Source: Candidatus Altimarinota bacterium
GTDB taxonomy: Bacteria > Patescibacteriota > Gracilibacteria > JBDHUY01
DNA length: 64,000 nt
Assembly: GCA_039809385.1 (NCBI GenBank)
Contig: JBDHUY010000008.1
Coordinates: forward strand, 33,251-97,250
Reading direction: 5' to 3'
Positions 1 through 64,000 of this stretch are shown here, in pieces. Both the position numbers and the translations under genes were made by a program. Below the pieces are notes generated by a model. It searched no databases and was not told where the DNA came from. It saw only the letters and a program-made list of their open reading frames with translations. How positions within the stretch are numbered: position 1 is the first letter of the stretch; each line of letters opens with the position of its first letter.

Positions 1-55
1 GCTTTCAAGCAAATGCATAAAAAAACGTGCATGAAACGTATTTGTATGATATACA

Positions 56-622
56 GTGAATAACTTATCAGGCAACGCGATGCATATAGAGAACCGGGAG
101 AAACTTGATCAAACAACTGATGTAGTGCCGGAAGAACACCGCGCGAATCCTTTTGTTATACCATTTTCTTATATAAAAGTTATCGGAGCGACCCTTGCGT
201 TACTTTTGCTGCCGGCGGTGGAGATATCGGCGCGCCAAGAGAGACCTGATTCGAAACAGATACTCCAAATCGAGCTCGCTGATAGGGGGAGGGAAAAGCA
301 ACCGACTTTTGAAATAAAAACTATCGAAGATATCCCAGAGAGAAGTGGAAGTCAGCGGTATACTTTTGAGGTAAACAACGATCGGAAGATCTCCCTGACT
401 CCCCAGCGGATACAAAAATGGACTAGCATTTCACATGATTTTTTAAGACAACATTTCCCAAATCTTGGAAATAGTTCGATGATCGAACGAATGTACTGGT
501 ATGTCGATGAAAAAAATAAAACGCCTATGCTCGTCATTGAGACTACTGATGAACAAAAGAAAGACCGCCCGGCCAACGTTGGAAAATCCGGGAGGTCTTT
601 TTTTAAGAAAGGGATTCAATAG
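56..622 (+). CDS. hypothetical protein with one internal hydrophobic segment
   Basis: 188-aa ORF; hydrophobic stretch VIGATLALLLLPAV; followed by a hairpin; no family recognised. Confidence 0.55.
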   Translation: MNNLSGNAMHIENREKLDQTTDVVPEEHRANPFVIPFSYIKVIGATLALLLLPAVEISARQERPDSKQILQIELADRGREKQPTFEIKTIEDIPERSGSQRYTFEVNNDRKISLTPQRIQKWTSISHDFLRQHFPNLGNSSMIERMYWYVDEKNKTPMLVIETTDEQKKDRPANVGKSGRSFFKKGIQ

Positions 623-625
623 AAA

Positions 626-659
626 ATTCCGTACCGACATATATTATTCCGGTACGGAA
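626..659 (+). terminator. hairpin after ORF 56-622 (possible terminator)
   Basis: inverted repeat ATTCCGTACCG...CGGTACGGAAT directly after the stop; U-tract weak. Confidence 0.4.
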
Positions 660-877
660 TGCTTTCTATTTACATTCCGGAGCCATTATCTACTACTGGT
701 GGCATAAAGAAGTTTTTGTTTTAAAAACTGTAAAAATAGGTTTTGTGCGCACATAGTTATAATACACCATAAATATAATGTGTCAACAGATGATTCGTTT
801 TTTACAGACAGAAAATAATGCTATATAATACACGTTGTTTGATGCTCGGATAACTTATTTATTTTTCTTTACGTTTT

Positions 878-1411
878 ATGACACTCGAAGCCGATCTGCA
901 AAAGATAGTAGAATTTTTAAAAACCGAGCTTTCACGCCTGCAAACCGGCCGGGCCAGCGCGTCACTGGTGGAATATGTGGAGGCCGAAGTATACGGAGTA
1001 CGACAGCCGTTGAAAAATATTGCCAACATCAGTATTCCGGATGCCAAACAGATCGCCATTCAGCCGTGGGACAAAAGCACTCTCCAGGCTATTGAAAAAG
1101 GGATTCAGGAAGCAAACCTGGGCTTCAATCCCAACAACGACGGCACGTTTATCCGGATCAACCTGCCACCCATGACCGAAGAACGTCGCAAAGATCTGAT
1201 CAAGCTGGTCTGGAAACTGGCTGAAGAAGCCAAAATTTCGGTACGCAACGTGCGCCAAGAACATATGAAAACTGCTAAAGCCCAGGAAAAAGATATCGGC
1301 GAAGACGCGGTCAAGCACCAGGAAAAACAGATCCAGGACCAGGTCGACAAAGCCAATCAGGAGATCGAGACAGCTGCCAAGAAGAAAGAAGAGGAAGTGA
1401 AAACGGTGTAG
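878..1411 (+). CDS. frr: ribosome recycling factor
   Basis: TGRASASL, IQPWDK, IEKGIQEANLGFNPNNDG, PPMTEERRKDL, VRNVR motifs of RRF. Confidence 0.97.
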   Translation: MTLEADLQKIVEFLKTELSRLQTGRASASLVEYVEAEVYGVRQPLKNIANISIPDAKQIAIQPWDKSTLQAIEKGIQEANLGFNPNNDGTFIRINLPPMTEERRKDLIKLVWKLAEEAKISVRNVRQEHMKTAKAQEKDIGEDAVKHQEKQIQDQVDKANQEIETAAKKKEEEVKTV

Positions 1412-1433
1412 GGGCAGACTCACATTTCTGCCC
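1408..1433 (+). repeat. GTAG-type REP palindrome overlapping the frr stop codon
   Basis: GTAGGGGCAGACTCACATTTCTGCCC; similar copies at 14619-14644(-) and 18518-18538(-). Confidence 0.7.
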
Positions 1434-1474
1434 GGATAATAGCGACAGATCAACCTATGATAGATTATATAAAT

Positions 1475-1510
1475 AGTTATAAAGTTTATAAAGTTCTTAA
1501 AGTTATAAAG
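1475..1510 (+). repeat. degenerate 8-9 bp tandem array (TTATAAAGT)n
   Basis: gttataaagtttataaagttcttaaagttataaag; inverted counterpart at 1868-1903. Confidence 0.8.
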
Positions 1511-1511
1511 C

Positions 1512-1857
1512 ATGAAAATTGTGTCTTTTGAGGATATTATTGCTTGGCAAAAAGCACGTGAGTTAGTAAGATTGATTTACGGCCAGTTCAAAGAGAATCG
1601 AGATTTTAGTTTTAGGGATCAAATACAACGAGCGACTTTATCAGTAAATGAATAATATTGCAGAAGGCTTTGAAAGGGGTACAAACAAAGAATTAAAACA
1701 CTTCCTGTTTATCGCGAAAAGTTCCTGTAGCGAAGTGCGCTCAATGCTCTATGTGGCACTGGATTTACAATATTTGACTAAAGAAAAATTCGATTTGGAT
1801 TTTCAGCTAGCAAAAGAGATTTCCAGAATATTATCAGGTTTTATAAAAACACTTTGA
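1512..1857 (+). pseudogene. four-helix-bundle protein (23S rRNA IVP / bAvd-like family), frameshifted
   Basis: ATG 1512 reads MKIVSFEDIIAWQKARELV...FRDQIQRATLSV, then continues after one extra base as [34 protein letters not shown] (1648-1857). Confidence 0.85.
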
Positions 1858-1867
1858 TCCTTGTACG

Positions 1868-1903
1868 CTTTACAACTTTATAACTTTATAAACTTTACGA
1901 ACT
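1868..1903 (-). repeat. degenerate 8-9 bp tandem array (ACTTTATAA)n, inverted relative to 1475-1510
   Basis: ctttacaactttataactttataaactttacgaact. Confidence 0.8.
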
Positions 1904-1904
1904 G

Positions 1905-3128
1905 ATGCTCGACATCCTCCTCTACATCCTGGCCTTTATCGTCATTTTTTCCATTCTGATTCTGGTCCACGAATTCGGGCATTTTATTACGGCCAAAAAA
2001 AGCGGGGTAAAGGTCGAAGAATTTGGTATGGGCTTGCCGCCGCGCGCGGTAACGCTGTATACCGACAAAGCCGGGACGATCTATTCGCTCAACTGGATTC
2101 CCTTCGGCGGGTTCGTGCGCATGCAGGGAGAAGACGCTCCCGAAATACGGGCGGAAAAAGACAAAACATTATCGGATGAAGAGCGTGAAGAGATCGATGA
2201 CAACAAGAGAATACTGGCCGATCCGCAAAGTTTCGTGAATAAAGTCTTGTGGAAACGGATGCTCATCGTAACCGCCGGGGTCATCATGAACTTTCTGCTG
2301 GCGATCGTCCTGCTGAGTATTGTGTTTACGGTCGGTTTTTATCCTCTGTCTCTGGTAGAAAAAGAGAAAATACCGCTGAATTCCTACATCTTTCCAAATA
2401 TTGAATTTGCTCAGGAACAGAAGATTATCGAACGGAAAGATCCCCAACAAGAGAGCGTCTCGGTTGAAAACGTGGAAGAAAATTCTATAGCAGCGCAAGC
2501 GGGCTTTCAATCGAACGATATAGTACTGAAAGCAAACGATCAAAAAATGGATATCTCCTTAAAACTAATCAATACAATTCGGAGTAGCGCCGGAAAAGAG
2601 ATGACCTTTCTGGTTCAACGGGGAGAGAGCACAGAGACCATTACACTCACACCGGTCAAAAATAAAACCATTGGATTGAGACTGGAAGAGGATTTTATGA
2701 TTAGCCCTGTACGATTCGATTTTCCTACAGCCGTAGTACGTGCTACCCAGGAAGTGGCCTCGCAAAGCTACATTACATTGATCCTGGCGAAAGATGTGGT
2801 GTTAAATATTTTCCAAAAAGCCCAAATTCCCGAGGGGGTGGCTGGCCCGGTCGGGATCGCCAGCATGACCGGAACTTTTGTAAAAATGGGACTTATTCCG
2901 GTGCTGATCTTTATCGCCATGCTCTCGATCAGCCTGGGAGTCATGAATATTCTGCCCATCCCGGCGCTGGATGGCGGACGGTTCTTATTTATGGTGGTAG
3001 AACTGATTACCCGCAAAAAACCCAGCGCACGGTTGGAAACGGCAGTGCATGGGATCGGATATGTTTTACTGCTCTTGCTCATCCTGGTCATTACCGGCAA
3101 CGATATTCTCAAATTGTGGATGGGATAG
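1905..3128 (+). CDS. rseP: site-2 (M50) intramembrane zinc metalloprotease with PDZ domain, RseP
   Basis: HEFGH zinc motif, NWIPFGGFVRM, AGVIMN, PDZ-like segment, NILPIPALDGG; downstream of frr as usual. Confidence 0.93.
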   Translation: MLDILLYILAFIVIFSILILVHEFGHFITAKKSGVKVEEFGMGLPPRAVTLYTDKAGTIYSLNWIPFGGFVRMQGEDAPEIRAEKDKTLSDEEREEIDDNKRILADPQSFVNKVLWKRMLIVTAGVIMNFLLAIVLLSIVFTVGFYPLSLVEKEKIPLNSYIFPNIEFAQEQKIIERKDPQQESVSVENVEENSIAAQAGFQSNDIVLKANDQKMDISLKLINTIRSSAGKEMTFLVQRGESTETITLTPVKNKTIGLRLEEDFMISPVRFDFPTAVVRATQEVASQSYITLILAKDVVLNIFQKAQIPEGVAGPVGIASMTGTFVKMGLIPVLIFIAMLSISLGVMNILPIPALDGGRFLFMVVELITRKKPSARLETAVHGIGYVLLLLLILVITGNDILKLWMG

Positions 3129-3157
3129 GGGCAGGAAAGTTTATAAAGTCCTTAAAG

Positions 3158-3182
3158 CCCCAAAGGGGTCCCGTTGGGATCT
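3158..3182 (+). repeat. short palindromic repeat CCCCAAAGGGGTCCCGTTGGGATCT inside a nonamer array
   Basis: 22/25 match to the reverse complement of 43154-43178; related copy at 48282-48303. Confidence 0.65.
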
Positions 3183-3398
3183 ATAAAATTATAAAGCCAA
3201 TAAACTTCTCATGAGAGGCTTGTTATTTTTTCTGTTGGCTACTAAGCTCCTGCCTTTTCTGGATGCTCCAAATGGGCCCCGGGGCGGTCAGGTGTGAGTT
3301 GTAAGCAATTTTCCACTCTGTCCTCCAGTCTCCTCACTCCCAACTCCTACCTGCCTATTTGGGAGTGCGTTTTTACAAAGGGTCGATTGGACATACAA

Positions 3399-5510
3399 CT
3401 ATTCCTGAAAGCCATTTTTTCTAGCCCAGACCAGTAATTTATCTAGTACCTCATCCCGTTGTTCAACTTGAGAACGCAAATCAAGGACTATTCTTTCCAA
3501 CTCCTGAAGTCTGGCTGACCGACGGATTTCATGTAATTCCCGCTCTTGTTTAATATAATCTTCTATAGCCTGTTGTAAGGAATCTGTTGAAATTCCCCCC
3601 GCAGTATCGAAAGAATTAATCAACAACCGTTCAAGTTGCCCGGGAATGATGCCCGTATGCGGTTTCTGGTCCTTTTCATCGTCAAATGCCTGCAGATTAA
3701 TTACGGCAATGGTTTTAGCTATATATTGATAGTTCAATGGATATTTTTCTCTGATTTGGGAGAACGGGAGTCTGCCAGTACAGGAATTTCTTCGCGCATC
3801 TATTTTTCCCAAAAGAGTCAGTAGCATCTCTGTGATACTTTCTTCATAGGTTTCATATGGTACTAAAATCTTTTCGCCGATACGGTGTGCATTTAACAAA
3901 GATGGACGAATCAAGGAAATATCTTCTGTATCTACAATGATCCAGGCATGCGGACACTTTTTTATTTTTTCCAGTTCAGTGTTGAGCACCATCTCAATCT
4001 GACCACGTACTATAGGGTTTTTCCCAAGCAATAGTTCCAAATCTTGGATTTGTAAAACTCCCCCATTGATTTGGAGATAATAAAATAAATCTTTGAGCGC
4101 ATTAAGATTATTGTTCAAAAGTTCGGAGGTCGCTTCGGTAGGTTTTAAGACAAAAACCGGAATACCAGACTTTACAAGGCTATCGCATACAGCATTGCTC
4201 ATGGAAGTTTTGCCTTTGCCCGTAGATCCATAGAGAAGTACCAAAGCAGGTTTGTTATCAGACTTTCCCTGTAAGGAAAGGAAGACATTGGCAGCTGTCT
4301 TTTCTAAGCTCTGTTTCAATGCATGCTGCCCTCCTAAATCGTTAAAAGAATTAGGGGCATTGATCATGCTATATAAAAGTTTATTATCTCTCAAAAAATT
4401 TGTTAGAGGTTGATCCGGTGTTTGTATTTTAATTTTCTTGTCGGCAGGTCGGGAAATGCAACTGTCTTGATAAAACCAGCTCAACACGCGATTAGCCAAA
4501 GAGAGCTGCTTCTCAAAAGCAGGAGCAAATTTTTCATAATCTTGTTCGACAGACGTATTGGGATTTGCTGCAGAAAAAACAATCTGAATATCAGCTTTCC
4601 CTTCTTGCGATAGAACAGTAGAAAAAGTAAGGTGGTATATCTCGTTCGGTACCGTATCGGTAATAAGTACTTTTATAGAATGATCACGTGAACTGCCTGA
4701 GCCAACAATTTCACCAACAAATTGATCTCCTAAAACAGTTGGCAACGCCTGCAAAAAATCTATGAGCTTAAAATGTATGAGCTCGATCATGGTTTTTTGA
4801 TATCCAGGGCTTTCCGATATTGGCAAGGGTCCGATCATCCTATCAAGAGCACATACTCTATCGAAACTATCCGTATTATTACCAAATCTTCGGTAGAGTC
4901 TGTCTGAAAAATACGTTGATTGATATTTTTTTTGTACTTGAGGGTCATTGTAATGAAGCGCTTCAAAAGCTGTTTTCCATCGCTGTTCTTCGAGGTTCGG
5001 TGCTTGTTTAAGAGCCATTCGATTGATTTCCGATGGGCGTAACACAAATCCCAATCTATATTTATCTCCTGTCTGGTCGAGTACACAGGTTATTTTTCCG
5101 GGAATCATTGGCAGGGTCTCATCATTAGCAATGATCAATGTTCGATTCGAGTCATTATAGAGCAACGCACGATGGATTTTTTGTAGTACCTGAGTATCAA
5201 CTGTAACAAGGCCTTCTTCATGTGACTCACGTCGTAAGGCAGGAGAAACATGAAGGCCAAAGAAGTGTTGCAAGGTTAAGAGGTGTCGTTGTATGAGAAA
5301 AAGAGACTCTGCGTCAATAGCCGAGCCAAGCTGTGTTCTCATCTCAGCAAAAACCTGATTCATGACATTGATAGCAAAAGGATCAATCCCTTTTGCATGG
5401 TGAATAGCAGGATCTTTCATCGTTGATTCAATGGTATCCAGGAAAGACAATAAATGCTCTTGTAAAGACTCATTCTGTTGTTCTATTCCAGAAGGCGAAA
5501 TTTCGGTCAT
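3399..5510 (-). CDS. AAA+ family ATPase-like protein with long unknown N-terminus
   Basis: FNDLGGQHALKQSL pre-AAA segment, Walker A GSTGKGKT, degenerate Walker B (VLQIQDLE), SRH-like LLNAHRIG, C-terminal coiled coil. Confidence 0.7.
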   Translation of the reverse strand: MTEISPSGIEQQNESLQEHLLSFLDTIESTMKDPAIHHAKGIDPFAINVMNQVFAEMRTQLGSAIDAESLFLIQRHLLTLQHFFGLHVSPALRRESHEEGLVTVDTQVLQKIHRALLYNDSNRTLIIANDETLPMIPGKITCVLDQTGDKYRLGFVLRPSEINRMALKQAPNLEEQRWKTAFEALHYNDPQVQKKYQSTYFSDRLYRRFGNNTDSFDRVCALDRMIGPLPISESPGYQKTMIELIHFKLIDFLQALPTVLGDQFVGEIVGSGSSRDHSIKVLITDTVPNEIYHLTFSTVLSQEGKADIQIVFSAANPNTSVEQDYEKFAPAFEKQLSLANRVLSWFYQDSCISRPADKKIKIQTPDQPLTNFLRDNKLLYSMINAPNSFNDLGGQHALKQSLEKTAANVFLSLQGKSDNKPALVLLYGSTGKGKTSMSNAVCDSLVKSGIPVFVLKPTEATSELLNNNLNALKDLFYYLQINGGVLQIQDLELLLGKNPIVRGQIEMVLNTELEKIKKCPHAWIIVDTEDISLIRPSLLNAHRIGEKILVPYETYEESITEMLLTLLGKIDARRNSCTGRLPFSQIREKYPLNYQYIAKTIAVINLQAFDDEKDQKPHTGIIPGQLERLLINSFDTAGGISTDSLQQAIEDYIKQERELHEIRRSARLQELERIVLDLRSQVEQRDEVLDKLLVWARKNGFQE

Positions 5511-5539
5511 AGGTTGATAATTAAAAAACTTGGTTTATG

Positions 5540-6208
5540 TCAAAATGAACGATATTTTATCTTTCTTGAAACAAGCAAAAAAGCAAAAACAAGTGAAGGA
5601 ACCAGAAATATTAATACTTCGGGACCGCTTCTCGTCGAACGGGAACCGCTGATCGGAGCTCCTTGGTGTAAGGCAGCTTTTTGTCCTTGTGCTTGAGTTT
5701 CCAGATCCTGTAAAAAAGGTTGGCGACCGGAACCCGTTGAAACAGTCGAAGGACTCGTAGAAGCCGCAGCATGCACAAATACATATTTGGAATTGCTATT
5801 GGGATTGGTATGTTGATTGGTATTACCGTTCTGGGCCCCCACCCCGTCGGTTCGAGCCGGCGTAATGGGCGTATCGGTAAGATCCGTCAGCAACGAAGAA
5901 TTGCTGTTCGTCCCGGCGTTCGTATTCGAATTTGCCGAAGCGAGGACAGGTAAATCGGTACCGGGTAGAGTCTCGTCGCCCGGAACAACCATCGCGGTAT
6001 TAGGAACCAACTGTGCGCTGAACTGGCTGGAAGGGCCGGAAAACGAAAAATATAAAGCCCCCACTCCTACCGCCAGCAAAAAAGCGGCCAGTACAACTTT
6101 ACGTTTTTTGAAAAAACGTAAAGCCGGATGTTCTTCCGCAACGTGAATACGTATTTCGGGAGCCTGATCGGGAAGAGAAACGGTTTTTTGTCCGGTGAGG
6201 GGGTCCAT
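5540..6208 (-). CDS. low-complexity surface protein with N-terminal TM and C-terminal sortase-like signal
   Basis: KKRKVVLAAFLLAVGVGALYF TM; N/S/T-rich body; C-terminus TRSGPE-hydrophobic-RKIKYR. Confidence 0.7.
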   Translation of the reverse strand: MDPLTGQKTVSLPDQAPEIRIHVAEEHPALRFFKKRKVVLAAFLLAVGVGALYFSFSGPSSQFSAQLVPNTAMVVPGDETLPGTDLPVLASANSNTNAGTNSNSSLLTDLTDTPITPARTDGVGAQNGNTNQHTNPNSNSKYVFVHAAASTSPSTVSTGSGRQPFLQDLETQAQGQKAALHQGAPISGSRSTRSGPEVLIFLVPSLVFAFLLVSRKIKYRSF

Positions 6209-6247
6209 AGAGGAGTTATAAAAAGATGAAAGTAGAGAAAATATTTT

Positions 6248-7492
6248 TTATAAAGAAGAAAGTTTTCCGGATTTGACAGATAATTGTACCATGCGATAGG
6301 TTGGATAGACCAGAGCGCACAGAGCCAGGATCAACAGCAGATCTTCGGCCGGGCCCGAGCTGGCAGTTTGAGATAATTGATTGAGAGAAGCGATCGCTTC
6401 GGGATCGAGCGTCGAGGAAACATTGATCGAACCGTTCTGCCCTACCGTGATCGATACTTCGGAGGAGTAGCCGCTTTCAAACCCGTTCTGATCGGCAGAC
6501 GTCAAAACAAAGTAGTAGCGATCCCCCTGGGTAAGTCCGCCAAAGGTATAAGAAGTGCCGCTGACTTTTTTGCGGTGCAGATATTGATTCTTATGCTTGG
6601 TATAGTAAATGTAGTAGCTACTTACCCGTGGATCCTGAACCGGATCCCACGTAAGGGTCACGGAAGAGTCAAAGGTGGAAGCTCTGACATTTTGAGGGAT
6701 CGGAAGATTCGAAGCGGATGGGTATAGTGTGCCGGTTCCGGTATTTGACCCGGATGGAGCAGAACCGGAACCTGAGGACGATCCGGAAGAAGACCCGGCA
6801 CCGGACGAAGAACCGCTACCATTGCCTGGATTGACCGAAACGGCAGGAGGTGTTCCGTTGAGTACGAGAGTTACCGGCTTGGGAGGGGTAGCGGACAGTA
6901 CGTTGAACGGCAGTCCGCCCGAAATGACATTCGCATTGGTATGTCCCAGTTCGTTCGGCTGAAAATCGTTAAAACGGATCTCGGTGGTATCGCCTTTTTG
7001 TCCCGAGACAACCTTAAAGACGACCCGGACAACACTAACGGAAGGTTTGTCGACGCCACCGGTAGTATTCCCGCGACCGATGCGAACCAGCGACTGTTCG
7101 GGAGCAAATTCGTTTTCGCCCGGAGTGATTAGATCAAAATCGGAACCGGTACTATCAAGTTTTACCCCGGTCAGTTTTTTGGAATCGTAATTAAGCCAGG
7201 TCTCGGCCGAAATGATCTTTTGAGAAGACGGATTAAGTAACGCAATATCGACTGCCAGTTCGTCATTCTGTTTGACAAAATATTTGCCACCTACCGGCTT
7301 GATCTCTTCGTTGCTGCCACTGAGAGCACTGTTGGTATTACCGTTTTGAACTGCCCCGGAAGACAGACGTTTCACTTTGACATCGATCGTCACGTCTTTA
7401 TTGGGAACCGCTGTGGTCAAAGAGATCGGCAACACAAAAAAGAGGGTGGAAAAGAGCAGACCGGCGATGAATTGACGCAGACGGGTATTCAT
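6248..7492 (-). CDS. secreted cohesin-like + fibronectin type III protein with C-terminal sorting signal
   Basis: signal peptide; cohesin-like ELAVDIAL..AETWLNYDSKKL..VRVVFKV; G/S linker; FN3 (PQNVRAS..VTLTWDP..YYIYY..GLTQGDRYYFVLTSAD..ESGYS); TASSGP-TM tail. Confidence 0.8.
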   Translation of the reverse strand: MNTRLRQFIAGLLFSTLFFVLPISLTTAVPNKDVTIDVKVKRLSSGAVQNGNTNSALSGSNEEIKPVGGKYFVKQNDELAVDIALLNPSSQKIISAETWLNYDSKKLTGVKLDSTGSDFDLITPGENEFAPEQSLVRIGRGNTTGGVDKPSVSVVRVVFKVVSGQKGDTTEIRFNDFQPNELGHTNANVISGGLPFNVLSATPPKPVTLVLNGTPPAVSVNPGNGSGSSSGAGSSSGSSSGSGSAPSGSNTGTGTLYPSASNLPIPQNVRASTFDSSVTLTWDPVQDPRVSSYYIYYTKHKNQYLHRKKVSGTSYTFGGLTQGDRYYFVLTSADQNGFESGYSSEVSITVGQNGSINVSSTLDPEAIASLNQLSQTASSGPAEDLLLILALCALVYPTYRMVQLSVKSGKLSSL

Positions 7493-7498
7493 ACGAAT

Positions 7499-8113
7499 TT
7501 AAGGTTCCAGAGTAAGAAGCAGACCCGGGGAAACAGGTTTTTCCAGTATCGGATAAATAGTATTGCCCAGAACGCGTGTGGCCGTAGTGTGGGCTTCCGC
7601 ATGTTCCTGGAAATCGAAAAAGTCGATGGTGCTGGAAGAAAGCGCGGCAACCGGTTTGACCTTCAACTGGATACGTTCGACCAGAACAGGAGAAGTGTGC
7701 TGCGGACGCAGCAGTGATTTGCCGATCCGCACTACCCCTTGTTCATTATCAAAGTCATGTTCCTGCGGGGCGCTTAGTTCAAAGTCGTTCTTACTATCAT
7801 CCGGATGAAAGCCCACGACTTCGAGTTTGCTCGCATCGAACGAAAGCCAGCTACGTACCGAATCCACAGTCCCATTTTCAGGCAAAGTAAGTTCTACGTT
7901 GACCCAGAAGGTCTGATTGCTTTTCAGTTTTTGAGTATCCGTATTAAGCGATAAAGAGGCTTTCCGGTTCTTGGCCTGTTCTGCTTTGATCATCTGGGGT
8001 AAAGCGCTCCTGTGGATGCTTTCCGAAGAAGTCCCTTCAATCCCAGGCTGGCCGGAAGGTGTACATCCGGTAATGAGGAGCAAACCGATGATGAGAGATA
8101 CAAGCTTTTTCAT
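7499..8113 (-). CDS. lipoprotein with cohesin-like domain
   Basis: lipobox LLLITGC; FWVNVEL..VRSWLSFDASKLEVV..EQGVVRIG..IQLKVK, clearly paralogous to the domain in 6248-7492; ORF track start 8125. Confidence 0.75.
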   Translation of the reverse strand: MKKLVSLIIGLLLITGCTPSGQPGIEGTSSESIHRSALPQMIKAEQAKNRKASLSLNTDTQKLKSNQTFWVNVELTLPENGTVDSVRSWLSFDASKLEVVGFHPDDSKNDFELSAPQEHDFDNEQGVVRIGKSLLRPQHTSPVLVERIQLKVKPVAALSSSTIDFFDFQEHAEAHTTATRVLGNTIYPILEKPVSPGLLLTLEP

Positions 8114-8130
8114 GAGAGGAAACACGGGGA

Positions 8131-8165
8131 AGTAGAAAGTATCTGGTATTTAGTATCTAGTATCT
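8131..8165. repeat. 7-bp periodic GTAT array
   Basis: agtagaaagtatctggtatttagtatctagtatct; same family at 18354-18390, 62940-62979 and inverted at 26379-26411. Confidence 0.75.
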
Positions 8166-8255
8166 GAATTCTGACTGCTGACCGCCGGCAGACAGACACA
8201 GAGGGCTGCTTCTGCTAACCGCTAACCCCTGATTGCCGACCATCGCTGACCGTCC

Positions 8256-11200
8256 TTAGCTGTTCCGGTTGGCGTTCAAGATCGGATTGCTATTCGTATT
8301 ATTCTGATTGGAACCCGCGCTATTTACATTTTTATTTTCTTGAGGAGGTGCGCCCTTACAATCGCTGTAGCCGCGGAAACAGCCGTAATCGAACGAGAAG
8401 ATGGTAAAATCGGCAAAATCGACGCGGCCGTTTTTATCCAGATCGGAGCGCAGGGCATTGATAAATCCTTTGAAGAAGACCTCAATCCCCAAAGCTCCCA
8501 CGGGCGTGCCGCTACAGCTTTGCACATTTTTGATAGTAATTCCGTAGTTAAGGCCCGAAGTCTGTTCTTCAGTCTTCAGTACAATCGTATTTTCATTCTT
8601 AAATCCGCTGCTGATAACTTCCAGTTCACGTCTCGAATTGGCTACGTCGAAGACTCTGAAATCCGAGCCGTCGGGTGACACCGACGAGGATTTGACACAA
8701 CGCCAGAATTCCAATTCGACCGTCGTGGAATTAGGAGTATCTGTCAGTTTTACCTCGGGCGCGCGGCTATCAAATTTGAAGCCGCGAAAGTTCGACTGGT
8801 CGCCAAACCCGCTACGGAGAGAATTGCCGTTTTGGTCTTTGATGCGGGTATCGACTTTAACAGTATAGGCCTTGTCTGCTTCCTGTGTGGCGGTTGTCAA
8901 TACGACGATATAACTGCTAGTCGTCAATGTTGCCCCTGAAACCAGGAGCCGGCGACTGATATCGCCCCGATCAAAGATTTGAAAGTTAGCGCCCGACGTC
9001 TGGACCGTATCGGCATTGAGAGGCGCACTGAAACGTACTTCCAATTTATCCGCAGCAATCGCGGTAGCGGCTTCTATGGCAGGCGCGGTAACGCCGCTGG
9101 GGTTCGTGTCGACAACCCGCAACAAGATTTTACCCGCAGCTACGGCTCCCGATTTGTCCGTTGCGGTAATAAGTAACTCGTAGGGAGCAGAAGAAGGAGC
9201 GACTAATGGCGGAATATTGCCGCAAAACTTGAACCACTTCCCTTTGCCCTCGGTACGATCTTCTTCCATTTTATTGACCGGACTATTGCCCAACTCGCGC
9301 AGATCCAGATTCGCCTGAACGATATCGGCCGGACCGTCGGGATCGGTAATAAAGGCATATGAGCAGACTTGCGTCTTACCATCGTTGGCAACGGTAGCCG
9401 GACTGCTATACGAACGGTTTGAATCGACCAGGGGCGCGTTTTTAACAAGATCAGGAGAGACAACCTCGATTTCGAGGTCACGTTCACCGGTATTACTCTG
9501 TTTGTCGGTAACGGTGAGCGTAATACGATATTTTCCTTGTCCGGTGGTAGTAGGAACTTTTATATCTTTGAGTTCGTACCAGCTGCCCCGGCCTGCTGCG
9601 GCGCCTTTGCTGAGCTCTTTGGGAGCTATCCCGAGCTGGCCGAACGAAGCGGTTACTTTGCCGATATCGTCATCGCCGTCCTGATCTTCTACGAGCGCAA
9701 AGACGGAGAAAGTAGTGGTATTGTCCGGCGGAACGCGATTTGGCGAAACATAAGATTCGGATAAAATCCGGGGGGCGTTGACATCGTTGGAAACCCGGAT
9801 CGACACTGTGCCATTGGCAGTTTCTCCGGTAACATTGCTGGCGGTAATCGTGGCAATATAGGAGCCTTCGGCAATCTGGGGATTGACAGTGGCGCCTTCG
9901 GCTTTGAACCAGAACCCGTTGCCCACGGCCTCGCCGTCTTTGGTCATGGTTTTAACCGAATCTCCGACAACCGAAAGATCGGCAACTACTTTGCCAATCT
10001 TATCGGCTCCGTCGTCGTTGGTAACATAGGTGTATAACGTAAAGGTGGTTTTACCGTTATTGGGTACGGCGGGAGAAATGGTATATCCCTGACGTACCAG
10101 CGGCAAAACGCCGGTCTGTACGTCGTTTACCACAATAATATTGATTTTTCCGGCGGCGACTTTGCCGATCCGGTTGGTTGCCGTGACAGTTACCTGGTAC
10201 GGGGTGCTGCTGGTAGCAACGGTATTAGGAATTTTTATATCCGGGAGAACAAACCACTGACTTTTATCGACGATCCGATTCGCCGTCATACGATTGCTGG
10301 CAGCCCCGCCGATCGGCGCGAGGTTGGCGTCTACGTATTCCAGATCCTCGACACCCCGCAGATCATCTATCTTTACCCACAGGGTCGTGGTCATCGTATT
10401 GTCGTTTTTGACGCGCGCCGGGCTAAAATACGAAGCTTTTTCGTCGACGCTGAGACCTTCGGCCTGATCCAGAATGGTAAAAGCACCTTCTTTGTCAATA
10501 CGTTGACCATTGCTTCCCAAGACCGAAATGCTACAAATACCGGACGGGGCGGTCGCGGGAACGCGTCCGCTGATTTCACTGCTATTGACGGTGACTGCAG
10601 TAAGAGCGGTGTTACAAACCCGCACTTCCTGAACTGAGGAGGGTAAATTGCGTCCCTTTATGACGATACTGGTTTCCTGACCTTTGAGAGCAAAATCGGG
10701 CGTGATACTTTGGATAAAGGCGTCACTGCCGGGCAGAGATCCGCCCGAAACGGTAATTTTGCCGTTTTGCGAAGTTACCGGCAAGGTCGTACCGTTTTGA
10801 TCGGCAATCGTCGTGGTAGCAATCGTAAGAGGGATCTGGCTTCCGGAAGTAACGCTTGATTTCACTTCGACATTCAGTTTCAGCACGGTAGTATTGGGAG
10901 CGATATCGATTCCGGTAGCCTGGGCCATGGCTATCTGGATCCGCCCGGGATCGTTGGTATTTTTTACGATCAAAAAGCCGGAAGTGGCTAAACCGGTATT
11001 AGAAGCGTCAAAGATCGAGATCTGATCCGCCGGATAGCTCACTACCAGCTGAATTCCAGCCACTTTGGCGAGTGATTTTCCGATTTTTACTTCGACTTCG
11101 CCGGTTTGGCCGGAGCTGGCCTGATAGTTTTGCGGAATATACAGATCGGCGGTTTGAGACGTACCCGTATTCGTCGGAAAGAGGCTCGTAAAAAGATACG

Positions 11201-11291
11201 GACTGGATCCAAAGAGCAGCGTCAGTACCAATACAGCTGCGAAAACGATCAATCCAGTTATTTTTTTAGACAGCCGCGGGGTGTTTTGCAT
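8256..11291 (-). CDS. large surface protein: cohesin + IPT/TIG + four ~105-aa beta repeats + two Ig-like domains + dockerin-like EF-hand
   Basis: N-terminal TM; cohesin-like VAGIQLVVSYP..GRIQIAMA..VLKLNVEV..NGKITV; IPT IQSITP..IVIKGRNL; repeats SP.V.N(D)..T..D..G..D; C-terminal DLDKNGRVDFADFTIFSFDYG. Confidence 0.8.
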   Translation of the reverse strand: MQNTPRLSKKITGLIVFAAVLVLTLLFGSSPYLFTSLFPTNTGTSQTADLYIPQNYQASSGQTGEVEVKIGKSLAKVAGIQLVVSYPADQISIFDASNTGLATSGFLIVKNTNDPGRIQIAMAQATGIDIAPNTTVLKLNVEVKSSVTSGSQIPLTIATTTIADQNGTTLPVTSQNGKITVSGGSLPGSDAFIQSITPDFALKGQETSIVIKGRNLPSSVQEVRVCNTALTAVTVNSSEISGRVPATAPSGICSISVLGSNGQRIDKEGAFTILDQAEGLSVDEKASYFSPARVKNDNTMTTTLWVKIDDLRGVEDLEYVDANLAPIGGAASNRMTANRIVDKSQWFVLPDIKIPNTVATSSTPYQVTVTATNRIGKVAAGKINIIVVNDVQTGVLPLVRQGYTISPAVPNNGKTTFTLYTYVTNDDGADKIGKVVADLSVVGDSVKTMTKDGEAVGNGFWFKAEGATVNPQIAEGSYIATITASNVTGETANGTVSIRVSNDVNAPRILSESYVSPNRVPPDNTTTFSVFALVEDQDGDDDIGKVTASFGQLGIAPKELSKGAAAGRGSWYELKDIKVPTTTGQGKYRITLTVTDKQSNTGERDLEIEVVSPDLVKNAPLVDSNRSYSSPATVANDGKTQVCSYAFITDPDGPADIVQANLDLRELGNSPVNKMEEDRTEGKGKWFKFCGNIPPLVAPSSAPYELLITATDKSGAVAAGKILLRVVDTNPSGVTAPAIEAATAIAADKLEVRFSAPLNADTVQTSGANFQIFDRGDISRRLLVSGATLTTSSYIVVLTTATQEADKAYTVKVDTRIKDQNGNSLRSGFGDQSNFRGFKFDSRAPEVKLTDTPNSTTVELEFWRCVKSSSVSPDGSDFRVFDVANSRRELEVISSGFKNENTIVLKTEEQTSGLNYGITIKNVQSCSGTPVGALGIEVFFKGFINALRSDLDKNGRVDFADFTIFSFDYGCFRGYSDCKGAPPQENKNVNSAGSNQNNTNSNPILNANRNS

Positions 11292-11418
11292 GTTAGTTTG
11301 GGTATGTGGTTTTTTACCAGAAAATCAAGAAAGTATATCAAAAAAACATGGTTTTTGTAAGATTCCGGCATACGAATAGGCTTTACAGATTATTTTTTAG
11401 TATCTAATAGCATTCCTC

Positions 11419-11446
11419 TTGATCGGGCAGGGAGTTGTGCTATAGT
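11419..11446 (+). promoter_or_regulatory. sigma70-like promoter for the M20 peptidase
   Basis: TTGATC-16 bp-TATAGT with extended -10 TG. Confidence 0.45.
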
Positions 11447-11479
11447 ACCTCCCAACTTTTGACGTTTTTCCCTAAACCT

Positions 11480-12985
11480 ATGATCCAAAATTTAGAGAGC
11501 TTTAAAACGGATTCTCTTCTGTTACAGCGGACGCTTGAGATCTTCAGCGATATAACCGATATTCCGCGCCCGTCCAAAGGGGAAGGAAAAATCCAAAAAT
11601 TCCTATACGAATTCGCTGAAAAACAAGGATGGCAAGTATTCAAAGACACAACCGGCAATCTGGTTGTCCATGTCCCGCCTACTCCCGGACAAGCAAAGAA
11701 GAAAAGGATAGTCTTGCAGGGACACATGGACATGGTCAATATGGGAGGCAACGAGTCCAAAGCAACCGATGCCCATATCCAGAACGAGACGATCGAGATG
11801 GATAGCGGAGAGACAGAACACCCGTTTTTAAAGACCATACAGAATGAAACGACCCTCGGAGCAGACAACGCCTTATTCGGGATTGCTGCACCGTTAGCCT
11901 TTTTGTCGGATACGACGGTTCAGCACGGTCCAATAACGCTTATCTTTACCGTGGACGAAGAAGATGGCATGAGTGGGGCGAGAAATCTGGATAAAAATCT
12001 ACTGCCTCAGGATGCTGCGATGATCTTTAATCTGGATGCCGAAAACCGCGGCATGGTCTTTGCCGGTGCAGCCGGGAATCGGAGTGTAGATGCTTCGATG
12101 AAAATTAGCGAACGAACGGATATTCTGGAAACACACAACGTGTACACCTTGACTCTCAGGTTACCAGGGTTGGATAACCGCCATTCGGGAAGCGGACTGG
12201 GCTGGAAAAACGGGAATATCAGCGCAACCGAAATTTTGATGAACCATTTGCAACCTCTTCTAAAAAAATATCCGGAAGATATACAGTTCATTGCCTTTGA
12301 CGGTGGAGACGCCCCCAATGCCATCCCCGAGACCTTTTCGGTCCAGCTGGCAATTCCACCCCATATTATTAATGAATTGATGCTGCTGACCCGACCCGCG
12401 ACTCCGTTTCCGTTTGAGGGCAAGCTCGTCATACAAGAGAACCTTCAACCGGAACTCAAAGCACTCCGTCATGAAATTGCGCAAAAGGTGCTAAGCGTTC
12501 TCACAGAGTCTCCCAAAGGGCCTACGATTCGATCTGAAGATGCTCCGTTCGTACTGGTTTCGAACAATATCGGACAGATTACTACCGATGAAAAATCGAT
12601 TAGCCTCCGCAGTCTGGCTCGAGCAGCCACAAAAGAGGGATTGGATGAAATTGTCGATCAAATGACAACTATTCTGGGAAAAAATGACTTTCAGATCTCT
12701 TTGGGAGAATACAATCCGCCCTGGGAAAATGAAGAGCCTTTGCCCGCAGTCCAGCTGGTCAGAGAAGCTATGCAAGCAGTCTTAGGAATAGAGCCACGGA
12801 TCGTGCAGATTCACGCATCGGTGGAGACAGGCCTCGTACGCGACAAATTTGATTCGCAAGACATTTCGGCAGCCTCGTTCGGCGTCGCTATCCACGGAGC
12901 TCATTCCAAAAAAGAGAGAGCCGATCTGGTCTCTCTGGAGGAATCGCTGAACGTACTCCGATATATCCTGGAACACAGTCCCTAA
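11480..12985 (+). CDS. pepD: M20 family aminoacyl-histidine dipeptidase (PepD-like)
   Basis: IPRPSKGE, LQGHMDMV, TTLGADN, FTVDEEDGM, NLDAE, HSG, IHASVETG, HSKKER metal-binding motifs; ORF track start 11435. Confidence 0.85.
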   Translation: MIQNLESFKTDSLLLQRTLEIFSDITDIPRPSKGEGKIQKFLYEFAEKQGWQVFKDTTGNLVVHVPPTPGQAKKKRIVLQGHMDMVNMGGNESKATDAHIQNETIEMDSGETEHPFLKTIQNETTLGADNALFGIAAPLAFLSDTTVQHGPITLIFTVDEEDGMSGARNLDKNLLPQDAAMIFNLDAENRGMVFAGAAGNRSVDASMKISERTDILETHNVYTLTLRLPGLDNRHSGSGLGWKNGNISATEILMNHLQPLLKKYPEDIQFIAFDGGDAPNAIPETFSVQLAIPPHIINELMLLTRPATPFPFEGKLVIQENLQPELKALRHEIAQKVLSVLTESPKGPTIRSEDAPFVLVSNNIGQITTDEKSISLRSLARAATKEGLDEIVDQMTTILGKNDFQISLGEYNPPWENEEPLPAVQLVREAMQAVLGIEPRIVQIHASVETGLVRDKFDSQDISAASFGVAIHGAHSKKERADLVSLEESLNVLRYILEHSP

Positions 12986-12991
12986 TTGCGT

Positions 12992-13495
12992 TTATAGCGA
13001 AATATCAGCTTTCACAGGCGGGAGAAGTTGCGTACGAAATTCATCGTCAAATACCTGAATCTCACCCAGAGACAGGACCGTGGCAGACTTTTTCAAGATC
13101 AGGAAATGAAAGGTAAGAAATTTTTGATCCTGCGGATCGGCCTCTTTGGCCGAGGCGAGCGCAAAAGAAACGGTATTTTTTTCGGTATTGGTCGTAAGCA
13201 GAAAATCATCGAGCACTTTATGCTTTTCCACCGAGAGGAATTGCAGGGTTTCGGGATCAAAGGCGAGGCTTGCCGAAAGACCGCTCATCTTACGGAGTTC
13301 CTGCCCCTGCAGTACTATCTCAAGACGGCTGCCCTGAATCGTGGGATTCAGAAACCGGAGCGTTTGCTCGGGAGCGCTGCTGTGCTGGGACTCAGTAGGT
13401 GGAAGAGTCGGGCTGGAAGGAGCATTGCTAAAAGAGCAGGCTGTGCACAACAACAGGATTCCCGAAAAGACAAAAGTGAGAGGACGAAAGCGCAT
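12992..13495 (-). CDS. lipoprotein with cohesin-like domain
   Basis: lipobox LLLCTAC; MSGLSASLAFDPETLQFLSV..VSFALAS..FLTFHF cohesin pattern. Confidence 0.75.
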   Translation of the reverse strand: MRFRPLTFVFSGILLLCTACSFSNAPSSPTLPPTESQHSSAPEQTLRFLNPTIQGSRLEIVLQGQELRKMSGLSASLAFDPETLQFLSVEKHKVLDDFLLTTNTEKNTVSFALASAKEADPQDQKFLTFHFLILKKSATVLSLGEIQVFDDEFRTQLLPPVKADISL

Positions 13496-13506
13496 AGATA
13501 GTTTTT

Positions 13507-13634
13507 ATACTACTTCGCTCATCAGATGATTACCATTACCCAATACTACGAAGCTTGAAATAAGCTTGCTATAGGGCAATTATCATGAAATGCTTCGTAG
13601 TATCATTAATATAAGATTGAAAGCGAAGGAGTAT
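13507..13634. other. nested inverted repeat (~128 nt)
   Basis: ATACTACTTCGCT(13507)/AGCGAAGGAGTAT(13622) enclosing perfect ATACTACGAAGC(13543)/GCTTCGTAGTAT(13592). Confidence 0.6.
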
Positions 13635-13858
13635 TATTTTTTTTGACGGGCTTCGATTGCAGTGAGAAAATCGAGAACACGGTCCAGTACGGCTTCTTCT
13701 TCTTTTTGCTCGCGGATTGCTAGAACAAGCGCTTTTCCCAACATATCGATCTCGGCTGTAGTAAGATCCGAAACGCGGCGTAAAAGGTCTTCTTTTACAT
13801 CGGACGACAGGAGATTAGAAGCCTGAATCAATTCGCGTAACGCTGCTAGTTTATTCAT
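13634..13858 (-). CDS. small helical hypothetical protein
   Basis: ATG at 13858 (MNKLAAL...) just after the stop of the upstream ORF; ORF track start 13918. Confidence 0.55.
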   Translation of the reverse strand: MNKLAALRELIQASNLLSSDVKEDLLRRVSDLTTAEIDMLGKALVLAIREQKEEEAVLDRVLDFLTAIEARQKK

Positions 13859-13865
13859 AGTTTTT

Positions 13866-14477
13866 TTAAGAAAAGGCATCCAATGCTGCTGGGGACACAC
13901 CAGGAGATCTGAGCGCATCCCGAATCTTGCGCCAACCTAATATCACCCGTGGAAGGTCGGCTTTTCCCTGTAAAAATGTTTCAACCAGATGGGTAGGAAG
14001 AATTCCTGCCAAAAGAGCATCAGGGATTTCCGGTATAAGCGCCCAGCCTACTGCCACATCAGGGGTAGGATCTATGGGAACATTTACTTTGAACCAGGCT
14101 AGGAAGGTTTTTACAATTTTTGCGCCATCCGCTCCCCACGACAGAGCTTCACCACCAAAAAGAATTGGCACTACGTCCGACACGGATATACCCAAGTTAA
14201 TTACTAATCGGTACAAAGCCTCGACCGCCACCGCAACATCCGGATCTTCAGCAAGATACTGTAGGGTATCGGGAGTCATATTTTTCCTCCTCCCGGTGAG
14301 GGTTGCCACCGTTTGAATCAGAGCATATCGGCCAGGTCCGTCCAGCACTTGACGCACCTTTTCGCCGACACCTTTCTGAACCTTGTCTGAAAATCGCGCA
14401 AATTCCGGAGATCCAGGTTTTCCTTTTCTTTCTATACTTACTGAAGGTTGTCGAGATGAATTTTCACGTAATGGCAT
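13866..14477 (-). CDS. hypothetical protein
   Basis: 203-aa ORF, co-oriented with neighbours; no family recognised. Confidence 0.6.
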   Translation of the reverse strand: MPLRENSSRQPSVSIERKGKPGSPEFARFSDKVQKGVGEKVRQVLDGPGRYALIQTVATLTGRRKNMTPDTLQYLAEDPDVAVAVEALYRLVINLGISVSDVVPILFGGEALSWGADGAKIVKTFLAWFKVNVPIDPTPDVAVGWALIPEIPDALLAGILPTHLVETFLQGKADLPRVILGWRKIRDALRSPGVSPAALDAFS

Positions 14478-14618
14478 ATGATGGAAGATGAGAATAAATT
14501 TATCCCATTGTAATTAAACGGATAGCGTTAGCAACGTATTTGTTATTAAGGATTTTACCTCCTAAGATCGGGGTGATTTGGCAGTCCTAATAAAACGTTT
14601 CATTTCTTTTTTTACCCA

Positions 14619-14644
14619 AGGCAGACACGTGGGGCTGCCCCTAC
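14619..14644 (-). repeat. GTAG-type REP palindrome
   Basis: reverse complement GTAGGGGCAGCCCCACGTGTCTGCCT, just downstream of the stop of 14656-18339. Confidence 0.7.
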
Positions 14645-14655
14645 GCTACTCGCTT

Positions 14656-17600
14656 CTACCGGGTCAACTCCCTAAGCGCGCAGATCGCTTCGGGCACGCC
14701 GATCCGTCCGTCACCGTTGATATCTGCGAAAATATTGATAAACGGATCAGTCTGCTTCTTCGTTCCGACCGCCGCCTGCAGCGCAAAGATCGGATCCAGA
14801 ATATCAAACTGGCCGTTCCCATTCACGTCACACTTATTCACTTCCGACACCACCCGCAGGGGCACTGTCAGGCGCCGATCGATCTTGTTATCGGCACAAC
14901 TGGTCGCCTGCACCCGGATCGGGTACGTACCGTTTTGTACGGTAAATGGTACTCTAAATTCGAGATAGTACCAGCGCCCCCGGCCTTCGGACTCGGCAGG
15001 TTGCAAACGCCATTGACTGTTACAATCCCCGATCTGCGATCCGCTGCCGGTACACACGGGAGCAATATTAAGCTGCGAAAGATCGGCAGAAACTACACAG
15101 ATATCATCCCTGTTGCCGCTATCGCTTTCGACAAACACCCAGAAACGCGTACTGTAGCCACGAGCGACCGGGTTAGGATTGAAATGAGGTTCGTACCCAG
15201 CCGGATTGACCTCTGGAAAGGTCGGATTCACGGCTATGGTAATCGCATTGCTGGTCAAACTGTTAAACGTCCCCGAAATGCGGGTCGTACCAGTTTTTTT
15301 GGCAGCGAAGAGTCCTAGCGAATCAACCGCACCGATATCGGCATTACTGCTTGACCAGCTGAGCGCGGAAGTCACATCGACAAATTTGGTTTGGCCTGTC
15401 GCGGGATCTTTGTATTCGGCCAGCGCCTTGAGCGGAATAGTACCACCGATATCGGCCCCGAGTGAAATATTCAGCGGGAACGTCCCCTGCTCCTGTACCA
15501 GATTGGTAGTCGTAATATCAAAGGTCGGCTGGGAACCGCTGTAACGGACCGTAACGAGCGCATAGGCTTTATTTTGACCACTGCTCAGAGTCAGTACATC
15601 TTGGCCGCTGATAGAACCGGCGGTGTAGGTAACGGACTCGCCGGCTGTCCGGTCAAGAGAACCGCCTGCATTTCCGCGTAACGACCAAGTGACCGCGTTA
15701 CTGCTGCTGAGACGCGAAACTGCGCGGAACGAGACAGTATTGTTCGTCACTTGGTAACCGATCATCAGATCGTTAAACGGATTGGTAACGATATAGAGGT
15801 TTTGAAGCTGTAATTTACAGGTATCATCCGAAACGCACTGACGCTGGCCGCTGCCCGGAACTTTTTTACACACGTTAGTGCCGGCTTCGCAGACCGCATC
15901 GAAACAACTATCGTCCGAGGAACATTGCTTCTGTCCGGTACCGGGAATCGTGGCACACTGCAGATTCTGGCAGATCCGGTCGCTACAGCGGTCGGAGTTG
16001 GGCGTGGTGGTAAACGTACACTGGCCGTTAGTACATTGCCAGTCGGTGGTTTCGGTCGTCCCATTACACATCTGACTGGGGCGGCACTCGTCTTTGACGT
16101 TACAGGTTTTGAGCGCAATGTTAAACGTATTGCTACCGCGATTGATGGTTAAAGCGGTAGTTACAGCCGGGTCGTCTTTACACGGAGAAGCCACGTTCGT
16201 AACGCCTACGGTATAACCGACATTCGAAGGAATAGCTTCAATGATATAATTACCATCACTCCCGGTGGTAACGGGTCCGAGCGTAACACCTTTGGAAATG
16301 CTCACCCGGGCACCCGACACGGGATTATTGTTACACGTAACTTTTCCGGTCAAAGTACCGTTATTATTGCCATTGCCGTTTTGATTCTGACCGCCTCCCC
16401 CGCCATTAGTATTGAAATTCTGCCCACTGTTATTGTTGAGGTTACCGTTCTGTCCGCTGCCGTTATTCTGATTTTGATTGAGAACGCCATTCTGGTTCCC
16501 GTTTTGCGAACCGTTCTGATTCCCGTTGGAAGAAGAAGCTGCGCACACAAATATATAGCTGTGATTTTCGATGATATTCGATACGGTGAAAGTAAGTGTA
16601 TTTCCGTTCACATTACTCATATTGCTTTGAATATTGGAAAGAGGCGTACCATTATCCTTGATCGCATTCAACTGAAAACCCGACTGAATCGTGACATCAA
16701 TAGAGGCCGTACTGCCGGAAGATATCTGCTGACTGGCAGGACGAACCGAGCAGCCCGCACCTTCGGTTGCAGCAGTAACAGTAAAGGGACCGGAGCCGCC
16801 ACCGCTACCCGGAACCAGCCGGAAGTTGCCACCGCTCAATGCATGCAGACCGTTATTTCCATCAGAAATATCGACTGAGAAGCGAATTCCTGTTTCGGCT
16901 ACGCTTTGCCCTGCTTTGGGTTTAAAACGGATGGTAAACAATCCGATCGGAACGCTGGAAGGAGTAAGCGCCGTCCCCGACGTCGCCTGAACATTATAAA
17001 TGCCGCTGCCGATCTGCTCGGAACCGGTTGCCGTCAAAGCTCCGCCCGGATAGGTCGAGGTAAGCGTAATCGCATTTTTATTCGGCTCAAGGTAGGCAGG
17101 TAAGTTTTCGAAGCGAAAGGTATAGCCGCGCACACTAGGCGTAGTACTGCTACCGGCCGGTTTATCGAGCGAAACTTTAATCTCTTCGGTGCCGTCCTCA
17201 TTGACCCGGTAGCTCTCTTTATCCAGACAGACGCGAGCAAAATTATCCGAGATGCATACCGGATTGGCGGCCGCATTACTATTGCCATTGCCGCTACTGC
17301 TGCCCGTCGTTAAACGAAATTTACCACCGGTAAGAGAATGTAATGTATTTTGCTGATCCGACAGATCGGCTAAAAAATTTATATCGGTTGGGGTAACGGT
17401 AACACCGGCGATCGGACGAAAGCGGATCGAAAATAACGGAGTAGGCACGCTGGAAGGTGTAACGGCACTCCCCGAAGTCGCTTGGACGCGGTACTCGCCA
17501 TTTTGAATCTGGTCGGCCCCGCTCGCCGTAAGGCCATTCAGCAAGGAGGTGACCGTAATATTGTTTTTAGCCGGCTGCAGATAGCCCGGCAGATTTTTAA

Positions 17601-18339
17601 ACGTAACCGTGTAGCCACGTAAGGCCGGAGTCGCACTGCTGTTGGGAGATTTCTGCAAACTCACTCGAATTTCCTCTGTCCCGTCGCTGTTGACTTGATA
17701 GGATTCTTTGTCCACGCAAATACTGGCAAAATTATCGGAAATACAGGTAATACCCGGCGATCCTCCGCCGCCCGAGCCGGTAAGCTGAATCGCGGAAGCA
17801 GAGGACATGCTGTGCTTACCCCCGACATTGTCGGCTACCTCGGCTTTAAATTGGATGGACGAAGCAGCTACGGTTTGACCCGCGCGTACCTTAAACGTGA
17901 TACGAAACGCTTCGGAAGTTCCGGTAATATCTTTGGGAGAACCGGTGCTCAACACGACGTTAAACGTCCGATCATTCAGGATTGCGCTGCTGGGCACGAG
18001 CGTGGCACCGGCGAAATCGCTGCCGAGCGTTACTTCGGGTGTATCAAGAAAAGATGGTAATTGAGCAAACTGAACACTGAGTGCCCCTACCCGCGGGTTT
18101 TGCGAAGCGTTAGCCGGTTTCTGAACGCGAAAACTGATCGTTTCGAAACGGTCGCCCGAAACGGCGTAGCTGTCTTTATCCGTACTGAAAACGATATAGT
18201 TGTCGCTTGAAGAAACCAGCGCGGTCTTCAACTGGCTTCCAAGGCCGTTTACTATCAATACCAAAACTGTCAAGATGAGGAACGCCAGACCAGAGAAGAA
18301 CACGCGAGGATGGATTTTTTGGAAAAGTTTGTTTTTCAC
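14656..18339 (-). CDS. large surface protein: three cohesin-like repeats, N/Q/G linker, carboxypeptidase-regulatory-like, Cys-rich repeats, Big_2-like, C-terminal two-repeat dockerin
   Basis: N-terminal TM; repeats DN....DK.SY.V..D..E.I; LTGKVTCNNNPVSGARV; WSSSNADIGAVDSLG; dockerin CDVNGNGQFDILDPIFALQ...ADINGDGRIGVPEAICALR. Confidence 0.85.
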   Translation of the reverse strand: MKNKLFQKIHPRVFFSGLAFLILTVLVLIVNGLGSQLKTALVSSSDNYIVFSTDKDSYAVSGDRFETISFRVQKPANASQNPRVGALSVQFAQLPSFLDTPEVTLGSDFAGATLVPSSAILNDRTFNVVLSTGSPKDITGTSEAFRITFKVRAGQTVAASSIQFKAEVADNVGGKHSMSSASAIQLTGSGGGGSPGITCISDNFASICVDKESYQVNSDGTEEIRVSLQKSPNSSATPALRGYTVTFKNLPGYLQPAKNNITVTSLLNGLTASGADQIQNGEYRVQATSGSAVTPSSVPTPLFSIRFRPIAGVTVTPTDINFLADLSDQQNTLHSLTGGKFRLTTGSSSGNGNSNAAANPVCISDNFARVCLDKESYRVNEDGTEEIKVSLDKPAGSSTTPSVRGYTFRFENLPAYLEPNKNAITLTSTYPGGALTATGSEQIGSGIYNVQATSGTALTPSSVPIGLFTIRFKPKAGQSVAETGIRFSVDISDGNNGLHALSGGNFRLVPGSGGGSGPFTVTAATEGAGCSVRPASQQISSGSTASIDVTIQSGFQLNAIKDNGTPLSNIQSNMSNVNGNTLTFTVSNIIENHSYIFVCAASSSNGNQNGSQNGNQNGVLNQNQNNGSGQNGNLNNNSGQNFNTNGGGGGQNQNGNGNNNGTLTGKVTCNNNPVSGARVSISKGVTLGPVTTGSDGNYIIEAIPSNVGYTVGVTNVASPCKDDPAVTTALTINRGSNTFNIALKTCNVKDECRPSQMCNGTTETTDWQCTNGQCTFTTTPNSDRCSDRICQNLQCATIPGTGQKQCSSDDSCFDAVCEAGTNVCKKVPGSGQRQCVSDDTCKLQLQNLYIVTNPFNDLMIGYQVTNNTVSFRAVSRLSSSNAVTWSLRGNAGGSLDRTAGESVTYTAGSISGQDVLTLSSGQNKAYALVTVRYSGSQPTFDITTTNLVQEQGTFPLNISLGADIGGTIPLKALAEYKDPATGQTKFVDVTSALSWSSSNADIGAVDSLGLFAAKKTGTTRISGTFNSLTSNAITIAVNPTFPEVNPAGYEPHFNPNPVARGYSTRFWVFVESDSGNRDDICVVSADLSQLNIAPVCTGSGSQIGDCNSQWRLQPAESEGRGRWYYLEFRVPFTVQNGTYPIRVQATSCADNKIDRRLTVPLRVVSEVNKCDVNGNGQFDILDPIFALQAAVGTKKQTDPFINIFADINGDGRIGVPEAICALRELTR

Positions 18340-18353
18340 GACAAGGAATGGGG

Positions 18354-18538
18354 ATCTAGTATAAAGTATCTGGTATTACGTATTTGGTATGGGACATCGG
18401 TTTTTATGGATTTTCGACTTTTTATGATTTTTTCGATTTAGTCCTTCTCTTTGCTGTCAGCTGTCAACTGTAAGCTTGTTGTCGCTCCTAACTCCCAACT
18501 CCAATCTCCCGACTCTCCGCACATGGGTCTGCACCTAC
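18354..18538. repeat. mosaic intergenic block of heptamer/nonamer arrays ending in a GTAG REP
   Basis: GTAT heptamers 18354-18390, nonamers ~18398-18440, CTGTCAG/CTGTAAG heptamers 18452-18476, CTCC heptamers 18485-18518, REP 18518-18538 whose TAG is the stop of the upstream gene. Confidence 0.7.
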
Positions 18539-21500
18539 GAGCACGTCTGCCCGTTGGGCCAGCTATTATTGAGCAGGAAAAAGGCCATGAACTGAATGTC
18601 GGTAATATCGATTTTGGTTTGGTCGCGATTGGCGGTATTGCAATTTAACTGAGGCGGATTCGCATCGTTTTTCACATCCCCGTTTTTGATATTGGTCGCA
18701 TTGGCCGGGACAGTTTTGTCGGCCAGAAATTGCATGACCGTCGTAAGATCGTTAATTTTAAAGCCGTTCTGGCAGTCGACATCGCCTAATGTGGGACAAC
18801 TGCTGCCGCCGTCTGTGGTAATCGAAAAAGTTGTATCGCTACGATCAGTCGGGGTACAGTTTTTGACGCCGGTTCCGTCCGCTTCGCAGTTTTCTACTTG
18901 AACCTTATACACATTCCCGGAAGTTTCGGCTGCCGGGAATGTAACACTTTTTTCTCGCACATCAACGTTACTGACCAGCCGATCGAAGATGGCTAAGGGA
19001 GTCGAAACAGCAACATCATTTTTCAATAACACGACACGTATTTTGGGCTTTGTCAGATGTGCCGGATTCCAGGCAATCGTGGTCGTATCACCCGATTTAA
19101 AGGACTCTCCCCCATCGGGGCGTAATACGGTTATGGCTACGGGGAAAGCGCCCGAACTGGCAATGGTAAACGGGGTTGTTTCGGAGATCACACCGGACTG
19201 AAAATCACAGAATCCCTGCGCGGGATCGTTTTGACACAAGCCGATCACGATTTTATAGTTCTGCCCGGTCAGTTCGGGCATGGTAATAACTTCCTTTTTG
19301 GCACCGTTGCTCGTATCGCTCACGGTTCGTAAAGGAGTACTACGTGTATTCCCGCTAAAGAGTTGAATCTGGAGTTTTTTGCCTTGGGGAGTATTCTGCT
19401 GGGTCCAGGAAAGGGTATAGCTGTTCCCATTCTTGAGGATACGGGATGCGGCTCCTTCCAGTTCGACGATTTTAGCGGATGTCACGCTGGGGGTAGCTCC
19501 GCCTGACCCGCTTGTAATTTCAAATGAGGCGCTGGTAACCGAAACGCCGGTAATGGCGCACGGATCGACCTGACTGTCGACCTGGCACAAGGCCACCCGA
19601 ATCAAATAGCCGGGTCCGGGCGTTACGTTGGGAATAACGCGATCAACTGTACGCTCGCTGTTTTGTACGTTCGTGTCGTAAGCCCCCAACCGTTGAGCAG
19701 CCTGACCGTTTTTGAAGAGAAGAATCACAATGCGGCTATTGGCCGGAATATTAGCTTGCGTCCATTTGATATTGAGAGAGGCTCCCTGGGCAATCTTGTC
19801 CTGATTCAAACCCGTAAGAACCAGATTCGTAATGCTTGGCGTGCTGCTGCCGGTAGTGATCTCAAAGGACGCGCTTGTAACCGAAACTCCCGTAATATTG
19901 CAGGGGTCTTGGTTATCGTTCTCGCAGAGCGCTACGCGGATCAGATAACCTGGTCCGACCGAAACATTCGGAATTGTTCGAACCACTGAACGCTCTCCGT
20001 TTTGGGTATTGGTTTCAAAAACGCCCAACTTTTGAGGTTGTTGTCCGGTTTTAAAGAGACTAATCTGAATCCGGCTGTTGGCTGGAATATTAGCTTGTGT
20101 CCATTTAATAGTCAGATTGGCGCCTTGGGAAATTTTGTCCTGATTCAACCCTTCCAAAAACAGATTGGTAATACTGGCCTGGGCGCCACCACCGGCGGTA
20201 ACGGTCACAGAAACCGGATTGGTTGCGCGAAACTGCGGATTGTCACCCCACTTCGCCTGAAAAATAGTTGAATAATTCCCCTGGCTGCTATAGCGATGCT
20301 TGAAGGTATAACAATTGTCGTTTTTTTTACAAGTTACAGTTTCGTCTCCCGGCGTCTGAGCAGAAAACTGCCCCTGAGTATCGCCGAAATTAGCGGTAAA
20401 TTGAGGGTCTCCCGCACAAGTGGCATTGCCGGTTTTGTCCAGATCGAGCGAAAAGGTGATATCCTCGTTGGTTGTCGCACTCGTTTTGTCGGCACCAAAA
20501 GATTGTATCGTAAAATTGCACAAAGGCGACTGCGCAGGCACAACCGGCGTGACGGGATCGGAAACACCCAGAATACTGTCGGGATGGTCGGCGCCGGTAT
20601 TATCTATGATTTTTAATATTGCGGTAATCTGTTTCCCGGCCGGCAATCCTGTTACGACGCATGTACGAAGGGATTTATCCTTCATGCTCTTATTACTGTC
20701 GGGACAAACATATGCGGGGCCTGTCGATTGTTCACAGGTTTCAGCTTGGGAAAGAGTATCGCCATAGCAAACCTTGTAATGATTAAATGTCGACGGGACG
20801 GTCGACACCCCCGGATCGCCCCAATTAAATTTGACAGCGCCTCCCTGCTGCAACTGCAGATCGGGAGAAAATCCCAGATGGCGGGTGGTTCTAAAAATTT
20901 GCCGATCCGATTTTGTGTTATTCCCGTCAAAGCGTTTAGCGGTAACCAAAACGCAATATTCTGTATCGGGATTGAGAAGCGCGGTACCGTCTTTGTTAAA
21001 CACAAACGACCGCAAGCGGGCATCCAGCTCTATCGTTTTATTCGGCCAGCCCTCGTCACCATAGGTACAGCGGGTTTCAGCCGTTCCGCTGCTGCTGAGC
21101 GGTCGTCCCCATTTGACCGTGTAGCTGGAGATCTGATCCTGGCGATTGAAGAACCAACCGACTTCGAGGCTGTTACTGGAGCTAAAGAGCTGTTGAATAG
21201 AGCCGTCAACCAGGGGACTATTGCTGTTATTTTGATTGGTATTGGCAGCTAGAACGTCAATTCTACGAGGTTCGGTCGGGAGATCACTCTGACAAGCGCC
21301 ACCCCAGTTGACCGAAAAGAGCGGACGATAGGTTCCGGGGGTAACGTAGGTATGCGAAGGGCTGGAACGGGTTGAGGTATTGCCATCGCGGAAATCCCAG
21401 GTATAGACAGGTGTTCCGAAGCATTTGTCGTTCGTTGCTTGTACATTGCTGTCAAATTGGACAAAAAAGTTTGGAGCTGTTTGACCGGCGGCAAAGGTAG

Positions 21501-21804
21501 CGGTGGGAGCAACGCTGAATTGACACTCGGCGCTGGGCAAGCATATGGGACCGGCGTTGAGGTTGTCGTTTATCGGGTCGCCGCAACCGGCTCCAACGGT
21601 TATGCCAAAGAACGTAAAACAGGGAGACGGCCCTTCCAAAGAACCGGAAGAGATCGAGGTTTGTATAGTACGGCCGCTTTGACCTACCCAAAGGGACATG
21701 GCCGTGGCAAACCCGACGACGAGGATTCCGAAAAAAAGCGGCCACCTGCGTTGGCGCAGAAAGAGCAAGAATTTGTTTAGGGACCGACCTTTGGTTTTGG
21801 GCAT
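18535..21804 (-). CDS. large surface protein: PKD, FN3-like, PKD, four Ser/Thr-rich beta repeats, C-terminal dockerin
   Basis: N-terminal TM; PKD YTWDFRDGNTST..PSHTYVTPGTY; near-identical tandem repeats SITNL.L.GLNQDKI.QG; ITVLRPDGGESFKSGDTTTIAW; dockerin GDVDCQNGFKINDLTTVMQFL...GDV...KIDITDIQFM; ORF track start 21855. Confidence 0.82.
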   Translation of the reverse strand: MPKTKGRSLNKFLLFLRQRRWPLFFGILVVGFATAMSLWVGQSGRTIQTSISSGSLEGPSPCFTFFGITVGAGCGDPINDNLNAGPICLPSAECQFSVAPTATFAAGQTAPNFFVQFDSNVQATNDKCFGTPVYTWDFRDGNTSTRSSPSHTYVTPGTYRPLFSVNWGGACQSDLPTEPRRIDVLAANTNQNNSNSPLVDGSIQQLFSSSNSLEVGWFFNRQDQISSYTVKWGRPLSSSGTAETRCTYGDEGWPNKTIELDARLRSFVFNKDGTALLNPDTEYCVLVTAKRFDGNNTKSDRQIFRTTRHLGFSPDLQLQQGGAVKFNWGDPGVSTVPSTFNHYKVCYGDTLSQAETCEQSTGPAYVCPDSNKSMKDKSLRTCVVTGLPAGKQITAILKIIDNTGADHPDSILGVSDPVTPVVPAQSPLCNFTIQSFGADKTSATTNEDITFSLDLDKTGNATCAGDPQFTANFGDTQGQFSAQTPGDETVTCKKNDNCYTFKHRYSSQGNYSTIFQAKWGDNPQFRATNPVSVTVTAGGGAQASITNLFLEGLNQDKISQGANLTIKWTQANIPANSRIQISLFKTGQQPQKLGVFETNTQNGERSVVRTIPNVSVGPGYLIRVALCENDNQDPCNITGVSVTSASFEITTGSSTPSITNLVLTGLNQDKIAQGASLNIKWTQANIPANSRIVILLFKNGQAAQRLGAYDTNVQNSERTVDRVIPNVTPGPGYLIRVALCQVDSQVDPCAITGVSVTSASFEITSGSGGATPSVTSAKIVELEGAASRILKNGNSYTLSWTQQNTPQGKKLQIQLFSGNTRSTPLRTVSDTSNGAKKEVITMPELTGQNYKIVIGLCQNDPAQGFCDFQSGVISETTPFTIASSGAFPVAITVLRPDGGESFKSGDTTTIAWNPAHLTKPKIRVVLLKNDVAVSTPLAIFDRLVSNVDVREKSVTFPAAETSGNVYKVQVENCEADGTGVKNCTPTDRSDTTFSITTDGGSSCPTLGDVDCQNGFKINDLTTVMQFLADKTVPANATNIKNGDVKNDANPPQLNCNTANRDQTKIDITDIQFMAFFLLNNSWPNGQTCS

Positions 21805-21924
21805 AAGGGGCAAATGAAAAAGCAATGTGGGAGATTCTTGGCGTTTTAAAAACAAGAATTCTTATCATAATAACAAAAAAATCGATTTTGTTCAACGAGG
21901 GTATTTTCGTTTTTGGCAAAAGTG

Positions 21925-21953
21925 TTGACGGCTGCCCGGAGGATTACTATACT
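21925..21953 (+). promoter_or_regulatory. sigma70 promoter
   Basis: TTGACG-17 bp-TATACT. Confidence 0.65.
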
Positions 21954-22041
21954 TTGCAACCTGACATATTTACCTGTCAGGTATCATTCTCTATAAAAAG
22001 GTGACAAACACACAATACAAATAAAAAAGATAACAATGATC

Positions 22042-22174
22042 TTTGACACATAGAAAAAGCAGGTAGTCTTCTGAATACGAACCGATTGTTCGAAGGTGTG
22101 GCAACCGTGCCACTGCCCCAGTCCACGGTGCTCGTGTTCAGAAAACCTGCCTGCTTGCTAGTCCATTAGTCAAA
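22042..22174 (+). ncRNA. candidate structured RNA / leader (unassigned)
   Basis: long stem AAGCAGGTAG..TTCTGAATACGA / TCGTGTTCAGAA..CTGCCTGCTT with G-U pairs on the + strand; apical hairpin GTGGCA-ACCG-TGCCAC; downstream of a strong promoter. Confidence 0.4.
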
Positions 22175-22199
22175 CAGGCGAATCTTAAGGAGAAGATCA

Positions 22200-22796
22200 A
22201 TGAAAAAGATTTTTTTGATAGTGTTATTAATGCTCTCTCTTGTGACAAGTATCAACGCACAAGATAAAAAGAATTCAAACCTCAGCAATCCTCTGGGCAC
22301 CAAAGTCCAAAAGCTAAAGCAAGCCATTCTCTCCAACCAATTAACTTTGATAGAAGGTGATTTTTCACAAATATTAAAAGAAATCGAACCTTCAGAATCA
22401 GAAGATGAAGACGAAAGGTTAATAGTTGAAAGAAAGAAATTTGGCAATATATATGAAGTTTCTCTATCTACAATAAAAAGGTCAGAAGGTGGGTTGACTA
22501 TAGAGGTTGATACTCAAAGAAATACACTCACCATCACCGCTGGTAATAAAGACGAAAATATTATTTTTGTCGATAAGAAGATGGATGGGGTCATTGATGA
22601 ATTAACGCTGAATCTAAAAGAACCAAAATTAGAAATTCCAGAAGACGCAACCCCAGACCAATCACAAAGAATCAAAGAGACTTTTGAGAAAGAAATGAAA
22701 GAGTACGATACATCGAAAACTTTACTCGAAGCAAACAAACAAAAGTCTTACAAGATTCTTATTAAGTTACTTCTCATACTATTTGATATTGATTAG
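22200..22796 (+). CDS. secreted hypothetical protein (AT-rich)
   Basis: AAGGAG RBS; signal peptide MKKIFLIVLLMLSLVTSINA; followed by a terminator. Confidence 0.75.
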   Translation: MKKIFLIVLLMLSLVTSINAQDKKNSNLSNPLGTKVQKLKQAILSNQLTLIEGDFSQILKEIEPSESEDEDERLIVERKKFGNIYEVSLSTIKRSEGGLTIEVDTQRNTLTITAGNKDENIIFVDKKMDGVIDELTLNLKEPKLEIPEDATPDQSQRIKETFEKEMKEYDTSKTLLEANKQKSYKILIKLLLILFDID

Positions 22797-22817
22797 CAAA
22801 AATATGCAGGTCTCCAC

Positions 22818-22846
22818 GGCCGGGTTGAAACACACCCGGCCTTTTC
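22818..22846 (+). terminator. intrinsic terminator
   Basis: GGCCGGGT-loop-ACCCGGCC followed by TTTT. Confidence 0.7.
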
Positions 22847-22891
22847 CATGTAAAAAAGGATATAGTGATTTCAATGAAACCGAGATGACAG

Positions 22892-23140
22892 TCAGATACG
22901 CTCTTGCAAAAGCTCCGCTATTTCCGCACGAATAACCTTAATTGCCAGCTCTTGGGAAAAATCGGTTAAAGGATTTTCGGGACCCAGCGCTTCTTCATAC
23001 TCCTTTACAGTACGTTCAATAAGCTCGTCCAAAGAGAGTCTTTTTCTGTCTTCGGGAGAAAGCTTTGCAATGTGATCCAAAACGGGATCAAGCACCGAAT
23101 CTAAATAATTCACTTTAGCATTCGTACCAGTATCGGGCAT
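22892..23140 (-). CDS. small acidic hypothetical protein
   Basis: likely start MPDTGTNA at 23140; ORF track start 23212. Confidence 0.55.
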   Translation of the reverse strand: MPDTGTNAKVNYLDSVLDPVLDHIAKLSPEDRKRLSLDELIERTVKEYEEALGPENPLTDFSQELAIKVIRAEIAELLQERI

Positions 23141-23215
23141 AGCAAAGGGATAAATAGAAAACTCTCTCAGAGGCTGTCTGAAAAGTATACATCGTTCCTT
23201 TTTGCTTGTCATGCT

Positions 23216-23364
23216 CCGTCATTGCGAGGAAGCTCGTATAATGCTTTCCAGCAAGTTATTAACCAGACGAAGCAATCTTTGTCCCCTGCCAGGAGTGCAT
23301 GAGATTGCTTCGTCGAGTTTGTCTTTTGCGTTAAAGATATCTATTACCTCCTCGCAAGGACGGA
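23216..23364. repeat. GTCAT-type palindromic element (RPE/REP-like pair)
   Basis: CCGTCATTGCGAGG..GACGAAGCAATCT ... AGATTGCTTCGTC..CCTCGCAAGGACGG inverted arms. Confidence 0.7.
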
Positions 23365-23439
23365 ATCGGGCTTTCCTTGAAGTACAAGTGGATTTCGTAA
23401 CTCAAGTTAACATAGATTTGGTACTTCAAGCGATACCTC

Positions 23440-23886
23440 TTAACGCACCGACAATCCCAGTTTTTTGAGCAAACGCGCCAATTGAGTCTGTTCGGCAGCA
23501 TTCAGTCCCGATACCGCGGACACAATCGTGGCAGCATGCGCGGGAAAGATCCGCTGAAAAAGCTTTTGTCCTTTTTCGGTCAGCTCCACATAGTGAGAAC
23601 GACGATCGGTCGGACAGGCAATACGACGAACCAGTCCGCTTTTGGTCAGATTATCCACCACCACCGTCATATTACCGCCAGAAACCAGAACTTTTTCGCA
23701 GATTTTACCCAAAGACAACGTTCCCAAATGTCCCAAACACTCGATCACCGCAAACTGCGGCGGCGTCAGACCGGACTGTCTGATATTTTCAGCGCTTTTC
23801 TGAGCCACCACCGCATAGCAGCGGGCCAGTTTGACCCACAGATCGAGCGCGCGGATTGTCTTAGGATCGTAAGATTTTTTTTTCAT
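23440..23886 (-). CDS. MarR family transcriptional regulator
   Basis: GLTPPQFAVIECL, GNMTVVVDNL, DRRSHYVELTEKG. Confidence 0.92.
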   Translation of the reverse strand: MKKKSYDPKTIRALDLWVKLARCYAVVAQKSAENIRQSGLTPPQFAVIECLGHLGTLSLGKICEKVLVSGGNMTVVVDNLTKSGLVRRIACPTDRRSHYVELTEKGQKLFQRIFPAHAATIVSAVSGLNAAEQTQLARLLKKLGLSVR

Positions 23887-23943
23887 GCGTACGATATGAA
23901 CAAGATACGCCTCACATCAGATACATCATACCGATGTAGATTG

Positions 23944-24795
23944 TCATTTCCAGTTTTTAGCCAGCCACTGAGGAAAGTCCATCAAACCGGGATGAATTTG
24001 ACGTAATTCTTCAATATCGGCCTCATACCCGTGATCGATAAACCACTGGAACATGACCGCGCCTTCTTCACTCTGCTGACGGGCAACATCTATGGGTACT
24101 ACCTGAAAGTCGGTTTTCATGCCCGAAACAGCGGTAATTGCCTCGGACATCTGGGGTCCCGTCAGCTCGTCGCCGGCCAGTTCGATATTTGTTCCGATAA
24201 AGCGGTCCGGCTGATCGAAAGCCAAGGCAGCAAAATAACCGATATCGTCTACCGCAATCATTTGAAGTTTAGTGTCTGCCAGAATCGGCAAAAAAAGAGT
24301 CATCGAACCGTCCTCATTTTTCTGTGGTGGCGAAAAGTTTAAAAAATTATCCATAAAAAAGACTGGCCGAAAAACCGTTGTCGGGATTCCCAAAGATTGG
24401 ATATACTCCTCAACCAGCCATTTAGAATCAAAGTGCGGAATGCCGGTGTTACGTTCGGCACCTCCGACCGATGAATAGACTAAATGAGAGATATTGGCTT
24501 CTTTAGCCATATCGGCGACCAGTTTCCCCTGGCGCACTTCCTCGTCGAATCCGATCTGCCAGAAATTCTGCACACTGTAGACTCCGTCCACTCCCTGCAT
24601 GAGGGAACGCAAGGACTCAGCGTTTCCGATATCCCCCTCGACGACTTGCATGCCCTGTTCTTGTAACGCCTGAGCCGCCGGTTTGCTCATATCGCGCGTT
24701 ACCGCCCGCACCGTATGTCCCAGTTTAGCCAAATGCCGGGCCACGGCTCCTCCCTGCTGTCCGGTTGCTCCGATCACCAGTATGGTTTTTGCCAT
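23944..24795 (-). CDS. NmrA/HSCARG family NAD(P)-binding protein
   Basis: GATGQQGG, YSSVGGAER, PHFDSKW, RPVFFMDN, IAVDDIG; ORF track start 24840. Confidence 0.92.
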   Translation of the reverse strand: MAKTILVIGATGQQGGAVARHLAKLGHTVRAVTRDMSKPAAQALQEQGMQVVEGDIGNAESLRSLMQGVDGVYSVQNFWQIGFDEEVRQGKLVADMAKEANISHLVYSSVGGAERNTGIPHFDSKWLVEEYIQSLGIPTTVFRPVFFMDNFLNFSPPQKNEDGSMTLFLPILADTKLQMIAVDDIGYFAALAFDQPDRFIGTNIELAGDELTGPQMSEAITAVSGMKTDFQVVPIDVARQQSEEGAVMFQWFIDHGYEADIEELRQIHPGLMDFPQWLAKNWK

Positions 24796-24855
24796 AAGAA
24801 AATGAATAAGAAAAATAAATTCAGAATACTTTAAATTCAAAATATTCTAATTTGA

Positions 24856-24883
24856 AGTATAGAGAAAGTACAAGAAAAGTCAA
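24856..24883 (-). promoter_or_regulatory. sigma70-like promoter for nmrA-marR
   Basis: minus strand TTGACT-16 bp-TATACT. Confidence 0.5.
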
Positions 24884-24981
24884 TGATTGGCAAAAAGTCG
24901 CACATACAGAATCACCGAGATACATGAAAAGGAGAGATCTCTGAGAGCATATCTGAAAAGTATACATAAAAAATATTTGAA

Positions 24982-25146
24982 GGCATTCCGGCTTGTCCGG
25001 AATCCAGGTGGTAGTGATAATGAACAGGTATTAGATCCTCTGTATTACCGGTTAGGGAAATGGATTAGGCTCTAAGTTACTCCTCATTGAGCCCTTTAAA
25101 CAAGCTCCGTCCGTGTACGGATGCTGGGCGGGGCCAGCATGACGAC
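24982..25146 (-). repeat. composite palindromic element, copy A (MITE/REPIN-like)
   Basis: minus strand: GTCATGCTGG..CCAGCAT hairpin + 34-bp core shared (31/34) with 46365-46398 + GGATTCCGGACAAGCCGGAATG hairpin. Confidence 0.65.
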
Positions 25147-25182
25147 AAAGTAGGAACGATATATACTTTATCAGAAAGGCTC

Positions 25183-25500
25183 TTACGCCCATACCCGCTG
25201 TTTATTTTTTTCCTCCTTGGCGCGGAAGGCGGTTTCCAGATCGACTCCGACCTGATTGGCGACCGAACAGAGAACAAGCATAATATCGGCGAGTTCTTCC
25301 TCGACCGTACCGATTTTGGAAGAAGCGTCTATTTTCAGTCCTTCGCGTTTGCGGATAGCCTTCATCAGCTCGCCGATCTCCTCGGTCAACAGCAGACACC
25401 GCGATTGCAGCGTCTGGTCCTGGAATCCGCGCTCCTCACCCATTTGCTGAACATATTTCTGGATGTCCGACAGGGTTGGATTTTCTTTGAGGAAAGGCAT
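25183..25500 (-). CDS. MazG-like nucleotide pyrophosphohydrolase
   Basis: LLTEEIGELMKAIRK, EEELADI, ANQVGVDLETAFRAKEEKNKQR. Confidence 0.88.
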   Translation of the reverse strand: MPFLKENPTLSDIQKYVQQMGEERGFQDQTLQSRCLLLTEEIGELMKAIRKREGLKIDASSKIGTVEEELADIMLVLCSVANQVGVDLETAFRAKEEKNKQRVWA

Positions 25501-25574
25501 AGATGCAAATTATTATTAAAAAAATAAGATCTACAGTAGAGAGAACTGAGAGATTCTATTAGCTTAAAACAAGG

Positions 25575-26237
25575 TCAAATAAGTAATTTAAGAACATTTT
25601 TAAAATAGCTACTCCATGAAAACTCAAATATGGAAAATCTAAAATCGTTTAATCCTGTAAGCGCTTTAAGCTTAGGTGACAGTTTAATCAACAGCTCATT
25701 CCAAAGGCTACCAAGTTTATTAACTTCTTTTATATAAAAACTTATCTGATCATATGTGAGAACTTTTCGAGCAGGAGTAATTTCAGAAGCTCCGTTTGAG
25801 TTAGACCATGTAGCAATTTTATGACCGTGTAGAAAGTCATTACGTATATCACTAATTTTTTTAAAGACTTTCTTAATAAAATCAATTGGTTCTTTAATCT
25901 GATCTGATACTGAAGAAAAAAATATCTTAACAAAGTGGTCTAATTCCTGATGAATATATCGACGATCATTCTTAATCCAGCTTTTATAAATATCTTCATT
26001 TGTATGTTTAAACTCAAGCTCAATTATTTTTCTCATTCTTTGGTGTAAAAAACACTCTATATATATTTGTAAAAAGATATATGAAAAAATTAAATCAGTT
26101 TCTGACCCATCTTTTTTATAACTTTTAAAATATTTTTCAAACTCATTGCGATATATTAAAGCATCAATTTCAGCTTCTATTTCATAAGAATCAACTAAAG
26201 AGATTTTTTCATTAAGTTCTACATTATAATGTGTCAT
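25575..26237 (-). CDS. AT-rich hypothetical protein with HEPN-like RxxxxH motif
   Basis: helical protein with IYIECFL and IRNDFLHG; visibly more AT-rich than flanks. Confidence 0.55.
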   Translation of the reverse strand: MTHYNVELNEKISLVDSYEIEAEIDALIYRNEFEKYFKSYKKDGSETDLIFSYIFLQIYIECFLHQRMRKIIELEFKHTNEDIYKSWIKNDRRYIHQELDHFVKIFFSSVSDQIKEPIDFIKKVFKKISDIRNDFLHGHKIATWSNSNGASEITPARKVLTYDQISFYIKEVNKLGSLWNELLIKLSPKLKALTGLNDFRFSIFEFSWSSYFKNVLKLLI

Positions 26238-26416
26238 TTTTTTGAAGAATTATGCAATATTAAACTAGACTTAATTCTATACTATCACGATTCTAAAAAA
26301 AGATTGATTCAAGTCCATTAAGATAAAGTTGCCATATCCATGAAGACAAGAAACGTCACCAGCCCTGCCTTTGTTCCCATACGTAATACCTAATACTTTA
26401 TACCAAATACTCCTGC

Positions 26417-27163
26417 TTACCCCACCCCGATTACGGGAGCATAGACCACACCGGGCGGGGCAAAATTATCCAGACGGTGTAGAACTTCGGGATCGAGACT
26501 CGCAATGCGAAAAACTTTGGTCGTGCCCACCACGCTAAAAGTCGACAGCAGATCCCCCAGAATCTTGTAACTATACACCCCCCGTGTCCACGCCGCTCCC
26601 TGCAGCGTATCGGTCAGCATCTGAATAAACAGCGGATTGGGCGCCGAACCCGGGTTAAAAACGGTACAACGCTTTGGTTCGCGATGTTTCGCTACCAAAT
26701 AACAGATCGTCCCTCCCAAGGAATGACCGCAAATGCGCTTCGTATACGCCGGATAGCGTTCCCGCACAGCGTCGTACAATACCAGCGACTGTTCGATACG
26801 CGGATCCAGTCCCGAGACCCCCAGCAGCAGCTCGACGTCACTGGCCAGATCGTGAAAATTCCCGATATCGGTGCCTCGATAGCCAATGAGGCAATCGCGC
26901 CTTATCTCGTTCACATACAAACATACCTGTCCGACATTCGAAAAATCGGCATCCAGCCGGTAACCGCTCACTGCCAAGGGACGCCTGGTAATCGGATAAT
27001 ACGCATACGTAGCCACCTGATGCGCCAGAATATCTTCCTCCTGCAAACGGATCACCGGATCGGCTACTTGGTCAAACAACGCCGAGAACCGACGCTTGAT
27101 CCAGCGACTCGTAAAACGGATAGCGTGTTTTTCGCGCATTCGCGCGATCAGGTTAATCAGCAT
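26417..27163 (-). CDS. alpha/beta-hydrolase, lipase class 3 / DUF2974-like
   Basis: IGYRGTD, GHSLGG nucleophile elbow, VFNPG, GDLLS, H near the C-terminus. Confidence 0.8.
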   Translation of the reverse strand: MLINLIARMREKHAIRFTSRWIKRRFSALFDQVADPVIRLQEEDILAHQVATYAYYPITRRPLAVSGYRLDADFSNVGQVCLYVNEIRRDCLIGYRGTDIGNFHDLASDVELLLGVSGLDPRIEQSLVLYDAVRERYPAYTKRICGHSLGGTICYLVAKHREPKRCTVFNPGSAPNPLFIQMLTDTLQGAAWTRGVYSYKILGDLLSTFSVVGTTKVFRIASLDPEVLHRLDNFAPPGVVYAPVIGVG

Positions 27164-27911
27164 GAGCGGAAGAAAAAACGTGCAAAAAAGTGTCCGAATG
27201 CAGATATGCCAGGGTATCGATCAGACGCCCCGGAGTTACATTGGGAGTTTTCTCCAGATCTTCGGGCAGTTCTTGGGAAAGATACAAATATTTTTCCAGA
27301 AAGATCGCACGAGCTATCCCCAGATCCGACAGAGGCGCGAGAACTTCGATCGAAGCTCGCGATAAAGCCGCCAAATCGTTGGGATCAGTATATACTACCT
27401 CCATACCGGCAATCCAGTCGCGTTTGTTCCGCACCATGCCGGTAAGAAAGCGCCGGAACATCCGCGCGTAAAAAAATCCCACGATCAAAAAAGCAACCAT
27501 GTTGAGCACAACCAAGATAGTACGAATAAAAGACGGAGCAAACAGAACCAGCAGATTGTAAAGCAGGAGCGAAATAAAGGGAACCGCCTTGAGGAGATTC
27601 GGCACGGTCCACCACGAGAGCGGTGACGCAGATAGCATATCAACGCGTACCAATTCGTGAAGAGGTTTAGCCAGAACCGGCAGACGGTATACCAGAAAAT
27701 TGCGGTTCTCCATATTATCATTTGTAAATGTGCGTACGATCGCTCCTTCGATCGGAGTAGTTCCGGGCAGCCAAAAAGAGCGGCGAATAAACAGGTCGGT
27801 ATCAAGCTCTCCCGCAAAGCCAAGTGTTCGCAAAACACTACGATAGGGAAAATAGCGGTGGGAATCGGCCCACACCAGTCGGGATAAAAAATGGGAGAAC
27901 GAATCGTTCAT
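27153..27911 (-). CDS. hypothetical membrane protein
   Basis: two central TM segments; overlaps the start of the lipase gene (operon-like). Confidence 0.65.
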   Translation of the reverse strand: MNDSFSHFLSRLVWADSHRYFPYRSVLRTLGFAGELDTDLFIRRSFWLPGTTPIEGAIVRTFTNDNMENRNFLVYRLPVLAKPLHELVRVDMLSASPLSWWTVPNLLKAVPFISLLLYNLLVLFAPSFIRTILVVLNMVAFLIVGFFYARMFRRFLTGMVRNKRDWIAGMEVVYTDPNDLAALSRASIEVLAPLSDLGIARAIFLEKYLYLSQELPEDLEKTPNVTPGRLIDTLAYLHSDTFLHVFSSAHAD

Positions 27912-28138
27912 GAAAGAACGGCAAAGAACATATCAAACTATAATACCATTTGTAAGGCTTGGACTCAATAAAAATGACCGGGGACTTTCCGGCTGAATGG
28001 TACTAATTCCACAATAAATTAATGCTATAACCTACTGTAACGAAGCTAGAATCACTCTATCCTGCTGCCGATCCGCCGCGGAGGAGAATGACCGATACAT
28101 GATTTTAAAATTTTTCAGATACTCCGTTTGAGACCGGA

Positions 28139-31100
28139 TTAAAAATTCGTCGCCGGTTTGGTAAAAGAAAAATCGAGCGGCAGGGTAATAGTAATACGAT
28201 TCCATACCGGCTCGTCGGGTTTTCTGTCATTGTAGTTAGACGAAACCGTACAACTTCCCCGCAACGTCTCGTCCCCGTGTTTCTCTACCAATAACTGCAA
28301 GGCGGAGAAATCGACGCCGAGGTTTTTATTATCACCCGAAGGAGGGCGGTACGGATCAAAAATCGTCGCCAGGCGTTCTCTAGAAAATCCCATGCCGGCA
28401 TATTGGATTGTTAAAACAGCACATTCTTTCACCTTGTCTGAATTTGCAACTGGTAGCTCTTTGGTTGAAAGATGGATAGAAATTTTTTCCTGAGACGCCA
28501 TATCCTCTTTTTTTTGTAAAATATCTTCCAATGTAATAACCATGATTCGTCGTAGTACGCTCATCATTTTTCCTTTATCGACTAAGATATTTTTCTCGGC
28601 TATCGTATCGTCATGATGCATTTCAAAAAGTACCTGTTTCCCAGCAGTCTCTTTCTTGAGGGGCTCGATTTTCTTACTGTCGTTATTGTGAGGCACTGCA
28701 ATCTCGAAAGACAAAGATGCAAAAACTGTCTTCAATTTCTGAATCCCAGCGATCATATCCGCGGGAATGAGTTCATGAAGAAAACGTTGCAATACCAGCT
28801 TCATCGGATGAATTGAGTAGGTAGCGACATCCATGTACAAACGAAATTGATTGAGCAACTCATTACAGTTTTGAATATCTTCTTCTAAGTTTATCAAGTA
28901 TTTACTGATCTGTTGGGCTTGTTTTTTAGATTCTCCGATAATGTCAGTCAGCTTCGCAGATTCATGATACAGTTCGGGATACGAAGAAAGATCCATCGAA
29001 TGTTCCAGTTCTTTTTGGAGCGTATTTAGATTGAGGACCAACTTATTAAAGTAATCATCTTGAATACCTTCAAAAATTTCCTCTAGTTGCGCAAAATATG
29101 CGGTATCGCACTGCATCATTTTGTGTATACGAGAAACCTCTTTATGAGAAAGTTGGCCATGTCTGTTCAATAACTCGTAATACGTGGCGCGCTCTGGATC
29201 AGAAAGCTTATCAAGTTTTTCTGAGGGTATAAAGCCAGAAAAAGAACGATTTGCTATATTTTTCAATATTCTCGCTCTCTTGGAAAAAAGATGACATGCA
29301 TCCTCTAGGACTCCGTGAAGTTGCTTGAAGTAAACTTCATACTTGCTTTGAGCATTTGAGATATTTTGAACAATCGTACCGATTCTTTCCTGGGTGGACT
29401 GAGACAGATTTTCTAGCTCGGGAGCAGCAATAGGCTGCTGCTGTTTTTTATTGTTAATGTATTCATGAAGAGACTTCAGTTTTATTTTAAAAGCTTTAAA
29501 AGATTCGACTTCGGCATACATATAACTATGTAATATGTTACGGTTAGTCCCCTCTTGAATATCTGCAAAATTATTATTCTGAATCGATAAAAGAGATTTA
29601 GTGAGCGCAAACGTATGAAGCAAGTTAATAAAAATTTCACTGTCATTGGATCTTGGAGCCAAATGCTGAACGATTTCTGTATGAACAAGTTTAGAAGTAT
29701 TACGAGGAATCGTAATTGGTCGAGGGATATCAGGGTATGTTCGAGATAAAAGGTTCCGCAGGAAAAGAATGATCATGGTAAAATACTGCAATACCTCAGG
29801 TGGGAAAAATGTTTTTTGAAATTTTTCCGATTTTTCAAATGCCTCTTGCTGCTTCTTAATCAATGTATCGCACTTACTACAAAGCATTTCGGCATCTCCC
29901 TGGATACGGGCAATCAGATTTCCTACCAAATTGGTCACCGTCTCAGCAAGTTTGATACGATCCAGCGCTATTTTCTGTTCAGCCTTCATCCGTTCATTCG
30001 CAAGACCCAGCTCTTTTGCAACCTCCTCTGCCGTCTCGTTGGTAATAAAAGAAACCACGACCACTACATTTCCATCTTTGTCCGTATACGCAGGATTGAT
30101 ACGACTTTTCAGAATTTCGCGCCCGGCGAGTGTTTTTAGAGCTTTAGGATTCGTGGAAATAACTTTTTCGGTTCGGTCGGTAGGCCCCTTTGTCTCCCGA
30201 ACGATCTGGACGCGTTTAGCAAAAGTTCGCGCATTGGGCAAGGAACCGACAACCGTCAGCACCTTGCTTGCCAATAAATTGGGAGGAGTATGCTCCTGGT
30301 CTTTCCACAAAACCAGCTGTACGGACAAGTAATCAATCGCAGATTGAATTTCGGTGACTTCCTCTTCTTTTTCTTCTTCGGTAAGCTGACGAAGAACAGG
30401 GTCAGTCTGCCCGTCCGGCGTTATTTCGGTAGGAATAAGTTGTTTTAACGCTTCGCGCCGTAATTGAAAGACTTTCTCCCGCATTTCGATAAGAGTCGCC
30501 CGGTCGAACGATATATCGTTCTGACCGTTATACCCAGATTCGGGAAGATTACCGCGCAGAATATTTGACAGGGCATCGATATGGAGAGAAAGATCGGATC
30601 CCTCAAGAGAGAACGAAGCCAGCAAACTTTTTAAAAAATGTTCTTCGGCATTCCGTTGTTTGTCGAGCGCCCCTTTCAACTTCATCTTGATATAGAACAA
30701 CCCCATCGGATTTACATAAATAATCTTCTCGTTTCCCTCGGAACATTGAATATCGGTCAGAACGACCATACTTTGTGAATCTTTGAAAGCCAACCGGAAA
30801 CCGGCCAAAAGGGCGTTGATGCCGTCCGGCATCCGCGGAACATGCGTATAATCCAGATGAAATCCGGGCGGATCGCTCGGATTGGACAAAGAAGGAGGAG
30901 AAGCAAAGGCGATTTGCGTGTGTACAGGAGCCGGTGGGCGTTCCCTAAGTACATCATGTATACGTCTTTGAGTCCAGGGCAGAACAAGATGAACGGGACC
31001 GGAAAGAGCGTTAGGAAAAAACGACAAAGAAACCGATGTATCGGAGACGTTCGTATGTCCGCCAACTGTAACTGCGGGATGATCTTTTGCGTCAAACGTA

Positions 31101-31156
31101 TCTTCCGCGGAAGAATGACGTCCGTATCCCACAGAAAAAGTGACCGTATTGTTCAT
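28139..31156 (-). CDS. degenerate (pseudo) histidine kinase with PAS/PAC-like segment and HATPase_c fold
   Basis: PAS-like IIYVNP and PAC-like DKDGNVVVVVSFITNET; H-box-like helix lacking His; C-terminal QYAGMGFS..IFDPY..NLGVDFS..LVEKHG..ITITLP. Confidence 0.65.
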   Translation of the reverse strand: MNNTVTFSVGYGRHSSAEDTFDAKDHPAVTVGGHTNVSDTSVSLSFFPNALSGPVHLVLPWTQRRIHDVLRERPPAPVHTQIAFASPPSLSNPSDPPGFHLDYTHVPRMPDGINALLAGFRLAFKDSQSMVVLTDIQCSEGNEKIIYVNPMGLFYIKMKLKGALDKQRNAEEHFLKSLLASFSLEGSDLSLHIDALSNILRGNLPESGYNGQNDISFDRATLIEMREKVFQLRREALKQLIPTEITPDGQTDPVLRQLTEEEKEEEVTEIQSAIDYLSVQLVLWKDQEHTPPNLLASKVLTVVGSLPNARTFAKRVQIVRETKGPTDRTEKVISTNPKALKTLAGREILKSRINPAYTDKDGNVVVVVSFITNETAEEVAKELGLANERMKAEQKIALDRIKLAETVTNLVGNLIARIQGDAEMLCSKCDTLIKKQQEAFEKSEKFQKTFFPPEVLQYFTMIILFLRNLLSRTYPDIPRPITIPRNTSKLVHTEIVQHLAPRSNDSEIFINLLHTFALTKSLLSIQNNNFADIQEGTNRNILHSYMYAEVESFKAFKIKLKSLHEYINNKKQQQPIAAPELENLSQSTQERIGTIVQNISNAQSKYEVYFKQLHGVLEDACHLFSKRARILKNIANRSFSGFIPSEKLDKLSDPERATYYELLNRHGQLSHKEVSRIHKMMQCDTAYFAQLEEIFEGIQDDYFNKLVLNLNTLQKELEHSMDLSSYPELYHESAKLTDIIGESKKQAQQISKYLINLEEDIQNCNELLNQFRLYMDVATYSIHPMKLVLQRFLHELIPADMIAGIQKLKTVFASLSFEIAVPHNNDSKKIEPLKKETAGKQVLFEMHHDDTIAEKNILVDKGKMMSVLRRIMVITLEDILQKKEDMASQEKISIHLSTKELPVANSDKVKECAVLTIQYAGMGFSRERLATIFDPYRPPSGDNKNLGVDFSALQLLVEKHGDETLRGSCTVSSNYNDRKPDEPVWNRITITLPLDFSFTKPATNF

Positions 31157-31367
31157 AACACCTGGTAAATGCTAAAGATAAAAAAATGATCAACTTTTTC
31201 CTCCTTTCTGTAACAAGACTGATTGTCATTTTACGACTTTTTTGAAACAGAAAAAGACGTACCGCTTCTTTAAGCTTGATACGTCGTCCTTTTAGGATAG
31301 AACAGCTATTTTAAAATCCCGCACAGAGTACAGATAACAGAATGAACGTCAATCTTTCATGACAAAA

Positions 31368-32660
31368 CTATCTGGACCGAGAACCGGTACGGTCACGGGA
31401 ATGTCCGGCGCGGTTCGATGAAAAGCGGGAACGTCGCGATCGATCATATCCGGGCTTGCGGCGGAAAGGACGTTTGGAAGCTACGGATTCGTGGGCGGGA
31501 CGGGCAGGTTCGATAAACTGCTGTTGGATACTTTCGAGTTCCGGAGGAACTGCCAGTATTTCAAGCGACTTCCGAATCAGTTTTTCGATCGAACGTACTG
31601 AGGAACGCTCATCGGGACAGGCAAACGTCAGAGCCTTGCCCGTACTTCCGGCGCGACCGGTCCGGCCGATGCGATGTACATAATCTTCCGGATTATCCGG
31701 CAGATCGTAGTTGATCACCAGCGCGATATTATTGACATGCAGTCCGCGGGCAGCGATATCGGTAGCGACGAGAATACGATATTTTCCCGATTTAAAGCCG
31801 GACAAAGCCTCTTTTCGTTGTCCCAAAGAGCAGTTGGAATGAATTTCGGCAGCGGTATGGCCGGCGTGCCTCAGCATCTGCGTCATTTTCTTGGCGCCGT
31901 GTTTGGTGCGCATAAATACCAAAATCGAGCCGGGTTCCTGCTCCAGCAATTTAGTCAGCAGAGTTGGTTTGTGGCTCCGCGAGATCACGATCAAGCCCTG
32001 CTCTATATGAGATGCGGGCGTTCCGGCCGCCGCTACTTCGACGCGTAACGGTTGTTTCATATGCTGCGCGGCAATTTCGGCAATATCGGTCGGCATGGTC
32101 GCCGAAAAAAGTAACGTTTGGCGATCGACCGGCGCGGCAGAAAGGATTTGACGAATCTGCGGCAGAAAACCGATATCGAGCATCCGGTCAGCCTCGTCCA
32201 GCACGATCGTATTCAGACGTTTCAGCGAATAGGTTTTTTGCTGAAGATGGTCCATCAGACGCCCAGGCGTGGCAATAACGATGTGGGGGTCGGTGCGGAG
32301 CATTTTTATTTGACGAAATATGGGCATACCGCCAATCAGAACCGCGGTTCTTAAACGCATACTTTTTCCCAGCTTCTGCAACATCTCTTCGACCTGTAAA
32401 GCCAGCTCGCGAGTCGGCAGGAGCACTAGAGCCTGCCCTCCTTGCGAAAATATTTTTTGAAACAATGGAATTCCGAAAGCCAGCGTCTTGCCGGTTCCGG
32501 TCTGGGCGATCCCGATAACATCCTGATTTTTGAGTGCCGGCGGAATAACCTGATGCTGGATCGGGGTAGCCTGCGTAAAATAGTGTTCTACGATAGAGAG
32601 AAGATCGGGATTGATACCTAATTCCCGAAAAGTGCCGGCAAAGGCGGGTGCTTGTGTCAT
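31368..32660 (-). CDS. DEAD-box ATP-dependent RNA helicase (RhlE-like)
   Basis: Q motif TPIQ, AQTGTGKT, PTRELA, TPGRL, DEAD, SAT, ARGL, HRIGRTGR; ORF track start 32717. Confidence 0.95.
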   Translation of the reverse strand: MTQAPAFAGTFRELGINPDLLSIVEHYFTQATPIQHQVIPPALKNQDVIGIAQTGTGKTLAFGIPLFQKIFSQGGQALVLLPTRELALQVEEMLQKLGKSMRLRTAVLIGGMPIFRQIKMLRTDPHIVIATPGRLMDHLQQKTYSLKRLNTIVLDEADRMLDIGFLPQIRQILSAAPVDRQTLLFSATMPTDIAEIAAQHMKQPLRVEVAAAGTPASHIEQGLIVISRSHKPTLLTKLLEQEPGSILVFMRTKHGAKKMTQMLRHAGHTAAEIHSNCSLGQRKEALSGFKSGKYRILVATDIAARGLHVNNIALVINYDLPDNPEDYVHRIGRTGRAGSTGKALTFACPDERSSVRSIEKLIRKSLEILAVPPELESIQQQFIEPARPAHESVASKRPFRRKPGYDRSRRSRFSSNRAGHSRDRTGSRSR

Positions 32661-32854
32661 GAAAAACAAAAAGATATGGCCCGTACATCCTGTCCGGCCA
32701 TAACGTCCATGACACAAGAAGGAAACCAGAAGCCCGGGTCTCTCTTTATAGAAACTATGAAAGAGTACCCACGATATATAAAGATAGGTTTATCCTAGCA
32801 GATTTTTACGAAAGGTCAATTATTATGCCCGGCGCGCGCAAAAAAAAATGTTTT

Positions 32855-33094
32855 TTACGAATGAGGGGAACTATATCGTACCGCAAACATGCCTTTTTTG
32901 CCGCAACCAGCGCACCTCGTCCATACCCGTTTTCCTTTGGAAACTGCGCCAAAACGAAGTCCTCCGAGCTCCCAGCAAGAAATTGTATTTCCGCAAGAGT
33001 CACAGACAATCTGCCATGCTTTTGACTCGCGTTCGATTGCTTCAAACGCTTTGCGCGGAAGAATAAATTTGAAGATATGCTGTAGGAGACTCAT
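32855..33094 (-). CDS. small Zn-ribbon protein
   Basis: CDSCG...WELGG...CAGCGK two CxxC pairs; ORF track start 33142. Confidence 0.65.
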   Translation of the reverse strand: MSLLQHIFKFILPRKAFEAIERESKAWQIVCDSCGNTISCWELGGLRFGAVSKGKRVWTRCAGCGKKGMFAVRYSSPHS

Positions 33095-33161
33095 AAGCAA
33101 GTTTAAGAAATAAATGATTGACTTGTCCCGACTTGCGCTCATCGGGATACAATAGAATGGC

Positions 33162-33500
33162 TTATTCTTTGTTTTTCAAATCACTATTGCACCTTAGAAG
33201 CGGCTGTCGAAAAGAATATCGCCGGAGAAAACGTATCCGATTTTTGATAAGTTTATACATTACTACGGGACTTATGATAAGTCCGAAAAAGAGCGGGCTG
33301 GCTATGAATGGAAAAACTGCCCATCCGGACGGGTTGGCAAAAAAAACAAACCCGAAAAAAACACTGAGACAGAAAGCCCACAAGCAAAATCCTATCGTGA
33401 AAATAATGGCTGCTATTCTTAACCAGTAAAACCGGTATATACCGTAGCCAAGTAGTGCGAACATGAGAAGTCCTATAGCTCCCGATACGGTTTCACGCAT
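33162..33500 (-). CDS. small membrane protein
   Basis: three hydrophobic segments; start uncertain (ORF track 33554). Confidence 0.45.
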   Translation of the reverse strand: MRETVSGAIGLLMFALLGYGIYRFYWLRIAAIIFTIGFCLWAFCLSVFFGFVFFANPSGWAVFPFIASPLFFGLIISPVVMYKLIKNRIRFLRRYSFRQPLLRCNSDLKNKE

Positions 33501-33621
33501 ACTGACAGTGTTACGGATCAATCGCAGACTAACACGTGAAGGGCAAAGACTCAAGCGGTACCTTTAGAAAAGTAGACCAGATAGAAAAGCGAGTTTCTGA
33601 ATCAAAAGAGAAGCGGGTAAA

Positions 33622-34623
33622 TCAATTCCGTGCCTGCCAGGCACAATGTTCCAGATATTTTTTAAGAGCATTCGCAGGCAAACCTTTATAGACGCCGCTT
33701 TCAACCGATTGATCGAGACCGGGAAACGAGATCTCGAACACGCCCAGCAATTCTCGTATTACGGGAAGAGTATAATCGATGCCGCCGCTAATGTTGGTGA
33801 CATCGACTCCATTTCGCCCCATCAGTGCAATAACCTTATCTACGAGTTTAGTGAGATCAATCAGCGCTACACTAGCCAGATTTTCTTCGAGAGAATGGGA
33901 TTTACCGTTCTGCTCTTCCTCGGATGCGATATGACGCTCTACTATATCACACAGAGTTTGGAATTCCAGTCGCGCATCTTCGGAAAAATCGACAAGTTCT
34001 GTGGTATGGGGTAGCCGTAGCACGCCAGCGGTTTTTACTTGTATCGTACGAGGCAGGTGACCGAATTTTCTCAACGGCAACTGCGAAGATATAAGGATTT
34101 CGGGCACGCCTGCCTTTTTGAACTTGCGCGTCAGTTCGAGGAAACGAATATGTCCGATCATGACGCTTTTAAACGTTTCTTCTATCATGGCGGCAGCATC
34201 GGCATGGTCCTTTGGTTTGGCCAGCTGTACGGCATATCAAAGTTTTTCGCGCACGTCCCAACCGGCATGCGGTTCGTTATAACGGAAGCGCATCGGCATG
34301 GTATCGAACGCACATACCAGCGCATCGGGTGGGATATCCTGCGTTTCCAAAATATACTGAACTTTGGCATATGCCACGGCAACCGCGCCGTCGGTTTTGC
34401 GTGAATCGAAAAAAGTTCCAAACGGCCTTTTTTCCCACCAGGCGTGCACATGATGTTCGGTCGGGTCTGGTACCGACAGGGCCGTCACATGCTTAAATCC
34501 CATATCGATCAATTGCTGACGCCGGTAAGACGATCCAGAAGCTAGCACGACAGGTCCGTTATACCAGCGTTCAAGGGTATCTTGTACTTCCGGCGAAACT
34601 TCAGGATTCAAATATTCAGACAT
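33622..34623 (-). pseudogene. Maf/ITPase-like protein interrupted by one in-frame TGA (34237-34239)
   Basis: VVLASGSSYRRQQL, AYAKV, AFDT upstream of the stop; read-through gives L*YAVQLAKPKDHADAAAMI, joining in frame to ORF 33622-34188 (…GLP…). Confidence 0.7.
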
Positions 34624-34942
34624 AGGGAAAGAAGAAATCCTTTTATTATACCATAGCTGGAACTGCTTTCCATGAAAGTAGAAGAAAAATTCTTGGATTT
34701 TTGAATCAAATTTCCTATAAGACGCCTTATCGGTAAAGAAAAGCTCTTCCACCTGGGCCTCACGATCTCCAATATACAATCTTACGGATATTTTTCCTTC
34801 TACAAATCCTCAAAGGGGCCCATTACGGACACTCTTTCTCGCCTTTCCTAATCCAGTATCTCATGATCGCTTCATCTGGCAGATACGGAGAGTCCAGTGG
34901 ATTAAGAGCTTCCCCATAATGACGGAATGTAGGAGAATTATC

Positions 34943-35758
34943 TTAAATCCGATACACGATCTTTACGATTTTTATATACCAGCTGAGCGGGAGAACTTTG
35001 CGTAAAAACATCAGCAGCGGCGCGGGGGCACCGACGGTATAGCGTAAACGATTATTCCGGTCAGTCGCAGCTTTGTAAATGACCGCCGCCACTTTTTTGG
35101 GATCCTCGCCACCCTTGGCAAAATCCAGCGTAATTTTTTCCGATTGTGTCACGAACTTGTCATACGCATCGGTCTTTTCGGGTTTCACGAAATGACGGCT
35201 GCGCCCGGTAAACTCGGTCTTGATATTGCCAGGTTCGACGATTTTTATGTTGATATTCAAATGCAGCAGCTCGTAGTGCAGCGACTCGCTAAATCCTTCT
35301 ACCGCCCATTTGGTACTGTGATAAATACTGTAAAGCGGGAAAGCCAGCCGTCCGCCCATCGAAGCAATCTGGACAATATGCCCACCTCCCTGTTTGCGCA
35401 TCAGTTTGATAGATTCGCGGGTGATCCGCATCAAACCAAATACATTCGTATCGAACTGTTTCTGGATCACGTCGTCGCTCATTTCTTCAAATACCCCGTC
35501 CACACCGTACCCTGCATTATTGACCACTACATCGATCTTGCCAAAATCCTGCTGTACTTGCTGAAAGGCATTCTGGATACTTTCCGGACTCGTGACATCC
35601 AGGGCGTAGAGCGTAACATTGGGAAAGGTTTTAAAATCAGTCTCTTTATCCGGGCTGCGCATCGTAGCGGCTACGCCCCAGCCTTTTTGCGCGAAATAGA
35701 GAGCGGCGGCTTTGCCAATCCCCGAGGAGGTTCCGGTAATTAAGACGGTTTTAGGCAT
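34943..35758 (-). CDS. short-chain dehydrogenase/reductase (SDR)
   Basis: TGTSSGIG, NNAGYG, YHSTK catalytic YxxxK. Confidence 0.95.
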   Translation of the reverse strand: MPKTVLITGTSSGIGKAAALYFAQKGWGVAATMRSPDKETDFKTFPNVTLYALDVTSPESIQNAFQQVQQDFGKIDVVVNNAGYGVDGVFEEMSDDVIQKQFDTNVFGLMRITRESIKLMRKQGGGHIVQIASMGGRLAFPLYSIYHSTKWAVEGFSESLHYELLHLNINIKIVEPGNIKTEFTGRSRHFVKPEKTDAYDKFVTQSEKITLDFAKGGEDPKKVAAVIYKAATDRNNRLRYTVGAPAPLLMFLRKVLPLSWYIKIVKIVYRI

Positions 35759-35942
35759 ACAAGCAAAAGAAAGAACAAAATAAACAGCCGCAGTATATCA
35801 TACTTGTACCATCTTACCCCCTACTTCTATCTGTAAGAATTATGTCTAATGAAAGCGTACCTGTTTTTGTGCCGCATTGAGGCAAATAAATTTCTTACTT
35901 CTGTTGCCGAACAAATGACGAATCACTTCTTAACTATTGCGG

Positions 35943-36656
35943 CTACGGGATCTTTTTTTGAAACAACGCCACGAACGTATCGATCGTAAATCCCGAAGGC
36001 GAGATTAATTTAACCTTTTTACGAGAAACAAGATCAAACGAAGAGAAAATGGTCTTGATTTCGGATACCGTAAAATGACGCGAAATACGTGAAACCGCCC
36101 CTTGTTCAATCGCATCGCGCAATTGCCCTTTGGTCGAAATGGTGCGCGCTGCGTCTTTGTCCTTGAACACAAACAGCGCATGTTCGTCGTCCGAGACTTC
36201 ACGCGCAAGGCGGTAACGTTCAGTATACGATGGTGAAACCAGAGGCTCGACCAGCCAGACGTATCCGCGTGCTGCAGTCAGGCGATCTACTTCCCGAGCA
36301 AGAGCATCCCATTCGTCTCGATGGATATTGCAGAGCGTGAATCGAAAACACAGCAGGTCGAAAAAACTATCCTGAAAAACAGTGCCTACGGCAATATCCT
36401 GTACTTGGTAATCGACGGAGGTCTCTCTGTGCCGAGTTGCTTCTATTTCATGCGTATTGATATCGATCCCTACTACATCAAATCCTTGACGGCTCAACCA
36501 CTCGGCCAACCGTCCGTCACCGGTGCCAACATCAAGCACGCGTGCTTGGGGCGGGAAACGCGCCAACACCGCGCGGGTCGGTTTCACATCTATAGAAGTA
36601 GTCTCTCCGGCCGGAGAATTTTGCCAGTAGTGCTTATTCAGCTGACTGAGATGCAT
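35943..36656 (-). CDS. class I SAM-dependent methyltransferase
   Basis: VLDVGTGDG, VVGIDIN, FDLL; ORF track start 36725. Confidence 0.85.
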   Translation of the reverse strand: MHLSQLNKHYWQNSPAGETTSIDVKPTRAVLARFPPQARVLDVGTGDGRLAEWLSRQGFDVVGIDINTHEIEATRHRETSVDYQVQDIAVGTVFQDSFFDLLCFRFTLCNIHRDEWDALAREVDRLTAARGYVWLVEPLVSPSYTERYRLAREVSDDEHALFVFKDKDAARTISTKGQLRDAIEQGAVSRISRHFTVSEIKTIFSSFDLVSRKKVKLISPSGFTIDTFVALFQKKIP

Positions 36657-36688
36657 AGAAAAGATAACAAGAGAATAAGAAGACCTCC

Positions 36689-37147
36689 TTAGATCTTCCC
36701 GGTGGCCCGGTATAGTTTCACACATTCAGTACGCATAAATCCAGGAATAATTTCAATCATAGAACCTCCTTTTTTATTCAGATATGCTGAGGAAAGTTCG
36801 ATCTCCCGGCTGACATTGGTAGCATCGTGCAAGTGTGCCCCATAGACGAGGTATTTGATATTGGCCCACCAGCAGGCAGTGAAGCACATGGGACAGGGTT
36901 CGCAGGTGCTATAGAGGGTAGCGCCCGCTAAATCCCATGTTCCCTTTGTTCGGCAAGCAACGCGAATCGCATTTACCTCCGCATGCGCAGTCGGATCGTG
37001 GCCGGCATTGACGGTATTATGACCGATACCGATGACCTCTCCGTCCAGGACAACCACGCTTCCAAATGCCATGCCCTCGCCTTCACTCAAAGCTTTTTTC
37101 GCTTCGTCAATCGCCAGATCCATGTATTCTTTTTGGGGAGAGAGCAT
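36689..37147 (-). CDS. nucleoside/guanine deaminase (CDA superfamily)
   Basis: DPTAHAEVNAIR, STCEPCPMC zinc motifs. Confidence 0.92.
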   Translation of the reverse strand: MLSPQKEYMDLAIDEAKKALSEGEGMAFGSVVVLDGEVIGIGHNTVNAGHDPTAHAEVNAIRVACRTKGTWDLAGATLYSTCEPCPMCFTACWWANIKYLVYGAHLHDATNVSREIELSSAYLNKKGGSMIEIIPGFMRTECVKLYRATGKI

Positions 37148-37226
37148 AAGTTATAGAATTGAGAAATTCACAAACCTGATCCTTACATAATAATACCATC
37201 AACTTTTTGAGAAGGTTTATAGTTTC

Positions 37227-37491
37227 TTAGTTCTTTTTGATAAAGGTTTTTTCTTTCAAATAATGCATCTTGCTCCCAGGTAAAAGGATTATTCACAATG
37301 TAATTCCGAATCTTTTGAAATGACATGTCGCTTCGAATAATATGCTCATACTAGTTTTTTTGCCAGATGGGCATACCAAAAGTATGCCTTAATTCGTTGA
37401 TCTGTTTGGTGACTGTAGCCTTATAGCTGCGAATAATGGTGGGAACGTGGGTCTGGCGAATTGCTCCCATGTAGGGGCACGATGCCTCTAC
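37227..37491 (-). mobile_element. REP-associated tyrosine transposase (RAYT, Y1 HUH) C-terminal remnant with nonsense codon
   Basis: minus-strand translation VPTIIRSYKATVTKQINELR..IWQKN*YEHIIRSD..IRNYIVNNPFTWEQD; GTAG hairpin at 37471-37491; N-terminal HUH half absent. Confidence 0.75.
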
Positions 37492-37608
37492 ACATGCGAA
37501 TTAGATAATACACACAAACTTTAAAGAGAGAATTGCATAGAAACAAGTAAAAAAACCGCAATTATATGGAGATTTTAGAAATATTTTATCTATTGTGCGA
37601 TTCTTGTT

Positions 37609-38283
37609 TTAATACTTCAACCGCGGATACCAGTCCTCTCCCCGGCCCTCGGGCGTCAGATCAAACAGGTTCCACAACGGCCAGATCATATCCACATGCC
37701 GGTTATCCTGGCCTTTCTCGGATGAAGCATAGAGCATTTCGGAACCATAGAAATGGAATATTTTCTTCCCCTTCTTCTGAAACACATTTAGCATCGGCAT
37801 TTGGTTCCCTTCTTCATCCTCGGCCAGGTAATCGGCGTTATAGGTATTATGCAACGATGACAGAAGACGAATATTGTTCCAATCTCGTTTATCGGCCCAT
37901 TTGCGAAGTTTTTTGATTGGCGCCTTGCCGACGACGACCAGATTGACCCGGTCGTTCACATGCATCGACTGACCGTTCAGCCCGTCCACGATCGAATTAC
38001 ACATGACACAGGGCGCTTTGTGATCGGGATGAAACATCATGCCATACACAATCAACGTATTTCTGCCTTTGGCGAAGAGTTCCGAAAGTTCAGTTTGAAC
38101 TACTTTCCCATTGCGATCCAACTCCTCAAAAACATAATCTTGCGCCACTTCCCCGCCCCGCGGCAAGGTTCTTCTGAGAGCCGCAACCTCTTCGATCTGG
38201 TTTCTAAGTTTTATTTCGGCTTTTAACAGCGTATTGCGAGCCAAACGATAACCTTTGCTCTCGCCGGGAAAATGAATACTCAT
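37609..38283 (-). CDS. DUF899 family thioredoxin-like protein
   Basis: ARNTLLKAE..VAALRRTLP, LIVYGMMF, CVMC, WPLWNLFDLTPEGR. Confidence 0.88.
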   Translation of the reverse strand: MSIHFPGESKGYRLARNTLLKAEIKLRNQIEEVAALRRTLPRGGEVAQDYVFEELDRNGKVVQTELSELFAKGRNTLIVYGMMFHPDHKAPCVMCNSIVDGLNGQSMHVNDRVNLVVVGKAPIKKLRKWADKRDWNNIRLLSSLHNTYNADYLAEDEEGNQMPMLNVFQKKGKKIFHFYGSEMLYASSEKGQDNRHVDMIWPLWNLFDLTPEGRGEDWYPRLKY

Positions 38284-38316
38284 AGCAAAGATGTTAAAGA
38301 ATAAATTGCGACAGAC

Positions 38317-38673
38317 TTATTTTTTCGGTTTCAACGTTTTTACATATTCGAAACTAAGATCAAAATACTTTTTCAGTTCTCCGGTGTTCTCTAACAGTTC
38401 CCCGGGCACCGTGACATATTCCTTCAAAACCGTCCCGTGCGTTTCAAAAAGAGTCGTATGATATTTTTTCAAAAAGGCCTCACGCTCATCTTTGGGTAGA
38501 CGTATGCCAACGAATCCACTCTGAGCCAGAAACGAGAACATATTGCCATTGAGCGATGTATACGGCATGGTTTTCCCCTTGCGCTGAATCGCCGGATTGG
38601 TTGCCACCAGAGCTTCATATAATTCGAGTTTTCCCGCCGGAGGCAAATTGGTCGTTTTGGAAGACTGGGGCAT
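38317..38673 (-). CDS. TfoX-N/YjbR-like small protein
   Basis: GKTMPYTSLNGNMFSFL, LKEYVTVP, SFEYVKTLKPK. Confidence 0.6.
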   Translation of the reverse strand: MPQSSKTTNLPPAGKLELYEALVATNPAIQRKGKTMPYTSLNGNMFSFLAQSGFVGIRLPKDEREAFLKKYHTTLFETHGTVLKEYVTVPGELLENTGELKKYFDLSFEYVKTLKPKK

Positions 38674-38837
38674 AAAAGATTGAAAAACGATACAGAGAAC
38701 TAAGGTTATTGTAATGAATGAAAAAGCTGGAATACAATTATTTCAATCGTCGTGATAAAGCCAGATTTTGCAGAAAATCAAGTACCTATATTATACTTAA
38801 TTCAAGACATTACCAAAAAGTTTCTTTCCTGATTGAC

Positions 38838-39434
38838 ATGACCGAACACTCTCCCGCACTGCACGAGACGACCGAAACCCAAGAAAATCTGGACAAGATC
38901 ACCTATCAAAAGATTCTCGGGATGATCCTGAAGAATCAGCACGTTACCTTTATCGTGTTTGGCATTGGTAATATTACCGGCATCACAAACGGCGATACGA
39001 TGGGACGGAAAGCTTACCGATGGAATCAAGATACTAATGAACTCGAAGCCACCGATCTCTATATCGGCAGCCTGGATCGCACCGTTACAAAGCAGGATAA
39101 TACGCCAGTTCCTCTCTTCAAAAAAGAGCAGATTTTTCAAAAATTCTCCAAATCTATTCTCATGGGATTTGCCCAAAATATCCGGGGGAAAAAGGATTCA
39201 CAATTTTGTAGCGATACACGCGGAGGGAACAGATTTTTTGCCGGATTTTCGGCTGCGATCACCACGTCCCAGCAAGGGATATACACAACCGAAGAACTGA
39301 ATGCGTTAAAAAATATCGCCAGAATTCAAAAAGACCGGCCCGCTGTATTTATCCAGATGATGGAAGCTCTGTGCATAAAATTTCTCCCCGCGTACTACCG
39401 GGAGCTAGAGAATATCAAGCAAAGTTATGGTTGA
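38838..39434 (+). CDS. hypothetical protein
   Basis: ORF with likely start MTEHS; ORF track start 38718. Confidence 0.55.
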   Translation: MTEHSPALHETTETQENLDKITYQKILGMILKNQHVTFIVFGIGNITGITNGDTMGRKAYRWNQDTNELEATDLYIGSLDRTVTKQDNTPVPLFKKEQIFQKFSKSILMGFAQNIRGKKDSQFCSDTRGGNRFFAGFSAAITTSQQGIYTTEELNALKNIARIQKDRPAVFIQMMEALCIKFLPAYYRELENIKQSYG

Positions 39435-39527
39435 TGAATCGTCTAGCTATAGGAGAGTAAATAAAGGGGAAATTACAGAGTCACATTCATTCCGCTTAGA
39501 ATAACCTCGAAATGCTGCTGCGAAATC

Positions 39528-40856
39528 CTATGGAAACATCCGTTCCACCGCCTCCTTCACACTCCTCACCACCATTCCATTCTCCACCTTGCCCTTCATG
39601 GGCGCTAGAATAATTTCCTCAATACCGAGCTTGCGGGCTTCTTTCAGACGCTTTTCGATCTGAAAGACCGGCCGGATACTGCCCGTCAGCCCAATCTCGC
39701 CCAGGGCCAGGGTCTGGGCCGGGATATTTTTTTGTAACCGGCTAGAGGCGATCGCCAGAGCCACCGCCAGATCGACCGCCGGATCACGGGCCGTAATGCC
39801 GCCCACGGTGCTCACATATACATCGTAGCTGTCCAGATTCACACTCGTATACTTGCTTAACACCGCCAGAATAATATTCAGACGATTGAGATCGATCCCG
39901 CTCGTCGTGCGCTTTGGATAACCGAATTTGGTATACGTCACCAGCGCCTGGACTTCGATAAAGAACGGACGCGAGCCTTCCAGCACACAGGTTAAAATAG
40001 ACCCCACACGCCCCTCCCCTTCTTCGGTAAAAAACAGATTCGGATTCTTGACCTCCACCAGCCCCTTTTCCTCCATTTCCAGAACCCCCACCTCGTCGGT
40101 CGGACCGAAGCGGTTTTTAAAGGTCTTTAAAAGACGCAGATTCTGATAACGCTCGCCTTCCAGATACAAAACACAGTCCACCAAATGTTCCAGGACGCGC
40201 GGTCCCGCCAGCGTCCCGTCCTTGGTCACGTGACCGATCAGCAGAACCGTGATTCCCGCGCCCTTAGCCAATTCCATCAGTTTTTCGGCCGCAAAGCGAA
40301 CTTGATTGACACTGCCGGGAACGCCTGTAATCGCATTCGAATAGACCACCTGGATCGAATCCACGATCAGAAGATCGGGCTGCTCGTGCTTAGCCGTTTC
40401 GATAATATCCTCAAGAACCGTATCGTTCACCACTGCCAGATTCATCGCCACACCCAGCCGTTTGGCTCGGTGAGCGATTTGTGCGGCAGATTCCTCGCCG
40501 GCAGCATACAGAACCGTCTTGTCCTGGCGTAAAAAAGCATCGCAGATCTGTAACGTCAAGGTAGATTTGCCGATACCGGGTTCTCCGCTCAGGAGCGCGA
40601 TCGAGCCCTGCACGATCCCGCCGCCAAACACCAGATCGACCTCGCCAATGCGGGTAAGGATCCTCTGGAAAGCTGTCTCCTGCTCCTGCAGGCGGCCGGA
40701 ACTAAGCACTTTGCCGGCCGGCACGTCCCGTTTATTGGGAACAATTACCGTCTGCTCCTCGAACGTGCTCCATTCGCCGCAGTTCGGACATTTCCCCAGC
40801 CATTTGGGAGATTCGTAATGGCAGTTGGTACAGGTGAATTTGGTTTTGTCTTTCAT
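39528..40856 (-). CDS. radA: DNA repair protein RadA/Sms
   Basis: C4 zinc finger, GEPGIGKST, KNRFG motif, Lon-like C-terminus GEIGLTG. Confidence 0.97.
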   Translation of the reverse strand: MKDKTKFTCTNCHYESPKWLGKCPNCGEWSTFEEQTVIVPNKRDVPAGKVLSSGRLQEQETAFQRILTRIGEVDLVFGGGIVQGSIALLSGEPGIGKSTLTLQICDAFLRQDKTVLYAAGEESAAQIAHRAKRLGVAMNLAVVNDTVLEDIIETAKHEQPDLLIVDSIQVVYSNAITGVPGSVNQVRFAAEKLMELAKGAGITVLLIGHVTKDGTLAGPRVLEHLVDCVLYLEGERYQNLRLLKTFKNRFGPTDEVGVLEMEEKGLVEVKNPNLFFTEEGEGRVGSILTCVLEGSRPFFIEVQALVTYTKFGYPKRTTSGIDLNRLNIILAVLSKYTSVNLDSYDVYVSTVGGITARDPAVDLAVALAIASSRLQKNIPAQTLALGEIGLTGSIRPVFQIEKRLKEARKLGIEEIILAPMKGKVENGMVVRSVKEAVERMFP

Positions 40857-40911
40857 GAGGTAAATGAAACTATAAGATATAAAAACCTGCCTTCAGAGTA
40901 CTGCATGCCAT

Positions 40912-41131
40912 CAGATTCGCGCTTATGCGGGAATGACATTCATCAACAAAGAACCCGGTGGAAGAAAACAATCATAAATTCCATTAACGTAATGCAGGGA
41001 TACCTGCTACAAGCGTATCCTATCTCAAGGTTTTCCATACTTCAACTTCTTAATTTCCTGGATCCCCATGTTTGTCATCCCAGAGAAATCGGGGATCTTC
41101 CTGCAAGATTTCCGCTTATAGGAGAATGACA
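40912..41131. repeat. dRS3-like/GTCAT palindromes downstream of a GIY-YIG pseudogene
   Basis: AGATTCGCGCTTATGCGGGAATGACA (~40912), TGTCATCCCAGAGAAATCGGGGATCT (~41073), AGATTTCCGCTTATAGGAGAATGACA (~41106). Confidence 0.65.
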
Positions 41132-41434
41132 TAGAATAAAGCCTCAAGACAAGATATCCTAAATAAATCCTTCCAAACAGGATTAAATTTGGAAATCAAT
41201 TCTTCTTTCCATTTCCTGTTCCATTTTTTCATTTTTTTTCACGTCCGATAGCAGCCGAAATATCGGAAGTCATTTCATAATATATCAAATATGTAAGATT
41301 ATACCTTTTCGTAAAGCCAGTAAGCGGCCTTCACGACGCTCCATAGCCCGTCGGATCAGGTTATTTGTGACACCAATATAAAGTGTTGTTCTTTGAAAGT
41401 TTGCCATCATATAAACAAAATACGACCTGTCCAT
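41116..41434 (-). pseudogene. GIY-YIG nuclease (YhbQ/UPF0213-like), two frameshifts
   Basis: MDRSYFVYMMAN..TLYIGVTNNLIRR / GFTKRYNLTYLIYYE..AAIGREKK / MKKWNRKWKEELISKFNPVWKDL read across shifting frames. Confidence 0.8.
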
Positions 41435-41481
41435 CTCGCCTGGTTAGAGAATAAACAGGACATATCATACATAACCAAACC

Positions 41482-42963
41482 TTAAAAATTCCTAAAAATA
41501 CGCAAAAATTGAAACTCTTCCTGTTCGATACTGCTGCAAGTCGCATCGGCATAGGCACGGGAACCGCCGGGGCAGGGTTTGTCGCGGTTGGCCGACCACA
41601 TGGAGAGCAATCCGAGCCCGCGGGTCGAAGCGTAATCCAGCAGTTTTTGCGCATCGGACAAAGTAAATACTTCGGATGCCACATCATTCACTCCGAGCAT
41701 GGGAGTAACGCCGATCATATTCCAGAATTCCATATCCGATTTGACAATGCCGCGGTCCGCATAGAGGGATTTTAGTTGTTGAAAAAGACTCTCGGCCGCC
41801 CGGATCGCATAATCCCCCATCTTGCCGGTCGGATCGGGTGCGGCACCGTCGCCATAGTCCATAGCCATGATATTGACCCCGTCAATACGAACATCGTGAT
41901 CCAGTGCGGAAGTCAGAACTGCCAGGCCCTCGGGCGTCAGACCGGTGGGCAAAACCGGCAGCGTGTACCAAACCTCAAGAGCCGGTTTTCTGTTTTGTAA
42001 CATAGCGATCGCCTGCGAGCGTCGCTCGATCGAAGCCGTATCGGCAATCCAGGCGCCTTCGATATCGAAATCGATCCGTGTCAGGCGATAGGTATCGATG
42101 ACTCGCTGATATTCATCAACCAGATTTTGGACCTGCGGGCAAGCAACAGCCAACTCGGTATTGGCCGCTCCTCCAAAGGACACCATGACATCTCCGCCCA
42201 TCGATTGAAGAGTCTGTATATCCTGAGAGAGATAGTCGCCAATTGGATAATAGGTTCCCCACGAAGCGCTACAGTTCCCCGTTCCCTGGGCCACCACAAA
42301 GCCGAGCGTATAATATTGTACCTGCGTAGCGGTAGCGGTTTGACTCAATGAGAAAGCCGGATAGGACGTAGCATCTACGTAGGGGGCAAATACCGTTCGG
42401 GGCCAGCTTCCTTCTTCGTCTGACGGCGGAGGGACGTTCTGATTTTGGTTCTCGTTATCACCAAAAACTTGTGGCGACGACACGACACCGGGCCGGGACG
42501 CTTCGAAGACCGCGGAATCAGCTACAGATTGAGGAGGAACAGATGTCCCGGCTGGAACAGGAAGAGTAGGTTCAGCCGGGGGAATTGGCGGAGGAACAGC
42601 TGCTATCGGCAACGGTGGTATGAATGGCGGCACACTAGGATGGGAAGATTCGGAGGACTTAATCTCCGGAAAAGCAGGCACCCTTTTTCGACCAGCTTTA
42701 TCTTGAGATTGTTCAAGCACCGTTTGAGAAGAATCGGCATGCACGAAAATATACTGCGGAATTTCAGCGACGGGAGACCGGCGAATCTTCGGATAAGTCG
42801 TAGTCCGCCCGAACGTTGGAATAAATCGTTGAAAAAAGAACGAATCGATATTTGATTCGACTGCGGAAGAAGGAGAGACAACCAGCGAAATCAGGAACAG
42901 CGGAAAAACGAAGAGCAGCAACAGCAGGAAAATAAATGTCGTTTTGCGCAAAAATGATTTCAT
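41482..42963 (-). CDS. membrane-anchored GH18 chitinase with Pro-rich linker
   Basis: N-terminal TM; FAPYVD, VMVSFGGA, catalytic IDFDIEG (DxDxE), NIMAMDYG, MWSANRD; ORF track start 43059. Confidence 0.88.
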   Translation of the reverse strand: MKSFLRKTTFIFLLLLLFVFPLFLISLVVSPSSAVESNIDSFFFQRFIPTFGRTTTYPKIRRSPVAEIPQYIFVHADSSQTVLEQSQDKAGRKRVPAFPEIKSSESSHPSVPPFIPPLPIAAVPPPIPPAEPTLPVPAGTSVPPQSVADSAVFEASRPGVVSSPQVFGDNENQNQNVPPPSDEEGSWPRTVFAPYVDATSYPAFSLSQTATATQVQYYTLGFVVAQGTGNCSASWGTYYPIGDYLSQDIQTLQSMGGDVMVSFGGAANTELAVACPQVQNLVDEYQRVIDTYRLTRIDFDIEGAWIADTASIERRSQAIAMLQNRKPALEVWYTLPVLPTGLTPEGLAVLTSALDHDVRIDGVNIMAMDYGDGAAPDPTGKMGDYAIRAAESLFQQLKSLYADRGIVKSDMEFWNMIGVTPMLGVNDVASEVFTLSDAQKLLDYASTRGLGLLSMWSANRDKPCPGGSRAYADATCSSIEQEEFQFLRIFRNF

Positions 42964-43071
42964 ACCGAAAAAAGAGTACCAAAAGACACTCCGACTATAG
43001 CAGTTTTGCGTCGTGGGCGACAAGACAATAAAGAAGTCTCGGGAAGAAAGGTCTGTCATTTCCTACCGGCA

Positions 43072-43098
43072 GAGATTCCCACTTTCGTGGGAATGACA
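43072..43098. repeat. dRS3-like palindrome
   Basis: AGATTCCCACTTTCGTGGGAATGACA fits ATTCCC-N8-GGGAAT. Confidence 0.7.
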
Positions 43099-43216
43099 AA
43101 AGAGAGCTTTACAGATCGCTACAGTCCTCTTTGGCCTGCTTTAAGAACTTTACAGATCCCAACGGGCCCCCTTCAGGGCATTATGGACTTTTGACTTCGT
43201 ACTTTGGACTATGTAC

Positions 43217-45976
43217 TCACCCCTCCTGTCCATGGCATTTCTTATATTTTTTCCCGCTGCCGCAAGGACAGAGATCGTTCCGTCCGACTTTCGGTTCGGA
43301 CTGGACCGGCCCGGACACTTTGACCGTTTTGGGAGCAGGAGAATTCTCATCGGCAATCTCATTGCCCAGGTTTCCTTCGATCTGAGCGGCATTTGTCACG
43401 ATTTTGCGAGGCGCTTCGCCCATACTGAGAGCTTGCTCGCCCCTCTGATCGAGTTGCAATTTGAATAAGGTTTGCACGGTCAGGCGATTAACGTTTCCAA
43501 GCAGTTTCTGAAAAGCCTGAAATCCTTCTTTTTTATACTCCACCAGCGGATCTTTTTGGGCATAACCGCTCATCGACACAGCGTCACGTAAGCCCTGCAT
43601 ATGATCGAGATGATCCATCCACAACATATCGATCGAACGTAAATAAACGCCCCGTTCGACATTACGCATCATGGTAGAGTCAGAGAATTTGCGCTCTTTT
43701 TCGACATACAAATTCCTAAAGCTATCAAAAAGATACTGCCGGATCCCCTCGGGCGATTGAAAGTTCTCAAAAGCTTTCACACCGAAGAGACTCTCGTCGG
43801 CATGCAGCGCTTTTACTTCGTTGGACAAGCCTTCCAGATCCCATTCGCTCTCCGAACGACTGCCAACGTGAAAGAACACCAGTTGGGTAACATAGTCGGC
43901 AATGAGTTCCTGGATATCGGACTTGACCGAAGGTTTGTGTAAGATCTTGCGACGGCGGCTATAAATGATTTCGCGATGACGATTCATCACGTCGTCGTAT
44001 TCGACCACGTGCTTACGGACATCGAAGTGGTACCCTTCGACACGTTTCTGGGCACTTTCCAGCGCCGAAGAGATCATCTTGTTCTCGATCGGTACTTCTT
44101 CGGGGATTTTGAGGAACTCCATCATTTTACGAATGCGGTCGCCACCGAAGATCCGCATAAGATTATCCTCCAGCGATACAAAAAATTGCGATTCGCCCGG
44201 GTCGCCCTGACGTCCGGCCCGCCCGCGCAGCTGATTATCGATACGCCTCGATTCGTGACGCTCGGTCCCCATAATTACCAACCCGCCGACCTCTTTTACT
44301 TCGGGAGCCAGTTTAATGTCGGTACCGCGTCCGGCCATGTTCGTCGCAATAGTTACCGCGCCTTTTTGACCGGCGTTCGCAATGATTTCGGCCTCTTTTT
44401 CATGTTGTTTGGCATTCAGTACGTGGTGCTGAACACCAGCTCTGCGTAGCAGTTCGCTTAGAAACTCGGATTTTTCAATAGCGATCGTACCTACCAGAAC
44501 CGGCTGCCCTTTTTCCTGTTTCTCTTTGATTCGCTCGACCACTGCCTGAAATTTAGCCAGCTCGGTTTTATAGATCGTATCGGGTTTATCCTGACGCACC
44601 ATATCACGATTCGTGGGAATCTCCATGACCTCGAGCTTATAGATCTTGGCAAACTCTTCGGCTTCGGTAAGAGCGGTACCGGTCATACCGGAGAGTTTGA
44701 AAAAAAGACGGAAATAATTCTGAAAAGTAATCGTCGCCAGCGTACGGCTTTCGCGTTTGACCTCGACGTTTTCTTTGGCTTCGATCGACTGATGCAATCC
44801 GTCGCTATAGCGCCGCCCGGGTAGGATACGTCCGGTAAATTCGTCGACAATCAAAACCTCGCCGTCACGGACGATATAATCGATATCGCGCTGAAAAACG
44901 GCCCGTGCTTTCAGAGCTTGTTCGATATGATGGACCTCTCCGAAACCGGCTTCGGTATAGATATTGTCGACCCCAAGCAATTCTTCCATACGCTTGATAC
45001 CGGCCTCGGTAAGCGTCGCGGTTTTCATTTTCTCATCGATGACATAATGATCGTCTTTCATCAAAGACTGTACGAGCGCAGCATATTTGGTATATTTGCT
45101 CGTAGACTCTTCGGCCGGCGCCGAAATGATCAAAGGCGTACGGGCCTCGTCGATCAGAATGGAATCTACTTCGTCAACGATGGCGTAATAAAGCTCGCGC
45201 TGTACTTCGGCCTCAGGAGAAACCGACATATTGTCACGCAAATAGTCGAACCCGAATTCGTTGTTGGTGCCATACGTAATATCGGCAGCATACGCTTTTT
45301 TCTTCTGGTCTGCGCCCATACCGGTAAGCACTACGCCGACGCTTAGGCCAAGGTATTGGAACAAAAAGCCCATCCATTCGGCATCGCGCTGGGCCAGATA
45401 TTCGTTGACCGTAACAAGATGGACTCCTCGTCCGACCAGAGAATTGAGATACAGCGGCAAAGTAGCCACGAGCGTCTTTCCTTCACCGGTTTTCATTTCG
45501 GCGATCTTCCCTTCGTGCAGAATCATGCCGCCGATCAGCTGGACATCGAACGGAATCATATCCCATACGATCTCTTTTCCGCGCAGCATGAATTTCTGGC
45601 CAACCAGGCGGCGGCAGGCGTTTTTATGCACGGCGAAAGCCTCGGGTAATATCTCCCGCAAGATTCCCTGTTCCTGATCGAACAGCTCTTTTTTCTTGTG
45701 ATTAAGCGCAACCTGTAAATCTTTTTTGCGTTCCAGATCGTCGGATTCGTCAACTTGATCAAGCAGCTGCTGGGCTTCTTCAACTTCCTTTCTGGCAGAA
45801 GCGGTATAAATGCCAATCCGCTCTTTAAGTTGAGCAGTTTTTCCTTTCAATTGTTCCTCGGATAATTGCTGATATTCCTCTTCAAACGAATTGATAGTAG
45901 AGACGATCGAGCGTAATCGTTTCAGTTCTTTCTCCTGAGCGGCATTGGCAAAGCGTTGAAATATTTTCTGAAGCAT
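43217..45976 (-). CDS. secA: preprotein translocase ATPase SecA
   Basis: MKTGEGKT, DEVDSILIDEARTPLIIS, TNMAGRGTDI, QLRGRAGRQGDPG, SEC-C GRNDLCPCGSGKKYKKCH. Confidence 0.98.
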   Translation of the reverse strand: MLQKIFQRFANAAQEKELKRLRSIVSTINSFEEEYQQLSEEQLKGKTAQLKERIGIYTASARKEVEEAQQLLDQVDESDDLERKKDLQVALNHKKKELFDQEQGILREILPEAFAVHKNACRRLVGQKFMLRGKEIVWDMIPFDVQLIGGMILHEGKIAEMKTGEGKTLVATLPLYLNSLVGRGVHLVTVNEYLAQRDAEWMGFLFQYLGLSVGVVLTGMGADQKKKAYAADITYGTNNEFGFDYLRDNMSVSPEAEVQRELYYAIVDEVDSILIDEARTPLIISAPAEESTSKYTKYAALVQSLMKDDHYVIDEKMKTATLTEAGIKRMEELLGVDNIYTEAGFGEVHHIEQALKARAVFQRDIDYIVRDGEVLIVDEFTGRILPGRRYSDGLHQSIEAKENVEVKRESRTLATITFQNYFRLFFKLSGMTGTALTEAEEFAKIYKLEVMEIPTNRDMVRQDKPDTIYKTELAKFQAVVERIKEKQEKGQPVLVGTIAIEKSEFLSELLRRAGVQHHVLNAKQHEKEAEIIANAGQKGAVTIATNMAGRGTDIKLAPEVKEVGGLVIMGTERHESRRIDNQLRGRAGRQGDPGESQFFVSLEDNLMRIFGGDRIRKMMEFLKIPEEVPIENKMISSALESAQKRVEGYHFDVRKHVVEYDDVMNRHREIIYSRRRKILHKPSVKSDIQELIADYVTQLVFFHVGSRSESEWDLEGLSNEVKALHADESLFGVKAFENFQSPEGIRQYLFDSFRNLYVEKERKFSDSTMMRNVERGVYLRSIDMLWMDHLDHMQGLRDAVSMSGYAQKDPLVEYKKEGFQAFQKLLGNVNRLTVQTLFKLQLDQRGEQALSMGEAPRKIVTNAAQIEGNLGNEIADENSPAPKTVKVSGPVQSEPKVGRNDLCPCGSGKKYKKCHGQEG

Positions 45977-46138
45977 GAGTAATAACGATGGATAATGACT
46001 AAGATAGTGAAAAAACGTACTGGTACAGTATAGAGAGATAGCAGCCCGGATTCAACTCAAATCATCGACACACAACCATACGCTGACTTCCTGCAAGGAA
46101 TCAGGAGATTTTCCGCTTCGCTCAAAATAAATTTCCTG

Positions 46139-46167
46139 TTGAATTTTTTGCGCGACATGCGTAAAAT
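46139..46167 (+). promoter_or_regulatory. sigma70-like promoter for tRNA-Gly
   Basis: TTGAAT-17 bp-TAAAAT, 23 bp before the tRNA. Confidence 0.55.
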
Positions 46168-46190
46168 CGTACTGTTTTCACGGATTATGC

Positions 46191-46267
46191 GCGGGTGTAG
46201 CTCAATTGGCTAGAGCGCGTCCTTGCCAAGGACGAGGTTACGGGTTCAAGCCCCGTTACCCGCTCCA
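46191..46267 (+). tRNA. tRNA-Gly (GCC)
   Basis: acceptor GCGGGTG/TACCCGC, anticodon arm CGTCC-TTGCCAA-GGACG, GGTTCAAG T-loop, encoded CCA. Confidence 0.96.
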
Positions 46268-46350
46268 TTACAGAATAAGACATCTCTTCAAACGATTCTT
46301 AATTAGAACCGTTCTTCTTTAGAGAATGTATCTAATAACACTCGTTGAAT

Positions 46351-46525
46351 GGCCGTGCGGACATGCCCAGCATCCGTAGACGCACAGAGCTTGTTTAATA
46401 GGACCTCCATACAGCAAACCGTTTGCCTGACAAGACACAACGAACACCTCTTTCATTCATCATTGTATGAACCGTACCCGGATTCCCCACGCCACGGCGG
46501 GACAGGCGGACAAGCCGGAATGACA
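46351..46525 (+). repeat. composite palindromic element, copy B
   Basis: core GCCCAGCATCCGTAGACGCACAGAGCTTGTTTAA (46365-46398) and GGATTCC[insert]CGGACAAGCCGGAATGACA (46480-46525) match 24982-25146(-). Confidence 0.65.
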
Positions 46526-46616
46526 AGTGACTTTTAACACTTTTGCTCGACTAAAAATCCAAGGTTTTGATTTTTAACACCTTCGCTTCACTCAGTACAA
46601 GTCTTTACGCTTTGAC

Positions 46617-48134
46617 CTACCCAATCGTATATACCTCCGGATGGACTGCTACGTATTCCTTGGCATAGTTCAAGCGGATTGAGCTGTTGGAATAGATGCG
46701 AAACAAGATATCGCCGGGTTTTACCGCGTCGCCGACGTGTTTGTAAATGAAGACCCCGGCCTGGACATCGACCGGAGCGCCGGCCATCTTGGCAGATTTT
46801 ACGATAGTTTTGTTATCAATAGATGCAATCACTCCTTCGGTTTGTGCCGTATAGTCGTAGAACGTTTCCGACAAATGGGGCAAATCGCGGCTCCCCTGAA
46901 AGGTACGGATCTCCTCGAATTTGTTTTTGGCATCGCCGGAAAAAAGCAACTGCGACGCAAACGAATACCCCTCTCCGGCTGGAACTTTACCCACAAATTC
47001 AAATAGCTCTCCGGCCAGTTTTATGGATTTTTCACGCAAATCCTGGGGCGCATCCGGTTTATTTTCAAGAACACTAAGAACGTCGAACATCTCAAGCAAC
47101 GGACCAATCCCATGCCCGATCGGCTGAGAGCCGTCGGTAATCAAAACTTTGAGCTTCAAACCCAGTTTAGTCGCAATGGTTTCAAAACGTTTTTTCAGAT
47201 GATCGGCGTGTTCGGATGTTTTGACTTTGGCCGCCGGTCCCATCGGAATATCCAGCAGACAATGGGTATTCCCTGCGGCGATTTTTTTAGCCAGAATCGA
47301 AGCGATCATCTGGCTTTCGGAGTCGATATTCAGCGGATGTTCTACCCGGATGATAATATCGTCGGCGGGAGCCATATCGATCGCGCCACCCCACACCAGA
47401 CACCCCTTCACTTTTTCGACCATGCGCTGCATCTGGGACAGAGACAGATCAACTTTCAAATAGGTTTCAAGAGTATCGGCCGTCCCGGCAGGTGAAGTAA
47501 TCGAGCGGGTAAACGTATTGGGAATCGGAATACCGGCGGCAGCTACCATAGCCACTACGATCGGAGTCGTGCGGTTTCCCGGAATCCCTCCGATACAATG
47601 TTTATCAGCCACGATGCTATCGTTGAAACGCAATACCTGGCCAGTTTCGACCATGGCCGTCGTGAGCGCAGCCGTTTCGTCGTCATCCAAATCGCGGCTC
47701 GCACACGCCAGGAGAAAATAGGTGATCAGGGATTCGGGATAACGATTCTGTACGATATCGCGGATGATCGGGGTAATGGTTTCTACCGTGAATTTTTTAC
47801 CCGTTTCAAATTTTTCTTTGGCTGCTTCGAACGATTCGGGACGAGGAATAGGTTTCACTTCGACCCGCTCACCCTCTTTCAACCCGGTTTTATCAAAGGC
47901 ACTCGAATAGAGTCCCAGTTCTCCCTGAGCCAATTCGACTTCGCCGTCGATACTTTCGGCGGCACTCTTTTCCAGAATGTCGAGGACACAGATAACCGCG
48001 CGCAAGGGGGCGTCGGCTGGATAGACTTCAACCCGTTCACCCGAATGGACTTCCAGTTTTTCGGCATCGCGTTTATTCAAGATAGCTACCGGAATATCGG
48101 ACGTATCGATATCGATCTTTTTGAGAGAAAACAT
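46617..48134 (-). CDS. AMP phosphorylase / thymidine phosphorylase family (archaeal-type with N-terminal beta-barrel)
   Basis: DKHCIGGIPGNRTT, RSITSPAGTAD, WGGAIDMAPADD, ASILAKK, DGSQPIGHGIGP; ORF track start 48185. Confidence 0.92.
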   Translation of the reverse strand: MFSLKKIDIDTSDIPVAILNKRDAEKLEVHSGERVEVYPADAPLRAVICVLDILEKSAAESIDGEVELAQGELGLYSSAFDKTGLKEGERVEVKPIPRPESFEAAKEKFETGKKFTVETITPIIRDIVQNRYPESLITYFLLACASRDLDDDETAALTTAMVETGQVLRFNDSIVADKHCIGGIPGNRTTPIVVAMVAAAGIPIPNTFTRSITSPAGTADTLETYLKVDLSLSQMQRMVEKVKGCLVWGGAIDMAPADDIIIRVEHPLNIDSESQMIASILAKKIAAGNTHCLLDIPMGPAAKVKTSEHADHLKKRFETIATKLGLKLKVLITDGSQPIGHGIGPLLEMFDVLSVLENKPDAPQDLREKSIKLAGELFEFVGKVPAGEGYSFASQLLFSGDAKNKFEEIRTFQGSRDLPHLSETFYDYTAQTEGVIASIDNKTIVKSAKMAGAPVDVQAGVFIYKHVGDAVKPGDILFRIYSNSSIRLNYAKEYVAVHPEVYTIG

Positions 48135-48141
48135 AACAGGA

Positions 48142-48411
48142 AATGAATTATGAAGTATGAATGCTGAATTATGAATTAGGGGCACAGGAATAGTCCAAAT
48201 TCATTCAAATAGTCTAAACAGTCAAAGAAATCGAAAATAATGAAATTGTTTTGTTCCCCACTATCCACTGATCGCTAGCCGCCCCGAAGGGGCCCCTTTG
48301 GGGCTGACTACTTGCTCTCCTCCCTACTCCGATCTCCTAACGAGAACAGCCTTTCGGCTTTAGTATTGTATACGGAACCTGGTTGTTCGCTGTAAACTGA
48401 CAACTGTAAGC
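48142..48411. repeat. mosaic intergenic block of heptamer/nonamer arrays and palindrome
   Basis: TGAA heptamers 48142-48177, nonamers ~48190-48247, CCCCGAAGGGGCCCCTTTGGGG 48282-48303, CTCC heptamers, CTGTAAACTGACAACTGTAAGCT. Confidence 0.65.
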
Positions 48412-48416
48412 TCTCC

Positions 48417-49589
48417 TCACGAATTCTTCTCTACCAGCTCGGCTTTGACTATCAAACGGTTTATGTCGGTACCGACAGGATCGCAGGTCATCAGGGTTGC
48501 CATCGAGTGACCAAAATCCTGCTGAAGAACACTAGTATCGCTGGGCGGAACGATTTTTTTCTCGAAGATACGGTAGCGATAGCGTTTTTGATTGTAATAT
48601 ACGATAAATTCGTCGCCGACATCGAGTTCGCCCAAAAGAGCGAATACATCCTTATATTTACTGTGTTCCCAAAAATAGTAGGAACTATGCCCGGTGATAA
48701 AAAAATTGCCTTTTTCGCCTGGAGCGGCGGTGCCGGGATAGTGAACCACACCGTTTTTCAGTGCATGCTGGATATCTTTTTCCAGATCTTCCCAGCGCTG
48801 GGCGATGAGGTTATCTTTGGGGGCTTCGACAATAGGCGCATTTTGGCCGATTTTGGGAATAAAGATAAAGTTGCTGTCGGGGGTTACCCGGAAATTGAGA
48901 GACGAGAGGGCGGCAGGGGTACCGGCTTTGGGCAAATATGGAACACCCCCGGGTGAATTAATAGCGAGTAATTCGGGCTGGGTACCGTTATCCTGTGCCA
49001 CAAAATTCTGAATATTTCTGGCTTGAATACTTTCGCGTCCTTGCCATTTGCCGATCCAATACTGGGACAATTGGTAGTAGGCCGAGAAATTCATGACCAC
49101 GAGCACGACGGCAAACGAGACGGCCGAGACCAGCCCGAAACGAAATATTTCGCGGAATAGACTTCCAAATCCGCTTTTGGAGGGAGTAACCCGTTTTTCT
49201 TGCACATTTCTGCTCTCTAGAGAAATATCACCGGAAGATTGAAAATCCAGCGATTCGGGATAAGCAGCTTCCACAAAGGCGGATGGAGCAAGGTGCGAAG
49301 TTTTTTTCTGCTCAAATTCAGCAGACAAAGACGGCTGGATAGGATAAAGAGAGGCAGGAGTAAGCGCTGAAGAGGAACTGGTAGGTAATTGTAGTCGTCC
49401 TCCTTCATAATCGATATGTGTAAGATCTCGAAACGTGAAACGTACCCGCACGGCAGAGCTGTTCGGAATTTTCTTCTTGAGAACGGAATTCTTTTTAACT
49501 CCGTAGAAGTTTTTATACAAGAAGCCTGGATTGGAATGAGTAGAGGTGTCTGGCATACTTAACTTCCTAAATCTTGGGGAATAAAACAT
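48417..49589 (-). CDS. sortase (class D/E-like) with long N-terminal extension
   Basis: TM; IFIPKIGQNAPI, GVVHYPGTAAPG..NFFITGHS, TLMTC, RLIV (His/Cys/Arg triad). Confidence 0.92.
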   Translation of the reverse strand: MFYSPRFRKLSMPDTSTHSNPGFLYKNFYGVKKNSVLKKKIPNSSAVRVRFTFRDLTHIDYEGGRLQLPTSSSSALTPASLYPIQPSLSAEFEQKKTSHLAPSAFVEAAYPESLDFQSSGDISLESRNVQEKRVTPSKSGFGSLFREIFRFGLVSAVSFAVVLVVMNFSAYYQLSQYWIGKWQGRESIQARNIQNFVAQDNGTQPELLAINSPGGVPYLPKAGTPAALSSLNFRVTPDSNFIFIPKIGQNAPIVEAPKDNLIAQRWEDLEKDIQHALKNGVVHYPGTAAPGEKGNFFITGHSSYYFWEHSKYKDVFALLGELDVGDEFIVYYNQKRYRYRIFEKKIVPPSDTSVLQQDFGHSMATLMTCDPVGTDINRLIVKAELVEKNS

Positions 49590-49637
49590 ATTGATCTAGT
49601 ATATCATCGAATACTCTTTTTAAGCAAAAATACGCAA

Positions 49638-52600
49638 TTATATTGGTGGAAGTAGATTATTAATGCCTGCTTTGGTAGATTCGATCACTCCGTTGGGAGA
49701 TTGCTTTTTAAAATCGGCAGCATAGGCATCGGCTTCATTAATGAGGGTTTTGATCGACCCGCGGATATTGATATCAAAGTTACTCCAGGAATGGCCGTAA
49801 CGTTTCTCAGGATCTCCTGGTCCTTCCTGTATATGTTGATGGAAAGCAGGTGAAACACTACTGCGGATTGACTCAATTTTTTCTGCTGAGAATTTAAACT
49901 CTTTGATTATTTCTTCATTGTCAGTGTAAGGAACATTGTCTTCTCCTAAAAATTTTGCAATCTCGCGGAATCCCGGAGCTGCATCGTGGTTATTCCAGTA
50001 CCATAAAGCTGCATTTTTATTACCACGTATCTCCTGATTATAGGCCTCGGCAAAGTTAGCGGCAAAGAGTCGTTTTGCATCATCACTATCTTTAAGTTTT
50101 GAAAAATTGCCCTTAAGATTTTTCAACCAAGGGGCCGTATAGTCCAAATGCTTGGGTTTTCCAGTAGAGTCTGTATCTAAAGCCCATTCAAGCCAGGCCG
50201 GATAGATACAACTACCAACTCCGTAGGTATCGGCAAATCCATAGTTATCCAGTTCTTTGCCAGAACCATATTGCGTAAGAAACTTGCCTTTTAATTCGTC
50301 CTGCAACGAATAAACGAGTCCATAAGCCTTATGATAGAGATAGCGGAAAGCGATAAAATCTTTTTCTTTAAGCGTGGCTTTGAGGTCACCTTCTACTTCA
50401 CCAAAGCGTCCCATCATGATCATTCCCATGACACGTTCAGCCTTACTATTTACAGTGAAAGCATCTTTTCCTCCTGTAGCACGAGTCATATAAACATCCA
50501 ACATAGCACGGATCAACGTTATACCGTAGGGTTTTAGATATAATCCTCCAAAAGGCGCCATATTCAGTAAATTACCACCAAAAGTACGCAACATTACTTC
50601 AGTAAAGCCATTCAGTACAGATGGATCTGCGGTGTTTTGAACATATTTAAATAAATACAAAAAAGCGATCCCCAACTCTTCCGTAGTACAACCGACTTTC
50701 AATAAGGCCTGGATACCGCCTAATATTTTGCCACGTTTAAAAGGATCTTGGGCATAGCCACGAATGACATTCAACATATCCGCAGATGTGGCAAAAGCAT
50801 TCGTTTCTTTGAATCCCCCTTCAATCTCCCCTTCCAGACCGGCACTGACCGTTTCAGTCAGCACCGACTCATATTTTTTCGGGAGCTTTCCCGGTCCTTC
50901 GCAAAAATAGCCCACAACGGCTTTACTAAAATCGGCATGAGATATACGTTCCCGTCCAAGTTTATTTCTACTAAGCTTCACAGCAAGTTCCTCTTTCGAT
51001 AAACCTTTCTTCGCCATTGCGATACAGAGAGCAGCCTGCTCGATAAGCTTAAACCGGTTAAAGTTTTTCCAGCGATCTTTCAACTCCCCAGCCGACAAAT
51101 CCTTATAACTATCTGCCAATTTATTGATAGCACCCAGAATTTCGCTACTATAGGCAGCATCGGCGATATCGGGTAAGTCTTTGAATGCTCCGAAGGTCAT
51201 ACCTGAAACAAATCGGGCGCCGTAAGTTGCAAACTCGGCAGCTTTAATACTGCTATTCCGTTCACTTTGCGTTTTCATGGCACTCAAAACCTGTTTTCCT
51301 CCTTTAAAGATTGCCTCCAGAGAGATCATACGCGACGGCGGGCGCACTCCAGGATCACCTGTAAGCGGGCTCTTCCCAAAGATCGCCTCTACACCACCTT
51401 TGGTACCACTATAAATCAGGCGCTTTTCATTCCAGTATTCAAAAAAGTCCTGAAACGAAATACTGGAAGTTCGAATCTCTTTTTCGAGCTTCTCATTAAC
51501 ACCTTTCTCTTCAATATGAATACGCGAACCATCCACTTTGACAATATCGACCGTGGCACCGCCTTTTTGTGATTTCAGATGAATATATCCATCTTCACCG
51601 CCTGGCTTAGGACGGAGTGTTTGACGCTTCGTCGGATCTTTATTATCGACATCTAGGCCTATTGCCCGCTCCAAATCCTCAAATGTCTTGATAGCCGGCT
51701 GGTACTCGCATTGAATTTTCGCATCTTTTGGATCAGTATGTTGAATACCATACCCTGACAACAACAAAAAGATAAGATATAACCGATCTGGCCCCATCCA
51801 TTCGCCATTTACCAGCATTTGTTGCCCCCGGATTTTTTGAATCTTGCAACGCTTCCCACCAAAAATAAAATGAGAACCCACCGTAAGACGAATTTTCTTT
51901 CTTGGATTACCCAAATCTTCGTTGATTTTGTTCTCAAGCGCCGTACGTGTATCCGGGATCGCTTTCTCATCCAATGATCCATAAGCTTCCAAAAAATTAT
52001 TCAACGCCATGATTTGATCGAGCTCCTGTATTTTGCCTTTTGATCGTTGATCAAGAAAACTGTATCCTACAAAAGGCAACGTAGCATATTCTGCTGGAAG
52101 GCTGGAAAAATCTTCCTGCAATTTTTGATATCCTGCTCGCAGATTCTTCCACTGTGGCATGATCTGACCGATAGTCTGACGATTTTCATAAAAATCCGTA
52201 GTCAGCGCATGACTTTTCGCAAACAACTCGCGCATCGTATCCCCGCTCGTTCCAATCTTGACTAAGGCGTCCAAGTGAGATTGAAAGAGGTTCTTTTGCT
52301 CACCATCCAGATTTTTGAAAGTACCGTCGTTTTCAACATCTTTTTTAAGCCGTTCAGCCTTTACCAGAATCGATGGCAGCGATTTTTGAAAGTATCTTCC
52401 CATCAACCGTGTCTGATCCAAAATCTCCTGTCGCACCGGAATAATCTTTTGAGCTACCGCCAGCTCGCTTTCCAGTTTTTCAATCTCTTCTTTTGAAAAA
52501 GCACCACTCTCTCGAACTCGCTTGAGATGTTGTTCGGACGATTCCAAATTGAGCGCCTTGATACTCTCATGAAACTGAGTAGCCAGACTGCGATTCTGGA

Positions 52601-52928
52601 TTTTATTCGTAAATTCCGTAAGCTCCTGCGGAGTAGCCTGCTCCGTCCGACGCAAAACTCCCATCAGATTTTCGGCCTGAGTAACCTCACCCTGGGTTAT
52701 TTTCTGATCAATGGCATCCCGCAATTTGGGAGCGATCTTCCGGCTGAGCTCTTTTTTTTCAGACTCCAGGGTATCCGGATGATCCAGCAAGCGTACATAG
52801 CTGCGCGATGCATCGGAAATATCATTGGCATCAAAGGCTTTTTGAAATTCGGCTTTCAACGCTTCCTGTGTTTTTCCCGCAGCCTTGGGAGACTCATCGC
52901 TTTCAGTAGTTTCCGGTTTTTTGGCCAT
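49638..52928 (-). CDS. large helical hypothetical protein
   Basis: ~1096 aa from MAKKPE; no signal peptide; no family recognised; ORF track start 53027. Confidence 0.75.
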   Translation of the reverse strand: MAKKPETTESDESPKAAGKTQEALKAEFQKAFDANDISDASRSYVRLLDHPDTLESEKKELSRKIAPKLRDAIDQKITQGEVTQAENLMGVLRRTEQATPQELTEFTNKIQNRSLATQFHESIKALNLESSEQHLKRVRESGAFSKEEIEKLESELAVAQKIIPVRQEILDQTRLMGRYFQKSLPSILVKAERLKKDVENDGTFKNLDGEQKNLFQSHLDALVKIGTSGDTMRELFAKSHALTTDFYENRQTIGQIMPQWKNLRAGYQKLQEDFSSLPAEYATLPFVGYSFLDQRSKGKIQELDQIMALNNFLEAYGSLDEKAIPDTRTALENKINEDLGNPRKKIRLTVGSHFIFGGKRCKIQKIRGQQMLVNGEWMGPDRLYLIFLLLSGYGIQHTDPKDAKIQCEYQPAIKTFEDLERAIGLDVDNKDPTKRQTLRPKPGGEDGYIHLKSQKGGATVDIVKVDGSRIHIEEKGVNEKLEKEIRTSSISFQDFFEYWNEKRLIYSGTKGGVEAIFGKSPLTGDPGVRPPSRMISLEAIFKGGKQVLSAMKTQSERNSSIKAAEFATYGARFVSGMTFGAFKDLPDIADAAYSSEILGAINKLADSYKDLSAGELKDRWKNFNRFKLIEQAALCIAMAKKGLSKEELAVKLSRNKLGRERISHADFSKAVVGYFCEGPGKLPKKYESVLTETVSAGLEGEIEGGFKETNAFATSADMLNVIRGYAQDPFKRGKILGGIQALLKVGCTTEELGIAFLYLFKYVQNTADPSVLNGFTEVMLRTFGGNLLNMAPFGGLYLKPYGITLIRAMLDVYMTRATGGKDAFTVNSKAERVMGMIMMGRFGEVEGDLKATLKEKDFIAFRYLYHKAYGLVYSLQDELKGKFLTQYGSGKELDNYGFADTYGVGSCIYPAWLEWALDTDSTGKPKHLDYTAPWLKNLKGNFSKLKDSDDAKRLFAANFAEAYNQEIRGNKNAALWYWNNHDAAPGFREIAKFLGEDNVPYTDNEEIIKEFKFSAEKIESIRSSVSPAFHQHIQEGPGDPEKRYGHSWSNFDINIRGSIKTLINEADAYAADFKKQSPNGVIESTKAGINNLLPPI

Positions 52929-52990
52929 ATACACAAACCGGGATACTAACGGGCCGCTATGAAGATAGAGACAGCGCATAATAAAGATAT

Positions 52991-53026
52991 TCTTATAAGT
53001 ATACCAGTCTTTGTTTCCGCCCGTCA
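52991..53026 (-). promoter_or_regulatory. sigma70-like promoter inside a long hairpin
   Basis: minus strand TTGACG-18 bp-TATACT with extended -10 TG. Confidence 0.45.
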
Positions 53027-53223
53027 AAAATATCCCGGCGTATAAAACTTTTCGGTTTTATGCGGGGCCCGGAAGCGAATGGCAGGCACAACAATGTTTT
53101 AGTACCCTCCGTGGTCTGTCATACAAAAGACATGAAACAGGAGAAGAATAATAGTACTCCTTCCAATACGATTGTCCAGTTTTTTGCCGATTTTTTCAAT
53201 ATCCTAAATGGAACTTATAAAAA

Positions 53224-55362
53224 CTACTCCGGGATCGAAGATAGAGAAGAATCAGGAGAAATAGGCAGATCGAACGAGAAGCAATTACGGGCATGTCGCT
53301 GTAAATCCCCCTCGACCAACGTACTGCTCACTTGTAACTCAATGCCATGCGCCCGCAGAAAACCTTTCACAATACTAAGCCCTAACCCGGTAGATTTCTT
53401 AGGTTTGGGGGTTTGTGTGGTAACTCTTTTACCAATCACCCCCAAAAGAGGAATCATGTCATCCGGAATATGATCGCCTATGTTCATAACGCTGATACGT
53501 ACCCGGGCCGGATCAGTCAGCACCTCGGCCGATACCTCCACCGGAAAAGGAGTTTTGTCCTCATCCCGGCCGGTATAATCGATTGCGTTCCCGATCAAAT
53601 TATCCAGAATCCGTTCGAGTTTTTTGTTATCTGCCAAGACGTGTGGAAGCGTCGAAGGGAATTTCTGTACCATTGTGCCATTTTCAGGTAGCTGCAACTC
53701 GGCTTTCCGAATAACATCATTGAGTAATGAGCCAATATCCAATTCCGCTAATGCAGCTATATGATTTGATTCAGGATTTACCGCCCCACTTGCGAGATCA
53801 TGCGCCAAATTTGCAATCGCCTGACAATTGGCTTTGGCTTTTCGTATCATTGGAAGAAGTAAAGAATCTGATGGAAGAGACATTTCCAGAAGTTCGAGAG
53901 CAACAGAAAGCGGCGTGATCTTATTTTTGATATCGTGCGAGAGATTTCCCAACACCTCATGTATTGCTTGTAAGAATTCTTTCTGTTCCCGCAAATCCAT
54001 GCCCAAGAGGTGCAACCGTTCTACCCGTCCGGATACAATTTCCGGTAAGATCGTAAATCGTACCGGATATCGGACTTGTTTGTTAAGAAGGGAAACTTCG
54101 CATTGGATCGGTTTTTTATCCTTGACTGCCTGAATACACGCATCAGAAAATATCCTTCGATCTTTTTCGGTTGCCAACATCGAGGATACTTCAAATAGAT
54201 CTTGCGAATCTTCGGGAGAAGCTATATGAAGATCAAACCAGGAATTCTTTTCTATAACAGTAAAGGGAGATTCGGATACAATCGTCATAATCAAATCAAG
54301 ACTGTTGTTTTCCAGTGTGAGAAGAAAATTTTGAACATTACGATATTCCTCTTCGATGCGCTCCTGGTGGAGCCGATCTCGAAAATGTCGCAAAAAATAA
54401 TTAATATAGACCATTTCTTCGCCAGTAAATTCTTTTGCCCGGTCAAAAAAGAAATTGACATGTCCCAGCGATTCCCCTGCCGAACCTCCTCCCAAAGGAC
54501 TGTCTTCGGGAACATACAATGCGATAGCGAGACAATCACGAGATTGCGCATGTACAGGATTCTGTGCAAAATTTTGCGAAAAGTATTGGGCTCCTTGCAC
54601 TAAGGAACAATGATACAAATTATCACTCCTTCGAGCTTCATCACTATATGCTCCCCGGCATGGTGTAATAGCCGTTGGATAACCGTTCGGATAATCGGAC
54701 GCAGTTTTAAATTTTTCAAAAGTTTTATTCCAGAATAGGATCGGATAAAGCGTTTTGGACATAACGTCCTTGGGACTGTGACAACGATTGACCACAATTT
54801 CGGTTAGCGTAGGAGCAAGCAGATCCACCAGAGCCAGTACCGATTCGGTAAAGAAAGCGTCTCCGGGTATGTCGCATGCCTCCATCAGACGCCGGATTTG
54901 AGCTTGTTTTGTGGCATCCTGAACGTGAACACCCACAAAATCGACGGAAAGCGCATCATGCGGGGTAAGTGTAGCCTGAAGTTGTCGCGTCCCGGATTCA
55001 TGAGGAAACCGGATATTTATTTTCGGATCTTGGTACCGCTCAAGAGGATTACCGGACAACAGGCTTCTAACATAGTCTATTACCGTTTGGAGAACCGTTG
55101 CTGGATCGATATCCGTTTCGAGTAATAAGGGAGAAGTCTGCTTTCCCGGTCTATGCTCGGGAAACAACGTCGAATCGACTATGGTTAGAAGGTCAAAAAC
55201 AAGTTCTCGATAGGTTCCTAAAGTTTTTTGTACATCGACACTCCCCCTCAGGATAGTCTGCGAACCGGATAAAAGCGACAAAAGTTGTCGTAATGATTCT
55301 CTATAATTGCGTTCGATCAAATCGTCGATAGGGCGGGGATCTTCTAAAGATTGCAGACTCAT
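53224..55362 (-). CDS. cytoplasmic sensor histidine kinase (GAF/PAS-like + HisKA + HATPase_c)
   Basis: H-box LSHDIKNKITPL, N-box ILDNLIGNAIDY, G2 STGLGLSIVKGFLRAHG. Confidence 0.85.
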   Translation of the reverse strand: MSLQSLEDPRPIDDLIERNYRESLRQLLSLLSGSQTILRGSVDVQKTLGTYRELVFDLLTIVDSTLFPEHRPGKQTSPLLLETDIDPATVLQTVIDYVRSLLSGNPLERYQDPKINIRFPHESGTRQLQATLTPHDALSVDFVGVHVQDATKQAQIRRLMEACDIPGDAFFTESVLALVDLLAPTLTEIVVNRCHSPKDVMSKTLYPILFWNKTFEKFKTASDYPNGYPTAITPCRGAYSDEARRSDNLYHCSLVQGAQYFSQNFAQNPVHAQSRDCLAIALYVPEDSPLGGGSAGESLGHVNFFFDRAKEFTGEEMVYINYFLRHFRDRLHQERIEEEYRNVQNFLLTLENNSLDLIMTIVSESPFTVIEKNSWFDLHIASPEDSQDLFEVSSMLATEKDRRIFSDACIQAVKDKKPIQCEVSLLNKQVRYPVRFTILPEIVSGRVERLHLLGMDLREQKEFLQAIHEVLGNLSHDIKNKITPLSVALELLEMSLPSDSLLLPMIRKAKANCQAIANLAHDLASGAVNPESNHIAALAELDIGSLLNDVIRKAELQLPENGTMVQKFPSTLPHVLADNKKLERILDNLIGNAIDYTGRDEDKTPFPVEVSAEVLTDPARVRISVMNIGDHIPDDMIPLLGVIGKRVTTQTPKPKKSTGLGLSIVKGFLRAHGIELQVSSTLVEGDLQRHARNCFSFDLPISPDSSLSSIPE

Positions 55363-55542
55363 ACAAAGTGAAAATAATACGAAGCAGTCTAAAAATACTT
55401 ATAAAACCTTATATGTCAACTACATTCTGTTGTAGGTATATTAGCCCCGAAATGCCTCCGGGAAGGCAATTGGGATTTTTTATAAAAATATGATATACTG
55501 TCAGGATATTTATCTATGGTTTCCATTTAAACTTTGTTTTCC

Positions 55543-56040
55543 ATGGCCGCTCAAGAAAAACGTTCCCAAGATTTCGGACAAGTCATTCTCTCCTGGCAGA
55601 TGCCCGAATACGCTCATCATACCAAAGACAAACGCTGGTATATGATCGCAGGTACTATTTTGCTGGCGATTCTGGTATACGGACTCCTGGCGGGGGAATA
55701 TATCATGGTATTGGCTTTCGCACTGTTAGGAGCGGTTTATTATATTCTGCACAACGAGCCGCCCCGCGATATCACCTTTGCGGTCACGTCGCTGGGGATG
55801 ATCGTGGACCGGGATTTTTACCAGTTCAGCGATATGGAAAGTTTCTGGATCGTGTATAACCCGCCGGCAGTCAGAGTCCTGTATCTGAGACCTGCGCGTC
55901 GACTGACAACGGACATACGTATCGAATTGATGGAACAGAATCCGATGATCATCCGGCAGCTTCTGCAGACCCAAATCAAAGAGATCGCGGGCGAGGGCGA
56001 AAGTCTGATCGACCGAATGACACGCCTTCTCCGGTTATAA
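55543..56040 (+). CDS. conserved CPR-type small membrane protein (two TM + PH-like C-terminus)
   Basis: LSWQMPEY..K..RWY, two TMs, FSDMESFWI; extended -10 TGATATACT at 55491. Confidence 0.75.
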   Translation: MAAQEKRSQDFGQVILSWQMPEYAHHTKDKRWYMIAGTILLAILVYGLLAGEYIMVLAFALLGAVYYILHNEPPRDITFAVTSLGMIVDRDFYQFSDMESFWIVYNPPAVRVLYLRPARRLTTDIRIELMEQNPMIIRQLLQTQIKEIAGEGESLIDRMTRLLRL

Positions 56041-56079
56041 AAAAAATCGACTCCCTACAAAAATACAAAAAACAATGCT

Positions 56080-57948
56080 ATGGCAGCAACTCCGACAACA
56101 GATCTTCTCCAATCGTCATTCCCGAATATATCGAGAGACCATCTGATATATGAGGTGATCAATGCTTCCTCCAATCAGCTGTTTTGGTCGTACTATTATA
56201 TTCTCAAGAAAAATGCGGCTACCACGACAGATCCGGTCAGGAAAAGCGCTCAGGCCAACCGCATAACAGAGTATACGAATTTTCTCAAAGAGAATATTTC
56301 GATATTTTTGAAACACGAAAGGATTGGTCAAAAAGAGAGCGATGAGATAATCGAAAATACCTTCAGCGTTTTGAATCATCCCAAAATCGAGTACGCAATC
56401 GTTACAGCCCCTTTCAGAAAAGCCGGAACGAACGATCAGGCAAATAGTGGCAGTATGATTGCCCGCAAGTTATTTGATACGGCTCTATCCGCTGTCAAGT
56501 CGCAAGATACTCTAACACAAGAGATTGCTCCGATCTCTTCGACCAAAGTTTCCTCAGCCCCGGCCAGAGAAGTAAAAAGTCAAGTACCCATACCGGAAAT
56601 CACCGCGTCAGTCATAGAACCGGAGAATACGGCTGATAGCGAATCCGAACCCCAATTACAATTGCAACAATCAGAGACCGCCGCGCTGGAAAAAGTATAT
56701 TCGACCGGTCTTGCCCGCCAAACGAACTTTCTGGGACAACTTCTGGAGGTTCGGGAATCAGATGAAACTTCAAAACCGGCAATTTTCGACAAAAGACTTT
56801 GGTCGGAATTGGTCGGTGCACCGACCAATTCCGTTATATCCGTCGAAGCAAAGAAGACTGGCGAGATAGCGGCAATACCAGCCGCTCTGCTATTAGACCC
56901 GCGCGGAGACGAAGCTCCCAAAAAACTGGCTCTGGGAAAAGTCTTCATCACGGCATTGGAAAAACAAAAAGAGCTCCCTACGACAATCACCACCGTCGTC
57001 AAAGATATCCCAACTATTGATCCGCTCAAAGGAACAACCGTCCCGATACCGCAAAGCGGCATAGTTCCCGATCGGTACCCCATTGAGACAATCGAAACCG
57101 ACCGTCTTACCGAACTCGCCACGATACTGGTTGAAAAAGTCGACGACTCGATTTCCGCTACGCTACAAAGTCCTGCCGCAGCCGACGTAGCCGAAAGCTT
57201 GTCATTGCCACTTCGTCAAGAAGAAGTAAGGATCGAAAGCGCAAAGCCCGAACAACATCGCGATGTAACCGGTTTTGGAGAGCAGTTACAAGAACAACTC
57301 GCGATTGAAAGATTATTGGAAACCAAGCCTGTTTTTTCAGAACTTCCGAAAAATACCCAACAATTGCTCATTTCCGCGGATCTGCAAAAACTCTACGAAA
57401 ACGATCCCGGCGCTGCATTATTTTTGCTTCGGGATAAATATCTGGCGGCAGGTTATGGCATCGGGTTAGGAGGAATGTTAAACCCACGCGAACTGATTCA
57501 GGCGGTGAAACAACAGGTGCTTCCGAGCGAGCCGTTCCGGGAACAATTGCGCGATCGGCTGGCTAACCGGCGTTTGGCGGCGTTGAATGCGGTCCGCTCA
57601 CATCAAACCGATAGGCAAGCGATACCTGAAGGCGAACAGGACGCTTTCAAGAAAGCCGAACCGCCTCCTCCACCGCCAGCTGCTGCACAAGTTCAAACAC
57701 CCGATTCTTCGTATCAATACCGGACGCAGCGCCCGGTTGAAACAGGCTCTGCAGGACGTGCCGCTTCGAGTTTTATGACCAAAACCGTTCGCCGGATCGT
57801 ACTGGCAACGGCCGGAGTGGGTGCGGCAGCGGTGGGAAGTGCCGTCGCGGCGACCATCGCCGGCCAGACGATTCTGGAAAAAGAAAGCCAGACACGTGTC
57901 GTAAGCAGTATTTTAATAGGAATGATTCACAAACTTTTTATCAGCTAA
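56080..57948 (+). CDS. hypothetical protein with C-terminal hydrophobic segment
   Basis: 622-aa ORF, low-complexity middle, VLATAGVGAAAVGSAVAATIAG. Confidence 0.7.
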   Translation: MAATPTTDLLQSSFPNISRDHLIYEVINASSNQLFWSYYYILKKNAATTTDPVRKSAQANRITEYTNFLKENISIFLKHERIGQKESDEIIENTFSVLNHPKIEYAIVTAPFRKAGTNDQANSGSMIARKLFDTALSAVKSQDTLTQEIAPISSTKVSSAPAREVKSQVPIPEITASVIEPENTADSESEPQLQLQQSETAALEKVYSTGLARQTNFLGQLLEVRESDETSKPAIFDKRLWSELVGAPTNSVISVEAKKTGEIAAIPAALLLDPRGDEAPKKLALGKVFITALEKQKELPTTITTVVKDIPTIDPLKGTTVPIPQSGIVPDRYPIETIETDRLTELATILVEKVDDSISATLQSPAAADVAESLSLPLRQEEVRIESAKPEQHRDVTGFGEQLQEQLAIERLLETKPVFSELPKNTQQLLISADLQKLYENDPGAALFLLRDKYLAAGYGIGLGGMLNPRELIQAVKQQVLPSEPFREQLRDRLANRRLAALNAVRSHQTDRQAIPEGEQDAFKKAEPPPPPPAAAQVQTPDSSYQYRTQRPVETGSAGRAASSFMTKTVRRIVLATAGVGAAAVGSAVAATIAGQTILEKESQTRVVSSILIGMIHKLFIS

Positions 57949-57956
57949 AACGAACT

Positions 57957-60449
57957 ATGCGCTCCACATTGATAAAAGTCAGTCTTCTGGGAATTGCACT
58001 GGGGATATCTCTGCTATCGGCATTTTTGACCAACTTCAAATACGATAGAGACACACAAAGTTTCACTCCAACAGTTTTAGCTCAAGACACGAATCCTGAC
58101 CCAAAATTTCCCGATAGCCCGGGAACGTCAACTCCTTCGAATAATAATGCTACAGCCGATCCAAAATTTGGTAATACGGCACAACAAACTCCCGCCGGAA
58201 CAAAAAACTCTCCGTTGCTCGAAGAAGTGACAAAATTACTGGAAATGGTGTTAACAACAGGGATGAGTCTGAATCTGCCAATCGTGATGATCATCGGAAA
58301 ACTGATCAGTAACGACTGGGTCTATCTGGAAGCCAACGTAGGCGGCGTTTTGAATACCATGTGGATCCTGGTACGCAATCTGGTGAATATCTCGTTTGTC
58401 GTCATTTTGATCATTGCGGCCTTTATGGCTGTGGTGGGTGCCGGGGGGGATAAGAGCAATTTCGCCATAAAATCGCTCCTGCCGCGTTTTGTGTTTGCCC
58501 TGCTGTTTGTTAATTTTTCGTTCTTAGTAGGAAAACTTCTACTGGATGCCGGAAATCTAGCCACGACAGCCACATTTTCCATGGTCAACGAAGTCGGACC
58601 GGCTATTACGCAGTCTCCCGGGACAGGCCTGAAAGTCGGACACCTGATGTGCTGGGCGCCTTCCAAGATAAAAGATATAAACGGAAACGACATAGCGAAT
58701 GAATTAACATTAGAGAAAGGAGCTTATTGCGATCCGGAAAAATACCCGAACCGATGTAAATGCTTAACCGGAAAATTTTTGCTTGGATTTGGAAAAGAGG
58801 CATATAAGGACCTGGATGAGAGGTACCAATTCGATCAAAACAAAGATAACGATTTGCTGACGACGAGCAAAGCTAAAGACTACGTATATGGATTTGTTCA
58901 GGATACGGAATCTCAAATAAAATACGATGACCCGATTTCCAGCATTGTTTTCAACGCCCGTAATGCCATGTTTATTTATTCATACAATATCTTCCGGCTG
59001 GCGGAGCTGCGCGATGCGGTTGACTCGAAGAATCTGTCGGCACAAGTAAGTTCGGAAGGAGGACTCGCCATTAACACACTGATCAGTCTGGCCATGGCGC
59101 TGATGTTGCTGATTTTGAACGCGGCCATGCTGATCGCGTTTGCCGTACGGATGGTACTGATATGGCTGCTGCTAGTATTCTCCCCAGTCGTGGCACTGGA
59201 AATCATTTTTCCCGACAAGGTGAAAGGCAAAATCCCGTTACTCAAAAACGGCTTCGTTCAGACCTTTGCCGGTCTGGCTTTTATGCCAGCGATCTGTGGG
59301 TTCATCCTGAGCCTAGGGTTCATCATGTTTCAGGTATTAAAATCCCAACCTATCTTGAATCTGGGATCTATTTCTATCGGCGTATTTACCATCGTCACCA
59401 AAGGCGTCCCGATTCCAGGCTTCGGATCGCTGCAAGAATTGATATTGGCCTTCGTTATCATGATCATCGTCTGGATGTCGATCTTCGCCGCACTGAAAAC
59501 AAATGACTACGTCGGGAAGGCGGTCAAAGGGATTGAAGATTTTGGTTCGGGGCTGGCAAAAATCGGAAAAGATGCCATCAAAAACGTTCCCATTATTCCT
59601 ACCCCGTTTGGCAAACTGGCTTCGGCTGAAAGCCTTCGCCGGGTACCTAGCCTGATTCAAAGTCAGATCAATAAACAATCCGATGAAGATCTGAAGAAAT
59701 TATTGAAAGATACGCCGCTGGAAGGGTTGCTGAATTTAAAAATTCCCTCAGAGTTCGAACAGACGCTCAATCAGCTCTCCAGTAGCGTGAAAGACGGTAA
59801 AATAGCTCTGGAGGGTGATGTCAGGAAAAAGGCAATTGAATTCTTTGCAGCGCTGCCGAGTTTTGCGGGAAACTTATCGAGCGAGCAACGGGATAATCTG
59901 GTAAAAGTAACGAATGCCCTTGGCATACGAGAAGACCTGGTTACAGATTTGATTACAAATCCGGCGGATCCCGATGCTCGTAAGAAATTTATCGACGCTA
60001 TCAAGAAAAAAGATCAAAAATTAGGCACTGATATTGAACAAGCTTTGCAATCAAAAGCTGTATCCAGTTCACAAGATGCAACGCAACAGGCTAATTTTGA
60101 GAAGACAGACTATAAAATCAATAATGACGACTCAGGGGGCATCGTTACGTTCACAGCTAAACAAACCGGGAGCGATAAGAAAGAACGCACGGCCAAAGAT
60201 GTCACGATCAGGATAAAGAAAGGAGAAAAGACAAAAGATGAAGTACGAGCGCAAATTGTGGAAGAACTTAAGAAAAAGGAGATTGTAGTCACACCGGAAG
60301 ATAATCAAGTTACTGCAATCATTGATAAGATTTCACCTTCTCATTTCAAACCTGAACCAACAACACCCACCACCACACAAACTCCCCCTCCCTCGACTAC
60401 CGGCAGTAATCCCGGCGCTACACCACCTCCAGCTCCGACCGCGCCCTAG
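57957..60449 (+). CDS. polytopic membrane protein, VirB6/TrbL-like CPR family
   Basis: W.LVRNLVN..FVVILI, K.LLPR...ALLFVNFS..GKLLLD, RMVLIWLLLVFSP pattern; many TMs; Pro/Thr tail. Confidence 0.6.
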   Translation: MRSTLIKVSLLGIALGISLLSAFLTNFKYDRDTQSFTPTVLAQDTNPDPKFPDSPGTSTPSNNNATADPKFGNTAQQTPAGTKNSPLLEEVTKLLEMVLTTGMSLNLPIVMIIGKLISNDWVYLEANVGGVLNTMWILVRNLVNISFVVILIIAAFMAVVGAGGDKSNFAIKSLLPRFVFALLFVNFSFLVGKLLLDAGNLATTATFSMVNEVGPAITQSPGTGLKVGHLMCWAPSKIKDINGNDIANELTLEKGAYCDPEKYPNRCKCLTGKFLLGFGKEAYKDLDERYQFDQNKDNDLLTTSKAKDYVYGFVQDTESQIKYDDPISSIVFNARNAMFIYSYNIFRLAELRDAVDSKNLSAQVSSEGGLAINTLISLAMALMLLILNAAMLIAFAVRMVLIWLLLVFSPVVALEIIFPDKVKGKIPLLKNGFVQTFAGLAFMPAICGFILSLGFIMFQVLKSQPILNLGSISIGVFTIVTKGVPIPGFGSLQELILAFVIMIIVWMSIFAALKTNDYVGKAVKGIEDFGSGLAKIGKDAIKNVPIIPTPFGKLASAESLRRVPSLIQSQINKQSDEDLKKLLKDTPLEGLLNLKIPSEFEQTLNQLSSSVKDGKIALEGDVRKKAIEFFAALPSFAGNLSSEQRDNLVKVTNALGIREDLVTDLITNPADPDARKKFIDAIKKKDQKLGTDIEQALQSKAVSSSQDATQQANFEKTDYKINNDDSGGIVTFTAKQTGSDKKERTAKDVTIRIKKGEKTKDEVRAQIVEELKKKEIVVTPEDNQVTAIIDKISPSHFKPEPTTPTTTQTPPPSTTGSNPGATPPPAPTAP

Positions 60450-61500
60450 ATTTTTCGCTCCCGCTACGCGGGGCTCAGAATGACATACAGTCCCCTGTCA
60501 TTCTGAGCGAAGCGAAGAATCCGGTACTCCCAGTACACCACTCTCTCTCAGGAAAAGCACCCAGTCCACCGGACGCAAAGGACTCACCTGCCGTACCCCT
60601 CCATCCAACCATCTCGAAGAACTCCTGCCCTCTTTCTCTTGAGACAAAAACCCCGTTTGTCTCTTTTTTTATAATTCCATCATACAAAACAGTTACCCTG
60701 ACCCCAGTCATTCTGAGCAAAGCGAAGAATCCCGTACTCCCAGTAAATCACTCCCACCCAGGAAAACCACCGAGTCCCCCAGACACACAGAGTACCCCCC
60801 ACAGCTCCGCTTCAAGCCATCCACGTGACTCTTCACTCCGTTCAGAGTGACAGACAGTCCCCCGTCATTCTGAGCCCCGCTCCTTTCTCCGTCCCCGTCA
60901 TTCTGAGCGAAGCGAAGAATCCCGTACTCCCAGTACACCACTCTCTCTCAGGAAAAGCACCCAGTCCACCGGACGCGTTGCTCAGAACGAGGAACAGACA
61001 CGATTATGAATCGACAGAAACATGAAACACCAACGCCACTATTATGTCTATATCCTCACAAACAAAATAGATACTGTCCTATACACAGGTGTTACAAACA
61101 ACATATACCGACGTCTCCATGAACACCAATCAAAAAGAAATCCAACCAGCTTCACCGCCCGATACAATGTGCATAAACTAGTCTACATCGAAACCACCAA
61201 CAGCATTCTCACTGCTATTGCTCGTGAAAAACAAATCAAAGGCTGGCTACGCGAAAAAAAAGAAGAACTGATCCGATCCACAAACCCCGCGTGGAAGGAT
61301 CTGATAGAGGATTCGAGAGAATACCGTGACTCTTCACTCCGTTCAGAGTGACAGGCAACCCAGCTCCGAGCGCCGCCTCCTAAAAGTCATTCTGAGCGAG
61401 AGCGAAGAATCTGCCCTTTTGCTGCAGCGAGAGTGAAGGATCCCGTACTCCCAGGAAACCGCTCCCATTCAGGAAAAGCGCACACTACGAGAAAGACAAT
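60448..61500. repeat. array of GTCATTCTGAGC..GAAGAATC REP-like palindromes surrounding a GIY-YIG gene
   Basis: copies at 60497, 60707, 60864 (partial), 60897, 61386; inverse partners at 60448-60485, 60824, 61325; 80-bp near-identical direct repeat 60497-60576 / 60897-60976. Confidence 0.85.
61022..61351 (+). CDS. GIY-YIG nuclease family protein (YhbQ/UPF0213-like)
   Basis: YYVYILTN..LYTGVTNN..RR..EH, FTARYN..KLVYIE, AIAREKQIKGW, NPAWKDL. Confidence 0.92.
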   Translation: MKHQRHYYVYILTNKIDTVLYTGVTNNIYRRLHEHQSKRNPTSFTARYNVHKLVYIETTNSILTAIAREKQIKGWLREKKEELIRSTNPAWKDLIEDSREYRDSSLRSE

Positions 61501-61506
61501 CCTCCC

Positions 61507-62934
61507 CTACTTTCCGATCGTAAAGACGCGCACCTCGTCCATTGCCCCCTCTTTCAGCTCTTTTTCAACCGACACAAACACTAATTTATCCCCTTTCTGT
61601 AAACGATAATTCTTCATTAAAAATGGTACAGTGTGCGTAAATTTTTTCTCAAACGTCTTCAAGATATGTACGTCATTCATCCCATAAACCAGGGATAACT
61701 GCTGCTTCACTTTTTGGGAAAGTGTGAAAACAATCATGGGAATAGCAGGACGGAAACGTGCTACCTGAAGTGCCGTGAAACCGCCGATCGTAAAGACTAC
61801 TATAAATTTTGCTTTGATATCTTTGGCCAACTGCATTCCATGAAATCCAACTGCCGTAGTGGAAAAATCGGATTGACTTAGATAAGTATCCGCCCAAGTA
61901 AAACCGCCCAAATGTGCATGTTTTTCAACCTCCAGGGCCGTCGCATGCATCGCCTGAACCGCTTTGACCGGGTAACTCCCCATAGCGGTCTCTTCGGATA
62001 ACATGACCGCATCGGTCCGGTCGAAGATTGCGTTCGCCACATCACTGATCTCAGCCCGAGTCGGAACAGGCGAAGAGACCATGCTCGACAACATCTGCGT
62101 AGCTACAATAACCGGCTTACCATAGAGATTGCACAAATGGATCAGTTTTTTCTGAACCAGCGGAACCTGTTCAAACGGAATTTCAACCCCCATATCGCCA
62201 CGGGCGACCATGATCGAATCGACTTCTTGAACTATCTCCTCCAAATTCGGAATAGCCGCTTTTCTTTCCACTTTTACCATAGTTCTCACGGTTTTCTTAC
62301 TCGCGGCAATAAGTTTTTTCAATTCAACAACGGCTTTGGCGTCGGAAACAAATGAGATAGCCACATAATCGATATCCTGAGCAAGGCCAAAATCAAGATC
62401 CCGCTTATCCTTTTCGGTAATCGGACTGGCTTTGATCTCACTATCGGGAATATTGACCCCTTTAAAATTGATCACTTCTCCGCCATTAATTACTTTCAAT
62501 TTGACCCTCGGGCCTTTTTTGGACAGGACTTTCAGCTCCATTTTTCCATCCGCAACCAGTACCCTTTCACCGGGTTTTACACACTCTGAAAAAGGTTTCC
62601 ACTGGACCGGAATCTCATTTTCGGTATAGTCGTCCGCGGTAGTAAAAACGACCTCCTGTCCGGTTTTGATAACAAAGGGAACTTTTTTCAGCTTGCCTGT
62701 ACGGACCTTGGGACCGCACAGATCCTGTACTATCGTGATATTTTTACCAAGTTTTTTCGCTATAGTGCGAATTGTTTTGATGAGTTTCGCATATTTCGTA
62801 TACTGATCGGGAGTTACATGGGAAAAGTTGAGACGCACGACATTCATCCCGGCCTTCATCAATTTTTCCAGCATTTCCGGACTATCCGAGGCAGGCCCGA
62901 TAGTACAGACGATTTTGGTTTTGCGGTCAGACAT
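61507..62934 (-). CDS. pyk: pyruvate kinase
   Basis: KTKIVCTIGPAS, RLNFSH, DLCGPKVRTG, MVARGDMGVE, ATQMLSSM, PTRAEISDVANA. Confidence 0.97.
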   Translation of the reverse strand: MSDRKTKIVCTIGPASDSPEMLEKLMKAGMNVVRLNFSHVTPDQYTKYAKLIKTIRTIAKKLGKNITIVQDLCGPKVRTGKLKKVPFVIKTGQEVVFTTADDYTENEIPVQWKPFSECVKPGERVLVADGKMELKVLSKKGPRVKLKVINGGEVINFKGVNIPDSEIKASPITEKDKRDLDFGLAQDIDYVAISFVSDAKAVVELKKLIAASKKTVRTMVKVERKAAIPNLEEIVQEVDSIMVARGDMGVEIPFEQVPLVQKKLIHLCNLYGKPVIVATQMLSSMVSSPVPTRAEISDVANAIFDRTDAVMLSEETAMGSYPVKAVQAMHATALEVEKHAHLGGFTWADTYLSQSDFSTTAVGFHGMQLAKDIKAKFIVVFTIGGFTALQVARFRPAIPMIVFTLSQKVKQQLSLVYGMNDVHILKTFEKKFTHTVPFLMKNYRLQKGDKLVFVSVEKELKEGAMDEVRVFTIGK

Positions 62935-62939
62935 AGAGT

Positions 62940-63030
62940 GGTATTAAGTATAAAGTATCTAGTATTAAGTATCTGGTATGGGGCATGCTTTAAAACTTTA
63001 AGAACTTTAGAGACTTTTAACTTTTTAGAC
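62940..63030. repeat. GTAT heptamer array followed by ACTTT nonamer array
   Basis: ggtattaagtataaagtatctagtattaagtatctggtat and ctttaaaactttaagaactttagagacttttaacttttt between divergent genes. Confidence 0.7.
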
Positions 63031-63050
63031 CATTGCTACTTCTTCGTCTT

Positions 63051-63785
63051 ATGACTTATTCCCAACGCCAGAAGAGTATAGAAAAAGTCAGGCACGATTA
63101 CAATAAAATCGCAACACACTATAGCCAGACCAGACGAAAACAAAATATCATCGAACTGTCTCTGCAACGAGTTCTTCCATTTCTAAAGCCAAGAATACAT
63201 ATATTGGATTTAGGCTGCGGTTCGGGAAAGATGTATGCGTTTTTACAAAAACATTGCGCACAATTTTCTTATATCGGTCTAGATATATCGGAGAATTTGA
63301 TTAAAGAAGCATGCAAAGATTTTCCCTCCGAACTGTTTATGGTCGGAGATATGACCAAAGCTCAAACGAAAAATACATACGACCTGGTGTGCATGGTTGC
63401 CAGTTTCCATCATCTACCGGATAGACAAAGCCGGTTGGATTGTCTTTCAAGCAGTTACCAAAGTCTGAAACCGGGCGGAATCGTTTTCATGACCAACTGG
63501 AATCTATGGCAGTTTCGTTTTTGGAACTATATTCCCGGCAATCTCTTACGTTTTCTGTTTCATCCGCGCACTGAGAACCCGCAAGATTTTTTTATTCCGT
63601 GGGGAAAGGCCGCAGAAGCCGAAAAGATCGAACGTTATTATCATGCGTTCCTTCTCGGCGAGTTAGCCAATTTGGCCAAAAAGACAGGCTTTGAAATTTT
63701 AGAAAACACCTATACAAAAGGCAATAAACCTGCTAGGATTTTTGACGCGGAAAACATTGTCACAGTTTTGAGAAAACCTTGTTAA
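63051..63785 (+). CDS. class I SAM-dependent methyltransferase (Trm9/ALKBH8-like)
   Basis: YNKIATHYSQTR, ILDLGCGSG, ASFHHL, LKPGG..MTNWNL, RYYHAF; ORF track start 63033. Confidence 0.85.
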   Translation: MTYSQRQKSIEKVRHDYNKIATHYSQTRRKQNIIELSLQRVLPFLKPRIHILDLGCGSGKMYAFLQKHCAQFSYIGLDISENLIKEACKDFPSELFMVGDMTKAQTKNTYDLVCMVASFHHLPDRQSRLDCLSSSYQSLKPGGIVFMTNWNLWQFRFWNYIPGNLLRFLFHPRTENPQDFFIPWGKAAEAEKIERYYHAFLLGELANLAKKTGFEILENTYTKGNKPARIFDAENIVTVLRKPC

Positions 63786-63787
63786 AA

Positions 63788-63877
63788 GGAGAGATCGCAT
63801 AGTGGTCGAGTGCGCTCGCTTGGAAAGCGAGTAGGCTAGCAATGGTCTCGGGGGTTCGAATCCCCCTCTCTCCGCCA
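63788..63877 (+). tRNA. tRNA-Ser (GGA)
   Basis: acceptor GGAGAGA/TCTCTCC, anticodon arm CTCGC-TTGGAAA-GCGAG, long variable arm, GGTTCGAATCC, encoded CCA. Confidence 0.96.
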
Positions 63878-64000
63878 GTTAGGAAATGTCTTTGTTGGCT
63901 CGCCCTCTGCGAGGGCTCGCCAGCCGATTTTAAGCGCAAATTGGAATTTTTTATCTTTCAAAATGAAGTTCGAGCCGATATTTTTTAGGAATGCTCGGAT

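What the first reader, a model, noticed from the sequence alone, without database searches (positions are those of the whole stretch)
5540..21855. Enzyme-free cohesin-dockerin gene cluster: candidate cellulosome-like surface scaffold in a CPR-type bacterium
Seen: seven co-oriented exported-protein genes. Cohesin-like domains occur in 6248-7492, 7499-8113, 8256-11291 and 12992-13495, and probably three times in 14656-18339. Dockerin-like Ca-binding repeats end 8256-11291 (~8370-8447), 14656-18339 (~14656-14832) and 18535-21804 (~18560-18786). Anchors differ: two lipoproteins, two C-terminal sorting signals and several N-terminal TMs. Established: cohesin-dockerin pairs assemble clostridial/ruminococcal cellulosomes, whose dockerins mostly carry CAZymes. 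Here the cargo is only Ig/PKD/FN3/IPT/Cys-rich modules. Inference: anchored cohesins recruit dockerin adhesins, and proteins with both modules could chain into a polymeric coat or host-attachment structure.
Basis: partly seen in the sequence, partly recalled or inferred. Interest (0 to 1): 0.85.

Follow-up and report, generated by a model that had tools for sequence, protein, structure and literature searches.

The report
Cohesin-dockerin surface protein cluster, CPR bacterium
A bacterium of the candidate phyla radiation carries a run of surface-protein genes built from cohesin modules and at least one true dockerin, the plug-and-socket parts known from cellulosomes, here joined only to adhesin-like domains, so it probably builds a surface scaffold, not an enzyme machine.

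Summary
The observation largely holds. Five co-oriented exported proteins (B, C, D, E, G) carry seven cohesin modules. Support is strong for E (AlphaFold2 model whose listed PDB matches are all cohesins) and D (E 1e-7 to a solved clostridial cohesin). It is moderate for B, C and G module 1, and rests on paralogy for G modules 2 and 3. Only one of the three claimed dockerins is verified. G's C-terminus has two Ca-loop segments, passes the Pfam Dockerin_1 cut-off and is conserved in three relatives. D has a single Ca loop (half a dockerin). H's C-terminus is dockerin-like by eye only. No catalytic domain was found in A-H, but only 64 kb was visible. RseP phylogeny places the organism among Gracilibacteria/Peregrinibacteria-type CPR. 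A predicted E-cohesin x G-dockerin complex got weak support (0.49 against a best control of 0.20). No cohesin or dockerin lies beside rseP in 71 related loci. One relative seems to keep E-like and G-like genes on one 3,036-bp contig. Non-cellulosomal cohesin-dockerin modules are already known, also in CPR, so this is a new variant of a known kind. Interest is moderate.

The parts
3399..5510 (-). AAA+ ATPase gene (703 aa), 29 bp downstream of A, co-oriented; possibly co-transcribed, role unknown
   Evidence: Pfam AAA E 1.9e-10 at residues 424-552; gap of 29 bp
5540..6208 (-). A: 222-aa protein with an N-terminal TM, an S/T/N-rich middle, and a C-terminal 'SGPE' + hydrophobic + basic tail
   Evidence: no Pfam or NCBIfam hit
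6248..7492 (-). B: signal/TM, cohesin module (about 6854-7327), FN3 (6452-6697), C-terminal 'SGPAE' + hydrophobic + basic anchor (6251-6364)
   Evidence: Pfam Cohesin E 1.1e-4, fn3 E 1.1e-8; homologous to C, blastp 5e-14; tail
7499..8125 (-). C: lipoprotein (lipobox ITGC, 8063-8074) with one cohesin module (about 7514-7972); likely start at 8113
   Evidence: Pfam Cohesin E 5.7e-3. Atlas features: 21 of 30 hits in Cohesin clusters at 0.92. B/C profile: the top two PDB hits are cohesins, E 0.031 and 0.065. One relative, P0002, 48% identity
8256..11291 (-). D: N-terminal TM, cohesin (10743-11159), IPT/TIG (10476-10718), four tandem ~112-aa Ig-like repeats (9087-10448), Big_5 (8802-9071), single Ca loop DLDKNGRVDFAD (8409-8444), low-complexity tail
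   Evidence: Pfam; cohesin E 1e-7 to PDB 6kgc_A over 14-140 of 141 residues; repeats; Ca loop; no Dockerin_1 hit
11435..12985 (+). PepD-like M20 dipeptidase with no signal peptide, on the opposite strand; it splits the cluster into D-C-B-A-AAA and H-G-F-E
   Evidence: Pfam Peptidase_M20 E 3.9e-11; TIGR01893 264.5 bits, below its 343.75 cut-off
12992..13495 (-). E: 167-aa lipoprotein (Cys21, 13433-13444) with one cohesin module (12995-13363)
   Evidence: Pfam E 1.3e-4. 15 relatives, of which 11 of the 14 scanned carry Pfam Cohesin. AF2 pLDDT 86.9. Foldseek: 88 PDB matches at E <= 1e-3, and all listed rows are cohesin entries. Family profile against PDB: the top 14 are cohesins, best 2.2e-7
13866..14477 (-). 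F: 203-aa protein with no signal peptide and no family; not one of the exported set
14656..18339 (-). G: N-terminal TM. Three cohesin-like modules (17773-18219, 17299-17754, 16804-17256). N/Q/G-rich linker, Cys-rich region, Big_2 (15259-15372). Ig-like module homologous to the D repeats (14863-15192). Dockerin (14659-14859)
   Evidence: Pfam Cohesin 25.6 bits, above the cut-off. Modules are paralogous. Dockerin_1 25.1 bits for the isolated C-terminus. Ortholog P0020 scores Dockerin_1 31.9 bits. Both Ca loops are kept in 3 relatives. PDB profile: dockerins are the top hits for this part, E 6.5e-3
18535..21855 (-). H: N-terminal TM, PKD (21310-21513), about four Kre9/KNH-like Ig modules (18856-20211), Cys-containing C-terminus that looks dockerin-like by eye (18556-18792); likely start at 21804
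   Evidence: Pfam; repeats. C-terminus: no Pfam hit at E <= 10, hhalign E 0.17, AF2 pLDDT 33.5. Atlas: 22 of 30 hits in the Dockerin_1 set at 0.90, a lead only

Best explanation
This is a non-cellulosomal cohesin-dockerin surface assembly system of a CPR bacterium.

Shown: five exported proteins display cohesin modules and are held at the envelope in different ways. C and E are lipoproteins. B has a C-terminal hydrophobic anchor or sorting signal. D and G have N-terminal signal-anchors or long signal peptides. G carries three cohesin-like modules and ends in a complete two-segment dockerin.

Inferred: G's dockerin binds, with Ca2+, to one of the anchored cohesins, which would tether G's long Ig/Cys-rich stalk to the cell. 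Alternatively it binds a cohesin of another G or of D, which would give chains or branches, as in adaptor scaffoldins. D (one Ca loop) and H (divergent C-terminus) may attach in the same way, but this is unproven. The displayed modules (FN3, IPT/TIG, Big_2, Big_5, PKD, Kre9/KNH-like, Cys-rich) are adhesin-type. The likely output is therefore an adhesive surface scaffold, plausibly used for attachment to a host cell or a substrate.

The excess of cohesins (7) over dockerins (1 to 3) means that further dockerin-bearing partners are probably encoded outside the window. Their nature is unknown.
For: COHESIN IDENTITY
- E: 16 hits among 1.84 billion representatives, self included. They include Halovivax proteins with 14 and 8 Pfam cohesins (E 1.1e-83 and 3.2e-49).
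- E model: pLDDT 86.9. All listed PDB matches are cohesin entries, for example 2jh2 at E 4.5e-8 and 2xdh, a non-cellulosomal cohesin of Archaeoglobus.
- D: E 1e-7 to solved cohesin 6kgc_A.
- Five adjacent proteins hit Pfam Cohesin; 0 of 30 other ORFs do.

DOCKERIN IDENTITY
- G's C-terminus scores 25.1 bits against a cut-off of 22.9. Its ortholog P0020 scores 31.9 bits over positions 1-56 of 57.
- Both Ca loops are conserved in P0020, P0021 and P0022.

HANDLE AND CARGO PATTERN
- The three relatives share G's C-terminal cassette at 55-61% identity but have different N-terminal parts and lengths (731, 842 and 1379 aa).

PREDICTED BINDING
- E cohesin x G dockerin scored 0.49 (runs 0.53, 0.49, 0.45). 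The best of 3 controls scored 0.20. The tool's verdict was 'weak support'.
- The mark was reached by 116 of 157 solved complexes and 2 of 215 mismatched pairs. At 0.60 or under it was reached by only 18 of those 157 and by both mismatches that passed.
- The runs agree in at least 96% of contacts and the partner's pLDDT is 71-72.
- My own alignments were used, so these counts hold only roughly. Similar complexes are solved, so the pass may reflect likeness.

ANCHORS AND GENE ORDER
- The lipobox Cys is conserved in the E family. TM segments and tails.
- Spacing in D-C-B-A-AAA is tight, with gaps of 142, 6, 39 and 29 bp.

POSSIBLE CONSERVED ADJACENCY
- E-like P0013 and G-like P0020 are each reported on one contig of 3,036 bp from the same source. 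Their cohesin parts are 27-33% identical to the window's.
Against: - Only one verified dockerin stands against seven cohesins. D has half a dockerin, and H's C-terminus has no statistical support.
- G modules 1-3 are the weakest cohesins. Module 1 alone scores 21.7 bits, under the cut-off. A profile of the three finds no solved cohesin, only repeat artefacts on designed propellers. hhalign against the E family, D and the B/C family gives E 0.38, 0.06 and 8.7e-4, the last over only 23 columns.
- A profile of all seven modules found nothing in the PDB.
- The complex prediction is weak and tested a single pair.
- G's dockerin as a single sequence scores as close to calmodulin (E 0.018) as to a dockerin (E 0.03).
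- No cohesin, dockerin or homolog of A-H lies within 10 kb of rseP in 71 loci. No such Pfam family appears in the 25 largest ORFs of 9 of the 11 loci from the window's RseP clade.
- There is no expression, localisation or binding data.
Confidence: 0.55

Rival explanations
1. Enzyme-docking scaffold, cellulosome-like or amylosome-like. The anchored cohesins mainly receive dockerin-bearing hydrolases or proteases encoded elsewhere in the genome. The cluster would be the scaffoldin locus only, like the sca or cipA-olp scaffoldin clusters of clostridia and ruminococci.
For: - Cohesins outnumber dockerins 7 to 1-3, so partners must lie elsewhere.
- The E-family profile is closest in sequence to type II cohesins of anchoring and adaptor scaffoldins: 3l8q E 2.2e-7, 5g5d E 2.1e-4.
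- A relative's dockerin protein, P0022, has a ~600-aa N-terminal part with an HExxH motif, seen by eye.
- A CPR Shapirobacterales genome was reported to express cohesin and dockerin proteins, and its authors read this as a cellulosome (passage of bioRxiv 10.1101/2021.08.21.457207).
Against: - No catalytic domain and no CBM in A-H.
- No other dockerin in the 64-kb window: the G-type HMM was run over 552 six-frame ORFs, and Pfam over 30 ORFs.
- The only glycosidase-like ORF (41482-43059, GH18 E 8.7e-5, under the cut-off) has no dockerin.
- P0022's N-terminal part has no Pfam family at E <= 0.01 and no PDB relative, so the protease reading is unsupported.
Confidence: 0.2
2. Independent adhesins. 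The cohesin-fold modules serve as structural or ligand-binding (for example glycan-binding) beta-sandwiches of separate surface proteins. The cluster is a fast-evolving island of paralogous surface-protein genes. G's C-terminal Ca-binding module stabilises the protein or binds something other than a cohesin.
For: - The modules are very divergent: 14-18% identity to D's module.
- Relatives are few. C has 1, H has none in the length range searched, and G has 3. That is typical of rapidly evolving surface proteins.
- Relatives near rseP carry large SLH-anchored surface proteins instead.
- A review states that the function of cohesin and dockerin outside cellulosomes is not known (PMC5244752 passage).
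Against: - A complete dockerin and seven cohesins co-occur in one 16-kb cluster, and both occur in one protein. This is hard to explain without an interaction.
- The dockerin is the best-conserved part of G's family, 55-61% identity against 27-33% for the cohesins.
- The complex prediction passed weakly, above its controls.
Confidence: 0.2

Closest known systems
Non-cellulosomal cohesin and dockerin modules. Peer et al. 2009, FEMS Microbiol Lett 291:1, seen only as a citation and as summarised in PMC5244752. Solved examples: Archaeoglobus fulgidus cohesin 2xdh and Clostridium perfringens cohesin modules 2jh2, 2vo8 and 2w1n
   Same: Cohesin fold and two-segment dockerin in an organism with no sign of cellulose use. 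The E model's best PDB matches are exactly these non-cellulosomal cohesins.
   Different: Here many cohesins sit in one cluster, with lipoprotein anchors and adhesin-only cargo. The C. perfringens modules sit on glycoside hydrolases (entry descriptions).
Cellulosomal scaffoldin systems of clostridia and ruminococci: anchoring scaffoldins, and adaptor scaffoldins that carry both cohesins and a dockerin (for example ScaB of Acetivibrio cellulolyticus, PDB 3l8q and 4uyp)
   Same: Multi-cohesin proteins. A protein with cohesins plus a dockerin (G). Separate single-cohesin anchoring proteins. Clustering of scaffoldin genes (the last point is recalled).
   Different: No CAZyme, CBM or SLH domain in the cluster. 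Anchoring is by lipobox, TM segment or an unknown C-terminal signal. The organism is a CPR bacterium.
Cohesin and dockerin proteins already noted in CPR and other ultra-small or syntrophic microbes. Cand. Shapirobacterales: expressed cohesin type I/II and dockerin type III proteins (bioRxiv 10.1101/2021.08.21.457207, passage). Southlakia epibionticum: essential dockerin-domain envelope protein SEML1_0315 (PMC10633639, passage). Omnitrophota: giant ORF with nine non-cellulosomal dockerins 'that may serve as adhesins' (PMC10066038, passage). ANME archaea (PMC5244752, passage)
   Same: The same modules in host-dependent or consortium-forming microbes, with adhesion proposed as their role.
   Different: Those reports list domains in passing. 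None of the passages read describes a clustered set of anchored cohesins plus a cohesin-dockerin adaptor. Dataset S6 of the bioRxiv paper could not be seen.
Haloarchaeal multi-cohesin proteins: Halovivax limisalsi WP_282102556.1 with 14 cohesins, and H. cerinus WP_256532705.1 with 8
   Same: They are the best large relatives of E's cohesin (E 4.7e-25 and 3.6e-12).
   Different: They are archaeal, with tandem arrays on one polypeptide. Their context and partners were not examined.

Membership tests
Cohesin domain (Pfam PF00963) | Match to the family HMM at or above the curated cut-off (24.1 bits) | tested here: inconclusive
   G passes at 25.6 bits. B (22.8), E (22.6), D (20.2) and C (17.3) fall below it, with E-values of 1e-4 to 6e-3. 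G module 1 alone scores 21.7 bits, and G modules 2 and 3 give no hit.
Cohesin domain (Pfam PF00963) | Flattened beta-sandwich (jelly-roll) fold superposable on solved cohesins | tested here: met
   Tested for E only. The core has pLDDT above 94 and is all-beta. Foldseek gives 88 PDB matches at E <= 1e-3, and all listed rows are cohesin entries. TM-score normalised to the target reaches 0.79. B, C, D and G were not modelled.
Cohesin domain (Pfam PF00963) | Sequence homology to experimentally characterised cohesins | tested here: met
   D: E 1e-7 to 6kgc_A. E family: E 2.2e-7 to 3l8q, and the top 14 hits are all cohesins. B/C family: weak, E 0.031 and 0.065. G modules: not met.
Cohesin domain (Pfam PF00963) | Binds a dockerin | tested here: inconclusive
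   Only E x G-dockerin was predicted. The result was weak support: 0.49 against a best control of 0.20. The mark was reached by 116 of 157 solved and 2 of 215 mismatched pairs; at 0.60 or under, by 18 of the 157 and by both mismatches that passed. No experiment was possible.
Dockerin (Pfam PF00404 Dockerin_1) | Two tandem segments of about 22 residues, each a 12-residue Ca-binding loop followed by a helix | tested here: met
   Met for G: DVNGNGQFDILD at residue 1171 and DINGDGRIGVPE at 1206, 35 residues apart. Both loops are kept in 3 relatives. Not met for D, which has one loop. Inconclusive for H: the first loop is plausible by eye and the second is degenerate with an insertion.
Dockerin (Pfam PF00404 Dockerin_1) | Match to the family HMM at or above the cut-off (22.9 bits) | tested here: met
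   G's C-terminus alone scores 25.1 bits, against 16.5 bits within the whole protein. Ortholog P0020 scores 31.9 bits. The C-termini of D and H give no hit at E <= 10.
Dockerin (Pfam PF00404 Dockerin_1) | Ca2+-dependent folding and cohesin binding | not testable with these tools
   This needs ITC, ELISA or CD with and without Ca2+/EDTA.
Cellulosome | Dockerin-bearing carbohydrate-active enzymes | tested here: not met
   No catalytic family in A-H. None of 30 other window ORFs has a dockerin. This covers the 64-kb window only; the rest of the genome was not seen.
Cellulosome | Scaffoldin with several cohesins and a carbohydrate-binding module; anchoring by SLH or sortase | tested here: not met
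   G has three cohesin-like modules, but no CBM or SLH family is found in A-H. There is no LPXTG-type model hit. A sortase gene lies 27 kb away at 48417-49589.
Candidate phyla radiation (Patescibacteria) | Phylogenetic placement of a vertically inherited gene | tested here: met
   This rests on one gene, RseP. The 11 best phmmer scores are from MAGs labelled Altimarinota, Gracilibacteria, Peribacteria, Peregrinibacteria or Parcubacteria, plus one labelled Oceanicoccus. In the tree the window falls in an 11-row clade of these, with support 83/92 (not starred). Best identity is 46%, to L001. Altimarinota belongs to the Patescibacteria group. The code is standard: TGA is the stop of 4 of 32 genes.

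The most novel reading that the evidence does not exclude
The cluster encodes a self-assembling, enzyme-free cohesin-dockerin tether. G's dockerin plugs into the lipoprotein cohesins (C, E) or into the cohesins of other G and D molecules. This builds a branched adhesin layer with which this CPR cell grips its host. The modular 'constant dockerin handle, variable head' architecture seen in its relatives would let the lineage swap host-binding heads quickly.
Probability: 0.2. Interest if true: 0.8.

Novelty: new variant of a known kind. Interest (0 to 1): 0.5.

Why it matters
How CPR bacteria attach to their hosts is largely unknown. A dockerin-domain envelope protein was found to be essential in the one genetically tractable Saccharibacterium (PMC10633639, passage). 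A compact locus with defined cohesins, one defined dockerin and defined anchors gives a small, testable set of pairs for binding assays. It could show what cohesin-dockerin pairs do outside polysaccharide breakdown. [quoted passage not shown] 2009. If the cohesins turn out to dock enzymes encoded elsewhere, the finding would instead be a CPR cellulosome-like machine. That would also be of interest.

Tried and rejected
- A profile of all seven window modules against the PDB gave 0 hits.
- A profile of G modules 1-3 against the PDB gave only repeat-summed artefacts on designed propeller proteins (Cake, Scone) and no cohesin.
- hhalign of G modules 2/3 against the E family gave nothing, E 0.38.
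- AlphaFold2 of H's C-terminus as a single sequence gave pLDDT 33.5, which is unusable, so no fold search was run.
- A homolog search for H's C-terminus found only the protein itself, within the length range 608-1936 aa.
- A genome-contig scan with the G-cassette alignment matched 59 pattern stretches, and none was confirmed. Neither the window's genome nor those of P0021/P0022 are in that collection.
- The RseP-based loci contained no cluster homologs. Their RseP is at most 46% identical, so this says little about close relatives.
- NCBIfam has no model for A-H and no sorting-signal hit.
- The promoter and terminator scan was not above shuffles: 27 promoter-like sites against 23.3 +/- 4.5, and 15 terminator-like sites against 23.0.
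- P0022's 'protease' reading was rejected as unsupported.
- The paper of Peer et al. 2009 (PMC3035643) is not held.
- Literature searches for prior description in CPR:
  - cohesin + dockerin + Patescibacteria: 7 papers;
  - cohesin + dockerin + candidate phyla radiation: 4 papers;
  - lineage names + dockerin or cohesin domain;
  - dockerin + CPR: 13 papers.
  I read passages from seven of the papers these and searches listed. None describes such a cluster; the other listed papers were not opened.
The genomic context of P0002, P0005-P0013 and P0020-P0022 therefore remains unseen.

Full report
WHAT IS THERE

Between 3.4 and 21.9 kb the minus strand carries ten genes in two runs: H-G-F-E and D-C-B-A-AAA. 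A PepD-like M20 dipeptidase gene on the plus strand separates them. Gaps in the second run are 142, 6, 39 and 29 bp, which suggests one transcription unit that also takes in an AAA+ ATPase gene. A consensus promoter and terminator scan was not above shuffled sequence. F has none.

COHESINS

Pfam Cohesin matches five adjacent proteins. G passes the 24.1-bit cut-off at 25.6 bits. B, E, D and C fall just below it, with E-values from 1.1e-4 to 5.7e-3. None of the 30 other large ORFs of the window has such a hit at E <= 1e-3. Independent tests differ in strength from protein to protein.

- E. An exhaustive phmmer search of 1.84 billion representatives gave 16 hits, self included. Seven are small proteins of 124-171 aa at about 30% identity. 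Six of these seven, like E, have a Cys aligned at a lipobox; the seventh is truncated. The rest are multi-cohesin proteins. I scanned 14 of the 15 relatives, leaving out the 6351-aa P0010. Eleven of the 14 carry Pfam Cohesin at E <= 0.01, up to 14 copies and E 1.1e-83. Two of them are named cohesin domain-containing proteins of Halovivax.
- E, structure. An AlphaFold2 model built on a 14-row alignment has mean pLDDT 86.9, with an all-beta core above 94. Foldseek against the PDB gave 88 matches at E <= 1e-3. Every row listed is a cohesin module or a cohesin-dockerin complex. The list is led by the C. perfringens cohesin-like module 2jh2 (E 4.5e-8) and includes the non-cellulosomal Archaeoglobus cohesin 2xdh.
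- E, family profile. A profile of the E family finds solved cohesins as its top 14 PDB hits, best E 2.2e-7.
- D. Its N-terminal module matches the solved cohesin chain 6kgc_A at E 1e-7 over its whole length.
- B and C. They are homologous to each other (blastp 5e-14). Their profile's two best PDB hits are cohesins, but weakly (E 0.031 and 0.065). hhalign to the E family gives E 2.9e-4. A language-model look-alike search for C put 21 of 30 hits in Cohesin clusters at 0.92.
- G. Its three modules are paralogs (3e-16 and 4e-20). Their cohesin assignment rests on the Pfam hit to module 1 alone. Profile searches gave no solved cohesin.

DOCKERINS

Only G's is verified.
- It has two canonical 12-residue Ca loops 35 residues apart, each followed by a helix-like stretch.
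- The isolated C-terminus passes Dockerin_1 at 25.1 bits against a cut-off of 22.9.
- The ortholog P0020 scores 31.9 bits over nearly the whole model.
- The loops are kept in all three relatives.
- With the family profile, dockerins are the best PDB matches for this part, though only at E 6.5e-3 to 1.7e-2, with a polcalcin close behind at 0.02.

D has one Ca loop, half a dockerin, and no Dockerin_1 hit. A strict Ca-loop pattern occurs three times in 33,276 residues of 150 ORFs. All three are in these two C-termini, against 0.06 expected. D's loop is therefore real but incomplete.

H's C-terminus reads like a dockerin by eye. The first segment looks plausible, and the second is degenerate with an insertion of about 15 residues. 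It fails every statistical test used:
- no Pfam hit at E <= 10;
- no match to the G-type dockerin HMM;
- hhalign E 0.17;
- no relatives;
- AlphaFold2 pLDDT 33.5.

A look-alike search gave 22 of 30 hits in a Dockerin_1 set at 0.90, which the tool rates as a lead only.

CARGO AND ANCHORS

The other recognised domains are fn3, IPT/TIG, Big_5, Big_2, PKD and Kre9/KNH-like Ig modules. There are also four tandem ~112-aa repeats in D that recur before G's dockerin, and Cys-rich stretches. No catalytic family or CBM was found in A-H with Pfam or NCBIfam.

C and E are probable lipoproteins. A and B share a C-terminal 'SGP' + hydrophobic + basic tail that no other annotated gene among the 150 ORFs has. 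It has no LPXTG motif and matches no NCBIfam sorting-signal model. It may be a plain membrane anchor or an undescribed sorting signal. A sortase gene lies at 48417-49589.

ORGANISM

RseP (1905-3128) was used to scan one genome per GTDB species, and 71 loci were confirmed. The 11 best scores are from MAGs labelled Altimarinota, Gracilibacteria, Peribacteria, Peregrinibacteria or Parcubacteria, plus one labelled Oceanicoccus. The first clearly non-CPR hit follows at a lower score. In a maximum-likelihood tree the window sits in an 11-row clade of these lineages, with support 83/92. Its best identity is only 46%. Altimarinota is in the Patescibacteria group. TGA ends 4 of 32 genes, so the standard code applies. 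The 'CPR-type' label is supported, but on one gene.

RELATIVES AND SYNTENY

The cluster's proteins are rare. C has one relative. G's C-terminal cassette has three. H's C-terminus has none. G's relatives keep the Cys-rich / Big_2 / Ig / dockerin cassette at 55-61% identity but differ in their N-terminal parts. The cohesins diverge faster, at 27-33% identity. This 'constant handle, variable head' pattern fits a docking role.

Direct synteny could not be tested.
- The first genome scan, with the G cassette, confirmed nothing.
- The 71 rseP loci hold no homolog of A-H and no cohesin or dockerin by my HMMs.
- The 25 largest ORFs of 9 related loci show no cohesin or dockerin by Pfam. Five of them instead carry SLH domains.
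- These relatives are distant, so this is weak evidence against conservation.

One hint points the other way. E-like P0013 and G-like P0020 are each reported on a single contig of 3,036 bp from the same source. Most simply they are neighbours on one contig.

BINDING

One complex job was available, and I tested E's cohesin against G's dockerin.
- The verdict was weak support. The score was 0.49 (runs 0.53, 0.49, 0.45) and the best of three controls scored 0.20.
- The mark was reached by 116 of 157 solved complexes and 2 of 215 mismatched pairs. At 0.60 or under it was reached by only 18 of those 157 and by both mismatches that passed.
- The runs agree in at least 96% of contacts and the partner's pLDDT is 71-72.
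- My own alignments were used, so the counts hold only roughly. Cohesin-dockerin complexes are well represented among solved structures, so the pass may reflect likeness and not a specific pairing.

MECHANISM

Shown: anchored proteins carry cohesins, and one adaptor-like protein carries three cohesin-like modules and a dockerin.

Inferred: Ca-dependent docking of G (and perhaps D and H) onto anchored cohesins or onto each other, giving an adhesive surface scaffold. Seven cohesins against one to three dockerins implies further partners outside the window, so 'enzyme-free' is true only of what was visible.

Rivals, each about 0.2:
- an enzyme-docking scaffoldin locus whose enzymes lie elsewhere;
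- a set of independent adhesins that merely use the cohesin fold.

KNOWN CONTEXT AND NOVELTY

Cohesin and dockerin modules outside cellulosomes are established. The ANME review PMC5244752 cites Peer et al. 2009. [quoted passage not shown] The Peer paper itself is not held.

Passages read in CPR and similar microbes report:
- expressed cohesin and dockerin proteins in Cand. Shapirobacterales (its Dataset S6 was not seen);
- an essential dockerin-domain envelope protein in Southlakia;
- non-cellulosomal dockerins proposed as adhesins in Omnitrophota.

Four literature searches listed papers that mention these modules together with CPR lineages. None describes a clustered system of anchored cohesins plus a cohesin-dockerin adaptor in CPR. 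The other listed papers were not opened.

I rate this a new variant of a known kind. The modules are real and the locus is a good experimental entry point. Function and binding are unproven, the idea of non-cellulosomal adhesive cohesin-dockerin systems is already in print, and two of the three claimed dockerins do not hold up. Interest is 0.5.

Noticed in passing
window 3399-5510 (-): An AAA+ ATPase (703 aa) with a ~380-aa N-terminal part of no known family lies 29 bp downstream of A on the same strand. It may be co-transcribed with the surface-protein genes.
   Followed up: partly
window 48417-49589 and 49638-53027 (-): A sortase with a ~240-aa N-terminal extension lies next to a 1129-aa protein that has no Pfam or NCBIfam family. 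No LPXTG-type substrate was seen in the window. The 'SGP' tails of A and B might be substrates of an unknown sorting system.
   Followed up: partly
window 46617-48185 (-): A 522-aa protein with pyrimidine-nucleoside-phosphorylase-type domains (PYNP_C, Glycos_trans_3N). From memory, it resembles the AMP phosphorylase of the archaeal and CPR nucleotide salvage route.
   Followed up: no
window 25575-31156 (-): A lower-GC stretch (0.39-0.46) holds a weak HEPN_Apea-like ORF (E 9.2e-4), two ORFs of about 250 aa and a 1005-aa ORF, none with a family. It may be a defence or mobile island.
   Followed up: no
window 41482-43059 (-): A membrane-anchored 525-aa protein has a sub-threshold GH18 match (E 8.7e-5, 22.8 bits against a 29.6 cut-off). 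It is the only glycosidase-like ORF in the window and has no dockerin.
   Followed up: no
L003 and L026: L003 is labelled Oceanicoccus sp. (Pseudomonadota), but its RseP groups with a Gracilibacteria MAG at 100/99 support. L026 is labelled a Pacearchaeota archaeon, but it carries a bacterial RseP that groups with Saccharibacteria. Both contigs are probably mis-binned.
   Followed up: no
L002:111-6137, L003:46-3582, L004:14221-17151, L006:19171-21048: Related Gracilibacteria and Peribacteria MAGs carry large SLH-domain surface proteins near rseP, in place of cohesin proteins. The cluster proteins A-H have no SLH hit.
   Followed up: no
P0010 (Ambystoma mexicanum XP_069503376.1, 6351 aa): An axolotl protein matched E's cohesin in 10 stretches at E 3.9e-12. 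It is an animal protein with repeated cohesin-like modules. It was not examined.
   Followed up: no
P0013 and P0020: An E-like cohesin and a G-like cohesin-dockerin protein of a relative are each listed on one contig of exactly 3,036 bp from the same source. They are probably neighbours, but the contig could not be read.
   Followed up: partly
alignment A7 (G modules 1-3): The profile gave apparently strong PDB E-values (down to 6.7e-13) to designed propeller proteins (Cake, Scone). No single stretch passed. This is a repeat-summing artefact, not homology.
   Followed up: yes
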